Source: Cenarchaeum sp.
GTDB lineage: Archaea; Thermoproteota; Nitrososphaeria; Nitrososphaerales; Nitrosopumilaceae
Reading direction: 5' to 3'
DNA: 64,000 nucleotides
Assembly: GCA_963692915.1 (NCBI GenBank)
Contig: OY843584.1
Coordinates: 1,568,001-1,632,000, forward strand
Shown: positions 1-64,000 of the stretch, in pieces
Layout of the letters: every line of letters starts with the position of its first letter
How positions within the stretch are numbered: position 1 is the stretch's first letter
Position numbers and translations under genes: made by a program
Notes under the pieces: generated by a model
The model's database searches: none
What the model saw: the letters and a program-made list of their open reading frames with translations, nothing else
Told to the model about the DNA's origin: nothing

Positions 1-278
1 CGCGCTGTTCTGGCTCTCGGCGAGACGCCAGAGTCCTGCACGAGGGGAGCGCACAGTCACACCCATCGGGACTGCTGCCGCATGGTTACCTTATATAAAC
101 ATTTTGCCGTTGGCCGCCTCGTGGGCGTGACTGGGGCGCTGACCTTGCCATTATCGTCCTGGCAGCTCTCCTTGGTGAAGTCTTCTGGACATTCTCAAGC
201 GAGTGAGCTCTGCCGTTCGAGTCACTGCGCGCACACCACCGAATATCCTTAAATTCTGTTCATGTGGTGAATTGCCCA

Positions 279-440
279 ATGGGCAAGGACGACATTTGCA
301 ACATTGTCGACGCGCTGGCTCTAGGCTCGACTATCGTGCTTGGAGCCAAGGTGGCCCGGTACGGCCTACAGAGCGTGTCCGTTCTTGATGTCGCCTGCAC
401 ACTGGGGCTTGTTGCCCTTAGTGCAGGGTTTCGCCGATAG
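279..440 (+). CDS. 53-aa hydrophobic microprotein, copy 1 of 3 (MGKDDICNIVDALALGSTIVLGAKVARYGLQSVSVLDVACTLGLVALSAGFRR)
   Basis: Below the ORF-track cutoff; translated by hand. TATA-like CCTTAAATTC at 248-257. Same-length paralogs at 52087-52248 and 63381-63542. Confidence 0.75.
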   Translation: MGKDDICNIVDALALGSTIVLGAKVARYGLQSVSVLDVACTLGLVALSAGFRR

Positions 441-495
441 GCTGGAGTTGTTGGACATATCGAGCACTGCGGACTCGTCTGATAGCAACGTAGAT

Positions 496-969
496 TCACT
501 TGCTTAGATCAAGCTTGTCATCCATGCCACACCACTTTACAAAAGCCTCAAGACCATACTCGTGCTCATCCTCCCCAACATATACTTCAAGCTCCCCCAC
601 GTGATCCCAGTTCAGCAAGACTACGTCGTCGCCCATGTCAGGCACCGAGCTATCCTCTGATGTCGGGGATATGTACACGACGCATATGTGATTGGAGCGT
701 GGCAGTCCCAGCTCGGTGGATATCCTCTCGGCCAGCCCGCGCTCCCTCCATGTCCTGAGATCCTTGCGCTTTAGGCGCCTTGCATCATTTTGCGCGTTTT
801 CGCTAACCTCGATGATAAATGTCAGGTTAAAGTGCGTGAACACGAGGTCGATCTCTGTCTCCTCACTACCGTCCTTTCTGTGCAGGATATGGTTTGCTTT
901 TACAAAGTGGAGGCCCATCTCGCTCAATACGCCCATGACGTACAGCTCTGACTCGTTTCTTGGAGTCAT
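496..969 (-). CDS. small PD-(D/E)xK-fold nuclease-like protein
   Basis: ETEIDLVF...FIIEVSE motif; close paralog at 15346-15822; start overlaps the stop of the TPR gene 966-2369. Confidence 0.65.
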   Translation of the reverse strand: MTPRNESELYVMGVLSEMGLHFVKANHILHRKDGSEETEIDLVFTHFNLTFIIEVSENAQNDARRLKRKDLRTWRERGLAERISTELGLPRSNHICVVYISPTSEDSSVPDMGDDVVLLNWDHVGELEVYVGEDEHEYGLEAFVKWCGMDDKLDLSK

Positions 970-2369
970 GTCCCTGCTGGCCCCTGTGCGGCGTCTAGCT
1001 GTGCTAGGACCGCTCTCCGGGCATCCTGTATTTTGGGAAAGTTGGGATCGATCTCAATTGCGCGATCAAATGACTCGATGGAATCAGGGACACGCCCGGA
1101 CGAATACAGGGCAAGGGCACGACTGCGATGGGCGACGGCGTTGTTGGGATCCAGCGCGATGGCCACGTCCAAGGCTGCAATCGCCTCATCGTGGCGTCCA
1201 AGATGATCCAGCGTGCTGCCGAGACCGGCCTGAGCATCGGCGTTTGTGGGCGATATGTCGACTGCGCGCTTGAATGAGCCTAGTGCCTCACTGTGGCGCC
1301 CAACTGCGCCGAGTATGGTTCCCCTCCCGACGTGGGCTTGCGCTTTGTGCGGATCCAGCACGATCGCCATGTCAATGGACACTAGGGCCGCGTCATGGCG
1401 CCCCATAGAATGCAGGATCTGTGCGCGTTTGTCATGCGCCTCTGCACTTTTGGAGTCTAGCTCGATCGCGCGATCTATTGCCTTTAGGGCATCTGCGCTA
1501 CGATTCAGCTCGACTAGAATATGGCCCATGAGGATGTGGGCTGGCACCCTGTCTGGCTCCAAGTCGATCGCCCGGCCTAGCGCCGTGAACGCCTCCTTGT
1601 GGTGGCCAGCTGCCAATAGCAGGCCGCCACGAATTATGTGGGCTCTGGCTAGCATGGGGTTTAGCGCTATTGCGCGATCGAGTGAGGCTAGGGCCTCCCT
1701 GTCAGCGCCAATGTGTGATTGAAGGTTGCCCATGTCAAGATAGGTTTGTGCATTGTTGGGCTCTAGTGCGATCGCGCGATCAAAGGACTCGAATGCCTCA
1801 TCATGGCGATTAATGGCCATGAGGCATCGCGCCCCGTGTGCATGCGCATCGGCGTCCTCGGCGTTGTCCATCGTGGCGAGCCCAAACTCTGCGGCCGCCT
1901 CTGCTAGCCGGTTCAGCCTGACGAGCGTCATGGCCCTGTCAAAGTGCACAGACTCATCACTGTGGCCTAGTGCGATCGCGCGATCAAGGGCGGCGAGCGC
2001 TTCAGCATCGCGGCCAAGGCCGTCCATCGCCATGAACCGTATCCTGTGCGACCTAGAGTGTTCCGGATCCAGCTCCACTGCGCGCCCTGATGATACCATG
2101 GCATCATCATGTCGGCCAAGCTCGCACTCGATGGCACTCATGTTGTTTAGCGCCTCAATGTCAGTCGCGTCAATCTCGACTGCAAGCCTCAACTCTATGA
2201 GCGCCTCTGCCTTTTTGCCCTGTATGTATAGCTCGTCGGCCTTGATTCTGTGTGACCTGGAATCACTAGTATCACGTACGTTAGGTGGCCTGGTGCTGAC
2301 CCTTGATGTCTCTTCATCGCCCCTGTCTGCCCCTTGGCTGCTCCCAGAGCTTCCTGCTTGACTTGCCAC
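966..2369 (-). CDS. tetratricopeptide repeat (TPR) protein
   Basis: About 12 34-aa repeats of the type AH..RG..L..LGRH.EAL..FDRAI.LDP. Confidence 0.93.
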   Translation of the reverse strand: MASQAGSSGSSQGADRGDEETSRVSTRPPNVRDTSDSRSHRIKADELYIQGKKAEALIELRLAVEIDATDIEALNNMSAIECELGRHDDAMVSSGRAVELDPEHSRSHRIRFMAMDGLGRDAEALAALDRAIALGHSDESVHFDRAMTLVRLNRLAEAAAEFGLATMDNAEDADAHAHGARCLMAINRHDEAFESFDRAIALEPNNAQTYLDMGNLQSHIGADREALASLDRAIALNPMLARAHIIRGGLLLAAGHHKEAFTALGRAIDLEPDRVPAHILMGHILVELNRSADALKAIDRAIELDSKSAEAHDKRAQILHSMGRHDAALVSIDMAIVLDPHKAQAHVGRGTILGAVGRHSEALGSFKRAVDISPTNADAQAGLGSTLDHLGRHDEAIAALDVAIALDPNNAVAHRSRALALYSSGRVPDSIESFDRAIEIDPNFPKIQDARRAVLAQLDAAQGPAGT

Positions 2370-2509
2370 AGCAGAGTTGGGCAGGTCGCGTTTTATAATA
2401 ATTGCGCATTACAATATCGATTAGGGGCAGTCATGGTGTGGGCTCACATGTCACACACTCGTGTGATGTGCCACATATGATTTATTAACACAATGCGAAA
2501 AATCCTGAC

Positions 2510-2977
2510 ATGGAGCCCGGCGAGGAGATATTTGAGAACACGTTTGCGCCTGCGTGCGCCAACCGCAGGCTTACAGTATATGAGATCATCGAGGGCATGA
2601 AATTTGGCGCATTTGACTATCGCGTGCTCCCTGCCAAGGTTCGTAAAGCAGTCGACAAGGCTCTAAAATACAATGATGCGCTAGAGGCAAAGCGCAAGCG
2701 CGAAAACTATTATGAGGACATGTGGGAGCTTGACCTTTTGGACATAGGACTCGGGCATGCCTCGAACGGCACAGAAAAATCCCCATATTCCAAGCCGGCC
2801 ACCAGGGCGCATACAAAAACTCTCGCAAAAAATATGTCAATGTCTAATAACAATGTCAATGCCCTGTTCTTGTACAACTGGTCGCGTGCAATGGGTGATC
2901 CTGTCGTGCATCAATCCGTGCGTGTGCTGCCAGAGACAATGACGTACAAGATCATGGGAATGGAGTTAGAGACGTGA
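2510..2977 (+). CDS. hypothetical protein, 'MEPGE' family, copy 1 of 3
   Basis: N-terminal ~80 aa conserved with 36406-36882 and 48647-49141; TTTATTAA TATA-like box upstream. Confidence 0.8.
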   Translation: MEPGEEIFENTFAPACANRRLTVYEIIEGMKFGAFDYRVLPAKVRKAVDKALKYNDALEAKRKRENYYEDMWELDLLDIGLGHASNGTEKSPYSKPATRAHTKTLAKNMSMSNNNVNALFLYNWSRAMGDPVVHQSVRVLPETMTYKIMGMELET

Positions 2978-3459
2978 TGGAGAACTCTGGGGGCACTGCA
3001 ATGCTTGCTAGCCTGATCACGCGCCTGCAGCGGGATGGCCTCTTGGCCGATAATGTGGCCACCACATTTGAGCCCCTTCACACGCTGCAAAAGCACGCCT
3101 ATATTGCAAAGACGCTGGGAGTTGGGCTCGACTATGAGTTTGAATTTTTGGAGAATGGCGCGTTCTCGCCCATGCTGGGAATTGACGTATGCGATCTTGA
3201 CGGTGCGGGGGGCACCCTTGACCCGTTTGAGGGAATTCCCGGTGCCTTTGAGACGTTTGTGGCGCTAGTTGAGGGGCGGGGGAGGCCATGGCTTCAGGCC
3301 ACAACGTTTGCCCTGCGTGATCTCGACCTGGACGACACGGATGACGAGTTTGCCGCCCGTGTCATGCACGGGAGCCGCATGTATGAAAAAAAGATGCTCA
3401 AGAGGGTGTTTGCTCACGTGCGCGAGCATATGGGCAAGCATGTGGCGCGTGCGCGCTGA
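2974..3459 (+). CDS. YwgA/DUF4065 (SocA/Panacea)-like protein
   Basis: LQKHAYIA..LG...DYEFEFLENGAFS..L..D resembles the LQK..Y....Y.F....GPYS signature; overlaps the upstream stop (GTGA); paralogs at 12264 and 25153. Confidence 0.65.
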   Translation: MMENSGGTAMLASLITRLQRDGLLADNVATTFEPLHTLQKHAYIAKTLGVGLDYEFEFLENGAFSPMLGIDVCDLDGAGGTLDPFEGIPGAFETFVALVEGRGRPWLQATTFALRDLDLDDTDDEFAARVMHGSRMYEKKMLKRVFAHVREHMGKHVARAR

Positions 3460-3666
3460 GCATGGTCGATGGCGGGGGACTCGCGCATATTGGCTATGTG
3501 CCGGTTTTGCTCGAGGGTGCCTAGTGTCGCATGTCAGCTGGCGTGCCACGCTGTCAGCAGCTTGCCCGTCAGGACTGGGGCACACTTCCGCTCTTGCACA
3601 CGGGTGTGCGCCCACGAACGTATGTGACACTAGGCTTAATAGGCGCAGCACTGCCTATGATGCCTG

Positions 3667-3924
3667 ATGGATCCGGCACGGTTTGAAGGCCTAAAGCTCA
3701 TTGGCCACGGCCTACAGTTCTATGGCATCGTGGCTGCCGCCGAGATCATGACAAAGCTCATGGGTTTTCTCTCCGAGGAGGAGGCATGGGATGTCATCGC
3801 CGAGGCCGAGAGGATTGGCATGATCGAGCGCGCCGAGATGGTCTTTGAGGCGCCGGAACCAAAATACCAAGAGTGGCGTCTCGTCAATGGGTTTGACCTG
3901 AAGCGGCTAGGGATGCTCGCGTAG
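3667..3924 (+). CDS. hypothetical protein (possible winged helix)
   Basis: Clean 85-aa ORF with CTTAATA ~25-30 nt upstream. Confidence 0.55.
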   Translation: MDPARFEGLKLIGHGLQFYGIVAAAEIMTKLMGFLSEEEAWDVIAEAERIGMIERAEMVFEAPEPKYQEWRLVNGFDLKRLGMLA

Positions 3925-4113
3925 GCAAGACTCCTCCACCACCTTTGCATATTCGACGTACTACCGTTTCTGATTTTGGGCTCGTGGACGCCTACAGGCT
4001 ATCCATTTTACCGTGATTTGCTTACCTAAACCCGCCTCGTCTCTGCCACACCATCCATGAAATGGACTAATCTTTGTGGTTAGAATGTTGAGTAAATCTG
4101 TTCACAGCACGAA

Positions 4114-5316
4114 CTATAGTTCTTGGTAGTTTAGGTTCAATGCCTTGCCGACATGCCTGCGGATTTTTTGGCATTTTTTGTCATATTCGCTATCTATAAA
4201 CTTGTCACCATATTGTTTGTGACTGTATAGTCGCACATCCTCAATCTCTTGTTTCATTTCAACAATTTCTGATTTGGTAGGTAACCGGATTCTAGAATTG
4301 ATTTTCATATCGGGAAATAGTTTTTTTGAAAGTATGGTCACCTCCTCCACATCTTGCACCACGTTAGACCAGCGATCAGGCTCCTTAAACAACTGCATGA
4401 TGCTTGTTATTCGTTCCTTCTTATCACGATGGGCTGAGTACTGCCTTCGAATTTCTCTATATTTGTTTTCCCGTTTCATAAATCTCAGACTAGATGGAAT
4501 TTTGAGTTTATTCCAATGTTTGATAAATTCATGCAATTCTGAAATCATATATTTCATATTATATACTGCATTTACATATAATACCAAAGTCTCCTCTGTA
4601 CCATAACACCTATGAAGCTTTGTCGCAATCATCAAGTCATCTCTCATTATGTTTAAGCATATTGTACAGTCTCGCATTATCTGGGCATTATCATATTTTT
4701 CTAAGTCAACACCAAAATCCGTCTTGCTGTAAAACATTTTTAATTTTTGTTTTTTTATCTCTGAGACTATTTCATCTGGCGGCGTAATATATTTTCCTCC
4801 ATTTAATTCTTCTATATTTATATCACATGGCTTATAACACACTGTTCTTATCGCATCTTTGAATAATATTATCAATAGCACGCATCTCCATATTTTTCTA
4901 AATCCGAACGTTTCTATCTCTTCCACTGCTTTTTCTAACGTAAAGTTTGCATGGGTACTGAATCTGTGCCTCATTTTTTCTATAAAGCATTTAACATTTT
5001 CATCACGTTCTAATATTTCACAAAGTTTATGGTGTTCTTTTAAATTTAACTTTTTTATGATTTCATCCATATCGTCATCAAGCAGCCCTGTCTGCCATAG
5101 TTCTAGTATGAGGTATCTCATCCACACCATTAATTTTTGCGTGGATTCAGGCGACGCATGGCTGATCTCGGTCTTTGAAATCTCATCTGGTGATGTGCTG
5201 AGAGGAATATCCTGATTCACATAATACGCATTTCTAATCTTGTCTCTCAAATAGTGTATCCGGATTGTACTTTCGGCATCAATTGTGTTCTCTACCACAT
5301 CTTTCTTTTCTACCAT
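4114..5316 (-). CDS. all-helical protein with two predicted HEPN-like halves
   Basis: Internal duplication: MRYLILEL...RHRFSTH and MKYMISEL...RRQYSAH (Rx4-5H). AT-rich. Paralog at 11008-12267. Confidence 0.6.
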   Translation of the reverse strand: MVEKKDVVENTIDAESTIRIHYLRDKIRNAYYVNQDIPLSTSPDEISKTEISHASPESTQKLMVWMRYLILELWQTGLLDDDMDEIIKKLNLKEHHKLCEILERDENVKCFIEKMRHRFSTHANFTLEKAVEEIETFGFRKIWRCVLLIILFKDAIRTVCYKPCDINIEELNGGKYITPPDEIVSEIKKQKLKMFYSKTDFGVDLEKYDNAQIMRDCTICLNIMRDDLMIATKLHRCYGTEETLVLYVNAVYNMKYMISELHEFIKHWNKLKIPSSLRFMKRENKYREIRRQYSAHRDKKERITSIMQLFKEPDRWSNVVQDVEEVTILSKKLFPDMKINSRIRLPTKSEIVEMKQEIEDVRLYSHKQYGDKFIDSEYDKKCQKIRRHVGKALNLNYQEL

Positions 5317-5530
5317 GTTCTAGTCCCCCCGCACAATCTAGTTTGCATATATATCTGGAGTATATAATTAGCTTTTGCCCACACCGTGTATATTGCCCGG
5401 TCAACTCCCCCCCAGTCTTGAGCACGGGCCTGTCAGCTTTCTACAAACCTGTCTAAACAGCCGGATTATGAGCATTTTAGAGCTACGCCCATAGAGATCC
5501 TTAAATTGGGCGCTATGATTTGTGCCTCGT

Positions 5531-8179
5531 ATGAGCAAACTGGAGCTGTTGGTGTTGGGAGGAATAGTCGTGGCCCTTGCGTTAATTCTCACCTCCACAT
5601 CAGGCCGCAGCAAGGCCGAGCCACAGATTAAGGAGAGTCGTCACCTGTGCGACAAACAAGACTATGATGGCGCGCTTGCCATCATTGAACAGGCGCTGGC
5701 CCTGTATCCGAATGACGCCTGTGTTCACTCTGCCAAGAGTGCCATTCTCTCAAAGATGGGTCGCCACCGTGATGCTTTTGCGGCGTCTGGCCAGGCCATC
5801 TCGCTTGCGCCGCGATCTGCTGATGCGCACATAAGCCACGCAACTGCGCTAATTGCCCTGGGCCAATACGACAAAGCTCTCAATTCCGCTGATCAGGCGA
5901 TCTCGTTCGCGCCAGAACGCACTGACGCGCACATAAATCGCGCAAGTGCGTTAGTTGCCCTGGGCCAATACGATGACGCAATTGCATCGTTCAACCATGC
6001 TGCCAGACTTGACCCTGAAGATGCTGCGCCACACATCAACATTGGCTTTACAATGTACAATCTTGGCAAATTCCGCAAGGCAGTCGCAGCCTTGGATCAC
6101 GCAATATCCCTTGATTCAAAAAATCCTCGCTCATACAAGATGCGATCCCTGGCTAGTCTTCGTCTTGAGTCTCCACAGGCGGCGCTACTGGATCTTGATC
6201 GTGCGCTTGCCCTTGATCGACATGACGCAACGACACATTTTGACAAGGGCTTGACACTGGCTGATATTGGCAGCTACGAAGAAGCTGCAGCCTCGTTTGG
6301 TCACGTCACGGAGATTAATCCCGGTGATGCCGAGGCGTTCAGGCATCGTGCGGCGTGCCTGCTTCGCCTTAACAGACATGAGGACGCCCTGCACGCATTG
6401 GGGAACGCCCGGGAGATGGGGATCAATGACGTCAACTTGCACACAGACATGGCTGCTTCGCTAGGGATGCTTGGTCGACACGTCGAGGCGATCGAGGCAT
6501 TTAATCGGGCGATTGCGCTTGACTCACGTTCGTCAAAGTTGCATTTTGGCAAGAGTATCTCCCAGACACATCTTGGCCGTCACTCTGATGCGATAACTTC
6601 ACTTGATTATGCGCTTGCGCTGGATCCTAACATGGTTGGCGCACATGTCAACAGATCGTACATATTGGGACATCTTGGTCGACACGCTGAGGCGATCGAG
6701 TCCCTCAAGCGCGCTGCCGAGCTGACCCCCGACAATGCCAAAATTCACTTTGACATGGCCAATGCCCTGTTTGGTCTTGGTCGACACGCCAAGGCGCTTC
6801 AGTCCCTCGATCGTGCCGCAAAGCTTGGCCTAGACGACTATGGCATGCACATGAGTCGTAGCAGTATACTGCGCGCCCTTGGTCACCACGCCGAGTCCCT
6901 CGAGTCTCTAGATCGTGCCGCCTTGCTAGATCCAAATGTCCATGTACATATGAACCGCGCCCTGTTGCTTGCAGAACTCGGCCGCCACACCGAGGCGCTA
7001 GGGGCGCTAGATCAGGTGATCGCCCTAGAGCCGGATAACGCAAGTGCCCACAGCGATCGTGGCCTTGCCTTGCACAACCTTGGTCGCCACGCCGAGGCGC
7101 TAGCAGCGTACACAAAAGCAAATTCTCTAATGCCTGACAACCTCACAATACACTTTAATACTGGAGTTACGCTTCGTGATATGGGACACTATGATGATGC
7201 CATCGCAGCATTTGACGTGGCGATCGGCCTGGAATCGCAGAATCCCTTACCGCACCACAACAAGGCCGTCACGCTGTCCGCACTCGGACGTCACGCCGAT
7301 GCCCTTGTCTCCTTTGACACGGCGATCAACATTGCCCCGGGTCTGGCCGTTGCCCACGCGGGCCGTGGCGCCGCCCTTGACTCGCTCGGCCGCCACGTCG
7401 AGGCGCTCGAGGCCTTTGAGCGTGCAATCAAACTAGACCCAAATGATGCTCGCGTTCACACAAGTCGTGGCCATGCACTGCGTTCTGCCGGCGATCATAA
7501 TAGTGCGCTCGCCTCCTTTGACCGTGCGATTGACCTTGACTCCCGTATTGCCATTGCGCACGCGGGCCGTGGCGCCGCCCTCGACTTGCTAGGCAGCCAC
7601 GATGCGGCACTCGAGGCCTTTGAGCGTGCGATCGAGCTAGACCCCAAGAGTGAGCTTGGCCATCGCAGCAAGGGGTATGCACTACACAAGCTCGGCCGCC
7701 ACGCCGAGGCGCTCGAGGCCTTTGATAGCGCAGTCTCAATAGAGTCTGATTCTTCTGTCGCACGTCTTGGCAAGGGAACGGTTCTAATCCCCCTGGGGCG
7801 CTTTTCCGAAGCGCTTGACTCCTTAGATTATGCGATCATGCTGGATTCTGCTGACCCTGCATCTCACAAGAACCGGGGGGCGGCCCTGATCTACCTGAAT
7901 CGCTATTTGGAAGCCTTGGCATCATGTGATTACGCTGTTGGTCTGGATCATAACGAGCCGTCAGCGCACAAAAACCGTGGAACCGCGCTGTTTGGCCTTG
8001 GCCGCCACGCCGAGGCGCTTGAGGCATACGAGCTGGCCCTGGGGCTTGACCCCAACGACGCCGCCACACACCTTGGGCGGGGTTATGCGCTAGACAAGCT
8101 TGACCGTCATGAGGATGCGCTGGCCGCCTATTCCCAGGCCGCTTCCCTAGATCCTAAAATCCCGATTCCCAAAACATAG
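5531..8179 (+). CDS. large TPR protein with N-terminal membrane anchor
   Basis: MSKLELLVLGGIVVALALIL followed by ~24 TPRs; TATA CTTAAATT at ~5500. Confidence 0.93.
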   Translation: MSKLELLVLGGIVVALALILTSTSGRSKAEPQIKESRHLCDKQDYDGALAIIEQALALYPNDACVHSAKSAILSKMGRHRDAFAASGQAISLAPRSADAHISHATALIALGQYDKALNSADQAISFAPERTDAHINRASALVALGQYDDAIASFNHAARLDPEDAAPHINIGFTMYNLGKFRKAVAALDHAISLDSKNPRSYKMRSLASLRLESPQAALLDLDRALALDRHDATTHFDKGLTLADIGSYEEAAASFGHVTEINPGDAEAFRHRAACLLRLNRHEDALHALGNAREMGINDVNLHTDMAASLGMLGRHVEAIEAFNRAIALDSRSSKLHFGKSISQTHLGRHSDAITSLDYALALDPNMVGAHVNRSYILGHLGRHAEAIESLKRAAELTPDNAKIHFDMANALFGLGRHAKALQSLDRAAKLGLDDYGMHMSRSSILRALGHHAESLESLDRAALLDPNVHVHMNRALLLAELGRHTEALGALDQVIALEPDNASAHSDRGLALHNLGRHAEALAAYTKANSLMPDNLTIHFNTGVTLRDMGHYDDAIAAFDVAIGLESQNPLPHHNKAVTLSALGRHADALVSFDTAINIAPGLAVAHAGRGAALDSLGRHVEALEAFERAIKLDPNDARVHTSRGHALRSAGDHNSALASFDRAIDLDSRIAIAHAGRGAALDLLGSHDAALEAFERAIELDPKSELGHRSKGYALHKLGRHAEALEAFDSAVSIESDSSVARLGKGTVLIPLGRFSEALDSLDYAIMLDSADPASHKNRGAALIYLNRYLEALASCDYAVGLDHNEPSAHKNRGTALFGLGRHAEALEAYELALGLDPNDAATHLGRGYALDKLDRHEDALAAYSQAASLDPKIPIPKT

Positions 8180-8220
8180 AAAATACGTGTCTGCCTCGTG
8201 CATATTTGTGTAAATGGGTG

Positions 8221-9456
8221 TTACTGGTATGCAAGCAGTGCACATCTGCTGATTCTTGGCGCATTTACTTGAAAACCGTGCTCTGCCCATTCCCAGATCC
8301 CATTGTCCATTATCCGGTCTATAATCCAACTACGTGGTTCTCTTTTGGAGATTATTTGTGATATTGCCCCGATGACACGTTGCATACCGGGATTCTTGGG
8401 TGGACTCCACGTGGGCGGCCCAGTCTGATCAAATACATCAGGCATTTGCCTGCTTGGCTCTTTCACTGACAATGTCATGCCAAATTTACGGTTAGTTTTC
8501 GGCTCTGTGTCTGTTGCAACAAATTTATAATCGTCTACTATGCCCCATTTGTCCACATCGAACTCTCGCTCAACATTGATCCATTTGGAGCCCTCACGGA
8601 GAGACAATGCCGATTCTTGGTTTAGAAGTTTGATCTGGTTTTTTGGCATGTTGATATCGACCACTGCGGCCAACCATGGGATTCCGGGCATTGGCATTGG
8701 CTCGTGTGCAGATAACGCTGTATACTGTAAATTAGCGTGAGTGCGTCCATACACGTTATTTACAAGTCGTCTATATACCTCTAAATCACATACTGCGTGC
8801 GTCATGAAAATTCCGTCCATGTGGAAATTTTGATCCAACACGTCAATTATAGTTTTTGCTGCGTGTCCTCTTTCAAGATCCAGGTGTCCTTGGTAGTTGC
8901 CCATTCCAAATATGGCCTTGAACGCTGCATAACGACGGCTCTCATTGAGCCTATTTATCAACTCTTCACAACCGCATACATGTGGGCTAATTATGTCACT
9001 TATACGATCACTGTTTTTAACTGACACTCTGTGGCTAAATCTGTCGTGTTGTGGTGCAATCTGATCATATTGTTCTCCTCTGTGTAAGCTTGATGCCATT
9101 TTTGGAATGTATTCCTTTAACTGTTCTTCGTAACTCGATTTAAACAATCTTTCGACAGGCGAGCGCTCTCTATTTGACCAGGTACATGCCATGTTTGCTA
9201 GACGTATATAGTCTGTATATGTCTCATTATTTGGGTTTAGAGCATTCCACTCGCCATTGGTATTTTTGGGACGTTTTAGCGTCTCTTCATATATGTGATT
9301 CAAGGGTGGTTCAAACCGGATATTGTTGGGCGATCTATTCCAGTTATGTGTCGTCTGCCCACATTGACGGCCGGGATCTATGTTTGCCAACAACGTCATG
9401 TCTGTGCCATGGCCACCGTAGATCAGTCGATTGTCTACGACCCTGATCTCTGTCAT
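8221..9456 (-). CDS. HK97-fold major capsid/encapsulin-like protein (stand-alone)
   Basis: The 411-aa ORF and TATA (TTATAAAT at 9481) are solid. The fold call rests on a spine-helix-like segment and the pattern THAVC..PG..VVD..MP..I...AL.L.EG. Paralog starts at 63691. Confidence 0.55.
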   Translation of the reverse strand: MTEIRVVDNRLIYGGHGTDMTLLANIDPGRQCGQTTHNWNRSPNNIRFEPPLNHIYEETLKRPKNTNGEWNALNPNNETYTDYIRLANMACTWSNRERSPVERLFKSSYEEQLKEYIPKMASSLHRGEQYDQIAPQHDRFSHRVSVKNSDRISDIISPHVCGCEELINRLNESRRYAAFKAIFGMGNYQGHLDLERGHAAKTIIDVLDQNFHMDGIFMTHAVCDLEVYRRLVNNVYGRTHANLQYTALSAHEPMPMPGIPWLAAVVDINMPKNQIKLLNQESALSLREGSKWINVEREFDVDKWGIVDDYKFVATDTEPKTNRKFGMTLSVKEPSRQMPDVFDQTGPPTWSPPKNPGMQRVIGAISQIISKREPRSWIIDRIMDNGIWEWAEHGFQVNAPRISRCALLAYQ

Positions 9457-9505
9457 ACTGTGCGTTTGTCATGTTTTACTTTATAAATCTGATGACTCGA
9501 TCTAC

Positions 9506-9842
9506 GCATGAGATCAGCACCTGGATCGCAAGCATGGCTTTCTCGGCCATGCCCTTTCCCATGGCCTTCCACGTCGGGAATCACGTCAGGTGGGTTGACA
9601 TGCGTCTAGCAGTGGCAGCGCCACCCCTGATCTATTAGCTCACCTTGCGGCGAACAACTGCGCTGTGCAATGCCTCCCCGGCGACGTTGCTCATGGGCTT
9701 GACGTCATCATGTACAGAGCCTGAACGGCTGGAGAGGCATGGCAGGCCTGCCCGGCCACGTCGCATATTGACTTTCCATTCCGTCATTGTGGCGATCCTA
9801 CAGGCAATGCCGGGACGTCCTCTGCCGCACGTCGGCACATAC
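9506..9842 (-). mobile_element. IS66-family remnant (3' end of transposase plus TIR)
   Basis: TIR GCATGAGATCAGCACCT at 9506; minus strand reads ..DVKPMSNVAGEALHSAVVRRKVS, a decayed PTNNxAERxLRxxVxxRKxS IS66 motif. Confidence 0.7.
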
Positions 9843-9900
9843 TAGTGGACAGGCCAAGATCGGGTGATGACATATATAGTCAGAGCCGTCATTGCTCCGC

Positions 9901-10143
9901 ATGGGAAAAGGTAACAGAGGACATAGTGCTGCGAACAATCGTTCCAACTCTATGAACCCAAACAACCCAGCATACGCTGCTTCGCAGACAAATACTGCAA
10001 GTCAAATAGCGTCCTCGCGCGGACCCGGCGGCATAAAGGCGTCAAATAACGAAAGTGCGGATTCCCAGAATCCAAACAACGCCAAGCATGCGGCATCTGA
10101 GGCAAATCGTGCCCGGCAAATGTCAGAGAACAGCGAAGATTAG
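9901..10143 (+). CDS. small N/S-rich 'NPNN' repeat protein
   Basis: NNRSNSMNPNN..ADSQNPNN; close paralog at 24711-24953 including the CATATATAG promoter. Confidence 0.75.
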   Translation: MGKGNRGHSAANNRSNSMNPNNPAYAASQTNTASQIASSRGPGGIKASNNESADSQNPNNAKHAASEANRARQMSENSED

Positions 10144-10194
10144 AGTTTAGGCAAATATAGAAAGCTTCGTAGGTCGATCTGAGACGACCAACTA

Positions 10195-10208
10195 TTTTTT
10201 TATTTTTT
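10195..10208 (+). terminator. oligo-T archaeal terminator candidate
   Basis: TTTTTTTATTTTTT after the NPNN gene; equivalent T-tract at ~25002-25016 after the paralog. Confidence 0.45.
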
Positions 10209-10926
10209 CAAAGACTTGTCATTAAATGAGCCTAGCGCAGAGACTTGAATTGCCCTGTGACAGAAAACCGCCACTATCGACCCAGGTGGAGTGTCTGTGG
10301 CTGCCCCGTAAATTCTGCAAGATCGGCATACTGCGGCGTCTCTTGAGCACACTATCTGACACATGACGAGCTATGGCGTTATTCTGTCTGGCAGCTTTGT
10401 GCGTTATGGTACAGGGCAATGAGTGAAAGCTCGGTCATCTGCGTGTCTTGTCTGCACGATAGGGCGTGTCTGTGATCTGCTCCTTTGTCGAGATGAGGGT
10501 GTGCTCAATTACATTGCGTCTCTGGCACTCCACCGTAAAGAATCTACAGTCACCGTAGTATCAGCACAACATGTCACCCATAATGCCAAGATCATGAATG
10601 GCCGCTGGATCCTGACGTAATCCTTGACATATTGGAGTCTTGCCGGTGTGTCAGCACACACACCGGTGACACATTCTTTGCCTCAAAAGCGACATACTCT
10701 TCAGATCTGCCGTTCTCTGACCGTAACGATGTGAGCTCCACCCACCGCCCTAATCCACTCTGTCGCTGCTAGCATAGTATCTGCTAGTTCCTAGCATATG
10801 GAGCACTTCTTTCCAGTCCTTGCCGCTCCCATTCATTTGCATGGTTCAATCTTGTCCTCTGGTATGACCGGTGAACGCGCATAATGCGACATCCAGAGTT
10901 CTTGTGTTGAACACTGTCTCCTGGCT

Positions 10927-10982
10927 TGGGGAAGAGCGTGGTCGCGGAGGTCATGCGCGTGGTCTAGGTGTTGGCCTCACAC
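10927..10982 (+). mobile_element. IS66-derived end
   Basis: GGGGAAGAGCGTGGTCGCGGAGGTCATGCGCGTGGTCTAGGTGTTGGCCTCACAC closely matches 31646-31699. Confidence 0.75.
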
Positions 10983-11007
10983 GCCAATCAGCAGAAAAGA
11001 CCCATAT

Positions 11008-12267
11008 ATGACAGACGTCCATGCGGGTGCCCATGGGAGCACATTTCAGGGACAAGTCAGTGCTAGAAAGGAGTCGTCACAGGCGGGGTTGCCCATGACG
11101 ACCAGTCACGAGCCAGTCACTGCCCGTATTGCAGAGAGTAGCTGGCGCCTAAAGGCTCTGATTGACCAGGTGTATTACTGGTACATGAACCAGGGACTGC
11201 GCATGGATAGCCAGGGCGGAACAGGCACGCTGTACTTTCCCCCGTCGACTGAGGAGGTTCTCAGGTATGTGCGATATTTTGTTCTAGAGCTGCAGGACTT
11301 TGTCGGCCTGTATGAGCGTAACTTTGACACTATAATGTCAAGGCAGCTGTATCCAGATCCGCAAAAGTTATACACAATTCTTGAGGGACAGCACGACACT
11401 GCCAGGTTTGTGAGGGATCTGGGTCGTGATCTGGGCACAGGTTCTGCAATTGCGTTGGACGATATGGCCTCAAGGGTGAATACAAAGAGGTTTGAGGACA
11501 TTTTGATCTACACTAGACTAGTTATAGAGTTTCAGGATGAAATAATAAAGAGTGATAAAGGAAGTCCAATCGAAATGAGCGTTGATTTGTGGGATAAAAT
11601 CCTGGCTCAGTTGAGCCCTAGAACCGACAGCGATGCGAGTGAGTTGACAATGAGATATCGTGATATGTCAGTTTTGATCGATGTAGAGCCACACATTGGG
11701 ACATACAGCAACATGTACCGGCTATGTAAAGGAATGATGATGCTGCAAGATATGCTAAATCGTAGCATTGTGGAATTCAAAAATAATCCAATGGGCAAAG
11801 TTATGCCTTTAACTGTCGCAGGATATATGATAAAATACATGATTATTGATCTGCGCAATTTTCTAGAATTGTGCAACAAGCTAGAATTGAGCCCGAGCAT
11901 TGGTTTTTCCTCAAGGTATGAAACATATCGCGAATTGCAAGACCAATGGTCTGCAAATATCGATGCAAAAGAGGGTTCAAGCATGAGACGACTGCTTTAC
12001 GAACGCCCCACAATTATCAGCTATATTTGTGATGACATAGACGAAGCTAGGCTAATCATGTCTCGCATAGATGGGGAATTTATGGGCAAGTGCGCAATTC
12101 CTGACAGCCCCGTTTATGAACCCAATTTTGCAGCCATTGACACAAGACTCAATTCGGCACGTAAGAAAGTTATCTGCCGTCCCCGTGCCAAACCCGAAAA
12201 CGACGAACAAGCAGAGGAGCTCATGACTAAGCTGAAAAAAATTGTCAGTGGAGGTTTGGATGAATGA
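11008..12267 (+). CDS. paralog of 4114-5316 lacking the RxH motifs (start may be 11095)
   Basis: VRYFVLEL and IKYMIIDL align with the paralog; RELQDQWSAN replaces REIRRQYSAH. Confidence 0.7.
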   Translation: MTDVHAGAHGSTFQGQVSARKESSQAGLPMTTSHEPVTARIAESSWRLKALIDQVYYWYMNQGLRMDSQGGTGTLYFPPSTEEVLRYVRYFVLELQDFVGLYERNFDTIMSRQLYPDPQKLYTILEGQHDTARFVRDLGRDLGTGSAIALDDMASRVNTKRFEDILIYTRLVIEFQDEIIKSDKGSPIEMSVDLWDKILAQLSPRTDSDASELTMRYRDMSVLIDVEPHIGTYSNMYRLCKGMMMLQDMLNRSIVEFKNNPMGKVMPLTVAGYMIKYMIIDLRNFLELCNKLELSPSIGFSSRYETYRELQDQWSANIDAKEGSSMRRLLYERPTIISYICDDIDEARLIMSRIDGEFMGKCAIPDSPVYEPNFAAIDTRLNSARKKVICRPRAKPENDEQAEELMTKLKKIVSGGLDE

Positions 12268-13112
12268 CTGATATGGACGACTCGCACAGTGCAAAGACCG
12301 AGCAGATATCCGTAAACAGCGGTGACACTCCGTACACAACATATGAGCTAAGGGTGGACAGCCTGGCTCGCAAATACGCAAAAAACAAGTACCGTCTCGT
12401 GGATTACGCGCAAGAGATGTATGATGTGCGTGCACTGAGGCGTCCACGGCGTGCCGATTACAGGCTAGAGGGCGTGGTATGCACGCAAGAGGCCGATCAT
12501 CCGTCGTTCATGCCAGGAGATCTTGCACCGCCGGATCGCAGCATGGATAGTTCTGACTCTGTCTTGTCTGATAACGACCCTTCAGCACCATATAGCACAT
12601 TGGCACCACCTATACCCAAAAAAGACGAGGAGGGTGCGCGAGTTGTGCTTATTGAACGGCTGGCACAGTTCATAAACTATCTTGCCGAAAAAGGTGTGAT
12701 GGATGACACGCTGGTGAACACGTTTGATAAACGCCACAAGTTGCAAAAATACGTGTATATTGCCCAAAAGCTCGGGATCCGTATAGGATACGAATTTGAT
12801 TTTTTGGAAAACGGCGCATTCTCATCAGATCTGGGAATCGATATTTATGATTGTGATCCGAACGGCACACATTTGGAGGCGTTAAATCTTAGGACGAACG
12901 TGTCAGACGTGTTTATTAAAATGGTTCTCGGGAGAAGCACACGGTGGCTTCAGGTGGCAACATTTGTCCTGCAAGATCGTGAAATGACCACTAGCGCTGA
13001 ATTTGCGAGGGATGTGGTGCAGGGGACAATAGTATATGATCCTGGACTAGTCGATAGTGTCATTAAAAAAGTTCGTGCATATATGAGGAGTCTGGAGGGA
13101 ACTGAACAATGA
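12264..13112 (+). CDS. YwgA/Panacea-like protein with N-terminal extension
   Basis: LQKYVYIAQKLGIRIGYEFDFLENGAFSSDLGID; ATGA-coupled to both neighbours. Confidence 0.7.
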   Translation: MTDMDDSHSAKTEQISVNSGDTPYTTYELRVDSLARKYAKNKYRLVDYAQEMYDVRALRRPRRADYRLEGVVCTQEADHPSFMPGDLAPPDRSMDSSDSVLSDNDPSAPYSTLAPPIPKKDEEGARVVLIERLAQFINYLAEKGVMDDTLVNTFDKRHKLQKYVYIAQKLGIRIGYEFDFLENGAFSSDLGIDIYDCDPNGTHLEALNLRTNVSDVFIKMVLGRSTRWLQVATFVLQDREMTTSAEFARDVVQGTIVYDPGLVDSVIKKVRAYMRSLEGTEQ

Positions 13113-13675
13113 GTGCAAGCTCAGCAGACGAACTTGAGCTCCAACATCAACATGTGGATTCATTTTTTGTAATTTGTCTATCGGGAGTCATTATCTTAGC
13201 TCTATTATTGAGCACACAGGGTGCAGCGCTCCTCAGCTTTGTAATTGGTGTACCTCCGTTGGTGTTTATGATATATGTTGTTCTGTCATCAAAAAAGGCA
13301 AATAAGGCAAAAAAGGTTGAGGAAGCGAACGAAATAAACGCAATTAAAAAGCACTTGGAACAATGCGAGAAAACCCTTCAAATCATGGACATTACATTAA
13401 AAAATACTCCTGCAGACTATCGCATGTACATGGCATTGAATCACCTTGCCGACGTAATCATCCTGTTTACTTCACAATATAGACGGTACATTGATGAAAA
13501 TGCAGCAAACGCCGCGCTAGATGCAGAAATGATAATCATAACGGCTGAGATTACACGAGATCGCAGTCTTCAAAGCTATATTGCCCCAATTGGAGACTAT
13601 GTCAGGGTCATAAAAGACGGCGTGCTCACGGTGAACTCTTCGTCGCTAAGCGTCAGGCGGACAGTGTCAGTATAG
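13109..13675 (+). CDS. two-TM membrane protein with helical C-terminal domain
   Basis: Two hydrophobic helices at aa ~19-60; ATGA overlap with the upstream gene. Confidence 0.7.
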   Translation: MSASSADELELQHQHVDSFFVICLSGVIILALLLSTQGAALLSFVIGVPPLVFMIYVVLSSKKANKAKKVEEANEINAIKKHLEQCEKTLQIMDITLKNTPADYRMYMALNHLADVIILFTSQYRRYIDENAANAALDAEMIIITAEITRDRSLQSYIAPIGDYVRVIKDGVLTVNSSSLSVRRTVSV

Positions 13676-13716
13676 GCAACCACAAGGCATTCTCAAACCC
13701 AACTTACAGATATAAT

Positions 13717-15240
13717 TCACGTGCGCAAAGGCTGGCTGATTGCACGATCAAGCGATTCCTTGGCCTCTTTGTGAAGGCCAAGGTTGAGGAGTGCAGTACC
13801 GCGCCCAAAATGTGCCGCCTGTTGGTCAGAATCCAGCGAGAGGGCAAGCTCAAAGGCGCTGAGGGCCTCTTTGTGGCGTTTGAGGTTGAGGAGGGCGGTG
13901 CCACGGTTGCTGTGCATGTCGGCCCAACCGGGGTCTAGCTTGACAACTCTGTCAAGGGAGACGAGGGCTTCCTCGTGTCGCCCGAGGTTGAGGAGGGCGG
14001 TGCCGCGGCTGCTGTGCATGTTAATGTTGTTGGGATCCAGCTTTACGGCAGCGTCAAATGACCTGATGGCGTCTTCATTGCTGCCGAGGTTGAGAAGGGC
14101 GTAAGCACGTCCAAAGTGGGCAGATGGCGTCTCGTGGGTAATTGATATTGCGCGATCAAAGGCATCGAGGGCTTCCTCGTGTCGCCCGAGGTTGAGGAGG
14201 GCGGTGCCGCGGCTGCTGTGCACATCAGCCATATCGAGATTCGCCGCGATGACCCTGTCGGGATTCGCCTCGATGATCTTGTTGAGGGCGTCGAGGGCAT
14301 ACTCATGGGAGCCGAGGTTGAGGAGAGCATGAGCACGTCCAAAGTGGGCCTGTAAGGCGTCGGGGTCGAGCAATATTGTGCGATCAAAGGCGTCAAGCGC
14401 ATCGACGTTACGACCAAGCGCAAGCAGGGCATTGCCTCCAATGATAGACTTGTCGTCTGAATCCTGCTCTGATGCGGGGGTGGGGGTGGCCAGTGTTTCG
14501 GCGTTATGGCCAAGTGTGCGCAGGACTTCATTTTTTCGGTTATGCATATCAATGTTGTCTGGATCAAGCTTGGTCGCCTGTTCAAAAGCACCAAGGGCCT
14601 CGCTGTGATGACCCATTGCATTCAGGACTATGCCCACGTTGTTATGCGCAGAGGCGTTTTCAGGCTGCAGTTCGGCAACGTGTTTAAAATGGACAAGCGC
14701 CTCTTGATGACGACTCAGGGCAGACAGGGCATGACCCACATTACTGCGTGCTGTCGCATTGTCGGGCTGCCGCTTGGCAGCTTGCTTAAATGCTTCAAGC
14801 GCATCACTGTGTTTGCCAAGCACGTACAAAAGACGTCCATAGTCGTTATGAGCAGTCGCATTTTCAGGATCTATGCTGACGGCCTGTCTAAATGCTTCAA
14901 GCGCCTCCTCGTTGCGCCTCAGAACGCGTAGCAGATAACCCATACTGCGGCATGTCTCGGCGTTTTTGAGGTCAAGTTTCCTGGCCTGTCTAAATGCTTC
15001 AAGCGCCTCCTCGTTGCGCCTCAGAACGCGCAGCGCATTGCCCATACCGGCGTATGCGTCGGCGTTTTTGGGGTCAATCTCCACGGCTCGCTTGAACCTA
15101 ACCAGGGCCTCTTTGTGGCGGCCGTTCTTTGACATTGCAAGGCCTTGCTCGTAGTGGGCTTTTGAGCTGCCATTGTTCGCGGCGACTGCGGCAATAAGTC
15201 CAACAAGAGCGGCGCCGACCAACAGTGCCCCAACAGCCAT
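13717..15240 (-). CDS. TPR protein with N-terminal membrane anchor
   Basis: MAVGALLVGAALVGLIAAVA followed by TPRs; near-exact DNA duplication of one TPR unit (14881 vs 14983, 102-bp period). Confidence 0.92.
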   Translation of the reverse strand: MAVGALLVGAALVGLIAAVAANNGSSKAHYEQGLAMSKNGRHKEALVRFKRAVEIDPKNADAYAGMGNALRVLRRNEEALEAFRQARKLDLKNAETCRSMGYLLRVLRRNEEALEAFRQAVSIDPENATAHNDYGRLLYVLGKHSDALEAFKQAAKRQPDNATARSNVGHALSALSRHQEALVHFKHVAELQPENASAHNNVGIVLNAMGHHSEALGAFEQATKLDPDNIDMHNRKNEVLRTLGHNAETLATPTPASEQDSDDKSIIGGNALLALGRNVDALDAFDRTILLDPDALQAHFGRAHALLNLGSHEYALDALNKIIEANPDRVIAANLDMADVHSSRGTALLNLGRHEEALDAFDRAISITHETPSAHFGRAYALLNLGSNEDAIRSFDAAVKLDPNNINMHSSRGTALLNLGRHEEALVSLDRVVKLDPGWADMHSNRGTALLNLKRHKEALSAFELALSLDSDQQAAHFGRGTALLNLGLHKEAKESLDRAISQPLRT

Positions 15241-15292
15241 AGGCCGTTAGTGCCATTAACTAGATTTAAACTTGTCGTAGTTTTTAGGCACG

Positions 15293-15345
15293 TGTTTTAT
15301 ACGGAAAGTGGGGACGTTGCCCACTCGTGCCTTCCTCTGTCCGCC
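15293..15345 (-). mobile_element. solo IS481-family end
   Basis: TGTTTTATACGGAAAG is identical to the end at 22400. Confidence 0.65.
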
Positions 15346-15822
15346 TCACCCGCCCGGGTCAACCTTGCCCTCTAGGCCGCACCACTTGATAAACATCTCT
15401 AGCCCATCGGACTCTAGATTATCGAGCTCGACAATGTGCTCCCTTTTCAGCAAGAGAATGCCCTCGTCCATGGCCGGCCGCATGTCGCTGGCCTCTGCCA
15501 TGGATATGTAGACGATGCGCACGTGATTGGAGCGCAGCAGCCCCAGATCTTTGGATATCCTGCCGGCGAGGTCTCGCGCATCCCACGTCCTCAGGTCCTT
15601 GCGCTTGCGGCGCCTCGTGTCCTTTTGCGCGTTCTCGGTGACCTCGACGAGAAACGTGGCACCGCCACACGTGAGCACGATGTCGATCTCTGTCTCCTCG
15701 CTGTCGTCTGCCCTGGGCAGAATGTGGTTCACTGCCTCGACGTGGAGACCCATGCCCTCTAGGAGTATCCTAATGTCGTTCTCTAGCTCGTTTCTTGGGC
15801 TCATATGGCAGGCAGCCTCCAT
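15346..15822 (-). CDS. small PD-(D/E)xK-fold nuclease-like protein (paralog of 496-969)
   Basis: ETEIDIVL...FLVEVTENAQ. Confidence 0.65.
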   Translation of the reverse strand: MEAACHMSPRNELENDIRILLEGMGLHVEAVNHILPRADDSEETEIDIVLTCGGATFLVEVTENAQKDTRRRKRKDLRTWDARDLAGRISKDLGLLRSNHVRIVYISMAEASDMRPAMDEGILLLKREHIVELDNLESDGLEMFIKWCGLEGKVDPGG

Positions 15823-15970
15823 GATGACATGTATGGGGTGTGGTTCATGCTGGGATCCATGTGATCAGCAGACCTATCTCTGGCGCCGTGCCTGTCGGAG
15901 ATGCGCACAAGTACGTTCATCTGCAGGGCGTCGTGTGGGTTCCACATAAAAATAGTCCGCCGGTGGGTGG

Positions 15971-15987
15971 GCATGAGGTCAGCATCA
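15971..15987 (+). mobile_element. solo IS66-type TIR
   Basis: GCATGAGGTCAGCATCA. Confidence 0.55.
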
Positions 15988-16227
15988 CTGACCGTTCATT
16001 CCTATTGTGACCATGGTGTGTCTGTTTTGACGTGTTTGTCACCTGCTGATATGACCATTTCGCGTGCTGCTTGCAATGGCAAAATCAATGCCTGACGCTC
16101 TTTAGCTAACACAGAGGATCGGGTATCACGTGGATGATTCAAAGCGGGAACAGAGTCAAAATCAGCTTTTGGACAGAGCGGCTCTGGACTGCTAGTAATC
16201 ATTGAATATTCTGGGGTTCACGGTTCC

Positions 16228-16878
16228 CTACCGTCCAAGCAAGACGATCCCCAAATCCCATAACTTGGACAGGGGTCGCTCACTACTAAATCTGGTTCTT
16301 ATGCATTGCAGCGTTCCAAGAAACGCCCTTTTCTCTATGTCATTATCAATGACCTCAGGCGGCAATCCACGTGAGCGTTGCCAGAGGGTTAGATCTTCGC
16401 CCTTGGGAGTTGTGCTATCCACCGCACGGGATCGGCTAGTTCTCTCCTTATTCACGCGGCAGGCTCGCAGATCTACAAACACCGGCGAGCCCTCCGCGAT
16501 TCCCTCGTCAAGAATGGTCTCGACGCACGCGCCAGGCTCATACACCTCGATCTCCCTTGACCCGTTCATGGTGTCAACTGACTCTAGTGCCATAAACGCG
16601 CCATTACTGACATCGCCCCAGTCCCTGCCGTCTCTGGTGTCACTTATACTGCTTACGCGCACAAGTTGCTCATCTTTTACGGTGACAATGTCGCCTTTGC
16701 AGATCTGCTGCTTGGCAGCCACTAGGCGTGGTTGCACGTAGATGCGATTGGCACGCTCGCAAACTTTGGCTCCAGGCACGTCATATTTGTTCGGTCTCTC
16801 ATCCATTGGGGGGGACTGGTCTATGAGGGTGGGACACCATGGGAATGTTGAGGACATGGGTGCGGTGTACAAGGGCAT
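16228..16878 (-). CDS. hypothetical protein
   Basis: 216-aa ORF with protein-like composition; no motif recognised and start uncertain. Confidence 0.45.
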   Translation of the reverse strand: MPLYTAPMSSTFPWCPTLIDQSPPMDERPNKYDVPGAKVCERANRIYVQPRLVAAKQQICKGDIVTVKDEQLVRVSSISDTRDGRDWGDVSNGAFMALESVDTMNGSREIEVYEPGACVETILDEGIAEGSPVFVDLRACRVNKERTSRSRAVDSTTPKGEDLTLWQRSRGLPPEVIDNDIEKRAFLGTLQCIRTRFSSERPLSKLWDLGIVLLGR

Positions 16879-17157
16879 AATATTTGTGCCTTGTGCCGGG
16901 CATGGCCTTGTGCGGACAGTGGACTGGGCAGGAGCTCTGGCACGTTGACAGGACGCCGACGATCCTAATCACCATGGAGGTAAAGTGCGAGTGGGGATCT
17001 CGAGGGCGTGGCATGTGGCTTGCTCGCCTGCCGATGTCGGATCAGTGTGCGCTTGGTAAAAATTTCTGCCTATCCTACTGTTTATCCAAGGCACATGGGT
17101 AGAATGCTCCATAACTCTTAAATTTGAAGCGTTGTCGCAAGTGTCGAAGAAGGCGGG

Positions 17158-18096
17158 ATGAAAAAGAAGTCAACTTCAAACGACCAGCGAGGCGGCGCAG
17201 CAACCTTGAACAGCGTGTTTCAGGCATCTGCGGAAAACCTCTCCACCGATCTGGATCTGTCCGCCTCAAAGTACAGGTCAGCTATTGCAAATTGCTCCGA
17301 TTTGATGAACCAGAACAACCCGGCACGCGTGTACTCTGAGGAAACTCGATCCAACATGGCGAGCCAGAAACGTAAGACACGCCAGAAATCTGGATTAGGC
17401 CAAACAACCACCGCCCGTCCCAAGTCCGGGGTACGCCGTAAAGGCAGCAGAACTTCTACACCGTCACTCAAGACGGCTAGGAATGCCACTGAGAGCCCGA
17501 GAGAGAGTAGCGTGCACAGGCATGTGTTACCATCTGAGGGTGGCCTCGATGGCGGGCACGGCATTAGTGATTATGATGATGACGAGTTGTCAATTAAGCC
17601 CGCCGTAGAAACTGACACTTTTACCGACGTGCAAGATGTGAACAAAGAATTTGTTGTCGAAAAAAACCACGTGAGCGAAAGCTCACAATTATTTCCATCA
17701 ACCATGGTCGGCATAAAGTCGGCAATATGTGAGAATGGCCATGTTCTTGACAGTGCTGTCCGTGTAGAAAAAAAATATGATGATTTCTGTAACCAATGTG
17801 GTGCTAGTGTCTTTACAGAGTGCAAAGAATGTGGTTCGCCAATTAACGAAGAACGCATTAACTATATCACGTATGCTGCACTCATTCCGACTCACAAGAC
17901 ACCGCCTTACCATTGCTCCAAATGTGGCAAGTCTTTTCCATGGGACGGTGATATGCGTCGCGTTACGAAAAACACGTCAGTTATTCAGTTTGTCAAAAAA
18001 CACCCCACGCGAGTTTTTGTTGGTGTGGCTGCGGCTGCTGGATTCATAGTTAGCCTTCTGGCTAACGCTGCCCAGCTGCTTACTTTTTTCTCCTGA
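17158..18096 (+). CDS. DUF2321-like multi-Zn-ribbon protein with NPNN-like leader and C-terminal TM
   Basis: ICENGH..FCNQCGA..ECKECGSPI..HCSKCGKSFPW; hydrophobic tail; TATA CTTAAAT at ~17117. Confidence 0.75.
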   Translation: MKKKSTSNDQRGGAATLNSVFQASAENLSTDLDLSASKYRSAIANCSDLMNQNNPARVYSEETRSNMASQKRKTRQKSGLGQTTTARPKSGVRRKGSRTSTPSLKTARNATESPRESSVHRHVLPSEGGLDGGHGISDYDDDELSIKPAVETDTFTDVQDVNKEFVVEKNHVSESSQLFPSTMVGIKSAICENGHVLDSAVRVEKKYDDFCNQCGASVFTECKECGSPINEERINYITYAALIPTHKTPPYHCSKCGKSFPWDGDMRRVTKNTSVIQFVKKHPTRVFVGVAAAAGFIVSLLANAAQLLTFFS

Positions 18097-18183
18097 TCGT
18101 CGATTGTGGACATGGTTTATATCGGCTTTGTAATCCAATTTTATCGTGTGATCAAGCCAATAACACACTAATTTCTCTAGGTG

Positions 18184-18224
18184 TACAATGGTGTTGACAT
18201 ACAATGGTGTTGACATACAATGGT
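18184..18224. repeat. 16-bp tandem repeat x2.5 (TACAATGGTGTTGACA)
   Basis: Directly visible; intergenic. Confidence 0.85.
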
Positions 18225-18392
18225 CACATGACTTTTCTCTAAATTTGGTGTCCTAAACCACAAGGTCTTCTGATCATGGAACTAGACAGAATTTTGCGTC
18301 ACGTGATGATCCGAAACACCTGCTTGTGCTTATTCGTGGACGGCACCTCTGGGCTAATTACATAAATATCAGTCATCTTGAGGCAGATATTC

Positions 18393-18644
18393 ATGACAGG
18401 CGTGGCGGATCCAACATGTCCATTTTGTAATGTGCTTTTGGCCAACAACCCTATCAACATGACATCTCGATGTCCTGATTGTCTGCGGTATTACACGTAT
18501 GAGACTGTCGGCATTGATAGCCGTTTTGGCGGTCGGTTCGTAAACAAAATACGACAAATTACATTTTCCCAAATATTGCATGGTGCTGCAGCCGGATTTG
18601 GTATTATCGTGGGAGCGTTGGCATTATATGCTGTTTTTGGTTAA
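18393..18644 (+). CDS. small Zn-ribbon protein with C-terminal TM
   Basis: CPFC..CPDC and a hydrophobic C-terminus; CATAAATA upstream. Confidence 0.6.
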   Translation: MTGVADPTCPFCNVLLANNPINMTSRCPDCLRYYTYETVGIDSRFGGRFVNKIRQITFSQILHGAAAGFGIIVGALALYAVFG

Positions 18645-18804
18645 TCAGTCCATCATTATGTGCTTATTCTCATTAGTTCAATAATTGTGCAGATATCTAA
18701 TGTCTTTTCATGCAGATGTGCCAGGATTGTTATATTTAATTTGCAATTCAGTCCCGATGACACTATTCATGGTCGTCTCACCTATAACAAGTCTGCTGCA
18801 CATT

Positions 18805-20031
18805 TTATTCATCCCAATACTGGTCCACCATTTCTTGGAGCTTTTTTGCTAGCGTTGTTTCTGGAACAATCTCTCCTTGACGTATTGATATGGTTTCGGG
18901 ACGGCCCCTGAGTCGAATAATCACAACTTCTGAATGTTCGGGCATATTTTTGCGAACATATTCTCGGAACCTTTCAGTACGTGTCTCCACGTCATTCAAA
19001 TAGTCAAACCCAACTGCGAGCACATACACTGTTGGAGTATTTGTCTCTCTTAATGCTTCAATTTGACTTTTCTTTTCAAACAACTTTTCCCACTCTTTTC
19101 TAAAGTCTATGCGCTCGAATGATTGTGGGCATGCTGCAACAATTGTATCATGCGCATAGACTTCAGCCATATACTTGGTACTCTCAAACTCAAATCCCAG
19201 ATCAGCTACTTTTTTTGTTGGGTTGATTTTTGGCTCTATCTCTACCTTTTGAAAATATTCTGGAGCTATTGCGAGTATCTTCATCTCTGCTATCGCCGTC
19301 ATAAAATTGTCGTGTAGTTTCTGGGCATAGTCGCATCTTTGTTTATCATTACAGAATTCCCACGTCTTCTTGCAAACAGAGTCTATATACTGCATATGTT
19401 TCTTGTATGGGTCGTTGTTTTTAAAATGCTCGCTTAGCACTTGAACAAACGAATTTGTGTTTTCTTTGTCGAGGCCTTCTTTCACAATTAACAATCTGTA
19501 CATATTTGGATAGCGATCTTTTACCCATTCCCAAAATTTTGGATTGTTTGTCATAATCTGTCTATGCAGCACAATGCGGGAAATATGTCCAACTAGGGAG
19601 TTGTATTTATTTGGTGTGTGTATAATGCCCATCTCGAGTGATTTTGCACTTGCCACCCTGTCAGTTATTCTAGTGATCTGCTCTTCGTTGGGTTCTATGG
19701 CGCTCTTGAACTCGTTGTTGTGAGTATGTTGCTTCTTTAGCACTCTGAGATACATCAAGAGCGTCATCTCTACTAGGTCTGTCTGCTCCATTATCTCATC
19801 ATCCTGTCCTTCCAGCCAGTCAAACAGCTCGACATGTTTTCCCTCGTTCAACAGCTCTACTGCCTTGTTGGCAAGCTTTTGCACTCGCCCCTCCTCTTTG
19901 AGGCCTTTTGTTTGTTCATAGCGAGAAACTGCCCACGTGTAATAATCATATTTCACCACTGCTATGGGATATCTGCTTCCTGGCATTGTGCTCATGCTGC
20001 ACCCAAAGTTAGGGCGTTCTATATAACTCAT
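18805..20031 (-). CDS. helical N-domain plus C-terminal PD-(D/E)xK-like nuclease (distant paralog of 27985 and 44643)
   Basis: AEMKI..IEP...KVADLGF..MAEVY..KSQI, the same motif order as in the paralogs. Confidence 0.65.
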   Translation of the reverse strand: MSYIERPNFGCSMSTMPGSRYPIAVVKYDYYTWAVSRYEQTKGLKEEGRVQKLANKAVELLNEGKHVELFDWLEGQDDEIMEQTDLVEMTLLMYLRVLKKQHTHNNEFKSAIEPNEEQITRITDRVASAKSLEMGIIHTPNKYNSLVGHISRIVLHRQIMTNNPKFWEWVKDRYPNMYRLLIVKEGLDKENTNSFVQVLSEHFKNNDPYKKHMQYIDSVCKKTWEFCNDKQRCDYAQKLHDNFMTAIAEMKILAIAPEYFQKVEIEPKINPTKKVADLGFEFESTKYMAEVYAHDTIVAACPQSFERIDFRKEWEKLFEKKSQIEALRETNTPTVYVLAVGFDYLNDVETRTERFREYVRKNMPEHSEVVIIRLRGRPETISIRQGEIVPETTLAKKLQEMVDQYWDE

Positions 20032-20045
20032 TCTTGTTTTTGATG

Positions 20046-20158
20046 GTATGAGGTCAGCACCTCTGCCTGCTCATGCCTAGACAGGCGCTGAAGTGGCAAG
20101 TAGATCGACAGGATCACGCCTATTTGGCCAAATGAGCAGAAGGGTGCTGACCTCATAC
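20046..20158. mobile_element. 113-bp IS66-type MITE
   Basis: Perfect 16-bp TIR GTATGAGGTCAGCACC/GGTGCTGACCTCATAC and 8-bp TSD TTTTGATG on both sides. Confidence 0.92.
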
Positions 20159-20314
20159 TTTTGATGAATGAGTGTGTGTTTTACCGGGAGTCGATAAGAG
20201 TGGTTTTCGGATGTGCACGTACCCGCAGTTCTGCGGAATCTGGAATATGTGCCCTAGGGGTTCGGATGCGCGTGCCTAGCCGTTTATCCAATAGTCCCAC
20301 ACCATGACATCTCC

Positions 20315-20776
20315 TCAGGACGACGTGAGCGCATGGTACCTGCGGTGTGTGCCAATCCGGGCGACAATTCGCCATAGCGCTGCCAGGACGCGTCTGTTTG
20401 CAAACCTGCCAAGCCTGTGCGCAAGCCTTGCCATTGTCGGCACACTCCTGTAGAGGCTGGCATCCAGCGAGACGGCACGGCCAAAGGAGCCGAGCGCCTC
20501 GCGATACCGGCCAAGGGCGAGCAGGTCATACCCCATGCAAAGGCGCGTGAGCGCATCGTGGGGGCGCAGGCAGATGGCATGTTCAAGACACGGCAGCGCC
20601 TCGGCGTATCGCCCCTGCAGATACAGGAGAATGCCCATGTCCCTTGGGTCTGCGGGGGTGTGCTGTCTTTGTGGTGTGGGCGTGGGCTGTTTTGATGCCT
20701 GGGTGATGAGCGCAATGACGGCGATAATTCCGACTCCCTTGAAAAAGTCGCCCAATGCGTCATCTAGCTGACCCAT
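20315..20776 (-). CDS. small membrane-anchored TPR protein
   Basis: MGQLDDALGDFFKGVGIIAVIALI plus 2 TPRs; paralog at 30933-31400; TATA ~25 nt upstream of 20776. Confidence 0.75.
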   Translation of the reverse strand: MGQLDDALGDFFKGVGIIAVIALITQASKQPTPTPQRQHTPADPRDMGILLYLQGRYAEALPCLEHAICLRPHDALTRLCMGYDLLALGRYREALGSFGRAVSLDASLYRSVPTMARLAHRLGRFANRRVLAALWRIVARIGTHRRYHALTSS

Positions 20777-20863
20777 GGGTCTCCTTGGGGGTCTTTGCCC
20801 ATTTAAGCATTGGTTTGGATCCTGGCCTTTGGGGTTCTCAGAGGCCACATCTGAGATTTTGGC

Positions 20864-22333
20864 TTATGTGCACAAAAATCGTGCACTGACCCATGGGCGC
20901 TTTGTGTATATTTTGCTAAAAATCTCCTCCATGGCAAAATCTTTAAAACAATAATTTAGCACATCGCTTTGGGACACGTGTATTCCGAGCGACTCTAGCG
21001 TGTTCTGCATGTTGGGATTAGGATCAATCACGCACAGTTTATTGTTGTCCGCGGCAATCTTGATACAATCTAGCAGTTGGTTATTGGCCACATCGCTAAA
21101 ACTATAGCCTGCAACGATAACAAGATCTGCACTTGTAATGTCACGTTGAAACTGCAGGAATATATCTTTGTGTGCGGGATTTTTTTTAATGCCATAATAA
21201 ATAAGAAGTTTATGATCCAGCGTGGCAATGGGATGTTTTAGAAATTTTGAACGTAATGTTTTACGAACATTCCTAGATGAACTGCGCCAACTCTGAACAA
21301 AATCTTTGATTTCTTTGAGCTTCTTGGAATCGATAAAAGTTTCTCCCTTTTTTAACGACCAGTTGACGCTGCCATGGAGTTTAAGCAGGAGAAATTGTTC
21401 ATTGTTTGTGTGTCCATGGTCAAATCCACAATAACATCCATTAATAAATCCATCATAATATGTACAGTTATGCATTTGTGCAAATGATTCGATAACAAGA
21501 TCATAGTTTGTTGTTGCAATGGTCAATGATATATTTTTCCTATCCAAATGCCAGAAAAAATTTTCGTAATTCAATAGTGGCGGTATGCCATGCTCAGACC
21601 ATGAACGGGGATTGAATACTAGACAACGAGAATAGACAAATCTCTCAATCAGCTGACGCACTGCGCCAATTGTTAAATATAAACAGCACATATCTGCAGA
21701 ATGCTCAAGAAAGCAACTTTTGGCATGCATCACTCTAGCATCTTGCGGATGGTGCGTTGAGTGCCGTGTGATCATTCGGCTCGTAAAAGCTTGCATGTCT
21801 TTTTTTCTAGACGCAGGAGTGACACTGTTCAATATTTTATGGATGTTATCTATGCAGGCACTGTAAGATCGGGTGATAGACTTGCACAACTCTGTCCGGT
21901 CAGGGTCTTTCAGCTTGGCACTAGAGTCTTTTATGCAGAGCCCGTGCTGATGTTCCCTGACCACGTCCTGCAGTTTATCTAGTGTCATAAAGAGATCTTC
22001 GATTGTCTGATTGCCATGATCAAAACACAGTATGCCCAATAGATTGTTGATGGTTATAATATGTTCGTGATCATGCTCACATAATTTTACACCATGAGAA
22101 AATTCCTTAATTTGCGTGTCATCGAGGCACATTTCTTGGAGCTTATCGACAAATCCACTGCTTGTTGGAACTAGAGGCGAGGAAACGCCGGCTCCGACAA
22201 ACAACACTACTCGTTTTTTTGCTGGCGCGGGGGCTTTGACACCATTCTGACCCGTTCCGGACTCTCTGCACGCCTCGCTGTTTGGGTCTACTGTGTCGCC
22301 TCGCTCGTCGTTTGGAGTTGGCCTCTTTTTCAT
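20864..22333 (-). CDS. SIR2-like (SIR2_2) NADase-domain protein
   Basis: VLFVGAGVS, TTNYDLVIE, LLKLHGSVNW, GYSFSD. Confidence 0.9.
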   Translation of the reverse strand: MKKRPTPNDERGDTVDPNSEACRESGTGQNGVKAPAPAKKRVVLFVGAGVSSPLVPTSSGFVDKLQEMCLDDTQIKEFSHGVKLCEHDHEHIITINNLLGILCFDHGNQTIEDLFMTLDKLQDVVREHQHGLCIKDSSAKLKDPDRTELCKSITRSYSACIDNIHKILNSVTPASRKKDMQAFTSRMITRHSTHHPQDARVMHAKSCFLEHSADMCCLYLTIGAVRQLIERFVYSRCLVFNPRSWSEHGIPPLLNYENFFWHLDRKNISLTIATTNYDLVIESFAQMHNCTYYDGFINGCYCGFDHGHTNNEQFLLLKLHGSVNWSLKKGETFIDSKKLKEIKDFVQSWRSSSRNVRKTLRSKFLKHPIATLDHKLLIYYGIKKNPAHKDIFLQFQRDITSADLVIVAGYSFSDVANNQLLDCIKIAADNNKLCVIDPNPNMQNTLESLGIHVSQSDVLNYCFKDFAMEEIFSKIYTKRPWVSARFLCT

Positions 22334-22399
22334 ACCGTCATCTCCATCGACACTTGCAATAATGCCTCGAACTTAAAAGTTATGAAACATTCCGCCGCC

Positions 22400-22734
22400 T
22401 GTTTTATACGGAAAGGGGCACTACCCGTTCGTGTCTTTCCCCGTCCACCACGGGTTCCCGGCCCTGACCCTCCCGTCGGCCCTCCGCCTCCTGAAGGCCA
22501 GCAGGGGCGTCTCTCCGGTCTCCACATCGAGGGCAAAGTGGAGCCTCTCCTCGCTGTGGAGCCCGATGAACTCGGCGACCCCGCCAAAGTGGCCGATCTC
22601 CGCCTCGAGCGTCTGGAAGAGCCTCCCGGCCTTGCCGTTGGTCTGGAGGGTGCCGGACCCGCCGGCCTTCCGGGGGCTCGGGATCTGCGCCCGGCAAGCC
22701 GTCTTGCCCCCGCTCCTACTTTTCGTACAAGGCA
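22400..22734 (-). mobile_element. internally deleted (non-autonomous) IS481 derivative, 335 bp
   Basis: Both ends match the IS481 at 54556-55647; retains only the QTNGKA.RLFQTLE..EERLHFALD C-terminus. Confidence 0.85.
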
Positions 22735-22819
22735 CCGGCGGGGGTCGCATCAATCTCAGAGTTGATGCCCCGCCTCATTCTCACTAAACATTTAACCCCC
22801 CCGCACCCCAATCCCCGCC

Positions 22820-23470
22820 ATGCAGTGGTTTGGGGTCATTTTCCTCCTAATTCTGTTTGTGGGCCTGGTCGGGCTCGTGGCACTGCCCGCCATGCCAAAC
22901 AGCGCCATCACCACCACCGTCTATACCATTCTAGGAATACACACAAACCCCGCACCGGTTACGTCACCACCGCCGGCACTAACGGCACCAGATCCCACAC
23001 CGTCACCACAGACACCGGCACCGTCGCCCCCCACACCCTCAATGGCACCCGATCCAACACCGGCACCACCGGCACCGTCGCCCACCACACCACCGGCACC
23101 CGTCCTAGATACAAAACCACTGCCTCCACAACAGTTTACCATACACCCAAAGTTTAAGCCGTTTGCAGAGCTTGAGCCAAAACACTACATTGATCGCTAT
23201 AACAACGAGCCGTCTTACAAACAGTGGTTTGATCAAAACTTCCCCAACATCACAATACAACAAGCTCTAGGATACGAGTCATACACACCAACACCGGCAC
23301 CCGCCACACCACCAACACCGGCACCACCTACACCCGAGCCCACACCAGCACAAACAGACAATAGCGCAATATGTGATCAGCTAGTGGCGCAGTTGTTTAA
23401 CATCAACATAACACAAGATGAGATTAAACAATTAGAGATAGACCTAACAGCAAACAACTGCGGGAGCTAG
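22820..23470 (+). CDS. membrane-anchored Pro/Thr-rich surface protein with thaumarchaeal-type repeat
   Basis: N-terminal TM, PAPSP/PDPTP linkers and HYIDRYNNEPSYKQWFDQNFP, a motif recalled from Nitrosopumilaceae surface proteins. Confidence 0.8.
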   Translation: MQWFGVIFLLILFVGLVGLVALPAMPNSAITTTVYTILGIHTNPAPVTSPPPALTAPDPTPSPQTPAPSPPTPSMAPDPTPAPPAPSPTTPPAPVLDTKPLPPQQFTIHPKFKPFAELEPKHYIDRYNNEPSYKQWFDQNFPNITIQQALGYESYTPTPAPATPPTPAPPTPEPTPAQTDNSAICDQLVAQLFNINITQDEIKQLEIDLTANNCGS

Positions 23471-24225
23471 AAACCTAGATCCACTCTATCAAAAAACCCA
23501 TTTTCTGCAAGGTGCTCTAGATGATACTTAAAGTCAATATCCGCCACTCCCCTAGCGTTACCCCACTTGTCGGTAAAGTCTCGTGTAATAGTCTCTGCGT
23601 TTCTATACGTCTCATCATCTGGACGGTTTCCATCACTCACAATATCAAAATTTATTATTCCAGCTGTGTGGAAATACTTTATCACTTTTCCAAAATCGTC
23701 AGTTGATATTATTCCCATGCCGTGAATTTGAGCCACACTCCTGATTAACATCTTGTGCCTGTGCTCTGGAAACAAGTCATCTACCGCCCTGACCGTTACC
23801 ACATGATCTGGTGCAAGCGTCACCTGCCCCGCGTCATCTGTCGCGCGACATGACACAATATGCGTGCCGTCTCCCAAATGCCAACTACCATAACTACCGC
23901 CCCCGTACCCGCGACTTCCTACAATCTCCTGCGTGTCGCCATTTATGGTGCAATGAATCTGAGTCTCCTCCACACCGTCATCAAAAACAACAAACTCCCT
24001 TCTGTCTATGCCATACCCATACTCAGCATCTCTAGCAGTAACAGACACGTCCGGCGGTGATTTTAGTATCAATGGGGGCAGATCCACCGGCACGTTGTCC
24101 CCCTTAGCTTGCGGTACGCCGTCAGCCTCTTGAGCCATGGCGGTGGGAGCCGCCACAATAAGCCCCAGAACGGCAATAAGCGCAATAGGCACCGAATTCA
24201 ACGACAGCCCCCCAAAATGGGGCAT
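23467..24225 (-). CDS. secreted protein with HYR/Ig-like domain and thaumarchaeal-type C-terminal helical repeats
   Basis: Signal peptide, GTHIVSCRATDDAG, GIISTDDF..IKYF. Confidence 0.7.
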   Translation of the reverse strand: MPHFGGLSLNSVPIALIAVLGLIVAAPTAMAQEADGVPQAKGDNVPVDLPPLILKSPPDVSVTARDAEYGYGIDRREFVVFDDGVEETQIHCTINGDTQEIVGSRGYGGGSYGSWHLGDGTHIVSCRATDDAGQVTLAPDHVVTVRAVDDLFPEHRHKMLIRSVAQIHGMGIISTDDFGKVIKYFHTAGIINFDIVSDGNRPDDETYRNAETITRDFTDKWGNARGVADIDFKYHLEHLAENGFFDRVDLGF

Positions 24226-24286
24226 ATTTAAGCGAAACACGCCACACCCTACGGCGTGGCGGAACAGGGGGCGGAAACCCATCAAT

Positions 24287-24520
24287 CTACATATTGGTCC
24301 TTCGGAGCCTGCTGATCTCATCGCGCACGCTTTTCTCATAATCATCGCGAGTCGTCCTTTTCATCGTAACCAACGTCCCCGCCTGCCCCGGATCCCGATT
24401 ATTATTCTCGTCCCACCATCGCATAGCCATCTTTACGATGTAGTCCTCAAGACCACTCGTGTAATTTTCAAGGATATACACCCTATTCTCAAGGCGGTCA
24501 TACTTCTCGTCAGTGCTCAC
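24287..24520 (-). CDS. small coiled-coil protein
   Basis: LENRVYILE..LEDYIVK resembles 31731-31979. Confidence 0.5.
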   Translation of the reverse strand: MSTDEKYDRLENRVYILENYTSGLEDYIVKMAMRWWDENNNRDPGQAGTLVTMKRTTRDDYEKSVRDEISRLRRTNM

Positions 24521-24567
24521 GCGACGGCGTGGGGAATTTGGGTATTTGAAGTGTTGGGGCGCCCCCC

Positions 24568-24660
24568 GTATGGGGTCAGCACCTAGACCGCACGCATGAC
24601 CTCGGCCATCACGCCCTTCCCCTGCCTAGGCATGAACGGGTGGAGGTGCTGACCTCATAC
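24568..24660. mobile_element. 93-bp IS66-type MITE with hybrid ends
   Basis: TIR GTATGGGGTCAGCACCT...AGGTGCTGACCTCATAC; no TSD. Confidence 0.85.
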
Positions 24661-24710
24661 AGCCAGAATTGGATGATGACATATATAGCTGGAGCCAGTA
24701 CTTGGATCAA

Positions 24711-24953
24711 ATGGCAAAAAGCGGACGGGGAAATAGCGCTGCGAACAATCGTTCCAACTCTATGAACCCAAACAACTCAGCATACGCTGCTTCGCAGGCA
24801 AACACAGCAAGCCAAACAGCGTCCTCGGGGGGACACGGCGGCATAAATGCGTCACGTAACGCGAGTGCGGATTCCCAGAATCCAAACAACCCCAAGTATG
24901 CGGCGTCTGAGGCAAATCGTGCCAAGCAACTCTCAGAGAACAGCGAGGACTAG
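24711..24953 (+). CDS. small 'NPNN' repeat protein, copy 2
   Basis: Paralog of 9901-10143. Confidence 0.75.
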   Translation: MAKSGRGNSAANNRSNSMNPNNSAYAASQANTASQTASSGGHGGINASRNASADSQNPNNPKYAASEANRAKQLSENSED

Positions 24954-25152
24954 AGTCTGGCAAGTATGGAAAACCCGTGGTCGGCCTGATGTGACCGGCC
25001 ATTTTTTTTTATTTTTGAAGGGCTTTGTCAATGAATGTGTTTCATGCGTTTCTGATCTCCAGCTCCCACGGTTGCAACACCGAACACACACAACCAATAG
25101 AGTGGCGTCATGCAGTCCCTGCGAGGCGCCGAAAATATGGCATCTATCACAC

Positions 25153-25737
25153 TCAACACGTACACGTTCCGCGCTCGCGCACGCGTTCACGCACGTGCGC
25201 AAATACCAGCTTGAGCATCTTTTTTTCGTACAGCCTACTGCCGTGCATGACACGGGCGGCAAACTCGTCATCCGTGTCGTCGAGCTCGAGATCACGCAGG
25301 GCAAACGTCGTGGCCTGGAGCCATCGAGATCCCCGCCCCCGAGCCAAGTCCACAAATATCTCAAATGCACCAGGCATTTGCCCAAACGGATCAATGGTGT
25401 CCTTTATGCCATCGGTATCGTAGATGTCAATGCTCATGTCAGTTGAGAACGCGCCATTCTCCAGAAAGTTGAACTCGTAGTGCAGCGGAACCCCCAATGC
25501 CTTGGCAATGTAGGCATGCTTTTGCAACTTGTTCTGCGCCTCAAAGGTGGTGAGGAGATCGCCCTCTAGAAGGCCTGCCTGCTGCAGACGCTCGATCAGG
25601 CTGGCCAGCATTACAATGTTGCTTGGTTGCTCCAACGCAACGACTTTGGCGGTGGCCGGCTCCGGCATAGACGATTGCGCGTCATTCACGCCGTCCCTTA
25701 TGGTAGCGAACAGTGACTCGACCTCTTTTTGCTCCAT
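25153..25737 (-). CDS. YwgA/Panacea-like protein, copy 3 (start uncertain)
   Basis: C-terminal part nearly identical to 2974-3459 (WLQATTFALRDL.LDDTDDEFAARVMHGSR). Confidence 0.7.
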   Translation of the reverse strand: MEQKEVESLFATIRDGVNDAQSSMPEPATAKVVALEQPSNIVMLASLIERLQQAGLLEGDLLTTFEAQNKLQKHAYIAKALGVPLHYEFNFLENGAFSTDMSIDIYDTDGIKDTIDPFGQMPGAFEIFVDLARGRGSRWLQATTFALRDLELDDTDDEFAARVMHGSRLYEKKMLKLVFAHVRERVRERGTCTC

Positions 25738-25990
25738 TGCGAGGAGCCCCACAATTGGCACACAAAAGTCCGCATTGTGTGCCAAAGTAATGGCATTGGC
25801 ATACATGAAATTACCTGTGCTGCGCATATTTTCACCATTGCCCAATTGTGCGCCTTTTAGGATGGGGGACTTGCAAAAGTGCCGTACGTATTGTTGCCCA
25901 CTAGACGATCTCCGCCGCATACGCCTGTCCTTGGGAGACATGGGTCAAAATAATGGCCATTTGCTATTAAATATTTGTTGAAAACCGCGG

Positions 25991-26105
25991 GTATGGAGCC
26001 GACACCTAGACCGCACGCATGACCTCCACGATCCCTCCCGGCGACGGTAAACCTCGTGACCTGGAGCCCACTCTGGAGGTAATCGCAATCAGTGTTGCCC
26101 TATAC
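25991..26105. mobile_element. degenerate IS66-type MITE
   Basis: GTATGGAGCCGACACCTAGACCGCACGCATGACCTC ... GTGTTGCCCTATAC. Confidence 0.6.
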
Positions 26106-26366
26106 CCTGTCTACGGTATATCGGCCGGGGTTGTCCTTTTTCATCTGCTTTTGCCGATCCGAAAGTTGGGCATCGCCGGTCTTTACCTCGTGATACCCGT
26201 CCTTGACGCCGTTCCTGCAGCCCTTGGCATAAAAGTCCGAGCCATCGCCTGTTGGCTCCACGCTCTCACAATTGTCCCTGAGGCGCTTTTCAACCTGCCT
26301 CTCGCCCTCTTTGCCGCGTTCGCTGTTCTCTCTGATGGTGCGTTTCTTATCACGCGCTGATGACAT
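26100..26366 (-). CDS. minimal PD-(D/E)xK (REase-fold) nuclease
   Basis: GE..V..L...GSDFYA...HEVKTG..LS..Q, with a complete D..ExK motif; the stop codon lies inside the MITE end. Confidence 0.7.
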   Translation of the reverse strand: MSSARDKKRTIRENSERGKEGERQVEKRLRDNCESVEPTGDGSDFYAKGCRNGVKDGYHEVKTGDAQLSDRQKQMKKDNPGRYTVDRV

Positions 26367-26570
26367 GGGCAGATATGCGACCATTCTATATATTAACCTA
26401 CCTCAGATGGCGTGCCTGGCCACGCGTCCAAAACGTGTCTTGCAAGGGGAGAATTGATGTGTCTGGCATACTCGGCTCCCATCCTCTATCTGGGTTCGCG
26501 CAGAGTCTATTACGACCGTGAGCGCCTTTGGCTGGCAGTTGCTGAAAGATGGAAGCTTGAGGTCTCCGCA

Positions 26571-26684
26571 GTATGAGGCCAGCACCTAGGCCGTGCGCAT
26601 GACCTCCTCGGCCACGCCCTTCCTCACGGTCTTCCACGCGAGGAAGCACGTCAGGATGGGCGGACAGGTGCGCTGACCTCATGC
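26571..26684. mobile_element. 114-bp IS66-type MITE
   Basis: GTATGAGGCCAGCACC...GCGCTGACCTCATGC. Confidence 0.8.
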
Positions 26685-26717
26685 CTGTTGGCCTGTCAAC
26701 GATTTAAATAATCAACC

Positions 26718-27281
26718 TTGGCTAACGCGTCTGTGAAAGAGCGATCTGGATATAACTGGGAGGACATATTGTCCACACGCTCAGCCAAGCGTGCCAAGAT
26801 GTTCATACAATCTGCTTTTGAGCGTAAACCTGACAGGATTATGCCTTTTGATGCAAAAGAAGCCAATTCCATGCTCGCGTACGCTATCAAACAAGCCTCA
26901 AAGAGCCCAAACAGTGTTGGCGAGCACATTCATCTGGGACTCCTCCTGACCTATGTTGGATATTACCGGAGGGCCGTTGAGGCCTTTGATCAGGTGATTG
27001 AGCTTGATCCCGATTATGCAGATGCTCATTCTTATCGCGGCACTGCTTTTTTCGAGCTGGGTTGCGACTCGGCCGCGCTTGCCGCATTCGAGCGTGCCAT
27101 ACGGGCATCCCACGGCAGCAATGCTGCTTATTTTAATCTGGCTTTGGCCTTGGCTCTTCTTGACCGCACACCTGACGCCAAAGAACGGCTACAATCCATG
27201 CTTTCGAACAAGCCACGCGATACCGCCTTGTTATTTCTTCAATGTGATATCCGTCGTGCAATGGAAATTCGAGGATGGTGA
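26718..27281 (+). CDS. small TPR protein
   Basis: 3-4 TPR units (AVEAFDQVIELDPDYADAH). Confidence 0.75.
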   Translation: MANASVKERSGYNWEDILSTRSAKRAKMFIQSAFERKPDRIMPFDAKEANSMLAYAIKQASKSPNSVGEHIHLGLLLTYVGYYRRAVEAFDQVIELDPDYADAHSYRGTAFFELGCDSAALAAFERAIRASHGSNAAYFNLALALALLDRTPDAKERLQSMLSNKPRDTALLFLQCDIRRAMEIRGW

Positions 27282-27294
27282 ATCTGATCTGGGG

Positions 27295-27801
27295 TTGGCG
27301 TTTAGGGAACTAGACGACACTACCCGCAAATACATGATAAAGGCGCTAGATGAAGACGAGTCTAACGGCCTCATTGTGTCTAAACTGATGACTGACGTCG
27401 GCCTCGCGATGCTTCCTAGTGCACTCCGAGACTCGATTTTGCGTGGAGATGAAAATACGCTTGCGTCCAGCATGAGAGACTTTGAGTTTTGGCTGCCCCA
27501 TGATGCGGCAGGTAAAACTGTCAACGCATTGTCTAGCAGCAAACGCCTTGCCATGACTGAGTTTAGCACAATGTACACTAGGGGTCTGTGCCTTAGGCTA
27601 AAGGACGACGGAGTGTCCAAGTGTCGCGTGTATCGTGCAGGATACGCCAAAAATCCCCGCTGCGAGTGTGCCTCACGAGAAGGCACGCTTGTTGACGTGG
27701 ACACATTGCTTGCAAACCATAGGCAGTATGACAGTCCTGGCCCGAGAATACCGTTTGGGCCAAACTGCCACCACTCCATATGTAGAGAGTCTGATGATTG
27801 A
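27295..27801 (+). CDS. conserved hypothetical protein (LD..TRKYM ... RGLC ... VYRA ... GPNCHHS); TTG start inferred
   Basis: C-terminal part of ORF 26998-27801, which follows the TPR gene directly. Confidence 0.6.
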   Translation: MAFRELDDTTRKYMIKALDEDESNGLIVSKLMTDVGLAMLPSALRDSILRGDENTLASSMRDFEFWLPHDAAGKTVNALSSSKRLAMTEFSTMYTRGLCLRLKDDGVSKCRVYRAGYAKNPRCECASREGTLVDVDTLLANHRQYDSPGPRIPFGPNCHHSICRESDD

Positions 27802-27984
27802 CGGTGTTTGAGCCGACCCTGCACTTCAACACATGTGTGAATTTTTGGTCAAGACCTAGCTTTAAACTCTGCCTTTCTCTTTAATCCCCAGGCCTCAACA
27901 ATGCCGTGTATAGCTGTGACGTGCCACACTGTGGAGCACTACTCGCCAAAGTTTGTGGGCACGCTACCTCCCACCCCTGCCCCA

Positions 27985-29319
27985 TCACGCATACGGCGTC
28001 TCCAGCGCCTTTATGACGAGCTCCATCGTGGGTGGATGGACCGGTGACGCACTAGACGCGCTCTTTACCAGTGCGCACCGATAGTGGCGACCCATGTCCC
28101 TTGCGATGAGCACGCCGCCTAGCCTCTCATTTGAGCCAATCCTTGCGCTCAGCTCGCCCAAAAAGTCGACGTCATCGACATAGTCGCGCGGGTCCTCGAT
28201 TATGAGCAGCGACTGGCGCGAGCCAAAGTACCCTATCTGGCTCTTGGAGAGGACCTTGCGCAACAGCCTCCTGCGCGAGTTTGTGTGGACCATCTGCCCA
28301 AACTCCATGGCCGCCACATCGCGCGACGTGTATGCCTCGATATAGCAGCCACGAACCCGAAAGTCGGCCCTCTTGCCTGCCTCCATGGCCGGCCCCAGCT
28401 CTATCTCCGGGGTCTGGGCCGCAAGATGGACATAGAGGCGCATCTCTAGGGCGGACTGGAGGAATTCTCTTCCGCACAGGCCGTCTCTCCAGGAGGAGAG
28501 GTCTTTTTTTGCGTAAACTGTCGTGTTCCCTGATTCTATCATGTTGACCATCGACTCTAGGGTGTCTAGCGTGTCTGTCTGGGCGTTTTTCTTCTGTTGG
28601 GATGACATTGCCGCCGATGTGCAATAGACGATATCTGCCCTCCTTTTTAGCAGGTTTATGATCTTTTTTGGGGATAGCCCCAGAAATTCATGCAGGTGCG
28701 GATAGTGGGATTTCAGCCATGGCTCTAGCGTTTTTGCGGGCTCTAGGTATCTCTTTGCGTAAATGTCGCGCGAAATGTCCAGTGCCCTCTGAAACTCGTC
28801 GGCCTTGCCATTGCGCGTGTCAATGTCGATATCGAGTGAACTGGCCCTTTTTTCCAGGAGGTTTAGGAACTTTGGCGCCAGGCTCCTGTGGGCTTTTGGG
28901 TCTTGGCTCGTGATGATTCTGCTGATTGTGCAGTTGATGAGATATTCCACTAGAACGCTCTTTACTGTTTTCTGCCCTTCTTTCTTGTCAAGGTCTAGCA
29001 GGTCGCCGCACACCTCGTACATTTCGTCATATCTCTTGCGCTGCATGTATACCCTGTCGAGTATGGCCATGGCGAGGCTGTAATTTACATGGCGTGTCCT
29101 GATCATGCCGATAATGCCTGCCCTGAGCGCCCGCGTTGGGCGGTTTTTTTGGCTGATCTGGAGGTTTAGCGTGTCTAGTCTATGCCATGCCGCTGCCAGG
29201 CCGTCATTGCCGTTTGCCGCCCTGTCGCATATAAGCTGCAGCTCCTCGAGAATGACCCTGTCGTGGGATGTCAAGGCCTTTGGGTTCATCGGTGTTCCGG
29301 GACTGGCCTTTGGCTCCAT
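27985..29319 (-). CDS. helical N-domain plus C-terminal PD-(D/E)xK-like nuclease
   Basis: EMRLYVHL..IEL.P...KRADFRV..CYIEAY; close paralog at 44643. Confidence 0.75.
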   Translation of the reverse strand: MEPKASPGTPMNPKALTSHDRVILEELQLICDRAANGNDGLAAAWHRLDTLNLQISQKNRPTRALRAGIIGMIRTRHVNYSLAMAILDRVYMQRKRYDEMYEVCGDLLDLDKKEGQKTVKSVLVEYLINCTISRIITSQDPKAHRSLAPKFLNLLEKRASSLDIDIDTRNGKADEFQRALDISRDIYAKRYLEPAKTLEPWLKSHYPHLHEFLGLSPKKIINLLKRRADIVYCTSAAMSSQQKKNAQTDTLDTLESMVNMIESGNTTVYAKKDLSSWRDGLCGREFLQSALEMRLYVHLAAQTPEIELGPAMEAGKRADFRVRGCYIEAYTSRDVAAMEFGQMVHTNSRRRLLRKVLSKSQIGYFGSRQSLLIIEDPRDYVDDVDFLGELSARIGSNERLGGVLIARDMGRHYRCALVKSASSASPVHPPTMELVIKALETPYA

Positions 29320-29730
29320 GTGCCATGGTGGTTATGGGGGCGTATATTGAACGTTGCAGTGTGATGGCCTTTGGGTGCGGTTTGGCGGCTATGGCGCCCA
29401 ACGGTCGTGGCGTGCTGCGAGATCCCGCGTTTGCCCACGGCCGTTCATGGCGCACAGGGAAAGTTTGATCATGGCACGAGCCCTTGCCCGTCAGTATGGG
29501 CGCTGACCCCATTACCACGGTGGCGAGGCAGTACCCTGAATTGGGGCTGTGTTTCACGCGGCAGCAGTTGTGTGCGGCCCATGGGTGGCAAGTCGAGCCG
29601 GGCCTCGGGCCCCGCCGCCCTTGCGGGGTGGTCAGGACCGCAGCCCCCATTTCACCGCTGCTGTGGCAGGCGGCAACAGGTCAGGCCACAGGACAATGGC
29701 ATCCGCAGCATCAGCATCACGCCTGTCGCA

Positions 29731-29844
29731 GTATGAGGCCAGCACCCCATGGCCCGCTCATGCCTAGACAGGCGCGAAAGCGGCAAGTAGATCGACAGGA
29801 TACGCCTATTTGGTCAAATGAGCAGAAGGGTGCTGACCTCACGC
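29731..29844. mobile_element. 114-bp IS66-type MITE
   Basis: Same internal sequence as 20046; 8-bp TSD CTGTCGCA on both sides. Confidence 0.9.
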
Positions 29845-29971
29845 CTGTCGCATGGGCCAATGCCTAAATAAAGAGTGCCCCGTGCCTTGGGGCAGTCGTG
29901 TGGCGCTTACGAGCCTCCACAGGCGAGCCGGTTCTGGCTTCGCGGCTCTTGCCGGGTGGCCAGGACCGCAT

Positions 29972-30715
29972 TCATCTATCGACTGTGCCATAAGCCATGT
30001 GGGAGATCTTTGGCTCTAGGAGGGCACACCATCGCGCAAATGGGCCTGCGTCATTTTTCTTGCTGACCCTGGCCACGATATATGCAATCACATCTGCCAG
30101 CTGGACCAGATTGCAGGATCGGGAGCCCACAAACATCGGCCTGGGAATCGCAGCCTCCTCTTCAGGATTGCCGGCATTCACAAGTGGGCGCAGGGCCTGC
30201 ACAACTGTCCTGTTCACGGTCCTGTTAGTCGCGTCATCGTACCTGTCAAGCAGGATCATGTTGACCGGATCAAAAGAGCGCATGAGGGCCCTGCAAAGCA
30301 TGCTAGAGGCGCCATTCCAGGACTTTTCCACCGTGTTTGCCGGACTGGACGCGCTATTGGCGGGCCGCTTGTCCATTATGACAACGTTGATTATGGCATC
30401 CATGTCTAGCACAATGCCCACAATGTCATCGAAAATGGCATTAATGCCCTCATTGACAAGGGTCATGTCCTTCACAAGCCAAAATAGGAGATTTTTTAGG
30501 GCGTGTGCGTGAAATTCGGCCCGCTCAAGGTTATCCTCGCCAAAGTGCCTTATTTTTAGCTCTTGAATGAGCACACCAACCCTCCGCGCCTCCCCTGCAT
30601 CCATCGTGATCGTGACTATGATATAGTGGGGCGTGTCTGCTATGGCCTTCTCCGAGCGCGACGGGTTGCCGGAGCTGTCGCCGAACGTGAGCAGGACGCC
30701 TGTGCAGGGTTTCAT
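29972..30715 (-). CDS. DUF3800-family protein
   Basis: N-terminal FGDSSG, EFHA, C-terminal S..VQLADVIAY. Confidence 0.75.
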   Translation of the reverse strand: MKPCTGVLLTFGDSSGNPSRSEKAIADTPHYIIVTITMDAGEARRVGVLIQELKIRHFGEDNLERAEFHAHALKNLLFWLVKDMTLVNEGINAIFDDIVGIVLDMDAIINVVIMDKRPANSASSPANTVEKSWNGASSMLCRALMRSFDPVNMILLDRYDDATNRTVNRTVVQALRPLVNAGNPEEEAAIPRPMFVGSRSCNLVQLADVIAYIVARVSKKNDAGPFARWCALLEPKISHMAYGTVDR

Positions 30716-30932
30716 TGCGGCCGCTGCGCGATCATGCCCCTTAAAATGGTTAGATATGGGCAGCGATCATCCGGGGCGCCTGACATTGGCGGATCATAGT
30801 TTAGGGCGAGCCGTCCTCGTGGGCGCCATGTCCTGTGCGTAAAGTGGGAGCGGGGGCAAGATGGCCTGCAGGGCGCAGATTCAGGATCCCCGGGAGGTTG
30901 CCTGTCCAATAGTCCCACACTATGCCATGTCC

Positions 30933-31400
30933 TCAGGATGATCTGCGCGTGCGCGGGGGGTGTTTGATGTACGCGTGAATCAAGTCGACGATGTACCATA
31001 GTTCTGCCAGGATGGGAAAGATTGCAGGCTGGCCAAGCTTGTGCGCAAGCTTTGCGGCCGTTGGCACGTTCTTGTAGAGGTTTGGATCCAGCGAGACTGC
31101 CCGGTCAAAAGAGTGGAGTGCCTCAAGACGCCGGCCAAGGCCGAGCAGGTTATACCCCATGCATAGGTGGGCGAGCGTATCATTTGGGTTCTGGCTAACG
31201 GCAAGATCAAGATGCGGTAGCGCCTCGGCATGGCGCCCTAGAAGACACAGGATGATGCCCATGTCCCTTGGGTCTGCGGGGGCGGGCTGTCTTTGTGGTG
31301 CGGGCGTGGGCTGTCTTGATGCCTGGGTGATGAGCGCAAGGACGGCGAGAACTCCGACTCCCTTGAAAAAGTCACCCAATGCGTCATCAAGCTGACTCAT
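30933..31400 (-). CDS. small membrane-anchored TPR protein (paralog of 20315-20776)
   Basis: MSQLDDALGDFFKGVGVLAVLALI plus TPRs. Confidence 0.75.
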   Translation of the reverse strand: MSQLDDALGDFFKGVGVLAVLALITQASRQPTPAPQRQPAPADPRDMGIILCLLGRHAEALPHLDLAVSQNPNDTLAHLCMGYNLLGLGRRLEALHSFDRAVSLDPNLYKNVPTAAKLAHKLGQPAIFPILAELWYIVDLIHAYIKHPPRTRRSS

Positions 31401-31486
31401 GGGTCTCCTTGGGGGCCTTTGCAAATTTAAGCATTGCTTTGGAGCGCGCGCGTGTGGGGGGCGAGGCTTGCGTGCTGTGTTGGTGC

Positions 31487-31699
31487 CTGTTTGCGCTCTG
31501 CGAGCACGCCGGTGTCGCGCCCACGAACGGCTCCGCCGGAGGGCACTGCGAGACGTGGCAGTGCGGCGAGGGACAGGCCTACCAGATCGGGGGCGTCGAG
31601 GTCTAAGCCAGGCGTATGTCAAGCCTTCTGACGTGGGAGGCCATGGGGAAGAGCGTGGTCGAGGAGGTCATGCGCGCGGTCTAGGTGCTGATCTCACAC
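31487..31699 (+). mobile_element. IS66-family transposase 3' remnant with TIR
   Basis: Frameshifted LFALCEHAGVAPTNGSA/RALRDVAVRR ... GKSVVEEVMRAV*, then AGGTGCTGATCTCACAC. Confidence 0.8.
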
Positions 31700-31730
31700 G
31701 CCGACATCCCAGTTTAATTTAATAACAGGC

Positions 31731-31979
31731 ATGGTTCCTCGCGAGGGGATGTCTGACGACAAGGAGCGCATAGCATCGCTTGAGGAGCGCGTCTCTGCAC
31801 TTGAAGATCATATTATTAAGAAGGAAGTTGTTAAACACCTTACGCATATGGAGCGAGTGCAAAACGGACTTTGTCTCGACGACGACGGGAAGCTGACCGA
31901 GAAGGCAAGACAGATGTATAAAGAGTTGGAAAAGGAGGCTAGGGACAACCTGAAGCTTCATAAATCGCGATTGATATAA
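31731..31979 (+). CDS. small coiled-coil protein
   Basis: ERIASLEERVSALEDHIIK; TTTAATTTAATA upstream. Confidence 0.6.
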   Translation: MVPREGMSDDKERIASLEERVSALEDHIIKKEVVKHLTHMERVQNGLCLDDDGKLTEKARQMYKELEKEARDNLKLHKSRLI

Positions 31980-32136
31980 CCCTTGCTCACTGTCCTGACG
32001 AGTATGGACTGTACTGAGTTTGGCGAGTCATGATAAATAGCACGACTCGCCGTGCCGCCGTTATTGCATATTCACATGACACCTCTCCCAACATGTCCCC
32101 AACAGTTAAACGCGCCTCCGCCCCCGCTCCGCGCTG

Positions 32137-33148
32137 ATGACCCTAGTCGAGATGGCTCAATATTTTGCCGACCACGCCGCATCTGACCTGAAACAGGCCC
32201 AGACCATAGCCCGCTCAGATCGGTCAGGCCACGCGCTTGCCACCGCAATGTACCTGGCACAGCAGTCTATTGAAAAGCAGATAAAGTCAGTCGCCATCAA
32301 TATGGACAAAAAGATGAAGCTAGGCAAGAGTGAATCGATTACCATGTCACTTGGGCACAAGCTCTATCCAAAACTGTCCGAGATTTATAGCGGGCAGATT
32401 GCCAACCTTGACGCCCCACCGATCTTACCAGATTGGTTCCATATCGAGTATGGTGACCAAGAAGCCAAAAACATGGCTATTGTTGGACGCATATTTGGAG
32501 CGATTAGCGAGTTTTGGACCTTGCACTCTAATGATGCCACGCTAGAATCCCTGCTTTGGCAAAACTCGATGGGCGTAACACTGAAAGAATGTGACTTGGT
32601 ATCGCTAAATTCCAAAGAAAGTCTATATCTACAAAAATTCCTTGATATTATTGGCAAGAGTGACCACAAGATTTCTCAACGAGTTAACAATGGCCATATG
32701 CAACAACCCATGCTTGCCGTTATTATGGATAACGATTTGCTTGCAACATACTGTGACGAGTATGCTAACAGTGATGGCAACGTCACTGAACACAGAAAGT
32801 TAACGCAAACTTTTGACAATCCAAGATTTTTCTCCGCCCATTTTCCAAATCTGTGGCGAAACAGCTTCCGACAAAATTTTGGCTCAAAATATTGTTTTTT
32901 CTTTTTGCGTACAAATATTGATCTCTCAGCAATTTCAATACATGCCTCTATTCTCCAACCACAAATATGGGCGCTATCCTACGAGGCTTGAAAATGAGCG
33001 TATCACAACTGACATGTATGAATCACAGATGGATCGTGTGCTGGACTATCTATTTGTCGCCATTCCATATCAACTCGACCAGCTACGTGTCAACTCTGAT
33101 CGGCATGACGTGCTGCTGGAGATGGGGCATGAGTTTGGGTATTGGTAG
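32137..33148 (+). pseudogene. frameshifted HEPN-domain gene
   Basis: AMYLAQQSIEKQIKS..GH in ORF 32137-32991; the YGRYP C-terminus is in another frame (32813-33148); collinear with the intact 46567-47583. Confidence 0.75.
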
Positions 33149-33300
33149 TGCGCATATGGCTGAGGGCACTTGGGGTTTTTTGAGTGTGGGAATTCTGCGC
33201 CTTGCCACAATGGTTAGCGTGCCTGTTCCTCTCTTGTAGTGTGCGTGTAAAACACACACAATACGTTACCTAAATATAGCAGGGCACGGGATGCTGATTC

Positions 33301-33783
33301 ATGCCTTATCCCTATTGCCCTAAATGCAAGGGTCTCGTGACACACAGTATGAGCGTATCGGGATATCAGTGCACGTTGTGCAAGAGCGTGTTCCCGGATA
33401 AGGACGGCCTAGATGGCGAAGATGACCTGGGCGGCGAGGGCGGCCAACGCGGAAGCCTAGACCTAGGCCTGGGTCTAGGTGTAGGCCTAGGCTTAGGCCT
33501 AGATGGAGGCTCGAGCGACAGGGGAGGCGCAGACGAGGAGGACGAGGAGGACGATGCGCCAATTGACTCGACTGCAGCCACGGACACTTTTGTCGATGAA
33601 CAAATAGTTGAAGAATACGAGGATGAACAGGTAAATGAAAACACAAATGGCGAATCTCATACAACGTCAGACCCCCCACGAATTCCCCATTCACAAAAGC
33701 ATCTCTTGAAACTTTTGAGTGGATTGGCGGCCGCTATCACAATACTAGTGGGCATTCTTTACATCTCTTCATTTTTTAGTTGA
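33301..33783 (+). CDS. Zn-ribbon, acidic linker and C-terminal TM protein
   Basis: CPKC..CTLC, (LG)n and D/E tracts, TDTFVD motif shared with 17158, hydrophobic tail. Confidence 0.7.
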   Translation: MPYPYCPKCKGLVTHSMSVSGYQCTLCKSVFPDKDGLDGEDDLGGEGGQRGSLDLGLGLGVGLGLGLDGGSSDRGGADEEDEEDDAPIDSTAATDTFVDEQIVEEYEDEQVNENTNGESHTTSDPPRIPHSQKHLLKLLSGLAAAITILVGILYISSFFS

Positions 33784-33835
33784 TCGTTGGTTCTTGACAG
33801 AAACAAGGATTTATGAGACATTGGTCACTGAATAC

Positions 33836-33998
33836 CACCTGTGTCTAACCGGACTAGTGGCTGCCTTGAGTTTATTGGCAAAATATCCAAATGTGACCGA
33901 GGTTCTGCGACGTGCCGATCCAGAGGCGTCCGGGCTGATTCGCCCACATCCCTAGGCCATGGAGAGGCGCGTAGATGTTACCCTATAACAATTGCACA
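33836..33998 (-). pseudogene. promoter and 5' remnant of a TPR gene like 49329
   Basis: Reverse complement GCAATTGTTATAGGGTAACATCTACGCGCCTCTCCATGG matches 49295-49332. Confidence 0.45.
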
Positions 33999-34094
33999 CT
34001 TTGGAGTACTTCCGTCCTCTGATGTTGAGCTACCATGGGAATCAGCTAACACAATGGTCATAGCTAACAGGCGCCTACCTACCTATACTGCCGA

Positions 34095-34313
34095 TCAAGA
34101 GTCCGTGCCGGCTTTGAGCGACGTCCGGGCCAGGTGGGACATCACGTCGAGCCGGTACACCCCGTGTGCCTGCAGTGCCGTGACACCGCCGTCCGCATCT
34201 CCCCCAATGGTGGGGTGGTGCTCGGAGACCGGCAGCGCCCGCCTTGCCTGCCGCCACGCCCCCTCGATCGCGTTGAGGTGCGACGAGCCTGAGGGCAGCC
34301 CGATCAGCCTCAC
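34095..34313 (-). mobile_element. IS630-family transposase C-terminal remnant
   Basis: LPSGSSHLNAIEGAWRQAR matches the LPxxSPxLNxIExxW motif. Confidence 0.75.
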
Positions 34314-34351
34314 CGGCTCTGACTATTGCGCAGGTTATGGCCAGAGGATTG

Positions 34352-36253
34352 CTAGCTTGCTTTGGCCACCGGTGGCGCCTGCGACCGAAACTGGGGCATT
34401 GGAACAGGCGCGCCGGGTTCGAGCTCGACGGCGCGCCGATACGCGTCTATTGCTTCGTCATGGCGATCCAATGCCTCCAGGGCGCGTCCTCGGCCAAGGT
34501 GCAAGTTATAGTCTTTGGGCGTGATCTTTTCTGCGCGCTCAAATGCGGCAAGCGCCTCGTCATGGCGCTCAAGCCTGCATAGCGCCACGCCGTGGTTCTT
34601 GTGAGTCGCCGCGCTGCCTGGCGCTGCCTTGACGGCTTGCTCACACGCAACGAGTGCCTCCTCGTTTCGGTCAAGATGGAGCAGTGCGGCGGCTCTGTTC
34701 TTGTGCAGGACGGCTCCGTCATCTCCGAGCTTGGCAGCCTTTGCAAATGCGTCGATGGCCTCGTCATACATGCCAAGATGAATCAGTGCGGTTCCGCGAC
34801 CCACATGAGCCTTGGCGCTTTTGGGATCAAGGGAGACTGCGCGCTCAAAATGCCTGAGTGATGTCTCGGCATGCTCTAGTGAGCACGTGGTGTGACCCCT
34901 GTTGATGTGGTACATGATCTTCTTGGTGTCTTGTCTGGATGCAGATTTCTGTGCAGCGTCTAGTCTCTGTAGGATGATTTTCTTGGCTCCCTGAACATTG
35001 AGATCGCAGGGTTCTAGCTCGATTGCGCGATCAAATGACGCGAGTGAGTCAATATCGTGTCCTGCCGTGCACAGGGTATAGGCGCGGCTGCGATGGGCGT
35101 TGGCGTTGTTGGGATCCAGGGCGATGGCCACGTCAAAGGCTGTAATCGCCTCATCGGAGCGTCCAAGAAAATCTAGTGCATAGCCGAGGCCAATCTGAGC
35201 ATCGACATCTGTGGGTGATAGGCCGACTGCGCGCTCAAAAGAGCCTCGTGCCTCGGCATAGCGATGGAGCCGAATCAATATGTGGCCATAGCTTACGTGC
35301 AAGCCAGCGTCTGTGGGCGACAGCTCGACTGCGCGCTTGAAGGAGTCTACTGCCTCAGTATGGCGCCCTACTGCGGTTAATATGGTTCCCCTTCCGACAT
35401 GGGCTGACGTCATGTGCGGATCCAGCACGATCGCCATGTCGACGGACACTAGCGCTTCATCATGGCGATTCATGGAATACAGGATATATGCGCGCCCATT
35501 ATGCGCATCTACACTTTTGGAGTTTAGTGCGATCGCGCGATCCATGTGCTCCAAGGCCTCTGTTCTGCGATTCAGCTCGGTTAGAGCACGACCCATGCCG
35601 ATGTGGCCGGCAGGGTTGTTTGGATCCAAGTCGATCGCTTTGCTTAACGCATCTAGTGCCTCTTTACGGTGACCATTCGCCGCTAGCACGTTGCCGCGAA
35701 TTAAGTGGGCTGCGGCCAGCTTGGGATCTAGCGCTATTGCGCGATCCAACGAGGCTAGCGCCTCGCTGTCCGAGCCAATGCGCACTCGAAAGATGCCCAT
35801 GTCAAAATGCGTTCTTGCATTATTTGGCTCTAGGGCGATCGCGCGATCAAGGGCCTTGAGCGCCTCTTTATGGCGGTCGAGGCCGTCCATCACCACGAAC
35901 CGTATCTTGTGCGACTTGGGACGCGTCGGATCCAGGTCCACTGCGCGCCCTGATGACACCATGGCATCATCATACTTGCCAAGCTCACACTCGATGACGC
36001 TCATGTTGTTTAGCGCCTCAATGTCAGTCGTATCCAGCTCGACTGCACGCCTCAGCTCCTCGAGCGCCTCTGCCTTCCTGTCCTGCCTGTACAGCTCGTC
36101 GGCCTTGATTCTATGTGACGTGGAATCTCCAGTATCCTGCCTGCTTGCTGGCCTGGCGTTGAGCGTGACATTTGATGCCTCCCCATCACGTCCTTGCCCT
36201 CCCTGGCCGCTCCCTGTTCTCCCTGCCTGCCGTACCATGGCAGAGTTGGGCAT
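34352..36253 (-). CDS. TPR protein
   Basis: About 16 TPRs; N-part close to 966-2369, C-part close to the C-terminus of 49329-51749. Confidence 0.93.
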   Translation of the reverse strand: MPNSAMVRQAGRTGSGQGGQGRDGEASNVTLNARPASRQDTGDSTSHRIKADELYRQDRKAEALEELRRAVELDTTDIEALNNMSVIECELGKYDDAMVSSGRAVDLDPTRPKSHKIRFVVMDGLDRHKEALKALDRAIALEPNNARTHFDMGIFRVRIGSDSEALASLDRAIALDPKLAAAHLIRGNVLAANGHRKEALDALSKAIDLDPNNPAGHIGMGRALTELNRRTEALEHMDRAIALNSKSVDAHNGRAYILYSMNRHDEALVSVDMAIVLDPHMTSAHVGRGTILTAVGRHTEAVDSFKRAVELSPTDAGLHVSYGHILIRLHRYAEARGSFERAVGLSPTDVDAQIGLGYALDFLGRSDEAITAFDVAIALDPNNANAHRSRAYTLCTAGHDIDSLASFDRAIELEPCDLNVQGAKKIILQRLDAAQKSASRQDTKKIMYHINRGHTTCSLEHAETSLRHFERAVSLDPKSAKAHVGRGTALIHLGMYDEAIDAFAKAAKLGDDGAVLHKNRAAALLHLDRNEEALVACEQAVKAAPGSAATHKNHGVALCRLERHDEALAAFERAEKITPKDYNLHLGRGRALEALDRHDEAIDAYRRAVELEPGAPVPMPQFRSQAPPVAKAS

Positions 36254-36405
36254 GTCGTGCCTTATAATAATTGCGTATTATGTTCGGAGCAGCCGTGACG
36301 GGCTCATAGGCCACACCCATTGGCAGTCCTGCACGTGCATCCCCGCCTCGTTCACGTGCGTGATACGCACACATGATTTATTAACACAATACGCACAATC
36401 CTGCC

Positions 36406-36882
36406 ATGGAGCCCGGCGAGGTCATATTCGAGAACACGTTTGCCCGGGCGTGCACCAACCGCAAGCTTACTGTTGATGAAATTATCGAGGGCATGAAATT
36501 TGGCGCATTTAACTATGATCTGCTTCCCATCGAGGTTCGTGACGCCGTTGACAGGGCGCTAGAGCACGAAGATGCGTTGGCAGCAGAGCGCGGAACGCAT
36601 GATCCTTACTATGATAGCGCATGGGAGCTTGACCTGCTAGATGTGGAGCTCGAACCTGTCCATATAACGCAGAGCCCTCCGGCAACTGACCCACCCACAG
36701 AGACACACACGGACAACATTGTAAACAAGACGCCAGTGCACCCCGGCAGAATCGCCGCCCTGCACCCTGAAAGATGGCCACTGACCCCTGCTATGCATAC
36801 TGCTATGTATACTGCCATGCCGCAAGTTATGCAGCAGGTCCTGTATGTGCCAACACGAAAAAAAAATGTCAGGGATTGCTAA
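36406..36882 (+). CDS. 'MEPGE' family hypothetical protein, copy 2
   Basis: MEPGEVIFENTFA..C.NR.LT..EIIEGMKFGAF. Confidence 0.8.
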   Translation: MEPGEVIFENTFARACTNRKLTVDEIIEGMKFGAFNYDLLPIEVRDAVDRALEHEDALAAERGTHDPYYDSAWELDLLDVELEPVHITQSPPATDPPTETHTDNIVNKTPVHPGRIAALHPERWPLTPAMHTAMYTAMPQVMQQVLYVPTRKKNVRDC

Positions 36883-36890
36883 AAAAACAG

Positions 36891-37418
36891 TCACGATGTG
36901 ATGCCTTTGGCTCGTCGGCGCCTGTGTCGTTGGGTATGCTGGTTGTAGATTAACGTGTGTCCGCCACGTGTTATCAGGAGTGCTGCTTTTTGCCTGTGTC
37001 TGCGAAGGAGGCTCTGTATGTGTACCAGTGACACTCCGTGATCTATGGAAAATGAGACGTCTTCATAAATGTCGCCTCTATCGTTCCAACTGCCAATAAA
37101 CGGGATCTTGCCCGTATTGACGCACCATGTGGACACCAATACGGCACGCTCGTCCTTGATTGGGCTGCGCTCGTGAGTTAGTGCAATTATGTATAGCTTT
37201 GAGTGTCCGTCACTATACTGCTCTAAAAGTGTAGTTCGTTCTACATCGTTGTTCACGTTATAGTACCGATTTGTCTCAAGTGAGTACGAGAACATCATGT
37301 CAGGACTGCTTGATCGACGATATGCGGCGATGGATTTTTTCACGTCGACAAAATGGGCTGCAGTCTTTAGCTCGTCCTTGGTTCGTCCCGACTGTGGGAC
37401 TTTGCCTGCTACGCCCAT
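36891..37418 (-). CDS. hypothetical protein, 'SLETNRYY' family, copy 1
   Basis: Paralog of 48032-48661 (AAHFVD, FSYSLETNRYY, IPFIG.W, EDVSF.IDHGVS). Confidence 0.75.
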   Translation of the reverse strand: MGVAGKVPQSGRTKDELKTAAHFVDVKKSIAAYRRSSSPDMMFSYSLETNRYYNVNNDVERTTLLEQYSDGHSKLYIIALTHERSPIKDERAVLVSTWCVNTGKIPFIGSWNDRGDIYEDVSFSIDHGVSLVHIQSLLRRHRQKAALLITRGGHTLIYNQHTQRHRRRRAKGITS

Positions 37419-37596
37419 GTTGCTGCCTCGCCCTGAGAATGGCTAGCATACGATGGCGCAAATGCCACATGTGGCACTGTTCGCCTCCACGTGGGGTGTG
37501 CGCCTAGATCAAAAGCAGTCGCCGGATCGTGATGTCTCGCCGTGTTCAACAGCATTTTGCGTACATGACCATTAATAGACTGTGCGGATGAGGTGA

Positions 37597-37800
37597 GTAT
37601 GAGCTCAGCACCTAGACCGCACGCATGACCCTTGGCCACCGCGCCCTTTCCCCTGGCCCCCACGTCAGGAGGCACGTCAGGAGAGTTGACATGCGCATGG
37701 CCACCACCGCGCCGCCCTTGAGCTGGCCGCTCACCTTGCGGCGAACGACCACGTGGCGCAGCTCGCTTTTGGCGGCGCTGTTTGTGGGCGCGACGCCGGC
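37597..37800 (-). mobile_element. IS66-family transposase 3' remnant with TIR
   Basis: Minus strand reads AGVAPTNSAAKSELRHVVVRRKVSGQLKGG..MSTLLTCLLTW; TIR GTATGAGCTCAGCACCT at 37597. Confidence 0.85.
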
Positions 37801-37831
37801 AGGATGCGGCGGAACCCTGCCGCCGCGCGCC

Positions 37832-38767
37832 CTACCTCTCCATGATGACCCTTGCAGACCTCTTTGGGTCTATGGAGGCGCCCGCGCTAAACTGCGCGCC
37901 AATCCGGCACACGTGCTCGGCCTGCTCCATGCGAACCTCCAGTCCGCTCAGCGCCACGCTGACTGAATCCCTTGCGGCCACTAGTGCGCTGCCCCCTCCA
38001 ATGTCTGTGCCTCCCCAAAATGCGGGGCTCACCACGACGTCCATGCCATTGACGTCCATGCTGTCTACTCGCAAGTCACCCCCTTCCAGGAGCTGAATGG
38101 CGTGCCTGGGCGTCATTACGCAAAACACCCCGCCCGGAAACTCGACGCCCACGCTATTGTCCACTATGGTCCGCGCAACTCCTAGCAGGTCATTGCCTCC
38201 CAGCATGTTCTTTCCGTCAACTTTGCGCGAATTCGCCTGGTTTTGAATGTGCAGCGTGTCTGCAAGGGCCAAATCACTCGTATTGATCAGGCTGGTGTGG
38301 ACTAGATTTTCCACTACTGCGATCACCCCGTCACGTATGGAGGCGAGCAGGTCGCGCGCCACGTTCTGGGGATTTCCTGCCATGTCATTCCGGCTCACCT
38401 GGTGCCACATTGACCAATGCCTGGGGGCACCTGTCATTATCGTATAGCATGATCTCGCATCCTGTGAGCCACCCTGTAGCGCCTGTGCCGGGCGTGGGGC
38501 ATCAGGCACGATGCGCCTCCATGACTCGCCAGGTCGCGGCCTTGCCACCCTTGCATAATCCAGCACGGAGCGGTGTGGCTTTGGCATTATGCGTGAAATG
38601 TCCAAATGCCAGACGCTGTCGCCTTTTGGCTGATGGTCAATCTCTCCTACCGTGCTGCCGACCTGCTTGACTAGTTCTTCCCAGACAGGTTTATCGTTGC
38701 TGAACGCGTCAGTTATCACCTGGCAGATCTCATCCCACTCTCGATCCTTTGCGCCCTGAGTCTTCAT
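37832..38767 (-). CDS. HK97-fold major capsid/encapsulin-like protein (stand-alone)
   Basis: Paralog of 57772-58665: SVLDYA, spine-helix-like DLLASIRDGVIAVVENLV, CVMTP..A.QLL, G.DVVVSP, C-terminal IGAQFSAGASIDPKRSARV. TATA at ~38790. Confidence 0.6.
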   Translation of the reverse strand: MKTQGAKDREWDEICQVITDAFSNDKPVWEELVKQVGSTVGEIDHQPKGDSVWHLDISRIMPKPHRSVLDYARVARPRPGESWRRIVPDAPRPAQALQGGSQDARSCYTIMTGAPRHWSMWHQVSRNDMAGNPQNVARDLLASIRDGVIAVVENLVHTSLINTSDLALADTLHIQNQANSRKVDGKNMLGGNDLLGVARTIVDNSVGVEFPGGVFCVMTPRHAIQLLEGGDLRVDSMDVNGMDVVVSPAFWGGTDIGGGSALVAARDSVSVALSGLEVRMEQAEHVCRIGAQFSAGASIDPKRSARVIMER

Positions 38768-39424
38768 TGTGGGGTCAAGAGGGTGGCGCATATATGAATT
38801 GTTGCCGCACCCTGGCCAATTGACAAAGAATACGCCGACTCTTGTGAACATATCCTATCGCCGCTAGTTGAGGAGAAACCACGTTCACGCTGCCTTGACT
38901 GTGGAGAGTCTTTCCCTGGAATCATGCGACAGACCCCGTTGTGACAAACACATCCTTGGCCTCGTCCATCAAAAAACACCCCTGGGCAGTCTTGGCTGGT
39001 GTGCTTACAGCCGTTGGCGCCATGGTGGGCATTGTTCAATTGTTTACCACTACCTGATCGCCGATCCTCCCTCATACACATGTCATTCTCGCGCGGTGCC
39101 GCGTGCGTGGATCGCTACTCGTATGCAGACCGAATCGTGCTGCTCATGGCCATCGCCCTCCTCTTCAAGAGGCGTGACTGCCTCCTCGAGCCGACATGGG
39201 ACCTCCGAGACCCCTCTGCAGACCCCGAACCGTGCCCCCGGGTGTCTGACTCTAGGCGCCCGATCCTACATGTCGCCGAAACGCTTTACCTATTTTGCGA
39301 TATTCGGCTATATTCACCATGAATTGTTCAAAAGCGTGTTTTTGATGCCGAATACCGCAAGTCAATTTTCTGTCTAGTCCCGGTTGGCCCATGATCACAC
39401 GTTACTGTTATTACCGTAGGCCCC

Positions 39425-39883
39425 GTGGCGGTGTTGATGTCACCAGACAGTGCCGATCACTGGGATCTCCCAGAAGCACCTGCCTACTTGGATATGCTTG
39501 GGCGTGACGACTATCTCGAAAGCGTGTCAGACAGGGATGAGGAGGATGAAGATGAGGAGGAAGAAGACGATGAGGAGGACAATGACGATGAAGGAAAGCC
39601 GTCCTTAGGTCTGGAGGAAGCTGGCTCAATTATAAGCAATTTTGCTGCGGTTATGGAACACGTAAACAAACAGCCCAACATGGATGCGTATGGAGATTTT
39701 TCGCGGGTAGACGCTCCCAACCTCGACAAATACTACAAGTCTTTCTCCCAGAATGACACAACAAACAACACAGCGAACAACCGCTTACGACAATTATTCA
39801 CTGTGGAGAATGTATTGAAAGCTCTTGGTGGCATGGCTGCCATTGCTACCATAATTATGTCATTTTCTCACTATAGTTCTTGA
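39425..39883 (+). CDS. acidic protein with C-terminal TM
   Basis: D/E tract and hydrophobic tail; architecture like 33301. Confidence 0.55.
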   Translation: MAVLMSPDSADHWDLPEAPAYLDMLGRDDYLESVSDRDEEDEDEEEEDDEEDNDDEGKPSLGLEEAGSIISNFAAVMEHVNKQPNMDAYGDFSRVDAPNLDKYYKSFSQNDTTNNTANNRLRQLFTVENVLKALGGMAAIATIIMSFSHYSS

Positions 39884-39993
39884 TCATCATTCTCTGTATT
39901 GGCATTTACACGCCATCTTACTGTGATATCTTTGCTACAAGCCGCAAAATGACCGTCTTGCAGACTGTTAGTGTGAACAGCGGAACCGACTTG

Positions 39994-42018
39994 CTATTTT
40001 AATTTTTTACCAAGCTCTTCTAATTTATAAACAACTTTGCTAATTGTAAATGATTTTAGTGCGTCGAAGTCTTTTTCATGTATTATTTCCAGCATGTGAT
40101 AAACTGCGCGTTTGTCGTCTAACACCTTCTTTTGGGTAGCTTTCGGTTTTTTGGATTTTTGTGATGTGCTGTGATTGCAATCCTTTTTAGCGTTTTCGTT
40201 TAGATCTTCTTTACTTTTGGCATTGCGTTTTCTTGCTTCTTTTAATGCTTTATAATAACTATTGTCATTTAGTAAATTTTCATATTTGATAAGATCATCT
40301 GCCAGTGACGTTGTTAAATCTTGCTCAAAACAAGAAAAGTGGTTATTGATGCTTGGTTTTATCTTGGAATCTCCCTTGTAATTGAGTAACTTTGCGAGCT
40401 CCATCAATTTGTGATTGGCGTTATTGCTCGCACTGTCATTTTGCTCTAGATCAAGATCCCAGATCAAATAAACCTGAATGCCAAATTGCATAAATATGTA
40501 GGCGAACCTTGATATTTCGTCCTTTCCATTGCAAGGCACTATGGAAATCTCACTCTTGTTCAAGTCTACATTTAGCACACTCGCCGCAGCTAGCAACATA
40601 TTCCTGTCACCCGGCCCCTCCACCACTACGGCTATTTTTGAGAAAAATCCTTCAGTTGCCCAATGGGTGGCCCTCACATCTAGCCACCTTCGCAGTCTTT
40701 TTTCCGGATCCATTACGTCAGGAATTTTCACGTCCATGTACTTTATGATGTGATCCAATGCTGTTGACTGTACCTTGGTATCTCTGAATTTCCGAAACAG
40801 GCGAATATTGTCCATGTTCTGCAATTCTATAAAGTATGGAGAATGTGTGCTGCATATCAACTGAACAGTGTCTTTACCGTTTGTCAATTTTTCAAATTGT
40901 TTCAAAATACGTCGTTGTCGTTGTGGGTGCTGGTATAGCTCTGGCTCGTCGATCATGATCAATTTAACTGGATCTGCATACTTTGATTTTTGCTCTATGT
41001 CTTGGCTAGTTTTCCTGCTACTGTCTTTTTTAATTTTCTGCTTCGCGGCCTGATTAGCTATTGTTTCTAGTATGGATATGAGATATATGCGCTGTATTCC
41101 GCTTCCTACATGTTTTATATCTGTTGAATGGCCATCTTCTGTTAGGGTTATTGATGCACGCAGCGCAAGTGACTTTGGCTCGGGCAAATTAATGCCTATT
41201 GTAAATTTAGCATTGTTAGTATAGTTGTTGGTGTTTTCTTCAAGATTATCGTTTATGGGATCTAGTATATCTTCATGAATTTTCGGCAAATAGTCCTCGT
41301 ATTTTTTGACAAACTCTCCCTCAATTGCTTCCAAGTGATCCTTGACTTCGGGATCTTTTCGCACAGCCATATCTATTAATTTTGTCAAGTTTGAATCCGC
41401 CCTCTCTTCTCCATCTACGGTGATGTCCTTCATGGCCGGAACATGCACTATTTCCAATATGTCGCCTAGGCTCATTTGTGAAGGTTTCCAGTTAACAAAT
41501 CGTCCTTTGTACTTGCTCTTGTCTTTGGGATGTTCTTTTATGTATTTGTGCTCAAACTTGTTTAAATCCTCTTCCCATGAGGCGGCGCTATATTCTGGAA
41601 ACCCCTCAAAGTTTTTTTTAATAGCCTTGAATTTTATCGGCCTCGGCTTAGACCCTGCATCTCGAATTTCATTAAACGAGGAATAACACGTTTTCCACAC
41701 CTCACATTGTATTGTGGGTTTACCTTCTCCACCCTCAAAGGTTTTTTTGATTATGAGTCTTTTTTTAACTATAAATTCTGGTGCTTTTATAGATTTCTCT
41801 ACATCTGATAGCACAAGCACCAATTCTATTTTTGCGTCTGGCTTGTTAAAATCCCTCTCGACCACATTTGCCTCTTCGCTCTCAAACAGCCTAAGGGCAT
41901 CAAGTATGGCCGTCTTTCCAGTTCCATTAGCTCCAATCATCATTGTCAGCTTGTCTAGATTTAGTGCCACGTTCTTGAGTGAGCGAAAGTTATTGATGCA
42001 TATCCTATCAATTTTCAT
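39994..42018 (-). CDS. OLD-family ABC ATPase-TOPRIM nuclease
   Basis: NFRSL, Walker A GANGTGKT, GSGIQR, IDEPELYQHP, STHSPY, TOPRIM VVEGPGD..DLD. Confidence 0.92.
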   Translation of the reverse strand: MKIDRICINNFRSLKNVALNLDKLTMMIGANGTGKTAILDALRLFESEEANVVERDFNKPDAKIELVLVLSDVEKSIKAPEFIVKKRLIIKKTFEGGEGKPTIQCEVWKTCYSSFNEIRDAGSKPRPIKFKAIKKNFEGFPEYSAASWEEDLNKFEHKYIKEHPKDKSKYKGRFVNWKPSQMSLGDILEIVHVPAMKDITVDGEERADSNLTKLIDMAVRKDPEVKDHLEAIEGEFVKKYEDYLPKIHEDILDPINDNLEENTNNYTNNAKFTIGINLPEPKSLALRASITLTEDGHSTDIKHVGSGIQRIYLISILETIANQAAKQKIKKDSSRKTSQDIEQKSKYADPVKLIMIDEPELYQHPQRQRRILKQFEKLTNGKDTVQLICSTHSPYFIELQNMDNIRLFRKFRDTKVQSTALDHIIKYMDVKIPDVMDPEKRLRRWLDVRATHWATEGFFSKIAVVVEGPGDRNMLLAAASVLNVDLNKSEISIVPCNGKDEISRFAYIFMQFGIQVYLIWDLDLEQNDSASNNANHKLMELAKLLNYKGDSKIKPSINNHFSCFEQDLTTSLADDLIKYENLLNDNSYYKALKEARKRNAKSKEDLNENAKKDCNHSTSQKSKKPKATQKKVLDDKRAVYHMLEIIHEKDFDALKSFTISKVVYKLEELGKKLK

Positions 42019-42032
42019 GGGTGATTTTCACC

Positions 42033-42263
42033 TCATCCAACTTTATCTTCATCATACTTGTTTATTATGTGCTTGTGAAGATACTTTCCGTGAGACTCGG
42101 CGCTCTTTAGCCCCAAGTACTCGGACTCGGGCACGTTGAAATAATCATACATTGACCCGCTGTGAAACTTGACTCGCAGAGTGCGAGTGTCATTAAAATA
42201 TTCTATGCTCGCTATGTTGCTTGAGTCTACCGGAATTTCCCCGTCCCCGACCATGGGCTCCAT
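42033..42263 (-). CDS. KTSC domain protein
   Basis: VDSSNIASIEY...LRVKFHSGSMYDYFNVP...L..AESHGKYL; ends 14 nt before the OLD start. Confidence 0.9.
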   Translation of the reverse strand: MEPMVGDGEIPVDSSNIASIEYFNDTRTLRVKFHSGSMYDYFNVPESEYLGLKSAESHGKYLHKHIINKYDEDKVG

Positions 42264-42302
42264 GCCACCTCCGGTTTTAAAAGTGTGACGGCCTGTCCCT
42301 GC

Positions 42303-42415
42303 GTACGAGGTCAGCATCTTTCTGCTCATTTGGCCAAACGGGCACATCCTGCCGTTCTACTTGTCGTGATGGCACCTGCCTGGGCATGAGCTGGTAAGAG
42401 GCGCTGACCCCACAT
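42303..42415. mobile_element. 113-bp IS66-type MITE (inverted relative to 20046)
   Basis: GTACGAGGTCAGCATCT..TCTGCTCATTTGGCCAAA..GGCATGAGC..GCGCTGACCCCACAT. Confidence 0.8.
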
Positions 42416-42463
42416 GGTCATATGCGTTCAATGCTTAAATTAGCGCTTACTGCTCATTGGTCT

Positions 42464-43180
42464 ATGAAGGCTGAACACGTCCTTTTGGGTGCCGGGGTCG
42501 CCGTTGTCGTCATTGTGGGCATATCCTATCTTATCAAAGCTCTCGAATCTAGCAAGACGTCAACAGATCTCCAGGATAATGACCTGCCAGACGAGCGCGG
42601 CCGTGGCGACAGGGAGTCGACAATACCGGTGCGTGCCATCTTGAATGATCCTGTCAGCTCTGAGTCATGTATTGCTCGCGCCCATAATCTCTTTAACAAT
42701 GGGCGTGGTTCTGATGCGCTACGTGTCCTTGATGATGTTATCAGTCGGGATCCTGACAATGTCAAGCCATATGTCGCCTTGGGCATAATGTTGCACAAGC
42801 GCTGCTGTCCCGAAGATGCCCTGGTCTCCTATAAGCGAGCCATTGCGCTAGACCCAACGGCAGCCGAGGCGCACGCGGGTAAGGGCCATATCTTGTTTAA
42901 CCGTGCGTTCTATGATGAGACATGTGACTCACCTGCGCTCTATAAAGAGGCGTATGCCTCACTTGCGTGCGCCAGGGCGTTTGGGTCCAATGACGCAAAG
43001 ATGTACCATTATCTTGGGCTGACTTTGGTGTTTCTTGCTAGGCTACACCCACGATTGTCCACTGTCATCAGGAAGCGTGCGATCAAGTCGTTTCGGCGCG
43101 CCCTTGACATCGACAGACACCACCCTGATACGCAAGGTTGCCTCGATTATGTCAGGAAGCACCTGAATGACGTTGCGTAG
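42464..43180 (+). CDS. membrane-anchored TPR protein
   Basis: TM, then NDLPDERGRGDREST linker and TPRs; paralog at 52490-53167. Confidence 0.8.
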   Translation: MKAEHVLLGAGVAVVVIVGISYLIKALESSKTSTDLQDNDLPDERGRGDRESTIPVRAILNDPVSSESCIARAHNLFNNGRGSDALRVLDDVISRDPDNVKPYVALGIMLHKRCCPEDALVSYKRAIALDPTAAEAHAGKGHILFNRAFYDETCDSPALYKEAYASLACARAFGSNDAKMYHYLGLTLVFLARLHPRLSTVIRKRAIKSFRRALDIDRHHPDTQGCLDYVRKHLNDVA

Positions 43181-43262
43181 TGTGACTTAGCTGCTGCTTT
43201 TGTTGCATCGCCTTTCTATATAGCTGGCCATTGCCGCACACCACACTAGCATGCGGATCTAG
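43180..43262 (-). pseudogene. 3' remnant of an AbiJ-like gene
   Basis: TGGCCATTGCCGCACACCACAC matches the 3' end of 53186-53962, at the same position downstream of the paralogous TPR gene. Confidence 0.55.
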
Positions 43263-43390
43263 CATATTCTGTCCTGTCAGATACACGATGATTGAGGCAT
43301 ATTGGCTGGTCTTGAGACTGTTTTTCTGCTGCGTTTCATTACGTTTTGCCAATAGTTAAAATATGCCCTTTCCACGTCCTGCGTCATTCA

Positions 43391-44389
43391 ATGACGTCAC
43401 TGTCGACCCATTTTGAAAACCAGTTCATCTCTGACTTGAAGCAGGCACAAACTATTGCCAGATCTGATCAATCTGGCTATGCGCTTGGAACCGCAATGTA
43501 TCTTGGGCAGCAGTCAGTCGAAAAGCAGCTAAAGTCCATAGTCCTCAAGCTGGACGAACTGTTGGAGTTGGGGCAAAGCAAGAATATACTGAGTTCTCTT
43601 AGCCATCAGCTATACCCAAATATCTATAAACTGCTTTATGTCAAGCACATTGCTAGTGTGGCCGCGCCCTATTTTACGAATGATGGAATGGTCAGGCCAA
43701 ATTCAGAGCAATCGGACCACAGCGATCGTCTTTTTGAAACAATAAGCAAACAGTGGGAAGACTATTCAAGAAACCCTAACTGGAAATTGCTGGACTGGCG
43801 AATTTCAATGGGGGTTCCTCTTGACCAAAAGGAACTCTCCGAGCTCAACCTGCACCATCACACCTATCTAAAAAATCTTCAAGAAAGTATGGGAACGAAT
43901 CCACCACTTCAGACCCTTACTAATGATATGTTCACAGCCCCCAATATGCAGAAAGTGATTCATGATGATGACCAACTTCAAAAACTCTTTACTAAATATG
44001 TGCAACATCCATCAAATATTAAACGGCAAAATCTATTTTCTGCCTATGCTGACAGCGTCGAAAACATTTTTTCGTCTGGGTCAAAAACATCTGACTATTC
44101 TTCCTCACAATCATCTGCCAAATTTAGCCGTCGACTTTTATTAGATTTTAGTTATAATATTGTTGTAGGATTTGCTAACTATTATCTGTTCTTGTTTCCC
44201 CATGAATCACTTGGGCGTTATCCGGCAATTTTAAATGATGGACGCGTTACAACTGACATGTATGGGGAATATTCTGACTATCCGCTATACTGGGTGTTTA
44301 TTTATCTACGTTATGAGCTAGAGTATCTACGCACTAATTCTACATGGATTGATCGTCTCTGGAATCAAATTCAACAATTTGTAGACTAG
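43391..44389 (+). CDS. HEPN-domain protein with large insertion
   Basis: AMYLGQQSVEKQLKS..SHQLY....GRYP. Confidence 0.8.
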   Translation: MTSLSTHFENQFISDLKQAQTIARSDQSGYALGTAMYLGQQSVEKQLKSIVLKLDELLELGQSKNILSSLSHQLYPNIYKLLYVKHIASVAAPYFTNDGMVRPNSEQSDHSDRLFETISKQWEDYSRNPNWKLLDWRISMGVPLDQKELSELNLHHHTYLKNLQESMGTNPPLQTLTNDMFTAPNMQKVIHDDDQLQKLFTKYVQHPSNIKRQNLFSAYADSVENIFSSGSKTSDYSSSQSSAKFSRRLLLDFSYNIVVGFANYYLFLFPHESLGRYPAILNDGRVTTDMYGEYSDYPLYWVFIYLRYELEYLRTNSTWIDRLWNQIQQFVD

Positions 44390-44642
44390 TTGGCACGCTG
44401 TTAATGTGTGTGGGCTATCACCTTTGGCATTATCTGACATGACACTGACAGATATTTCTGTATGTTGGGACTGAATATTGCCACATTAGTCTTTTGGGCA
44501 ATATTTTAGTTAAATCTGTAACCTGACGGCTCACACGATTATTACAGCTGTTCGAAATGCGTGAGTTGGTGGCCTGGTCTGCTGATGACTACACATGGCA
44601 ATTGCCAAAAGATTCTGACGTTGCTGCGGCGCGACTGCCGCC

Positions 44643-45998
44643 TCACTCGCCCTTGCCATTTGCCGTGTACGGCGTTCCCAACGCCCTCATGACCATCTCC
44701 TCTATGGTTGGCTGGATTGGCGATGTGGCCTCTGGATTCCTGACTAGGGCGCACCTGTAATGGCGACCCAGGTCCCTGGCGACTAGCACGCCGCCAAGCC
44801 TCCTATTGCCCCTGATCCTTTTTGCCAGCTCGCCCTGAAACTTGTCATCTGTGACATAGTTGTGCGGATCCTCGACTATCAGCAGCGACTGCCGTGTCCC
44901 AAAGTGCCTTATCTGGCTCTTGGAGAGCGCCTTGCGGAGCAGCCCCCTGCGCGAGTTTGTGGGAAATATGTGCCCAAACTCCATGGCCACCACGTCACGT
45001 GGCGCATATGCCTCGATGTAACAGTCATGGACCCGCAGGTCGGCGCGTCTGCCGTCATCGATGGCCGGCTCTAGCTCGATCTCCCCTGTAACGGCGCAGA
45101 GATGGACATAGAGGCGCATCTCAAAGGCATACTGCAGGAACTTCCACTCGCGCAGACCCCCCCGCCAGGAGGCATACTTGGCCGAGTCGTGAATCGGCAT
45201 ATTGTGCGCCCACATGAACGCGATCATCGACTCTAGGCCGTCGAGCGCATTGGGTCGCGAGCCTGCGAGTTTCGGCAACTCGAGTGCCATGGACGCATAA
45301 TAGACAAGGTCCACCCTTCTCTTCACCAACTCTGTGATCTTTTCGGGGCAGAGCGCCAAAAACTCGTACATGCGCGGATAGCTTGCCTTGAGCCAAGGTT
45401 CAATCGTCTCGGTCGGCTCTAGCTGCCGACGCGCAAAGATGTTGCGTGATATCTCTGATATCCTGTAAAATTCGTCGTCTTCGCCATGGCGCATGTCAAT
45501 GTCCAGCCCTAGCATGTCTGCCCTCCTCTTGAGCAGCCCTAGGAGACCGGGCGCTAGGCCCTTGTGGGCCTTGGGATCCTCGCCGTTGATGATTCTATAG
45601 GTGGTGCGGTTGATCAGGTACTCTACGAGGATACCCCGCATCACCGTTTGCCTATCGTCTCCCTCAAGGTTGAGGAGGTCGTTGCACACCTCGTATATCT
45701 CGCCATACTCGTCGCGCTGCATGTATACCCTGTCGATGATGGCCATTGCGATACCGTCATTTGCGTGGCCTGTTCGAATCATGTCCACGATGCCGGCACG
45801 AAGGGCCGACGTTACGCGGTTTTTGCCGCCAATGTAGAGGTTTAGCGAGTCTATGCTCTGCCATGCGTCCGTTGGGTCGCCGTCATGGCTGCTCCTAACC
45901 TCGTCGCATATGTGCTGCAGCTTTGTGAGTATGACCTTGTCGTGGGCGCTAGGGGTCGTCTGATTCGGGGATACTGCGGGATCCGGCTCGGATTTCAT
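44643..45998 (-). CDS. helical N-domain plus C-terminal PD-(D/E)xK-like nuclease
   Basis: Paralog of 27985-29319; RRADLRVHDCYIEAY. Confidence 0.75.
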   Translation of the reverse strand: MKSEPDPAVSPNQTTPSAHDKVILTKLQHICDEVRSSHDGDPTDAWQSIDSLNLYIGGKNRVTSALRAGIVDMIRTGHANDGIAMAIIDRVYMQRDEYGEIYEVCNDLLNLEGDDRQTVMRGILVEYLINRTTYRIINGEDPKAHKGLAPGLLGLLKRRADMLGLDIDMRHGEDDEFYRISEISRNIFARRQLEPTETIEPWLKASYPRMYEFLALCPEKITELVKRRVDLVYYASMALELPKLAGSRPNALDGLESMIAFMWAHNMPIHDSAKYASWRGGLREWKFLQYAFEMRLYVHLCAVTGEIELEPAIDDGRRADLRVHDCYIEAYAPRDVVAMEFGHIFPTNSRRGLLRKALSKSQIRHFGTRQSLLIVEDPHNYVTDDKFQGELAKRIRGNRRLGGVLVARDLGRHYRCALVRNPEATSPIQPTIEEMVMRALGTPYTANGKGE

Positions 45999-46209
45999 GC
46001 GCACGGTGACCAGGGCGGCTCATATTGAACCTTGCAGTGGGGGGACGGCCTTTGGGCGCGGTTTGGCACTCAATGGCCGCTTTGCTGCGAGATCTCGCGT
46101 TTGCCCCCCAGCCGTTCATGGCGTGCCGAACCCTGTCATCGGAGCCTCGGGGCTGTCTGGTGTTGCCTGGTTTGCCGTGCCAGAAAAAAAATATGGTGTG
46201 GAGAATCAG

Positions 46210-46323
46210 CTAGTCTTTCTCGTTCTCGGCGAGTTGCTCTTCCCTGTTCTCCTCGGACGCCTCATGGGCGTCGTTGTTCGGATTCATGGAATCCGAGCGG
46301 TCGTCGTTAGACGTTCTATCCAT
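46210..46323 (-). CDS. 37-aa single-unit 'NPNN' peptide (MDRTSNDDRSDSMNPNNDAHEASEENREEQLAENEKD)
   Basis: Matches the repeat unit of 9901 and 24711; TATA ATATATAAAA ~25 nt upstream. Confidence 0.7.
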   Translation of the reverse strand: MDRTSNDDRSDSMNPNNDAHEASEENREEQLAENEKD

Positions 46324-46566
46324 GACACACCGTCTACTCCATGTTTTATATATATCTTGAGGCGGATCTGGCAGCCGATCGTGTGTACTGGACACGGTCT
46401 GGGCGGCATTGATATCATGTGGCGGTTCTTGGCATACGCCATGTGCCGATTCTCTGCGGGCGGGCTTGTGCGACATGGCATGACTAGCTAGTCCTTGTCA
46501 TCTGCACCACCACGTGGCCATCCTGCCAATGTCGCCAACAGTTAAACGCGGCTCTGTCCTTGCCTC

Positions 46567-47583
46567 ATGCCGATGACCCTCGTCGAGCTGGCCCAATATT
46601 TTGCAGAGCACGCAGCCTCTGACCTAAGGCAGGCTCAGGACATAGCCACATTCGACCAGTCAGGCCACGCGCTTGCCACAGCAATGTACCTCGCTCAGCA
46701 GTCGACTGAAAAGCAGCTAAAGTCCATCATCATCAACATGGACGAAAAGATGGAGCTGGGCAATAGTAGATCAATTCCCAGGTTGCTTGGGCACCAGCTC
46801 TACTCTGGCCTGTACGAATTTTACGGCAAGCAGATTGCCGGCCTTGACATCCCGCCTATGGAAAATAGCTATATACGATATAACAGCCAACACGCCAAAA
46901 ATGTGGTTCTCCTAAAGGATTTCTTTGGCAAGATGGGCAAGTTTTGGACCACTCATTCAACGAACCCACGACTGCAATCGATGTTTTGGCTCCAGTCCCT
47001 GGGCATAAAACTACAAGGTGCTGATGTGGCGCTGCTACACTTAACACACGCTCAATATGTGGACAGCATGCTTGATCTTGTCACCACAACTGGCACCAAG
47101 GTCCCGCCCATGCCCAAAAATGACTATGTGCGGCGACCCATGCCTGATGCCATCATGGACGATGCGCTACTTGCCTCGTATCGTGGCAGGTACGCGCGTG
47201 CCGAGTTCAACACCATTGATCGCTACAGGCTGGGCACGGCCTTTGAGCAATTCAGGGCCTTTCTCTCGCTGTTTCCAAACCCTGTGCCGGCCCCGTTTCA
47301 TGCAGATGGCGCCGTGGCCAAAAACATCGCCTTTAGCTTTGGCCTCCTGACACTGGTCTTTGAGCAGTACCAATACCTGATTCTGCTCCCCAACAACAGC
47401 TATGGGCGCTATCCCAAAAGGCTTGAGGACGGGCGAATCACGACTGACGTGTATGCGTCACAGGCCGATACCGTGATGCACTGCCTGCTTGTCGACGTTC
47501 CGTACCGACTCGGCCAGCTGCGTGCCAACTCTGGGAGGTTGGACGTGCTGCTTGACATGGGGCGCGAGCGCGGATGCTGGTAG
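46567..47583 (+). CDS. HEPN-domain protein with large insertion
   Basis: AMYLAQQSTEKQLKS..GHQLY....YGRYP. Confidence 0.8.
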   Translation: MPMTLVELAQYFAEHAASDLRQAQDIATFDQSGHALATAMYLAQQSTEKQLKSIIINMDEKMELGNSRSIPRLLGHQLYSGLYEFYGKQIAGLDIPPMENSYIRYNSQHAKNVVLLKDFFGKMGKFWTTHSTNPRLQSMFWLQSLGIKLQGADVALLHLTHAQYVDSMLDLVTTTGTKVPPMPKNDYVRRPMPDAIMDDALLASYRGRYARAEFNTIDRYRLGTAFEQFRAFLSLFPNPVPAPFHADGAVAKNIAFSFGLLTLVFEQYQYLILLPNNSYGRYPKRLEDGRITTDVYASQADTVMHCLLVDVPYRLGQLRANSGRLDVLLDMGRERGCW

Positions 47584-48031
47584 TGCGCGTGTGGGCTTGG
47601 GGGGCACTAGGGTTTTTTTGAGTGTGTGGATTCTGCGCCTTGCCACAAATGACTCCGTCACTGCCCGCGCCGCGGCGTGCCGGGATTAGAGGTGCGCGCC
47701 TAGGGGATGCTGCCCACGCCGCGGGGATTCCGGGGCGGGATCTGGCGTCGTGGCGCTAGAATTTCACGCCGTGCCATTCCCAGAAACTGTCGTCCACGCC
47801 TATTCGCAGACAACGCCGGTCGTGGCCGCCGCGCGCCTATGCGCAGTTATGAAAGAGCCCTGCCCACACAGTATATTAATAGCCACCCGCATAAAATGCT
47901 GTTGAGCATGGCAAGGTGTTTTGATTCTGTGATGGTTTTTGGCTCAGGTGTGTGCCGCACGTCACTGCGATCATGCCCACATGGGCGATTCACATCGTCG
48001 TGTTCCAGCTTTGTCTGGCGCATAGTCTGCA

Positions 48032-48661
48032 ATGTTGACTGTTACGGAGGGCAGCATGAACTTGTCTGAGAGATCATCATCACAAGGCAGAACTAACGAT
48101 GAAATGAGAGTTGCGGCACATTTTGTCGACATTGAAAAATCATTTGACATATATCGAGAATCACAGCTCGTGGCCAAAGAGTTTTCATATTCGCTTGAGA
48201 CAAATCGATACTATGACGCAGACAATCCCGCTGATCGAATAGCACTTCTTGAAATGTATGGGGACGGACACTCTCCGGTATATATGATTGCGATGACAGA
48301 TACGGGTGGACTAATCAAGAAAAAGTATGCCATTTCAGTGTGTGAGCGTTGTGTCAAAATTGGCAGAATTCCATTTATTGGTCGCTGGATTAGAAAGAAG
48401 GGGGAGGAGAAGGAGGAGGAGGAGGAGGAGAAGGAGGAGGAGGAGGAGGAGAAGGAGGAGGAGGAGAAGGAGGAAAAGAAGCCTGGAGAAGATGTGTCAT
48501 TTGCCATAGATCATGGTGTGTCAGATACAGAAATACAGCATCTTCTTTGCGAATACAAGCAACGAGCAGCTCTATGGATCACGCGTGATGCCTACACTAC
48601 TATCCCTAATCACAATTATGAACTATGTCTCAAAAACGCCAAAACATCATATGAGTTTTAA
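48032..48661 (+). CDS. 'SLETNRYY' family hypothetical protein, copy 2, with poly-Glu expansion
   Basis: Paralog of 36891-37418; (GAG)n/AAG tract at ~48399-48481 is absent from the paralog. Confidence 0.75.
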   Translation: MLTVTEGSMNLSERSSSQGRTNDEMRVAAHFVDIEKSFDIYRESQLVAKEFSYSLETNRYYDADNPADRIALLEMYGDGHSPVYMIAMTDTGGLIKKKYAISVCERCVKIGRIPFIGRWIRKKGEEKEEEEEEKEEEEEEKEEEEKEEKKPGEDVSFAIDHGVSDTEIQHLLCEYKQRAALWITRDAYTTIPNHNYELCLKNAKTSYEF

Positions 48662-49141
48662 CAAACTTTGACCTGATTGCGTGATATTCCTGCCCTCCCT
48701 CGAGTTATTTTTTTGCTGAAGCATATCATCATAGTACCTCCTGTCTATGTACAGCTCGGAACCTCGCGCGTATTGAAATGCGTCAGTTGAGTCATTCTTG
48801 TCTTTGAGATCCCACATGGCCTTCTTGACGTTCTCAAAGTGTAGATTGAGCAGCAGATAATCCGGCAGTTGTTCTGTCTTGCGCTGCGCAAATTCAAGTT
48901 TTACATCCAGCACGTCAAGCTCCCACTCGTTATTGGGATCAGGGTGCGGCGTGCCATATTTTGCTCTTAGCTCATCCTCGCGCTCCAACTCCCTGTCAAC
49001 TGCGTTACGTACCCTTGCAGGCAGTGAATCATACTTGAAGACGCCAAACTTCATGCATCCGATAATCTCGTTTAGAGTCAGTGTGGGATTGCTGCATTCA
49101 CTAGCAAAAGTATTCTCAAATACTTCCTCCCCGTGCTCCAT
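48647..49141 (-). CDS. 'MEPGE' family hypothetical protein, copy 3
   Basis: MEHGEEVFENTFASEC.N..LT..EIIGCMKFGVF. Confidence 0.8.
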   Translation of the reverse strand: MEHGEEVFENTFASECSNPTLTLNEIIGCMKFGVFKYDSLPARVRNAVDRELEREDELRAKYGTPHPDPNNEWELDVLDVKLEFAQRKTEQLPDYLLLNLHFENVKKAMWDLKDKNDSTDAFQYARGSELYIDRRYYDDMLQQKNNSREGRNITQSGQSLLKLI

Positions 49142-49328
49142 GGCATCACTCCATGCATATGGCTAATAAACCTTGAGCACACGTCACACTTGTATACATA
49201 TACAGACCGGTGCCTGTTGTACGCGACCACATGCCAGCCGACTCCCCCGTGTCGGCTCCATGACTACACAAGAGACGGCATTTTGCCATGGCGCGCAATT
49301 ATTATAGGGTGATGTCTGCGCACGCCCC

Positions 49329-51749
49329 ATGGTGAAGGAGGCGGGACACTTGGAGAACAATCCCGAATCGGCCAAGAGAGATGGGGAGTCGACTAGAACC
49401 ATGGAGGAGATCGATCTTGAAATTGAGCAAAACCCCGCAAACCCAGTTCCACATAGGGAAAAAGCGCACAAGCTATATGATATGAAAAAAAATGAAGCCG
49501 CGTTGGCAGAATTTAAACTGGCATTCAAGCTAGATCCAAAAGACATTGCATCATTAAACAACATTAGTGTTATACAGTGCGAGCTAGGCCAGGACAAAGA
49601 TGCCTTGGATTCATCAAAACATGCGATAGAGCTGGATCCTGATCGTGCCAGATCGCATAGGGTACAGTCGATGGTGCTATACAATCTGGGCAGGTTTGAG
49701 ATGGCCCTCTCTGCGCTAGATCGGGCCATTTCACTTGGTTACAAAGATTCGCATATCTACTTTGACAGGGGTCTTGTCCTAGAACAACTTGGTCGTCTAT
49801 TGGCTGCCGCAAACGCATTTGGGCAAGCAGCCGAGACTGCCCCCGGGGATATCGAGCCGCATCGATACAGGTCAGCATGTCTACTGAAACTTCGACACTA
49901 TGCCGATGCGATCGATTCCCTAGATCGCGAGATCGCCCTAGTGCCCACCCACGAGGTATACATGCGCAAGGCCGGCGCGCTTGTAATGCTCAAAGATCAC
50001 GAGAAAGCGAACGAAATGTTTGATCATGCGATCGCCCTAAATCCCGATGAGGCGCAATCACACTTTGGCAAGAGCATGACACTGATTCATCTTGGGCAGC
50101 ATGAGGACGCCCTAGAGGAGCTCAACACCACACTGCGCCTGAATCCTGAAATGACAGGGGCGCACATAAACCGCGGACACGTTCTGTCTGAACTCGGGCA
50201 ACATGAGAATGCACTAGAGGCAGCAGAAACGGCCGCAAGGCTCGATCCCGACAATACAATGATTCTCCTCAACAAGTGCACAATCCTCCAAAAGCTTGAA
50301 CGCCATGAAGAGGCACTTGAGGCACTAGAGCTGGCCGCAAGGCTCGCTCCCAAGGACTGGGAAAACTATGCATGGCAAGGAAGCATACTACGCAAACTGG
50401 GACGCAACGCAGAGGCGCTTGAAAAGATCGAGCACGCAATAGGGATAAACCCCAGCATAGTTGCGTTACACATGAATCGCGGAACCCTTTTGGCAAAGCT
50501 TGGACGTCCTAAGGAGACACTGGAGGCATTTGATCAAGCAGTGGCATTGGGGAAAGACAATGCCATCGCCCACAACGAGCGCGGTTTGACACTATATGGC
50601 CTGAATCGCCATGAAGAGGCGCTGGCCGCATACAGGCGTGCCGCAGAACTAGAGCCCAAAAGCTCTCACGTCCACTTCAATGTCGGCACGGCCCTGCATA
50701 CGCTACACCGCCATGCCGAGGCCCTAGAGTCTTTTGAGCAGGCCGCCAGGCTGGACCGACACGATCCCTCCCCCCCACAAAGCAGGGGGACGGTGCTCCT
50801 TGAGCTGAAAAGGTATGCCGAGGCCCTAGAGTCCTTTGAGCAGGCCGCTAGGCTGGATCCCGACATGGCCCTGGCCCATGCCGGCAAGGGCTATGCACTA
50901 GACCTGCTTGGACGCTCTGATGATGCAGTCATCGCCTTTGACAAGGCCGTCGCATTGGCCCCAAATGATGTCAATATACACCGTGGCCGTGGCCATGTCC
51001 TGCTCACGCCAGGACGATATGCCGAGGCGCTTGCGTCATTTGATCGTGCGCTAGAGATTGATCCAGATGACGCGGATTCCCGCAATGCCAAAAGGATCGT
51101 CCTTGCCAACCTGGGGCGCCATGGCGCAGGGACCGCCAGGACAGGCCCATCCCCGCCTGAATCAGGGGACGCCATGGATCACATTGCCCGAGGTCGTGCC
51201 ATGTGCTCATTTGGGCAGGCCAAGGCGTCCCTTGAGCACTTTGAGCGCGCAATCTCGGCCAATCCTGTCCTGGCCGAGGCCCATGTGGGCAGGGGAACCG
51301 CACTGATCCACCTTGGCATGCACAGTGAGGCACTAGGGGCATTTGCACATGCCGCCAGGCTAGGGCACGATGGCGCAATCCTGCACAAGAACAATGCCGT
51401 CGCGCTGCTATATCTTGGGAGAGACGAGGAGGCGCTGGCCGCCTGTGAGCGAGCCATCGAGCTGGAGCCAAACAGGGCAGAGGTTCACAAGAACCATGGT
51501 GTGGCACTGCACAGGCTGGGCCGTCACAAGGCTGCCCTGGCCGCCTTTGGGCGCGCAGAGAGACTGGGGCCGGACGATGCTGATTTGCACCTTGGCCGCG
51601 GTAACACGCTAGGCGCACTTGGCCTCGACGACGAGGCGACTGACGCCTATCGGCGCGCAATCGAGATTAATCCCGCAGCAGCCGTCCCAATGCCGCCAGA
51701 TCCTGAGGTGGCACGACTGGCAGCCAAGATGAATAATCGCATTCCATGA
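49329..51749 (+). CDS. large TPR protein
   Basis: About 21 TPRs. Confidence 0.93.
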   Translation: MVKEAGHLENNPESAKRDGESTRTMEEIDLEIEQNPANPVPHREKAHKLYDMKKNEAALAEFKLAFKLDPKDIASLNNISVIQCELGQDKDALDSSKHAIELDPDRARSHRVQSMVLYNLGRFEMALSALDRAISLGYKDSHIYFDRGLVLEQLGRLLAAANAFGQAAETAPGDIEPHRYRSACLLKLRHYADAIDSLDREIALVPTHEVYMRKAGALVMLKDHEKANEMFDHAIALNPDEAQSHFGKSMTLIHLGQHEDALEELNTTLRLNPEMTGAHINRGHVLSELGQHENALEAAETAARLDPDNTMILLNKCTILQKLERHEEALEALELAARLAPKDWENYAWQGSILRKLGRNAEALEKIEHAIGINPSIVALHMNRGTLLAKLGRPKETLEAFDQAVALGKDNAIAHNERGLTLYGLNRHEEALAAYRRAAELEPKSSHVHFNVGTALHTLHRHAEALESFEQAARLDRHDPSPPQSRGTVLLELKRYAEALESFEQAARLDPDMALAHAGKGYALDLLGRSDDAVIAFDKAVALAPNDVNIHRGRGHVLLTPGRYAEALASFDRALEIDPDDADSRNAKRIVLANLGRHGAGTARTGPSPPESGDAMDHIARGRAMCSFGQAKASLEHFERAISANPVLAEAHVGRGTALIHLGMHSEALGAFAHAARLGHDGAILHKNNAVALLYLGRDEEALAACERAIELEPNRAEVHKNHGVALHRLGRHKAALAAFGRAERLGPDDADLHLGRGNTLGALGLDDEATDAYRRAIEINPAAAVPMPPDPEVARLAAKMNNRIP

Positions 51750-52086
51750 CTGCTCACATATGCGCAGATGTGTGCTCTGGAACGACGCAATTGAGTGCAG
51801 TTGTTGCTCAAATGGGAATGATATGGGAAGCTATGAACTTTGCACGTGAGCATATCTAGTGTGGACATTTCACACGTGCGTTTATTCTGTTGTTTTTGCC
51901 ACGTCCTTTATGATATTTCTGTTTAACTCGTGTATTCTAGTGTACACTAGTTCCTCGAGTGTCTCTCCTCACTGTGATGCGCGATGGACTCGACGGCTCC
52001 GCAAAAGTGGCAGATCTCAACCTAGAGCGCCTGCAAAAGCCTCATGACCGGGGCTCCTAGTGCTCAATACGTGCAACAATTGCAGG

Positions 52087-52248
52087 CTATCGGCGAAGCC
52101 CTTCGCGCAGGATCGCAAGCCCCGCCATCCAGAAAATGTCTCCCAGAGACACACTCCCTAGGCCATGCCGGGCCACCTTGGCTCCAAGCACGATAGTCGA
52201 GCCGATACTTACACCCTCTACAATGTCGCGCATGTCGTCCTTGTCCAC
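52087..52248 (-). CDS. 53-aa hydrophobic microprotein, copy 2
   Basis: (M)DKDDMRDIVEGVSIGSTIVLGAKVARHGLGSVSLGDIFWMAGLAILREGLRR; CCTTTAAATT upstream. Confidence 0.75.
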   Translation of the reverse strand: MDKDDMRDIVEGVSIGSTIVLGAKVARHGLGSVSLGDIFWMAGLAILREGLRR

Positions 52249-52489
52249 GTGCAGCATATGGCGCGGACAAAATTTAAAGGTTTGGCAAGACGCGGCTATG
52301 CGAATGAGCACAGGTGTCTGTTCCAAGGCTGCACATGGCGTGAAATTCCGGCCTCGGCCGTGCCGATCTGTGGGGAGATTTGGGCCGATTTCACTCATGA
52401 TCTATAAATTTTGCCACGTCCTCTTGGGATTCGTGGACAGAGCCAATATGCGCTTAATGTTTAAATTAGCGTCCGCTACTCGTCGGCCT

Positions 52490-53167
52490 ATGAAGATCGG
52501 GGATATCCTTTTGGCTGCTGGTGCCGCTGCCGCCGTCATTGCGGGCATATCCTATCTTGCCAAACCTCGCGAGTCTAGCAAGCCGTCAACAGATCTACCT
52601 GATAATGACCTGCCAGATGAGCGCGGCCGTGGCGACAGGGAGTCTACAGTCCCCGCGCGCGCCATCTTGAATGATCCTATCAGCTCTGAGGCATATATCC
52701 ATCACACCCGTGATCTCTTTGGCACCGGGCATGGTCCTGAAAAGCTACTCGCCATTGATCATGCGTCCCATCTAGATCCGAACGATCCCACATCACATAT
52801 CGTCTCAGGCATACTCTCGCATGGGCTCCGCGACCGCGAGGATGCCATAGACTCTTTTGATGAGGCCATTGCGCTAGACCCAAAGGCAACCTACGCGTAC
52901 GTGGGTAGGGGCTATATCCTGTATACCCTTGCGCGCTATGAGGAGGCATATGCCTCACTTGCGTGCGCCAGGGCATTAGGGTGCAATGACCCAAAGATGC
53001 ACCATTATATTGGGCTGACTTTGGAGTTTCTTGCTAGGCAACACGATAGTCTGTCTACTGTACTTAGGTCACTTGCGATTAAATCGTTCCAATGCACCCT
53101 TGATATCGACGAACACCACTTTGACGCGCAATGTGCCCTCAAGCATGTCAGTGGACTTTTGGCATGA
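52490..53167 (+). CDS. membrane-anchored TPR protein (paralog of 42464-43180)
   Basis: MKIGDILLAAGAAAAVIAGISYL plus TPRs; shared promoter TTAAATTAGCG. Confidence 0.8.
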   Translation: MKIGDILLAAGAAAAVIAGISYLAKPRESSKPSTDLPDNDLPDERGRGDRESTVPARAILNDPISSEAYIHHTRDLFGTGHGPEKLLAIDHASHLDPNDPTSHIVSGILSHGLRDREDAIDSFDEAIALDPKATYAYVGRGYILYTLARYEEAYASLACARALGCNDPKMHHYIGLTLEFLARQHDSLSTVLRSLAIKSFQCTLDIDEHHFDAQCALKHVSGLLA

Positions 53168-53185
53168 CAGCGCATACCGTGTGAC

Positions 53186-53962
53186 TCAGCTGTGACCCCT
53201 GCCGCATCTTCTTTCTATGTAATTGGCCATTGCCGCACACCACACGAGCACGATCTGCGCGTCGTTGATATCAACCGTGTACCCCGGCTCCGCTGCGGCG
53301 TGGCGCGCACCGCTCTTGTTGCTAAAGTCGTACATCTTTTTGAACGCATCCTTTACCTTTGGGTGCAATCCGGCCCTTGAGTCTATGTCCTCTAGAATCC
53401 CTGACAGGCCGGTTTTCTTGCTATATCTTTTGGCCACGGCTTCTATCATCTTTATTGATTCGACAATCGAGGCCTCATAGTCCGGATTGGTCGGATTAAT
53501 GTGCCTGATGGCCTTTTCTGCGTGCAATTTCGCCTGCTCTGAGATGGTGCTGGCCTGATGCAGTGCGTCGATGCTCTCTTCGCCAATCACGGGCTCCATC
53601 TGACCTTCCACCATCTTCCACCCTGAATCGTTTTCAAGCAAAATCTCATTTAGTGCATCCTCAAACTTTTGCCTATCCCATTCTGCCATTTGCCCCCACA
53701 TCAACTCTAGCAGATCATAAACTTTGTTAAATTCTGCCTCATTGTATGCTTCGTACAACTCTTCGATTGAATAGCTCCACCTACTATATTCGCCACGTCT
53801 GCGCTTTTGCCAATATACCCACACTACCTCTCTTGGCAACATGCCCGCTTGATTACAATCGTCAACTATGTCCCATATGCGCCTCTTTAGATCATCGTCC
53901 ATGGACTCGAACTGCAGCCCCTTTATCGGCTCATAGCCGTACCGTTTTGAAAAACTGCTCAT
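53186..53962 (-). CDS. AbiJ N-terminal-domain protein with HEPN-like C-terminus
   Basis: FSKRYGY....LQFESMDDDL..RIW, F..VYDLLE, C-terminal GARHA. Confidence 0.75.
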   Translation of the reverse strand: MSSFSKRYGYEPIKGLQFESMDDDLKRRIWDIVDDCNQAGMLPREVVWVYWQKRRRGEYSRWSYSIEELYEAYNEAEFNKVYDLLELMWGQMAEWDRQKFEDALNEILLENDSGWKMVEGQMEPVIGEESIDALHQASTISEQAKLHAEKAIRHINPTNPDYEASIVESIKMIEAVAKRYSKKTGLSGILEDIDSRAGLHPKVKDAFKKMYDFSNKSGARHAAAEPGYTVDINDAQIVLVWCAAMANYIERRCGRGHS

Positions 53963-54555
53963 GCGGATCCGCTTGGCTTGGCATTCTCTATTAATGTGTT
54001 ATGTGAACGTTCATCGTATAATCATGTGCCGATCTTCGCGATCAGCTAGACGGTGAGTAGTAGAGATCCGGATGTGCCTCTGGTAGCTGTGGCACTGGAT
54101 TGGGAGCTCTGACAGGCTCGTCGTATGCCGTCTAGGTAGGTCACTGAAAATTGCGGTATAGATATCATGCCCGATAATTGCTCTGACAAGTTTGAACATT
54201 TAAAATTATGTGATTTTGTTGGCAATGCCGAAATATGGACAAGGGGTCGCCGAGCGGTATGAATGAAAAGCTGTGCTAACCGAGCAAATGAGCCAATATG
54301 ATGGATGCTGCCACAGCCTCAAGGCAAAGGCTAGAGATCAGAACCCATTGCCCACAATGTGTATAACGACCTATTCTAAAATTAAATTTTGTGAGGCTGT
54401 GGATGCTCACTAGGTATCTAGAGTGCAGATACTGGTAAAGTTGGGGCGTAGTCAACCCAATAAAATTATTCAACATATTATTGTCTACATCAGATATTCC
54501 CCCACGATCAACCATGAAATTCGAACCAGCCAGAAAGTGTAGATCTTTGGCGATC

Positions 54556-55647
54556 TGTATTGTACAAAAAGTAGGAGCGGGGGCCAGAGGGCTTGCCGGG
54601 CGCGGATCCGGGAGCCCGCGGAGGGCCTTCGGGTCCGGCAGGCTGCCGAAACACACGTTTGGGGGCCTCCGGCGCCGGCGCGCCATGCCGGTCAGGAGGC
54701 TGGACGCGCGGGCGCTCCGGTACATCGCGAGGACGCTTGCGACCAGGAGCACCGGGGCAGTGGCGCGCGAGCTGGGGATCTCGCCGTCGTGGGCCCGCAA
54801 GCTCCGCGCGCACTGCCGGCGGACCGGCGCGCCGCCGGAGCCGCGGCCGATGGGGAGGCCGCGCAGGCCGATCACGCGGGAGCAGGCCGACGAGGTCCTC
54901 GCCGCGCACTCGCGCGACCCCGTCGGCGTGGTGCGCCTGGTCAGGCTCATGCGGCTCAACAACTCAAAAATAGCGTACGGCGCGGCGTACCGCATATTGT
55001 CTGCGGAGGGACTGGTCAGCAGCTCGCCGGCGAGGTCGAGGAGGCGCAAGTGGGTCCGGTTCGAGAGAAAGTACTCCAACGCGATGTGGCACGTGGACTG
55101 GCACATAATGAAATACGGTCCCCTGAGGGGCTCGCACCTCATAGTGTTCCTCGACGACGCGTCGCGGTGCGTCACGGGGTTTGGCGTCTTTCCCGAGGCC
55201 ACGTCGGGCAACACGGTGATGGCGCTGCGCCACGCGATCGGGCGGTTCGGCGCGCCGGCGCAGGTGCTCTCGGACCACGGGACGCAGTTCACGGCGACCA
55301 GGCGCGGCACGCCGCGCCGCAGCTGGACGCCGACGCTCTTCGAGCGGGAGCTGCTCGACGCCGGCATATCGCACGTCATGGCGCGCGTCGGCCACCCCCA
55401 GACCAACGGCAAGGTCGAGAGGTTCTTCCGGACGCTCGAGACGGAGATCGGCCGCCATGGCGGGGTCGCCGAGTTCATCGGGCACTACAACGAGGAGAGG
55501 CTCCACTTCTCCCTCGACATGGAGACCGGCGAGACGCCCCTGCTGGCCTTCAGGAGGCGGAGGGCCGACGAGCAGGTCCGGGCGGAGAACCCCGGGTGGA
55601 TGGAGGTGGACTCGGATGGGTAGCGCTCCTACTTTCCGTATAATACA
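54556..55647 (+). mobile_element. complete IS481-family insertion sequence (1092 bp)
   Basis: TGT...ACA ends, 24-bp TIRs matching 21/24 (TGTATTGTACAAAAAGTAGGAGCG), much higher GC than the flanks; no clear TSD. Confidence 0.92.
54685..55623 (+). CDS. IS481-family DDE transposase (rve integrase core)
   Basis: HTH, WHVDW, LSDHGTQF, PQTNGKVERFFRT. Confidence 0.92.
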   Translation: MPVRRLDARALRYIARTLATRSTGAVARELGISPSWARKLRAHCRRTGAPPEPRPMGRPRRPITREQADEVLAAHSRDPVGVVRLVRLMRLNNSKIAYGAAYRILSAEGLVSSSPARSRRRKWVRFERKYSNAMWHVDWHIMKYGPLRGSHLIVFLDDASRCVTGFGVFPEATSGNTVMALRHAIGRFGAPAQVLSDHGTQFTATRRGTPRRSWTPTLFERELLDAGISHVMARVGHPQTNGKVERFFRTLETEIGRHGGVAEFIGHYNEERLHFSLDMETGETPLLAFRRRRADEQVRAENPGWMEVDSDG

Positions 55648-55656
55648 CTAGAACCG

Positions 55657-56187
55657 TCATCTGACAAGATTTAATATTGTGCTTGCGGCTATGGCTATAC
55701 TTGCCAGCATTCCAGCAGCAATGCCCACAGTCTGTATCCATGGGAGACCCAACAGAGTCTTTGCCTGCGTGCCACTTGCCGCCTTTTTGGCCACTGCGCG
55801 TCTTTTGGCTTTATGACCATGTGTTGCTCGTGTGCGCCGTGATTGGGCACTCTTGACAGTCAGCGCCGTGTTTGCCCCCCTTACGCTAGTGCGGCTTGGG
55901 GCGCCTGTCCCAAAAATGCCTTGTGACGCATGTCTTGCCATTCCTCTAGGCGCCTTTGATCCGGGGATAAATCCCGGCGGATCCGCCTGCTGTGGGTGCA
56001 GGGGGTTGCCCCCGAACGCCTGCATTGCCTGGGCCTCGCGCATCTCCCTTGGCCTCATGCGCCCTGGCTCGCCCCCGAACGCCTCCATTGCCTGGGCCTC
56101 GCGCATCTCCCTTGGCCTCATGCGTCCCATGGTGTTTGGGTTCATTGAGTCAGCTCGCTGATCGTTTGGGGTTGATCTTCTCATCAT
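55657..56187 (-). CDS. low-complexity protein with NPN leader and C-terminal TM
   Basis: RRSTPNDQRADSMNPN, 21-aa duplication, hydrophobic tail. Confidence 0.6.
   Translation of the reverse strand: MMRRSTPNDQRADSMNPNTMGRMRPREMREAQAMEAFGGEPGRMRPREMREAQAMQAFGGNPLHPQQADPPGFIPGSKAPRGMARHASQGIFGTGAPSRTSVRGANTALTVKSAQSRRTRATHGHKAKRRAVAKKAASGTQAKTLLGLPWIQTVGIAAGMLASIAIAASTILNLVR
56008..56124. repeat. 63-bp in-frame tandem duplication
   Basis: Units start at 56008 and 56071 and encode GRMRPREMREAQAM.AFGG. Confidence 0.85.
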
Positions 56188-56549
56188 GCTATCGTCTAGC
56201 GACACTATAGCATGCCCCAAATTTAAGAGTTGTCCGATATTTGGCCCATATGATCAGAGTCTGGGCTGTCTGCCGGCCATGTTGCGCTGGTTCCAGAAGG
56301 GCCTGTAGGCCGCGAGTGCCCCGCCGATCCGCCTTGAACGTAGTGCGCGCGTCATGCTCTAGAGCCAAACGTCATGGCATTCTTGGCCATATTGTCCGCC
56401 CCCTTGGGATCGCCGGCGCGCCCTTGCTGCTCGTTGTGCTATACCTAGCAGTCAGGGCATGGCGCAGCCTACGGCACGTGAGGTAGTCGATCCTGGGGTT
56501 ATTACGATAGGTTTGCCATAACAGGCTATTCGGCCTAAATAATCCCCGG

Positions 56550-57497
56550 CTATGCTGTCATTGCGATGCTGGCCTTGAACCCGTATGGTTTTGCCCTGCC
56601 CGCATTGGTTGGCGGGCTCACGACGCTGCAATAGCGACCCACTGTAAACTCGTCATCCGTGCACGTGATCGTGGTCGGACCCGTGATGAACAGTGGGCCA
56701 TACATGTGTGACGTGACGTATGCGACGTTCTCAGGGATGCGCTCGTGGCCTATTATGCGCACGCCCATGTGGTCGATCACATTATCGGCTATTATTGCTG
56801 ACATTTCTGGAATGCCTTCTGAGATCAGCGAGTTGAATACAGCGTGATTTATGAACACAGTGTCCAATTCCATACCTCCCTGCTCGTCGTTCATCTTTCG
56901 CACAAAACCCCATAGGTGAGTTAGAGTTTGCGATCCGCCATACTTGAATGTGGCTTTGAAGGGATACAGCTGATCCAAAGCCTCAAGGCAGGCATTGTTT
57001 TCACATGACCATATCGGCCACATCATTCCCTCCACAAAAGTCTCAACATCAAACTGGTCAAATCCGTCACGCGGAACTGAAAAGCGCACAGGGGTCATCT
57101 TTGGCATGTGTGCATATGAGCGCGTTGACGGTTCTCCTCGGACGTGACTGTCCTGCGTCAGGAACGGCACTGTGCCCTGCACTATGCCCTCGCTTTTGGT
57201 CATGCGGAATCCGAACGCTAATTGTCCGATTTTTGGAGATCCGGCGGGTGCGAATGTCGGCCATGCGGGATCCTGCGGTATCTCCCTTGAGATATCCTTG
57301 CTCCCCCCGGCACGGATCATGGTGTAATAGTCGCCTGTATAATCCGCCGAGTTGGAGGAGGGCACAATGCCACGAAACTCGCCTCCCGGCAATATTGTGA
57401 GCAACATGCCCTGGCGCAGGAGCATTTCGCGAGCGTTATAGAGATGTTTCAGCACCGAGGGCAGCACGTTGTGGTTGCCTTTGCCATAATATTCCAT
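56550..57497 (-). CDS. HK97-fold major capsid/encapsulin-like protein (stand-alone)
   Basis: Spine-helix-like ETFVEGMMWPIWSCENNACLEAL; LDTVFINH, GVRII..ERIPENVAYV, GP..ITGP; TATA at ~57525. Confidence 0.55.
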   Translation of the reverse strand: MEYYGKGNHNVLPSVLKHLYNAREMLLRQGMLLTILPGGEFRGIVPSSNSADYTGDYYTMIRAGGSKDISREIPQDPAWPTFAPAGSPKIGQLAFGFRMTKSEGIVQGTVPFLTQDSHVRGEPSTRSYAHMPKMTPVRFSVPRDGFDQFDVETFVEGMMWPIWSCENNACLEALDQLYPFKATFKYGGSQTLTHLWGFVRKMNDEQGGMELDTVFINHAVFNSLISEGIPEMSAIIADNVIDHMGVRIIGHERIPENVAYVTSHMYGPLFITGPTTITCTDDEFTVGRYCSVVSPPTNAGRAKPYGFKASIAMTA

Positions 57498-57771
57498 GCG
57501 CACGGCCTGGCATGAAGGGGAGCGATATAAGCCTAGCAGAAAACCCAGAAAACGTCTCCGGGATGGGTGGTTTCGGGATACATTTGCCGTAGTTTGGATA
57601 TTGCGCTACACGGGCAACAGGCACCCGGAGTCCTGTGGTAGCCACATATCCGGCCATTTTGCTCATATTTGGCCAATTGGGTGGCAAAGGCGTATATCCG
57701 GGACTCTTGTCTGCCTCTCCGTGTTTCCCGTAAATGGGGTTAGCCCGAGCTGGAAAGATCACGGTAATCTA

Positions 57772-58665
57772 ATGACTACTTCCCTTAAACAAAATGGCGT
57801 ATTCCACTGGGGCGACATTAGAACTGTGCTTGGCGAGTCTACGTATACAAAAATGCAGCGATTGAGGAACAATCGTATTTGGCTCGTCGACCATGCTGAT
57901 GTGAGTCCAGGATCGAGAAACTCTGTGCTCGATTATGCCAGTGTCGCCAACGCCGAGCTGTACAATTATTTGACCAATCAGCACCTTACCTTTGCTCGGC
58001 CATTATTAAGTGATGCCCAATCACGCCAGACTCCGGGTAATCCAACATGCAATATGGTGGCTTTGGAAACTAAGGACTATGAACTAGAACACTATGTTGA
58101 TCGAACGACACTAAACTCAGTCCATGACAATTTTATGGTTGACATATTAGTGTCATTTTATGACGCGATTGCCCTACAGGCAGAATCTGCCGTTCACAAT
58201 ATAGTTGCCAAAATGAACGAAGAAAACTTTGCTGATGTGGTGTCCATGAAACAAAACAGTGAGATAATGAAGATTGCCGAAGAAGATCCTCTAGACGCTA
58301 ACAAGATTGCCGATGCTGCTAGCGCCATAATCAGGCGCAATCCTGACGTTCCATATCCTCAGGGTTTGGTGTGCATGGTGTCTCCTGCGCAGGCCATGCA
58401 GCTATTTGACGAGTCAGCGGTACGCGCCGATCATCTGAACGTTTATGGAATTGATACAATCGTCAGCCCTGCAGTGGGATTTAACCGTGATTATCACAAG
58501 TATGAAGCCATAGTGACTCCAAAAAAGTCCATCTTGGTGGCGTTAAGCCTGCTGGAAATTGACGCAGTGCCGGATGGATCAGGAACGCACATTAGGGCAC
58601 AATATGCCCTAGGAGTCACAATTGACCCGTCAAAGGCAGTAAAGATCATATCGTGGAGAGAATAA
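57772..58665 (+). CDS. HK97-fold major capsid/encapsulin-like protein (stand-alone)
   Basis: PTCNMVALETKDY..YVDR, DILVSFYDAIALQAESAV, LVCMVSPAQAMQL, GIDTIVSPAV, IRAQYALGVTIDPSKAVKI follow a typical coat-protein motif order. Confidence 0.65.
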   Translation: MTTSLKQNGVFHWGDIRTVLGESTYTKMQRLRNNRIWLVDHADVSPGSRNSVLDYASVANAELYNYLTNQHLTFARPLLSDAQSRQTPGNPTCNMVALETKDYELEHYVDRTTLNSVHDNFMVDILVSFYDAIALQAESAVHNIVAKMNEENFADVVSMKQNSEIMKIAEEDPLDANKIADAASAIIRRNPDVPYPQGLVCMVSPAQAMQLFDESAVRADHLNVYGIDTIVSPAVGFNRDYHKYEAIVTPKKSILVALSLLEIDAVPDGSGTHIRAQYALGVTIDPSKAVKIISWRE

Positions 58666-58666
58666 C

Positions 58667-59848
58667 GTGGATTCTGCTAAGGCTTCTGATAATGCTGATA
58701 ACATTGATCCTGCACAGAACCTCAAGTGTAAAAATTGTCCTGCATGGCTTCGGATGATATTTGAGCAATACCTCAGTCGCGCGGGGGACATAGTGGTGAA
58801 TAGCAAGCTTCCCATTCTTGAATGTCCGTCATGCCATAACATCGTAATACCTTCATACACAAAAAAAGCAGCTCAAAACGCCGAGTTATGTGACAGTGGT
58901 GAATATGCGCCTACCATTGAGAACTTGAGGTTTGACTTCTGCCCAAACATCGAATTTGTGTATTCAAGCATTGATTGGGAGGTAATTCCAGGTTTAAAGC
59001 AGTCAGAATATGGGATTGATGGATACTATGTGCCGGTATTTTTTAAAAAACACGTGCTGCTAAAATATGTGATTCTTGAGTATCCTATGGAGTATTTCAA
59101 GGATGGTGGCAGCATACACTTTTCCAACGGACACGATCTTGAATATGGCATAAATCGAAATGGCCTACTTTTCTGTTGGCTTGGTGATCTAGACAAGATT
59201 CCTGTAGCCGAGCAGCACTATATGTTCTCAGAAAATGTCGAGTCTGACCATGATGTGGTATCTGGCTTGTACATGAAATCTCGTCTAAACCTGACACCTG
59301 GAGCGACGAATGAGCAACTGTTAGATCGTTCGATGACTCGCCTCAACAAGACGATGCAGTCTAAATTCCATTTCAAGCTGCATGCTCTCAATCCGGTAGA
59401 GATACAACTTTTGGAAAAATTAGCCAAGCCGGTTGTTTGGAATGACTATGTCGCTGTTACAATTATTGGGGTTATGAAAGTGCACATTGAATCTCTCGAT
59501 GAAGATATGCTTAACTCTGATCTTAGGAGTTTAGACAAACATGCCAAAAAATTAAAGTGTTTACAGCTTATGGATGCATGGCTTCAATCCAAGATTACTG
59601 AAAATATTTCAAATATAATAAAACCATTCAAGATTCTTATTGTGTGGCGAAACATATTTGCTCATAAATCCAAACTAAAAACTAAAAAAACGCTGTATTG
59701 GTGCAACGTTGAGATGGGACTATCGGGGGATGCTAAACCAGAAGTGTTATACGATACTATAATTGAAAAGATGGTAGAGTCATATGACCATATCGAACAT
59801 GCTCTGGCGGAGTATGAATTTGAGACTCCCATAATTTTTGTCAAATAG
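58667..59848 (+). CDS. Zn-finger protein with C-terminal HEPN-like motif
   Basis: CKNC..CPSC; WRNIFAH (Rx4H) in the helical C-terminus; starts 1 nt after the capsid-like gene. Confidence 0.7.
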   Translation: MDSAKASDNADNIDPAQNLKCKNCPAWLRMIFEQYLSRAGDIVVNSKLPILECPSCHNIVIPSYTKKAAQNAELCDSGEYAPTIENLRFDFCPNIEFVYSSIDWEVIPGLKQSEYGIDGYYVPVFFKKHVLLKYVILEYPMEYFKDGGSIHFSNGHDLEYGINRNGLLFCWLGDLDKIPVAEQHYMFSENVESDHDVVSGLYMKSRLNLTPGATNEQLLDRSMTRLNKTMQSKFHFKLHALNPVEIQLLEKLAKPVVWNDYVAVTIIGVMKVHIESLDEDMLNSDLRSLDKHAKKLKCLQLMDAWLQSKITENISNIIKPFKILIVWRNIFAHKSKLKTKKTLYWCNVEMGLSGDAKPEVLYDTIIEKMVESYDHIEHALAEYEFETPIIFVK

Positions 59849-59899
59849 GATTATCTTGTGCTCTGATATGCCTGTGCTATTTCACACGTGGGGCTCAAC

Positions 59900-60160
59900 A
59901 TCGCACCCCAAAGTGCCTTATCTGCCTCTTGGAGAGCGCTTTACGGAGAAGGCCGCTGCGCGAATTTGTGTGAAATATGTGCTCAAACTCTATGGCCACC
60001 ATCTCTCGCGGCGCATATGCCTCGATGTGGCAGTCGCAGACTCGCAGGTCTGCCATCTTGCCCTTATCAATGGCCGGCTCTGGCTCTACCTCTTTTACGA
60101 GTGCGCAGAGATGGACATAGAGGCGCATCTCAAAGACATATTGTAGGAACTTACAGTTGC
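59900..60160 (-). pseudogene. internal fragment of the 27985/44643 nuclease family
   Basis: KFLQYVFEMRLYVHL..ADLRV..HIEAYAPR..LLRKALSK.QIRHFG. Confidence 0.8.
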
Positions 60161-61725
60161 GCAATTCACCTGATTCTAATGTGCTAAAATTTATTGATGG
60201 CCAGCAGCGCGTGACAACTGTTGCCCTGTTTCTCATATGCGCCCGCAATTTTTTCTATGAGCGACGAAATGACTCGTTGCTTGCCTCTAGGCACTATAAG
60301 ACTCTCCAAACGTACCTTTACAGATCCACTGACACAAAAAATCGCCGAACGTCTGATCACCTGCTCACACTAAGCCGTCCCAACAGAGAACTGTTCCAAA
60401 TTTTGATTGACAACCCTGCCGTCCAAAAAGAGACGGTTCAGCAGCACGCCGATCAAAATTCTCCAAACATGCGTCTTGTGGAAGCCTACCTCTATTTGAC
60501 ACGCTGGCTTAATTCTAAAGCTTCTTCCAAAGCTTCTTCCAAAGCTTCTTCCAAAGCTGACGAAATCAAAGAAGTCTATGCATTGGTTCGAACCCTTCTC
60601 ACAAAATTCAGTGTCTATAAAAATGAGTCTGCTGATCGTAAACTTGCACAGCGAATTTTCAAGCTGGTAAACCATCGAGGCCGCAAGCTAGACATGTCTG
60701 ATCTTGTAAAAAACTATCTGTTTGACGAGTTGGACAGCAATGCTGAAAAGATAAACATCGACGCCTATGATGACCAATGGGGCGATATTGTCAATAATGT
60801 GACAAACGAAATGACCGGAGTCAAGATGGACCACTTTTTGCACCATTATCTAATCGTGTCTGCCGGCTATAATTCGATCCCCATTAAATCAAATCACAAG
60901 CGCATGTATTTTACATTCGAAAAACTCGTGGAACGCCAGCTCCAAACCCCCAAAGCCATAATTGGCGAGTTGCGCAACTGGTCTGAAATACTTGAAATTG
61001 TCCGTAATCCCGCACATCCCGACCACTTTCCCAAACACCCAAACATCGCCTATTATCTTGCGCGCCTGAAATCCCTGAGCGTCACTCCGGCGTATCCGGC
61101 AATCCTGCTCGGCTATACCGAATACTGGAAAAAGCGTCAAACGCGGCTATTTGAGGCGCTCCTGATGCTGTGCTTCAAGTATCATATCAGGGTTCAGCTG
61201 GTCACCAAGATGAGCCCCAGTGTGTACGGGCGCACGATGAGTGACATTGCCGATGACATACACCGTGGAAAAGACCTGGACCAGATTATTGTGGATCTGA
61301 TGAACACCAACCAAAAATATCCAAACCGCAACATCATACGAGACATGCTAAAAGACAGGACTCTCAACTCTCGCGCCCCTGCCATTGCCATGTTGGAGGA
61401 GGCAGAATACCCTTCGGCCTCCACCCTGCGCCCGATGGAGGAGCCATCCCTTGAGCACATAATGCCCCGGATCCTAGACAAGGACTGGCACAGCCATGTC
61501 ATACAGCACAATGGCATTGACCCCACCAACCCTGCCCGCTCTGATGACGCGGTGAACAATTACCACCGTCGGCATGTTGACTATATGGGCAACCAGACGC
61601 TCCTGCTGCCAGGGGAGAATGGCTCACTCTCCAACAAGTCATACGACAAGAAAAGGCTAGTTTACGGAAAACAGCACGTTCAGGATAACGGGCACGCTGC
61701 CCCGCTTTACAGTCTGGGATCATGA
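60157..61725 (+). pseudogene. 5'-truncated GmrSD-like (DUF262 + DUF1524/HNH) type IV restriction gene
   Basis: Begins at IDGQQR, so the N-terminal DUF262 part is missing; N.RG..L, EHIMP, GNQTLL..N..LSNK; C-terminus looks frameshifted; contains a 12-bp x3 SKAS slippage. Confidence 0.7.
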
Positions 61726-62043
61726 AAGCATTATGAGCAGGCAGAAAAGACTTGCGTCAAGGATCACCTCATCCATAGACCTGGGCACGGTTATTGACCA
61801 TATACGGTCATAGGTGGCCCATTACACGGGTCTGTTTTTGTGGGAGTGCGCGCACTTGGCGATCGTTGCCTGTTTGCAGGTGCCTTTCTGGCATTGTGCG
61901 GACTCTGCTACATGGGGCGCTCTGAGATCCCTGGGATTGAACAACGCGTCCATCTGCTGTTCTAGAGGCTGCGCCCGAGGCGGCTATTTTGGTGAAATGT
62001 TCTGGCCTCCGGGGACGCCTGCCCTAACTGACCTGTATTGGTT

Positions 62044-63093
62044 TTAGGGGTTTTGGAAACGCACATATGAATTGCCGTTTAGACGATTAATCTGCTCTTC
62101 ATACCAATATTGATCGCGTATGTATCCCATGTTTCTCCTACCATGGTCCCCATCCCTATACGTGTCTTGAGAATAATAGTATCGTATTCTCTGTTGAAGC
62201 TTTGAAATCATAAACCCCGCCTCAAATATCCATTTTTTCACCATGTCTTTCTTTTGGTAATACGTCGGCGTAAATTCAGATGGGTATCGGGCGTCTTCAT
62301 GAACATATAGCGCATAGTACCTCCATGTCCACACGTCATCTAGAAAATCATACATTGTTTTTACCTTGCGAATTTCCCATGTTGACAAGAGGTCTTCTAT
62401 GTTGTCTTTAAACTCCACCTCACTCCAACTAATTGCTGATCTGTAATTGCGCATGGGTCCCAATATTTCACTTGGCTGAAATTGCAAAGGACGTAGTTGT
62501 TTGCATATGTACTCGTAATAGCGTTCAGGATCTAGCGTTTCATGTATATTTGCCAACTCTGTCCACACATCCATGCCAATTCCGTTTGCAATCAAACTCG
62601 GTGTTTCTTTGATGTATTCCAACACTGCGGACTTTGCTGGGTTTACACATATGCCTAATGTGATATTTTTCAGTTCATTCCGGTGCTCATCCCTGTTTAG
62701 CAATCTGTTAAACTGCCTTCCTAATTTGTTTGTAAAAATATCGTGCCTGTAATCTTTGGGATTGAAACTATCATCAAATGCAGCATAATATACCATGATG
62801 GCCTTGATCTCCTTTTCCATCGCCTGCTGGGCATGATACATTGCAATTGCCGGACTCTTGTCCACTATTCTAGCTGCCTGCTCTATATCATAATTGGAAT
62901 ATTGTTCCCAAACACAATGCCACCCCCATGCGTGATGTAGCCTCTTTATGATCTCTGCCTTGAATTCCCTAGTTTTCATATTGCGCATACTTGCTAATGA
63001 TTTATCATCTGCAACCCCGCCCTTCTCGCTCTCCCTGCCGTGATCTCTCACGTTGCCATCTGGACCATCCCTCTGCCACTCCCCTTCTTCCAC
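62044..63093 (-). CDS. HEPN-domain protein
   Basis: AMYHAQQAMEKEIKA..HD....HEDARYP. Confidence 0.8.
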   Translation of the reverse strand: MEEGEWQRDGPDGNVRDHGRESEKGGVADDKSLASMRNMKTREFKAEIIKRLHHAWGWHCVWEQYSNYDIEQAARIVDKSPAIAMYHAQQAMEKEIKAIMVYYAAFDDSFNPKDYRHDIFTNKLGRQFNRLLNRDEHRNELKNITLGICVNPAKSAVLEYIKETPSLIANGIGMDVWTELANIHETLDPERYYEYICKQLRPLQFQPSEILGPMRNYRSAISWSEVEFKDNIEDLLSTWEIRKVKTMYDFLDDVWTWRYYALYVHEDARYPSEFTPTYYQKKDMVKKWIFEAGFMISKLQQRIRYYYSQDTYRDGDHGRRNMGYIRDQYWYEEQINRLNGNSYVRFQNP

Positions 63094-63213
63094 CTTGCTC
63101 CATCTTGCGACTGTTTGATATTAACTATCCCTGTTCGGTAGTCGCTCATGCGCCTAACCGGAGCCTGCCGAAGACGGTCTTTGAGGCACGCGCACCAGTT
63201 TGACGCGATTCCG

Positions 63214-63261
63214 GTCGTGGCCAAGGAGCTCATATGTACGATCTAGTCGCTGACCCCATAT
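63214..63261 (+). mobile_element. degenerate IS66-derived end
   Basis: CGTGGCCAAGGAGCTCATATGTACGATCTAGTCGCTGACCCCATAT resembles the reverse complement of the 26571 end. Confidence 0.6.
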
Positions 63262-63380
63262 ACCATCAGGCGTCTGTCTCAACTAGCGTCATCACGCACG
63301 AGTCCCATATTGGCGTGTTGGTGCTGTGATCGGCCAACCGTGGGGAACCCCTAGTGTTCAATATGGGCAATAATTGCAGG

Positions 63381-63542
63381 CTATCGGCGAAGCCCTTCGC
63401 GCAGGATCGCAAGCCCCACCATCCAGGCAATGTCAGTCCAAGTCACGCTCCCCGGACCGTGCTGGATCACCTTGGCCCCAAGCATGATAGTCGAGCCGAT
63501 AGCCGCACCATCCACAATGTCGCGCGCGTCGTCCTTGTTCAC
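63381..63542 (-). CDS. 53-aa hydrophobic microprotein, copy 3
   Basis: (M)NKDDARDIVDGAAIGSTIMLGAKVIQHGPGSVTWTDIAWMVGLAILREGLRR; CCTTAAATTC promoter identical to copy 1. Confidence 0.75.
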   Translation of the reverse strand: MNKDDARDIVDGAAIGSTIMLGAKVIQHGPGSVTWTDIAWMVGLAILREGLRR

Positions 63543-63587
63543 GTGCAGCGTATGGTAAGGACAGAATTTAAGGGTTTTATAGGATGC

Positions 63588-63604
63588 GTATGGGGTCAGT
63601 ACCC
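63588..63604 (+). mobile_element. solo IS66-type TIR
   Basis: GTATGGGGTCAGTACCC. Confidence 0.6.
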
Positions 63605-63690
63605 GTGCCAGATCAAGGGGGGGGGGGGGGGCCGGCTCAGGCGACTGAGAGGATCGTCAAGTTAATAAATAACGTAGTAAAAGGAGGCGT

Positions 63691-64000
63691 GTGGCCTGGA
63701 TTAGAGTCGTAGGCAGTAGGTGGGTCTATGTTGAAAGTAGTGTCAAAGATACGACACTGTTGGCAGACATGGATCCCGACTGGCAAGATGGGCAGAAAGC
63801 ATATGGCCAGAACCGGTTGCCCAGAGGCATCCGATTTGAGCCACCACTACAGCGCACACATGATGAAACCATAAAACGTCCCAGAGATGCCCAAGGCACA
63901 TGGAATGCGGCAAATCCAAATAATGAGAGAACGGCGGATCAGCTATATCTAGCAAACATGGCATACGCCTTGTCAAAATATGGGGAGAGGTCGCCTGTAG
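63691..64000 (+). CDS. 5' part of a paralog of the capsid-like gene 8221-9456 (runs off the window)
   Basis: Translated by hand: MAWIRVVGSRWVY..DTTLLADMDP..IRFEPPL..ETIKRP....WNAANPNNE..LANMA...ERSPV; TAATAAATA upstream. Confidence 0.75.
   Translation, partial: MAWIRVVGSRWVYVESSVKDTTLLADMDPDWQDGQKAYGQNRLPRGIRFEPPLQRTHDETIKRPRDAQGTWNAANPNNERTADQLYLANMAYALSKYGERSPV

Follow-up and report, generated by a model that had tools for sequence, protein, structure and literature searches.

Can the gene for a viral shell protein stand alone in a cellular genome, and if so, what would it do there? The question is raised by a 64,000-nucleotide stretch of the genome of Cenarchaeum sp., an archaeon that lives as a sponge symbiont, referred to here as the window, in which five open reading frames lie among defence genes. 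A sequence-only reading of this DNA had proposed that all five are HK97-type capsid genes domesticated from archaeal tailed viruses. For two of the five, which constitute family B, this proposal is supported by homology, by their stand-alone status and by their variable presence; the two genes of family A and the single gene of family C gave no signal in any test. With a probability of roughly 0.55 we favor the explanation that B1 and B2 are exapted stand-alone shell (major capsid protein) domains of thaumarchaeal head-tailed viruses that act in virus-host conflict.

Gene models and families

All five ORFs exist in the window (Table 1). The longest ORF at B1 spans 37832-38851 on the minus strand (339 aa), and position 38767 is an internal ATG that is favored by the family alignment. 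Similarly, the longest B2 ORF covers 57496-58665 on the plus strand (389 aa) and homologues favor the ATG at 57772. The ATG previously assigned to C (57497) lies two codons inside a GTG-started ORF. The full-length A2 gene encodes ca. 420 aa and ends beyond the window at genome position 1632947.

The five genes represent three families (A, B, and C) that are mutually without detectable sequence relation. BLAST of C against A and B gave no similarity, nor did the three families show any relation when their profiles were compared. A1 and A2 share 51% identity over 103 aa and 43% over 418 aa, while B1 and B2 are 25% identical over 287 aa (E 4e-31). Of the earlier division into two paralog pairs and a singleton, the pairs were confirmed; C is a singleton in the window only and has three further copies in the genome. 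A clear TATA box had been reported for four of the five genes, but a regular expression look, carried out without a chance control, gave a plausible box for three, located ca. 27-33 nt upstream: TTTATAAA for A1, TTATAT for C, and TTAATAAATAA for A2. In the same look the box of B1 was weak and B2 had none.

Table 1. Genes of the window discussed in the text, with positions counted from the first nucleotide of the window.
Feature	Position	Strand	Description
F1	4114-5316	-	In a unit with the TPR gene and A1
TPR protein gene	5522-8179	+	In a unit with F1 and A1
A1	8221-9456	-	Orphan family A, 411 aa
SIR2-type defence gene	20864-22333	-	SIR2_2 2e-8; PADLOC SIR2 1.2e-15
E-family gene	32137-32991
B1	37832-38767	-	Stand-alone copy of the capsid shell domain, 311 aa
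Old / GajA-like ATPase-TOPRIM defence gene	39994-42018	-	PADLOC Old 7e-54
E-family gene	43346-44389
E3	46567-47583	+	E family
AbiJ N-terminal domain / PDC-S32 candidate defence gene	53186-53962	-	2.3e-22; PADLOC 3.9e-50
C	56550-57503	-	Member of a Cenarchaeum-restricted orphan family, 317 aa; GTG start; divergent from B2
B2	57772-58665	+	Stand-alone copy of the HK97-type capsid shell domain, 297 aa
393-aa gene	58667-59848	+	Cys-pair N-terminus; no family match; GC 39.8%
GmrSD / HEC-06 type IV restriction-like gene	60157-61725	+	PADLOC 1.9e-43
A2	63691-64000	+	5' part of second family A gene; 103 aa, open at window end

Homology of family B to viral capsid proteins

The viral relatives of family B are thaumarchaeal fusion proteins of 574-763 aa, in which the capsid domain makes up the C-terminal half. 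The B profile matched one of them, P0029 from a Nitrososphaerales MAG, at an E-value of 2e-4 among 1.84e9 library proteins; the 18-row profile gave 52.7 bits over profile positions 41-259. Alignment by hhalign with a profile of seven P0029-like fusions had a probability of 97.2% and an E-value of 3.2e-11 over 304 columns. It paired B positions 8-313 with fusion positions 371-716, i.e., with the C-terminal capsid domain from end to end. The ca. 370 N-terminal residues of the fusions are absent from B, which has no protease or scaffold part, and the domain boundary is equally clean in every B member.

The identity of P0029 as a capsid protein follows from its matches to three PHROGs named 'major head protein', phrog_544 (6.2e-10), phrog_334 (3e-4) and phrog_283 (6e-4). 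P0029-like fusions are present in 7 of 301 genomes of the class, and in genome G029 a Terminase_6N gene lies on the same strand at 11.4 kb from the fusion. In the ESM Atlas, a feature search with P0013, a homologue of B, led to Phage_capsid_4 and Phage_capsid clusters with values of 0.96-0.97, P0013 being the single protein on which this search rests; B2, A1, P0007, P0009, P0039, and P0015 are absent from the Atlas. Judged by these profile comparisons, family B is homologous to the HK97-type major capsid protein, and its members would be expected to adopt the HK97 fold.

The identity between B and P0029 is only ca. 17%. Searches with B members on their own gave no match to a capsid family. This was the case for Pfam searches with B1 and B2, for capsid Pfam families in the six metagenomic full-length B members, and for head-protein PHROGs in nine B members. 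PDB profile searches with B, or with B and P0029 together, returned nothing relevant, the only B match being at chance level (E 0.84). P0029 alone matched only designer PPR repeats in the PDB, through a stretch of 27 residues, and we regard this match as spurious. Tblastn of B2 against 50,697 phage records yielded one chance-level match. Two metagenome scans gave no match and a scan of genome contigs found no P0029 relative. IMG/VR, scanned with the patterns used, yielded no homologue of B, A, or P0029, and thus no present-day target virus for B.

Families A and C

Pfam searches with the five window proteins at E-values up to 1 found no family, and PHROGs gave two non-significant matches (E 0.36 and 0.17) to families of unknown function. 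When aligned by hhalign to the thaumarchaeal capsid profile, A and C reached P values of 0.30 and 0.17, whereas B gave E 3e-11 in the same test. PDB profile searches with A and C and tblastn of both against the 50,697 phage records were negative, and none of 13 C members matched a head-protein PHROG.

That A and C are nevertheless HK97-fold capsid derivatives which diverged past sequence detection, as the sequence-only reading claimed, appears doubtful to us. The claim draws on a pattern seen by eye in A, B, and C, which have in the same order a long amphipathic helix, a 'D-x-hydrophobic-x-x-P/H ... L' motif, a 'G-hydrophobic-x-hydrophobic-hydrophobic-x-S' strand, and terminal strands. Furthermore, the best alignments of C, which are non-significant (P 0.017), are co-linear with capsid A-domains, and C adjoins B in two genomes with a different B paralog each time. 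The negative profile result for A and C is weak because true Phage_capsid_4 members mostly miss each other too, as was found in a comparison with seven thaumarchaeal Phage_capsid_4 proteins of the class when shallow profiles were used. Nevertheless, the poor scores against the thaumarchaeal capsid profile, the lack of any profile relation among A, B, and C, and the lack of Pfam, PDB, phage, and head-protein matches argue against capsid ancestry. We treat A and C as separate orphan families whose HK97 assignment stems only from the by-eye motif pattern, and do not class them as capsid-like.

Genomic context

The absence of recognizable terminase, portal, head protease, tail, and integrase genes, noted earlier for the 64 kb, was borne out and extends to the whole genome. 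None of 40 further window ORFs matches a virion Pfam family, and across the 1.64 Mb genome the Pfam families for terminase, portal, integrase, capsid, and encapsulin all fail to reach their cut-offs. Genome-wide searches with PF03354, PF04860, PF00589, PF05065, PF25209, and PF04454 found nothing. For the encapsulin family PF04454 this applies at E-values up to 10 in the genome and up to 1 in the five proteins. A single match to PF03237, of 18.5 bits at 844 kb, is below cut-off. A large terminase and an integrase, both expected of an integrated head-tailed provirus, were not found above cut-off in the genome. The B copies lie outside any morphogenesis module; a solo copy in a second Cenarchaeum genome (G001) is found among housekeeping genes. 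Pfam gave no match for the neighbors of either B1 or B2, and no neighbor is kept between copies.

The proposed setting among defence cassettes was supported by PADLOC for four genes (Table 1). The island is low in GC, and TPR proteins, a typical trait of sponge symbionts, are as abundant in it as defence genes. F1, the TPR gene, and A1 form a three-gene unit, of which an inverted copy is located at the other end of the island. The 393-aa gene is probably co-transcribed with B2 because it starts one base past the B2 stop. Outside the island an E-family gene is found after each C-family gene, and C is directly followed by E at three loci. HEPN (PF05168) matches were obtained for three of six proteins scanned, below cut-off.

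Distribution and evolution of family B

Family B is rare, with 22 matches in 1.84 billion representatives, and the best 14 full-length matches are 285-323 aa long. As far as searched, it occurs only in Cenarchaeum and in a handful of relatives known from metagenomes, of which one carries a thaumarchaeon label. Among the metagenomic homologues, P0017, P0019, and P0022 lie on contigs of 22.4, 15.2, and 24.7 kb, respectively. Its presence differs between the two Cenarchaeum genomes. B1 has an orthologue in G001 with 90.7% protein identity, and the nucleotide block around B1 (37597-38967) matches G001 at 91.6%. For B2 no nucleotide match was found in the G001 island; its GC content is 45.9% versus 59.4% for the genome, and a phylogenetic tree places it with homologues from metagenomes rather than beside B1. 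The solo copy of G001, the third B copy, lies within a 2.1 kb indel. The island is heavily rearranged between species, and over 8.4 kb the A2 region and its G001 counterpart share 98% of their nucleotides. C and B2 were unchanged on contigs from four runs, an observation that has no bearing on expression.

The B genes evolve rapidly, with dN/dS values of 0.53-0.71 compared to 0.07-0.19 for flanking core genes. The highest value, 0.71 for the B1 orthologues, derives from ca. 48 differences and does not lie clearly below 1; this copy could be drifting. Each of the four Cenarchaeum copies is intact, and reading frames stay open at 25-40% identity.

Alternative explanations for family B

The bare shell domain in a stand-alone gene resembles the arrangement of encapsulins as given in the accessible text of PMC8987985, and family B might accordingly form a nanocompartment, i.e., a scaffold-less HK97 shell that self-assembles with cargo inside. 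The lack of a protease or scaffold part fits this possibility, and the tightly linked gene downstream of B2 could encode the cargo. However, that gene is not kept beside B1 or the G001 copies, the whole genome lacks a PF04454 match, and the neighbors of B carry no domains of known encapsulin cargo types. Fast evolution, variation in copy number, and low GC are also unlike a housekeeping compartment, which makes this explanation unlikely. Neutral drift of functionless leftovers from a decayed provirus would agree with the dN/dS of the B1 orthologues, the loss of every other virus gene, and the rearrangement of the island between species. It would be harder to reconcile with four intact Cenarchaeum copies, with the shared length range of the 14 full-length library matches, and with reading frames that persist in pairs whose dS is close to 1 or higher. 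Moreover, the same clean domain boundary is present in every B member and one copy has host-like GC among housekeeping genes, so we regard simple decay as improbable.

A small mobile element or virus satellite that carries its own capsid gene and borrows the rest from a helper virus would explain why the low-GC B2 block is absent from G001 and why B2 is nearest to homologues from other organisms. The G001 cassette lies 66 bp from a tRNA-Ala gene, and in two cases two metagenomic B homologues are on one contig, P0015 with P0016 on 23.7 kb and P0020 with P0021 on 17.7 kb, which also suits a mobile element. On the other hand, the genome was found to be without any integrase, no replication or packaging gene was recognized beside any B copy, the cassette is on the 5' side of the tRNA, and the best direct repeats flanking it (71% over 24 nt) are unconvincing. 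We give the satellite explanation little credence.

Possible role of family B

The exaptation of viral shell domains, which we prefer, builds on the homology, domain boundaries, lack of a morphogenesis module, distribution, evolutionary rates, and island context of family B. Action in virus-host conflict is what we infer from this combination, and the suggestion of a defence role is one of guilt by association. A viral fusion capsid protein would have lost its ca. 370 N-terminal residues to give a lone B shell gene, and such genes would be gained or lost as small cassettes. Most plausibly, when a tailed virus infects the cell, B would co-assemble with its capsid protein and thereby spoil shell formation; alternatively, it may serve as a capsid-like bait.

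A more elaborate scheme, which we consider very unlikely, would join B, C, and the HEPN-like E proteins into an immune module of capsid origin restricted to the Thaumarchaeota that live as sponge symbionts, where the shell protein mixes with or mimics the invader capsid and is coupled to an RNase-type effector. This scheme is suggested by the adjacency of B and C in two genomes, involving different B paralogs, by the C-E order at three loci, and by the families being multi-copy, lineage-restricted, and located in the defence island or having relatives there.

Comparison with known systems

To our knowledge, stand-alone HK97-fold genes have so far been known chiefly as encapsulins, which occur in bacteria and archaea and are divided into families 1-4. 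Family B would be a second kind of such gene, derived independently from an archaeal virus, fast-evolving, multi-copy, and positioned among defence genes. As such it would add to the cases in which a cell has recruited the shell protein of a virus, and it would offer access to the viruses that infect ammonia oxidizers of sponges, a group that is difficult to investigate. A text search for 'capsid' had no hits in three comparative genomics papers on sponge Thaumarchaeota, supplements excepted (PMC9289680, PMC6697440, PMC7848895), and the accessible text of a survey of thaumarchaeal mobile elements makes no mention of such Cenarchaeum genes (PMC6563490).

The closest viral counterparts are the capsids of Nvie-Pro1-type proviruses (P0029 and six relatives). 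According to the accessible part of the survey, Nvie-Pro1 has a protease fused to its capsid protein (PMC6563490). B matches the C-terminal capsid domain of these proteins along its whole length, and their hosts belong to the same phylum. Unlike them, B is without the N-terminal residues, has diverged to the low identity with P0029 given above, and has no terminase or portal gene nearby or genome-wide. Encapsulins are described in the accessible text of PMC8987985 as stand-alone genes for scaffold-less HK97-type shells of ca. 300 aa that are thought to be domesticated from viruses. B resembles them in its stand-alone gene, in its size, and in encoding an HK97-type shell protein that has no scaffold, but it differs in lacking a PF04454 match and a recognizable cargo gene and in being multi-copy, fast-evolving, and located on a defence island. 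Tai systems, as far as covered by the accessible text of PMC11364771, block tail assembly in bacteria by proteins that are not capsid homologues, and their genes occur in defence islands and mobile elements. The role of B is a proposal, and the block would be exerted by a capsid-derived protein instead of a non-capsid protein acting on the tail. In terms of the proposed mechanism only, B would share with Tai systems the defence concept of a host- or element-encoded protein that stops a step of virion assembly.

Three rare protein families

All five open reading frames (ORFs) that the sequence-only reading had claimed as capsid-like genes are present. Both proposed paralog pairs were recovered: A1 and A2 (family A) share 43% identity over 418 aa (51% over the 103 aa inside the window), and B1 and B2 (family B) share 25% identity over 287 aa (E 4e-31). 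C resembles neither A nor B but is no singleton, as three further copies occur elsewhere in the genome. Both proposed B starts (38767 and 57772) fall on ATGs inside longer ORFs, and the family alignment favors them. Homologs of B2 back a length of 297 aa (57772-58665); the public gene call (P0005) has 176 aa and covers the C-terminal 59% only. TATA boxes had been assigned to four of the five genes, but a regex search upstream gave plausible boxes in only three (A1, C, A2); the box of B1 was weak, and B2 had none. A run of ca. 15 G (63600-63625) precedes the A2 start by about 60 nt, with an extra G at 63616 in one contig of sequencing run X5; either a tract prone to slippage or an error in assembly could explain it.

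None of the five proteins matched Pfam at E up to 1, and comparison with PHROG gave only two non-significant matches, to families of unknown function. Profile-profile comparison found no relation between A, B, and C. Judged from sequence, these are three separate, very rare families. A word-index search returned one outside homolog for each, and when the B profile was run exhaustively with HMMER, 22 matches were obtained among 1.84 billion representatives, 16 of them with E ≤ 1e-30. The best full-length B matches (n = 14) measure 285-323 aa, and one metagenomic homolog bears the name 'Thaumarchaeota archaeon S15'. Family B was present in 2 of 401 searched genomes of the same taxonomic family, A in 2 of 61, and C in 4 of 151, all within the genus, and in 2 of 301 genomes of a class sample.

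Family B and the capsid shell domain

Profile alignments showed by homology that the genes of family B are stand-alone capsid-domain genes, with an origin in thaumarchaeal tailed-virus capsid proteins. P0029, a 709-aa protein from a Nitrososphaerales MAG, was the weakest significant match of the B profile; the 18-row profile aligned to it with 52.7 bits over 219 profile positions. P0029 itself had matches in PHROG to three families, each called 'major head protein' (6.2e-10, 3e-4, and 6e-4). Of 301 genomes of the class, 7 encode similar proteins (574-763 aa), and in one of these 7 a Terminase_6N gene is found on the same strand at a distance of 11.4 kb. Alignment of the B profile with a profile of seven P0029-like proteins (hhalign) gave a probability of 97.2% and an E of 3.2e-11 over 304 columns. 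B positions 8-313 aligned to positions 371-716 of these fusions; thus the whole of B equals their C-terminal capsid domain and lacks their N-terminal ~370 residues. The N-terminal portion of P0029 matched no family. An independent lead came from P0013, a B homolog 41% identical to B2, for which the nearest ESM Atlas clusters were Phage_capsid_4 and Phage_capsid (0.96-0.97). Taken singly, B members matched no capsid family, and PDB profile searches with B or B plus P0029 gave no relevant match.

The capsid assignment made for all five genes holds for B and is unproven for A and C. The same hhalign comparison with the thaumarchaeal capsid profile gave P 0.30 for A and P 0.17 for C, none of 13 C members had a PHROG head-protein match, and nothing was found for A or C in PDB profiles or by phage tblastn. 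The motif order described earlier can be seen by eye in both families, and the best non-significant C alignments are co-linear with capsid A-domains. The negative result is weak because bona fide thaumarchaeal capsids mostly missed one another with shallow profiles.

A variable island with defense genes

Cenarchaeum is a sponge-associated ammonia-oxidising archaeon. The genome is a single contig of 1,644,826 bp with a GC content of 59.4%; the window covers its positions 1568001-1632000 and averages ca. 50%. The 10 kb upstream of the window is 93% identical to G001, the second Cenarchaeum genome and closest searched relative. Against the end of the G001 chromosome the window itself aligns only in shuffled, mosaic-like blocks (68-98% identity), and it is therefore a variable island. 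Multi-copy families other than A, B, and C also make up the island. TPR proteins account for eight window ORFs, and a three-gene F-TPR-A unit is present at both ends of the region in inverted orientation, enclosing ca. 54 kb. Family D has three copies in G001 and gave no family match. Segments 22404-22753 and 54481-55643 share 72-89% translated identity over about 53-74 aa; the ORFs holding this similarity are probably non-coding shadows, and it suggests a short repeated DNA segment inside the island.

The proposed defense setting was borne out by four PADLOC matches within the window. The DUF2321 and DUF3800 proteins were matched by PADLOC in neither case. Outside the island each C gene is directly followed on the same strand by a gene of family E (~340 aa), an order also found in G001, and C-E is a conserved two-gene cassette. 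HEPN matches to E were under cut-off only, in three of six proteins scanned. B and C adjoin divergently, here as C with B2 and in G001 as C with the B1 orthologue.

Features of the island and related loci (L-numbers, extracted loci of G000 or G001)
Feature	Position	Remark
A1	8221-9456 (-)	family A
A2	63691-end (+)	family A; runs past window end
B1	37832-38767 (-)	family B
B2	57772-58665 (+)	family B
C	56550-57503 (-)	family C
F-TPR-A unit, copy 1	3769-9409	F-family gene, 885-aa TPR protein, A-family gene; 81% identity
F-TPR-A unit, copy 2	61275-64000, on to genome 1637716	98% identity to G001
D family (~450 aa), full copies	27985-29319 and 44643-46004	
D family, 117-aa fragment	59895-60248	between gene after B2 and GmrSD
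SIR2		PADLOC 1.2e-15
Old/GajA		PADLOC 7e-54
PDC-S32		PADLOC 3.9e-50
HEC-06/GmrSD		PADLOC 1.9e-43
DUF2321/double zinc ribbon protein	17158-18096	among defense genes
DUF3800 protein	29972-30715	among defense genes
C-E pair	L048 10052-13525	G000 1123-1126 kb
C-E pair	L049 8459-10680	G000 615-617 kb
C-E pair	L021 4159-8226	G001

Evolution and possible role of family B

The reported lack of morphogenesis genes was confirmed, the 40 further window ORFs being without any virion family. Phage_capsid, Phage_capsid_4, encapsulin, TerL_ATPase, Phage_portal, and Phage_integrase were not found genome-wide, Terminase_6N gave a single match under its cut-off and distant from the island, and the window holds no tRNA genes. 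The third B copy of G001 stands alone in a 2.1 kb segment that reaches from a rhodanese/metallo-beta-lactamase gene to an amidohydrolase gene and is absent here, though the stretch is otherwise 93-97% identical. This segment is on the 5' side of a tRNA-Ala(CGC) gene (L020 9661-9735), with 66 bp between the gene and the segment edge. A rival explanation is that B forms part of an unrecognised satellite-like element.

The B genes might also be neutral provirus debris; ORFs are intact in all copies. The dN/dS was 0.71 for B1 orthologues, 0.52 for A2 orthologues, and 0.53 for the deep paralog pairs B1/G001-solo and A1/A2, with C pairs at 0.23-0.68. For five clear core genes of the flank the range was 0.07-0.19, which leaves out probable shadow ORFs also on the flank list. 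GC content is 40-46% in B2, A1, A2, and the gene that follows B2, and 53-58% in B1 and C. In a 17-row B tree, from which P0010 and P0011 were dropped as near-duplicates, B2 lies within a clade of metagenomic sequences (support 99/98), and B1 and the two G001 copies form a separate clade (87/84). C and B2 showed no differences in the contigs of four runs, which come from four studies. A further rival is an encapsulin-like compartment; encapsulins are encoded by stand-alone HK97 genes (PMC8987985).

Family B is kept intact, fast-evolving, variable in presence, and sited among defense genes. We infer that it works in virus-host conflict. The B protein might, as one instance of such a role, spoil the capsid assembly of a virus; in bacteria, defense by interference with assembly has been documented for tails (PMC11364771). 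The thaumarchaeal provirus Nvie-Pro1 has a protease fused to its capsid protein according to PMC6563490, which fits the architecture of the P0029-like proteins.

What the first reader, a model, noticed from the sequence alone, without database searches (positions are those of the whole stretch)
9506..63604. IS66-derived ends punctuate the island and coincide with boundaries of duplicated cassettes
Seen: 13 loci carry the TIR consensus GTATGAGGTCAGCACC (9506, 10982, 15971, 20046, 24568, 25991, 26571, 29731, 31699, 37597, 42303, 63261, 63588). Homology between paralogous cassettes starts or stops within a few bases of these ends. Examples are the NPNN cassette after 9842 and 24660, the TM-TPR cassette after 42415 and the TPR/MEPGE/SLETNRYY module at 37597. 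The 53-aa gene is bracketed by 63261 and 63588. Only two copies retain a TSD. Established: IS66 elements have GTA-starting TIRs and 8-bp TSDs. Inference: MITE ends, mobilised in trans, cut and shuffle promoter-bearing cassettes, giving an integron-like array without an integrase.
Basis: partly seen in the sequence, partly recalled or inferred. Interest (0 to 1): 0.7.

Follow-up and report, generated by a model that had tools for sequence, protein, structure and literature searches.

The report
Promoter-seeking IS66-type transposon and MITEs
The repeated 16-base motif is the end of an IS66-type jumping gene and its miniature derivatives in a sponge-associated ammonia-oxidising archaeon, and these elements land at a fixed spot just upstream of gene promoters, which is why they seem to frame gene cassettes.

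Summary
The motif is real: 17 matches in the window against 0.53 expected. It is the terminal inverted repeat of a single-ORF IS66-family element of ISBst12 type. Two intact copies with perfect ends and 8-bp duplications lie elsewhere in the genome. The window holds three ~113-bp MITEs, two short hybrid elements and several solo end remnants.

The claimed link to cassette boundaries holds for a minority. Only 3 of 17 ends abut a one-sided paralogy boundary. "9842" is not an IS end.

The stronger pattern is different. Element ends sit about 17-20 bp upstream of a TATA-like box and about 49-52 bp upstream of an ATG. I see this in this genome, in a congener and in a Nitrosopumilus genome with a related IS. 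Empty sites confirm that the promoters were there first. Promoter-edge homing plus IS-type rearrangement best explains the picture. An integron-like system is not supported, although one MITE-bounded gene insertion in the congener shows that cassettes can move.

Earlier notes of this scan report the same promoter-edge habit for IS66-type MITEs in other archaea. I found no paper describing it.

The parts
9506..9712 (-). Solo right-end remnant of the IS: TIR plus the last ~63 codons of the transposase. The outer terminus is at 9506. It faces the promoter of gene 8221-9456(-), with the TATA-like run starting at 18 and the ATG at 50 bp.
   Evidence: blastn to IS positions 1331-1527; tblastn to transposase residues 429-491; flank
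10927..10982 (+). 56-bp right-end fragment with its outer terminus at 10982. Similarity to the congener's copy of the adjacent gene starts exactly at 10983.
15971..16005 (+). Degenerate MITE end: TIR 14/16, followed by about 19 bp that resemble the MITE's non-IRL end by eye.
20046..20158 (.). 113-bp MITE with perfect 16-bp TIRs and the 8-bp TSD TTTTGATG. The left flank has a TATA-like run starting at 20 and an ATG at 51 bp.
24568..24660 (.). 93-bp hybrid element: an IS right-end type arm (24568-24622) plus a MITE-type arm. It has no TSD. The paralogous small-gene cassette (24659-25037, matching 9849-10228) begins at its right terminus, with the TATA-like run starting at 21 and the ATG at 51 bp.
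25991..26033 (-). 43-bp right-end fragment whose TIR has 4 mismatches. Its flank has an A/T-rich TATA-like stretch at about 16-26 and an ATG at 50 bp, the start of gene 25153-25941(-).
26571..26684 (.). 114-bp element: 92 bp of IS right end plus a degenerate second TIR. It has no TSD.
29731..29844 (.). 114-bp MITE with TSD CTGTCGCA. It is a simple insertion into a member of a repeat family; an uninterrupted paralog lies at C1:1328604-1328611.
31487..31699 (+). Solo right-end remnant (IS positions 1306-1529; transposase residues 423-491) with its outer terminus at 31699.
37597..37800 (-). Solo right-end remnant (IS positions 1326-1529). It is shared with the congener (G001:1917762), but the outer flank differs between the two genomes.
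42303..42415 (.). Degenerate MITE, 77% identical to the 20046 copy, without a TSD. Both flanks have a TATA-like run starting at 20-21 and an ATG at 49 bp: the KTSC gene on the left and the membrane-TPR gene on the right, probably starting at 42464.
63588..63618 (+). Degenerate end remnant (TIR 14/16) next to the promoter of the 53-aa gene on the minus strand. It lies in a block 98% identical to the congener, and a decayed copy of the end is also seen at the 52.3-kb paralog.
9849..10228 (+). Small-gene cassette (promoter, ~80-codon ORF, T-rich terminator), paralogous to 24659-25037 at 81%. No recognisable IS end lies at its left edge.
42420..43260 (+). Membrane-TPR gene with its core promoter, paralogous to 52446-53256. 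The homology starts about 44 bp upstream of the probable start codon.

Best explanation
The motif marks the ends of an active single-ORF IS66-family insertion sequence of ISBst12 type and its non-autonomous derivatives: ~113-bp MITEs, short hybrids and solo right-end remnants. They have accumulated in a variable island rich in TPR-protein and defence genes in an ammonia-oxidising archaeon of the Cenarchaeum lineage. The elements are not placed at random. The transposase integrates with an 8-bp (sometimes 9-bp) staggered cut about 10 bp upstream of the BRE/TATA region, so each terminus lies about 17-20 bp from a TATA-like box and about 49-52 bp from the start codon of an outward-reading gene. 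The genes are probably leaderless. Insertion occurs in either orientation. Element ends therefore coincide with the upstream edges of transcription units, and this makes them look like cassette punctuation.

Most copies have lost their TSD, and some homology or synteny breaks sit exactly at a terminus. I infer later transposase-mediated or recombinational rearrangements, such as adjacent deletion or inversion and occasional composite transposition, whose second endpoint is again a promoter edge.

Shown: the identity of the IS and MITEs, the TSDs, the fixed spacing, the pre-existing promoters at empty sites, and one MITE-bounded insertion. Inferred: that the TATA-like boxes are functional promoters, how the transposase recognises them (the motif itself, or TBP/TFB-bent DNA), and the rearrangement mechanism.
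For: Identity. Two full-length copies lie at C1:405121-406649 and 508130-509673. They have perfect TIRs, 8-bp TSDs, and one 491/496-aa ORF with DDE_Tnp_IS66 (E 5.6e-37) and zf-IS66. The MITE aligns to about 60 bp of the IS left end. The solo remnants align to the last 55-225 bp of the right end.

Spacing in this genome. Of 51 termini (up to 2 mismatches), 25 have a 7/7 A/T run starting 14-24 bp outward; after collapsing paralogous flanks this is 21 of 47. The figure for random intergenic points is 3.1%. An ATG starts at 47-53 bp in 23 of 51 (null 13.6%). Both features occur in 15 of 51 (null 0.7%).

Congener G001. TATA 23 of 62, ATG 30 of 62, both 17 of 62. Pooled over the two genomes and de-duplicated, 38, 43 and 25 of 93 flanks show the three features.

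Third genome G041 (Nitrosopumilus sp.; related IS at about 38% protein identity; 23 full-length copies, 22 with a perfect TSD). TATA in 13 of 50 distinct flanks against a local null of 2.0%.

All three genomes. The first A/T run starts at 17-20 bp in 40 of 143 distinct flanks, at 13-24 bp in 51 of 143, at some other position within 90 bp in 17, and is absent in 75.

Clean insertions only. Of 35 elements with an intact TSD, 19 (strict criterion) or 28 (relaxed) have the box on at least one side, against nulls of 5.1% and 19.5%.

Flank logo. TTWWAWA at positions 20-26, A-rich at 14-16, and no preference inside the TSD.

Genome-wide promoter geometry. The A/T peak lies at -31 to -26 from ATG starts, measured on 541 ORFs.

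Empty sites. The G001 IS at 397612-399127 and the MITE at 619141-619248 correspond to uninterrupted G000 sites at 335786-335793 and 507015-507023, which already carry the TATA-like box and the ATG. Where G000 has a 232-bp spacer between divergent promoters, G001 has two elements, one at each promoter edge.

Rearrangement. 25 of 37 complete elements lack a TSD. Synteny or similarity breaks fall exactly at 10982/10983 and 37597. Different modules are joined exactly at MITE termini at C1:1369688, 1373642 and 1376436. G001:237239-238650 (element + ~970-bp gene segment + MITE) is flanked by an 8/9 duplication of a site that is single in G000.
Against: No transcription start data exist, so the TATA-like boxes are called promoters only from geometry. 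About half of all termini (75 of 143 distinct flanks) have no A/T run within 90 bp. This fits one-sided targeting but leaves some elements with none: 7 of 37 complete elements and 7 of 35 TSD-intact elements even under the relaxed criterion.

Some loci are orthologous or paralogous between genomes, so the counts are not fully independent. I collapsed flanks at 70% identity or more.

Promoter-edge position alone did not raise the chance of a paralogy breakpoint in the window: null B gave 2 of 29, or 6.9%. The three abrupt boundaries are therefore not fully explained by targeting.

The excess of two-sided promoter geometry in TSD-less elements (6 of 25 against 1 of 12 with a TSD) is too small a difference to weigh; I did not test it statistically. 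No reciprocal 8/8 TSDs were found, so the rearrangement step remains an inference.
Confidence: 0.72

Rival explanations
1. MITE ends, mobilised in trans, actively cut out and re-insert promoter-bearing cassettes, and this is the main process that builds the island, giving an integron-like array without an integrase.
For: One clear case lies in the congener. G001:237239-238650 (328-bp element + ~970-bp gene segment + 113-bp MITE) sits within an 8/9 target duplication, opposite a single-copy site in G000. Modules are joined exactly at MITE termini at C1:1369688, 1373642 and 1376436. Genome-wide, 15 of 55 termini abut a paralogous block within 12 bp, against 47 of 600 random intergenic points. 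Abrupt boundaries occur at window 24660 and 42415.
Against: In the window only 3 of 17 ends show a one-sided boundary. The pair 9506...10982 has no TSD. No 8/8 TSD links distant ends in G000. Module A at C1:1368545-1369688 has no TIR at its other edge, even allowing 5 mismatches. Of the 15 genome-wide cases, 2 are a simple insertion into a repeat, 3 have an end at the same position in the paralog, and at least 3 lie in one repeated target family. The cassettes have their own promoters, and the 84 window ORFs gave no Pfam match to a recombinase family. No attC-like repeat was searched for.
Confidence: 0.15
2. Survivorship only. Insertion is random, and only copies that fall in the short non-essential spacer just upstream of promoters survive in a compact genome.
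For: The genome is compact: 83% lies in ORFs of at least 150 aa by a crude call. Insertions inside genes or core promoters would be selected against.
Against: The spacing is too sharp. The A/T run starts at 17-20 bp in 40 flanks but in only 4 flanks between 25 and 44 bp. ATG positions peak at 49-52 bp. In the 232-bp spacer of G000:185024-185255, the two G001 elements both sit at the extreme promoter edges. Young full-length copies with perfect TIRs and TSDs show the same pattern.
Confidence: 0.05
3. Exaptation. The elements are retained at a fixed distance because they supply an upstream regulatory or insulating function to the adjacent promoter.
For: The position just upstream of BRE is where archaeal regulators often bind (recalled, not tested). 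Many copies are old and conserved between the two Cenarchaeum genomes; for example, window 63588 lies in a 98% identical block.
Against: Full-length, evidently recent IS copies show the same spacing. Either end can face the promoter. By eye, the MITE sequence has no TATA-like run of its own. No expression data are available.
Confidence: 0.06

Closest known systems
IS66 family, ISBst12 group (single-transposase members), and MITEs derived from them
   Same: A DDE_Tnp_IS66 plus zf-IS66 transposase as the only ORF in a ~1.5-kb element, TIRs starting GTA, 8-bp TSDs, and short non-coding derivatives that share the TIRs. The group name and its typical size and TSD are recalled from ISfinder; no call returned them.
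   Different: Fixed-distance insertion upstream of archaeal TATA boxes is not a described property of the family in the papers I could search (listings and abstracts only, apart from passages of PMC13343696).
TnGBS conjugative elements and ISLre2 / ISKra4 insertion sequences (prokaryotic Mutator-like transposases)
   Same: DDE transposons that integrate at a fixed distance upstream of promoters, 15-17 bp upstream of the -35 box of sigma-A promoters (PMC3942029, passages read).
   Different: They have a different transposase superfamily and live in bacterial hosts with sigma-A promoters, and most insert in one orientation. Here the transposase is IS66-type, the target is an archaeal BRE/TATA promoter, and both orientations occur. 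That paper reports for archaea only that ISH6 prefers an AT-rich motif that is itself duplicated.
Yeast Ty3/Ty1 and Dictyostelium TRE elements (targeting next to Pol III genes through TFIIIB)
   Same: The behaviour is similar: integration at a fixed position beside a transcription initiation complex, which spares genes in a compact genome (recalled, no call).
   Different: These are retrotransposons with integrases, and tethering to a transcription factor is demonstrated for them. No tethering is demonstrated here.
Composite transposons bounded by MITEs (for example TIME-COMPs of Tn3-derived MITEs)
   Same: Two miniature elements flank a passenger segment inside one target duplication, as at G001:237239-238650. 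PMC13367494 was seen only as a listing and abstract.
   Different: This is a different transposon family. There is only one such case here, and none with a TSD in the window.
Integrons
   Same: Only the superficial picture of an array of small gene units separated by a recurring short sequence.
   Different: There is no integrase match, the cassettes carry their own promoters, and the recurring sequence is a transposon end. No attC-like repeat was searched for.

Membership tests
IS66 family (ISBst12-type, single ORF) | Transposase with the DDE_Tnp_IS66 catalytic domain | tested here: met
   PF03050 at 128 bits (cut-off 23.1) in both full-length copies. zf-IS66 scores 26.3/25.6 bits, just under its 27.3-bit cut-off.
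IS66 family (ISBst12-type, single ORF) | Terminal inverted repeats starting GTA, and 8-bp target-site duplication | tested here: met
   Perfect 16-bp TIRs GTATGAGGTCAGCACC. 8/8 TSDs occur at 2 of 2 IS copies in G000, 4 of 4 in G001 and 22 of 23 in G041.
IS66 family (ISBst12-type, single ORF) | One transposase ORF only, without the tnpA/tnpB accessory genes of canonical IS66 | tested here: met
   A 1529/1544-bp element filled by one 491/496-aa frame. The canonical three-gene IS66 layout is therefore not met.
IS66 family (ISBst12-type, single ORF) | Demonstrated transposition | not testable with these tools
   Only indirect evidence: identical TIRs, intact TSDs, and filled versus empty sites between genomes.
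MITE of that IS | Short, non-coding, multicopy, same TIRs and TSD length as an autonomous element in the same genome | tested here: met
   22 matches to the 113-bp copy in G000 and 23 in G001. Alignment to the IS left end. 6 MITEs with a TSD of at least 7/8 in G000.
Integron | Tyrosine-recombinase integrase with attI and a common promoter; promoterless cassettes ending in attC | tested here: not met
   No integrase family among the Pfam hits of 84 window ORFs. The cassettes have their own TATA-like boxes. The recurring sequence is an IS end. attC was not searched for with a dedicated model.
Composite transposon (two ends mobilising a passenger) | Passenger flanked by two elements, with one target duplication outside the outer ends and an empty site elsewhere | tested here: inconclusive
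   Not met in the window: 9506...10982 has flanks CGATCTAC and GCCAATCA, and no distant 8/8 pairs exist. Met once in the congener, at G001:237239-238650, with an 8/9 duplication and a G000 empty site.
Promoter-targeting Mutator-like elements (TnGBS / ISLre2 / ISKra4) | p-MULT transposase; insertion 15-17 bp upstream of the -35 box of sigma-A promoters | tested here: not met
   The transposase is IS66-type, and the target is a TATA-like box in an archaeon. The behaviour is analogous, but this is not membership.

The most novel reading that the evidence does not exclude
The IS66-type transposase reads the archaeal pre-initiation architecture (TBP/TFB-bent BRE/TATA DNA) and integrates at about -49. 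Every end attack therefore lands on a promoter edge. Intramolecular transposition and transposition from two separate ends would then delete, invert or move whole transcription units with their promoters intact. That would be a promoter-anchored cassette-shuffling process that diversifies the TPR-protein and defence islands of sponge symbionts.
Probability: 0.25. Interest if true: 0.8.

Novelty: new variant of a known kind. Interest (0 to 1): 0.6.

Why it matters
Promoter-edge targeting is documented for bacterial Mutator-like elements and for yeast retrotransposons. I found no paper describing it for archaeal insertion sequences or for the IS66 family. If the spacing reflects recognition of the TBP/TFB-promoter complex, it gives a simple natural system for asking how a DDE transposase reads a eukaryote-like initiation complex. 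It would also supply a ready-made annotation of promoters in uncultured archaea. And it would explain how mobile elements can multiply in compact symbiont genomes without destroying genes while still reshuffling whole transcription units in variable islands.

Tried and rejected
1. G000 has no 8/8 pair other than the two ends of a single element, and 4 pairs at 7/8 against 1.2 expected. G001 has only the composite at 237239/238650.

2. An IS end at 9842. Local alignment of 9701-9860 against the IS and MITEs did not clearly exceed 100 shuffles: one of six comparisons scored 22 against a shuffle maximum of 20, and the others were below their maxima.

3. Promoter-edge null for paralogy breakpoints. 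2 of 29 candidate positions (6.9%), no higher than random intergenic points at 6.1%. Targeting alone therefore does not predict the three abrupt boundaries.

4. Two-sided promoter geometry as a signature of rearrangement. 6 of 25 TSD-less elements against 1 of 12 with a TSD; the difference is too small to use and I did not test it statistically.

5. Public sequencing runs. No RNA holder is listed. Contigs of 4 runs laid on window 19001-39000 break at the repeats. Nearly all joints have short sides and come from paralogous copies. One contig in run X2 joins 29497 to 34321 (side 41), which resembles the congener's shorter arrangement, but neither endpoint is an IS66-type end. This gives no usable evidence on order polymorphism.

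6. Orthologous empty sites in G001 for the window MITEs. None was found at E <= 1e-10.

7. Literature searches for Cenarchaeum MITEs, ISBst12 target choice and archaeal TATA-directed insertion found nothing relevant. Supplements were not consulted.


Full report
OBSERVATION. The motif GTATGAGGTCAGCACC occurs 17 times in the window at up to 3 mismatches. Shuffles give a mean of 0.53 and a maximum of 3. Locus 25991 has four mismatches but continues into IS right-end sequence, so it is real. Locus 63261 needs an indel and has no other IS similarity. The whole genome is one contig of 1,644,826 bp at 59.4% GC. It holds 79 matches, 17 of them in this 64-kb window, whose GC per 2-kb bin ranges from 39% to 60%.

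WHAT THE ELEMENTS ARE. Two full-length elements lie at C1:405121-406649 (1529 bp) and C1:508130-509673 (1544 bp); they are 88.6% identical to each other. Both have perfect 16-bp TIRs and 8-bp TSDs (CTCATGCG, TATGGGCA). Each holds a single 491/496-aa frame with DDE_Tnp_IS66 (128 bits) and a sub-threshold zf-IS66 match. This is the single-transposase layout that ISfinder calls the ISBst12 group of the IS66 family (name recalled).

The ~113-bp elements share about 60 bp with the IS left end plus a second arm. They occur 22 times in this genome and 23 times in one congener, G001; no match was found in the other 39 relatives searched. The window also holds remnants of the right end only, carrying the last 55-225 bp of the IS including the last ~62-69 transposase codons: 9506-9712, 31487-31699 and 37597-37800. 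Shorter fragments lie at 10927-10982, 24568-24622, 25991-26033 and 26571-26662.

The host encodes archaeal AmoA. A locus with the congener's contig length and coordinates carries the record title 'MAG: Cenarchaeum sp.'. The window encodes many TPR proteins, several defence-type proteins (OLD-like ATPase, GmrSD, SIR2_2, AbiJ, DUF3800) and many orphan ORFs.

THE BOUNDARY CLAIM. I took 600 bp outward from each of 17 termini and searched the genome. Paralogous similarity starts 2 bp from 24660, 5 bp from 42415 and 11 bp from 63588. At 29731/29844 both flanks match one uninterrupted paralog that overlaps by the 8-bp TSD, so this is a simple insertion. The other 12 ends have the nearest boundary 97 to more than 4000 bp away, or none. 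Counting breakpoints within 15 bp gives 5 of 17, against 6.1% for random intergenic points; without the simple insertion it is 3 of 15.

The small-gene cassette (24659-25037, matching 9849-10228 at 81%) spans promoter, ORF and T-rich terminator. Its copy at 9849 has no recognisable IS end beside it. The membrane-TPR gene pair (42420-43260, matching 52446-53256) shares sequence from about 44 bp upstream of the probable start codon. At 63588 the alignment with the 52-kb paralog runs through a decayed copy of the end, so end and flank were duplicated together.

Genome-wide, 15 of 55 termini abut a paralogous block within 12 bp, against 47 of 600 random intergenic points. These 15 include the simple insertion, three copies whose paralogs carry an end at the same base, and several insertions into one repeated target family.

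THE STRONGER PATTERN. Reading outward from the termini, the flanks are unrelated in sequence but share an A/T-rich box at a fixed distance. The A/T fraction is 0.74 at 21-25 bp, against about 0.40 elsewhere.

- This genome. 25 of 51 termini have a 7/7 A/T run starting 14-24 bp out (21 of 47 after collapsing paralogous flanks), against 3.1% of random intergenic points. An ATG starts at 47-53 bp in 23 of 51 (null 13.6%), and both features occur in 15 of 51 (null 0.7%).
- Congener G001. It has 62 termini against 1 control match, and four full-length copies, all with perfect TSDs. The figures are 23, 30 and 17 of 62.
- Pooled and de-duplicated over the two genomes: 38, 43 and 25 of 93 flanks.
- Flank logo: TTWWAWA at positions 20-26, an A-rich patch at 14-16, and no preference within the TSD.
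- Genome-wide, A/T content peaks at -31 to -26 from ATG starts (541 ORFs). This is the geometry expected for archaeal TATA boxes in front of leaderless genes (inference).
- Third genome G041, a Nitrosopumilus sp. It carries a related IS at about 38% protein identity with TIR GTATGAATTCACCTG, 23 full-length copies, 22 of them with perfect TSDs. The box is present in 13 of 50 distinct flanks, against 2.0% locally.
- Over all three genomes, the first A/T run starts at 17-20 bp in 40 of 143 distinct flanks and at 25-44 bp in only 4.
- Among 35 elements with intact TSDs, 19 (strict) or 28 (relaxed) have the box on at least one side, against 5.1% and 19.5%.
- Either end of the element can face the box.

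Empty sites settle the order of events. The G001 IS at 397612-399127 and the MITE at 619141-619248 correspond to uninterrupted G000 sites that already hold the box and the ATG. Where G000 has a 232-bp spacer between two divergent promoters, G001 has two elements, one at each promoter edge. In the window, I count 12 of 18 ends with the box at the canonical place by eye; this hand count was not produced by a single call.

The elements land at the upstream edge of transcription units, so they frame promoter-plus-gene units without having moved them. Later rearrangement is nevertheless evident.

- 25 of 37 complete elements have no TSD, and most of these flank pairs match at 3 or fewer of 8 bases.
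- Similarity to the congener starts exactly at 10983. The shared remnant at 37597/1917762 has different outer flanks in the two genomes.
- At C1:1365-1378 kb, three 1145-bp units end exactly at a MITE terminus and are followed by three different modules. They have no TIR at their other edge.
- MITE 42303-42415 has canonical promoter geometry on both sides but no TSD.

Intramolecular transposition, which produces adjacent deletions and inversions with one endpoint at the terminus and the other at a new target, would give exactly this. It is textbook IS behaviour, but here it is an inference.

One case supports true cassette movement. G001:237239-238650 is a 328-bp IS derivative, about 970 bp with a membrane-protein gene, and a 113-bp MITE. 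It lies within an 8/9 duplication of a site that is single in G000.

Integron features are absent: no integrase match, and the cassettes carry their own promoters. No attC-like repeat was searched for. The island as a whole is a variable region between conserved flanks. Blocks of 88-98% identity to G001 are colinear but interrupted by genome-specific DNA, and only 1 of about 12 block edges (37597) coincides with an end.

COMPARISON WITH WHAT IS KNOWN. Membership in the IS66 family (single-ORF type) and MITE status are met on every feature I could test. The targeting behaviour resembles that of TnGBS, ISLre2 and ISKra4, which insert 15-17 bp upstream of the -35 box of sigma-A promoters (PMC3942029, passages). 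It also resembles yeast Ty3/Ty1 (recalled). Those elements have other enzymes and other hosts. Six searches of the paper library found no description of TATA-directed insertion by an archaeal IS or by the IS66 family (listings and abstracts, plus passages of PMC13343696). After I had reached this reading, I found that earlier notes of this scan report the same habit for IS66-type MITEs in a Thermoplasmata archaeon and in DPANN archaea. Those are unchecked AI notes on other DNA.

LIMITS. There are no expression data: no RNA run is listed. Contigs of four DNA runs break at the repeats and give no reliable evidence on order polymorphism. My gene calls are crude. Some flanks are related between genomes, which I handled by collapsing them at 70% identity or more.

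VERDICT. The motif and its IS66 origin are confirmed. The boundary coincidence is true for a few ends. The integron-like reading is not supported. The main result is a promoter-edge-targeting IS66-type element with its MITEs, a new variant of a known kind.

Noticed in passing
window 54555-55648 (ORF 54276-55478, minus strand, 400 aa); also window 22382-22765: A 1.09-kb stretch is 97-98% identical to at least 3 copies in the congener, with further copies at 83-89%. It carries a 400-aa ORF without any Pfam match. Window 22400-22730 looks like a deletion derivative of it. It is probably another mobile element with an unrecognised transposase.
   Followed up: partly
window 34083-34315: A 230-bp repeat has at least 13 copies at about 89-90% identity in the congener. 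Public contigs break or run on unlike at its edges. It may be a second MITE family.
   Followed up: no
window 3769-3934: This short stretch has more than 15 copies at 73-78% identity in the congener, clustered around G001:1637-1669 kb.
   Followed up: no
G000 C1:508130, 677277, 1419481; G001 C1:619141: Four insertions (IS, IS fragment, MITEs) lie in members of one repeated target. A TATA-bearing arm (GTTTTATACGAAAAGTAGTAG...) faces a degenerate inverted copy of itself, and the element sits between the arms. It may be a hot spot or a palindromic regulatory site.
   Followed up: partly
G000 C1:1365000-1378000: A second mosaic region holds three 1145-bp gene+MITE units and other modules joined exactly at MITE termini. 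The 1350-1400 kb bin holds 9 TIR matches.
   Followed up: partly
window 39994-42018, 60157-61725, 20864-22333, 53186-53962, 29972-30715: Defence-type genes are scattered through the island: an OLD-like ATPase with TOPRIM, GmrSD, a SIR2_2 protein, an AbiJ N-terminal domain protein and a DUF3800 protein. The 22 kb from 38967 to 61275 has no high-identity counterpart in the congener.
   Followed up: no
window 63617-63632: A run of about 15 G follows the degenerate end at 63588.
   Followed up: no
window 29497 / 34321: One contig of public run X2 joins these two points (side 41, depth 43 against about 90). It skips 4.8 kb that the congener also lacks. This may be a strain variant or a paralog.
   Followed up: no
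L058 (G041 C1:200954-202492) and G041 C1:115999, 1154893: In the Nitrosopumilus genome, several IS copies sit inside or beside one palindromic repeat (GGTGTGTCCTAGTAATAAAAAATGCC...).
   Followed up: no
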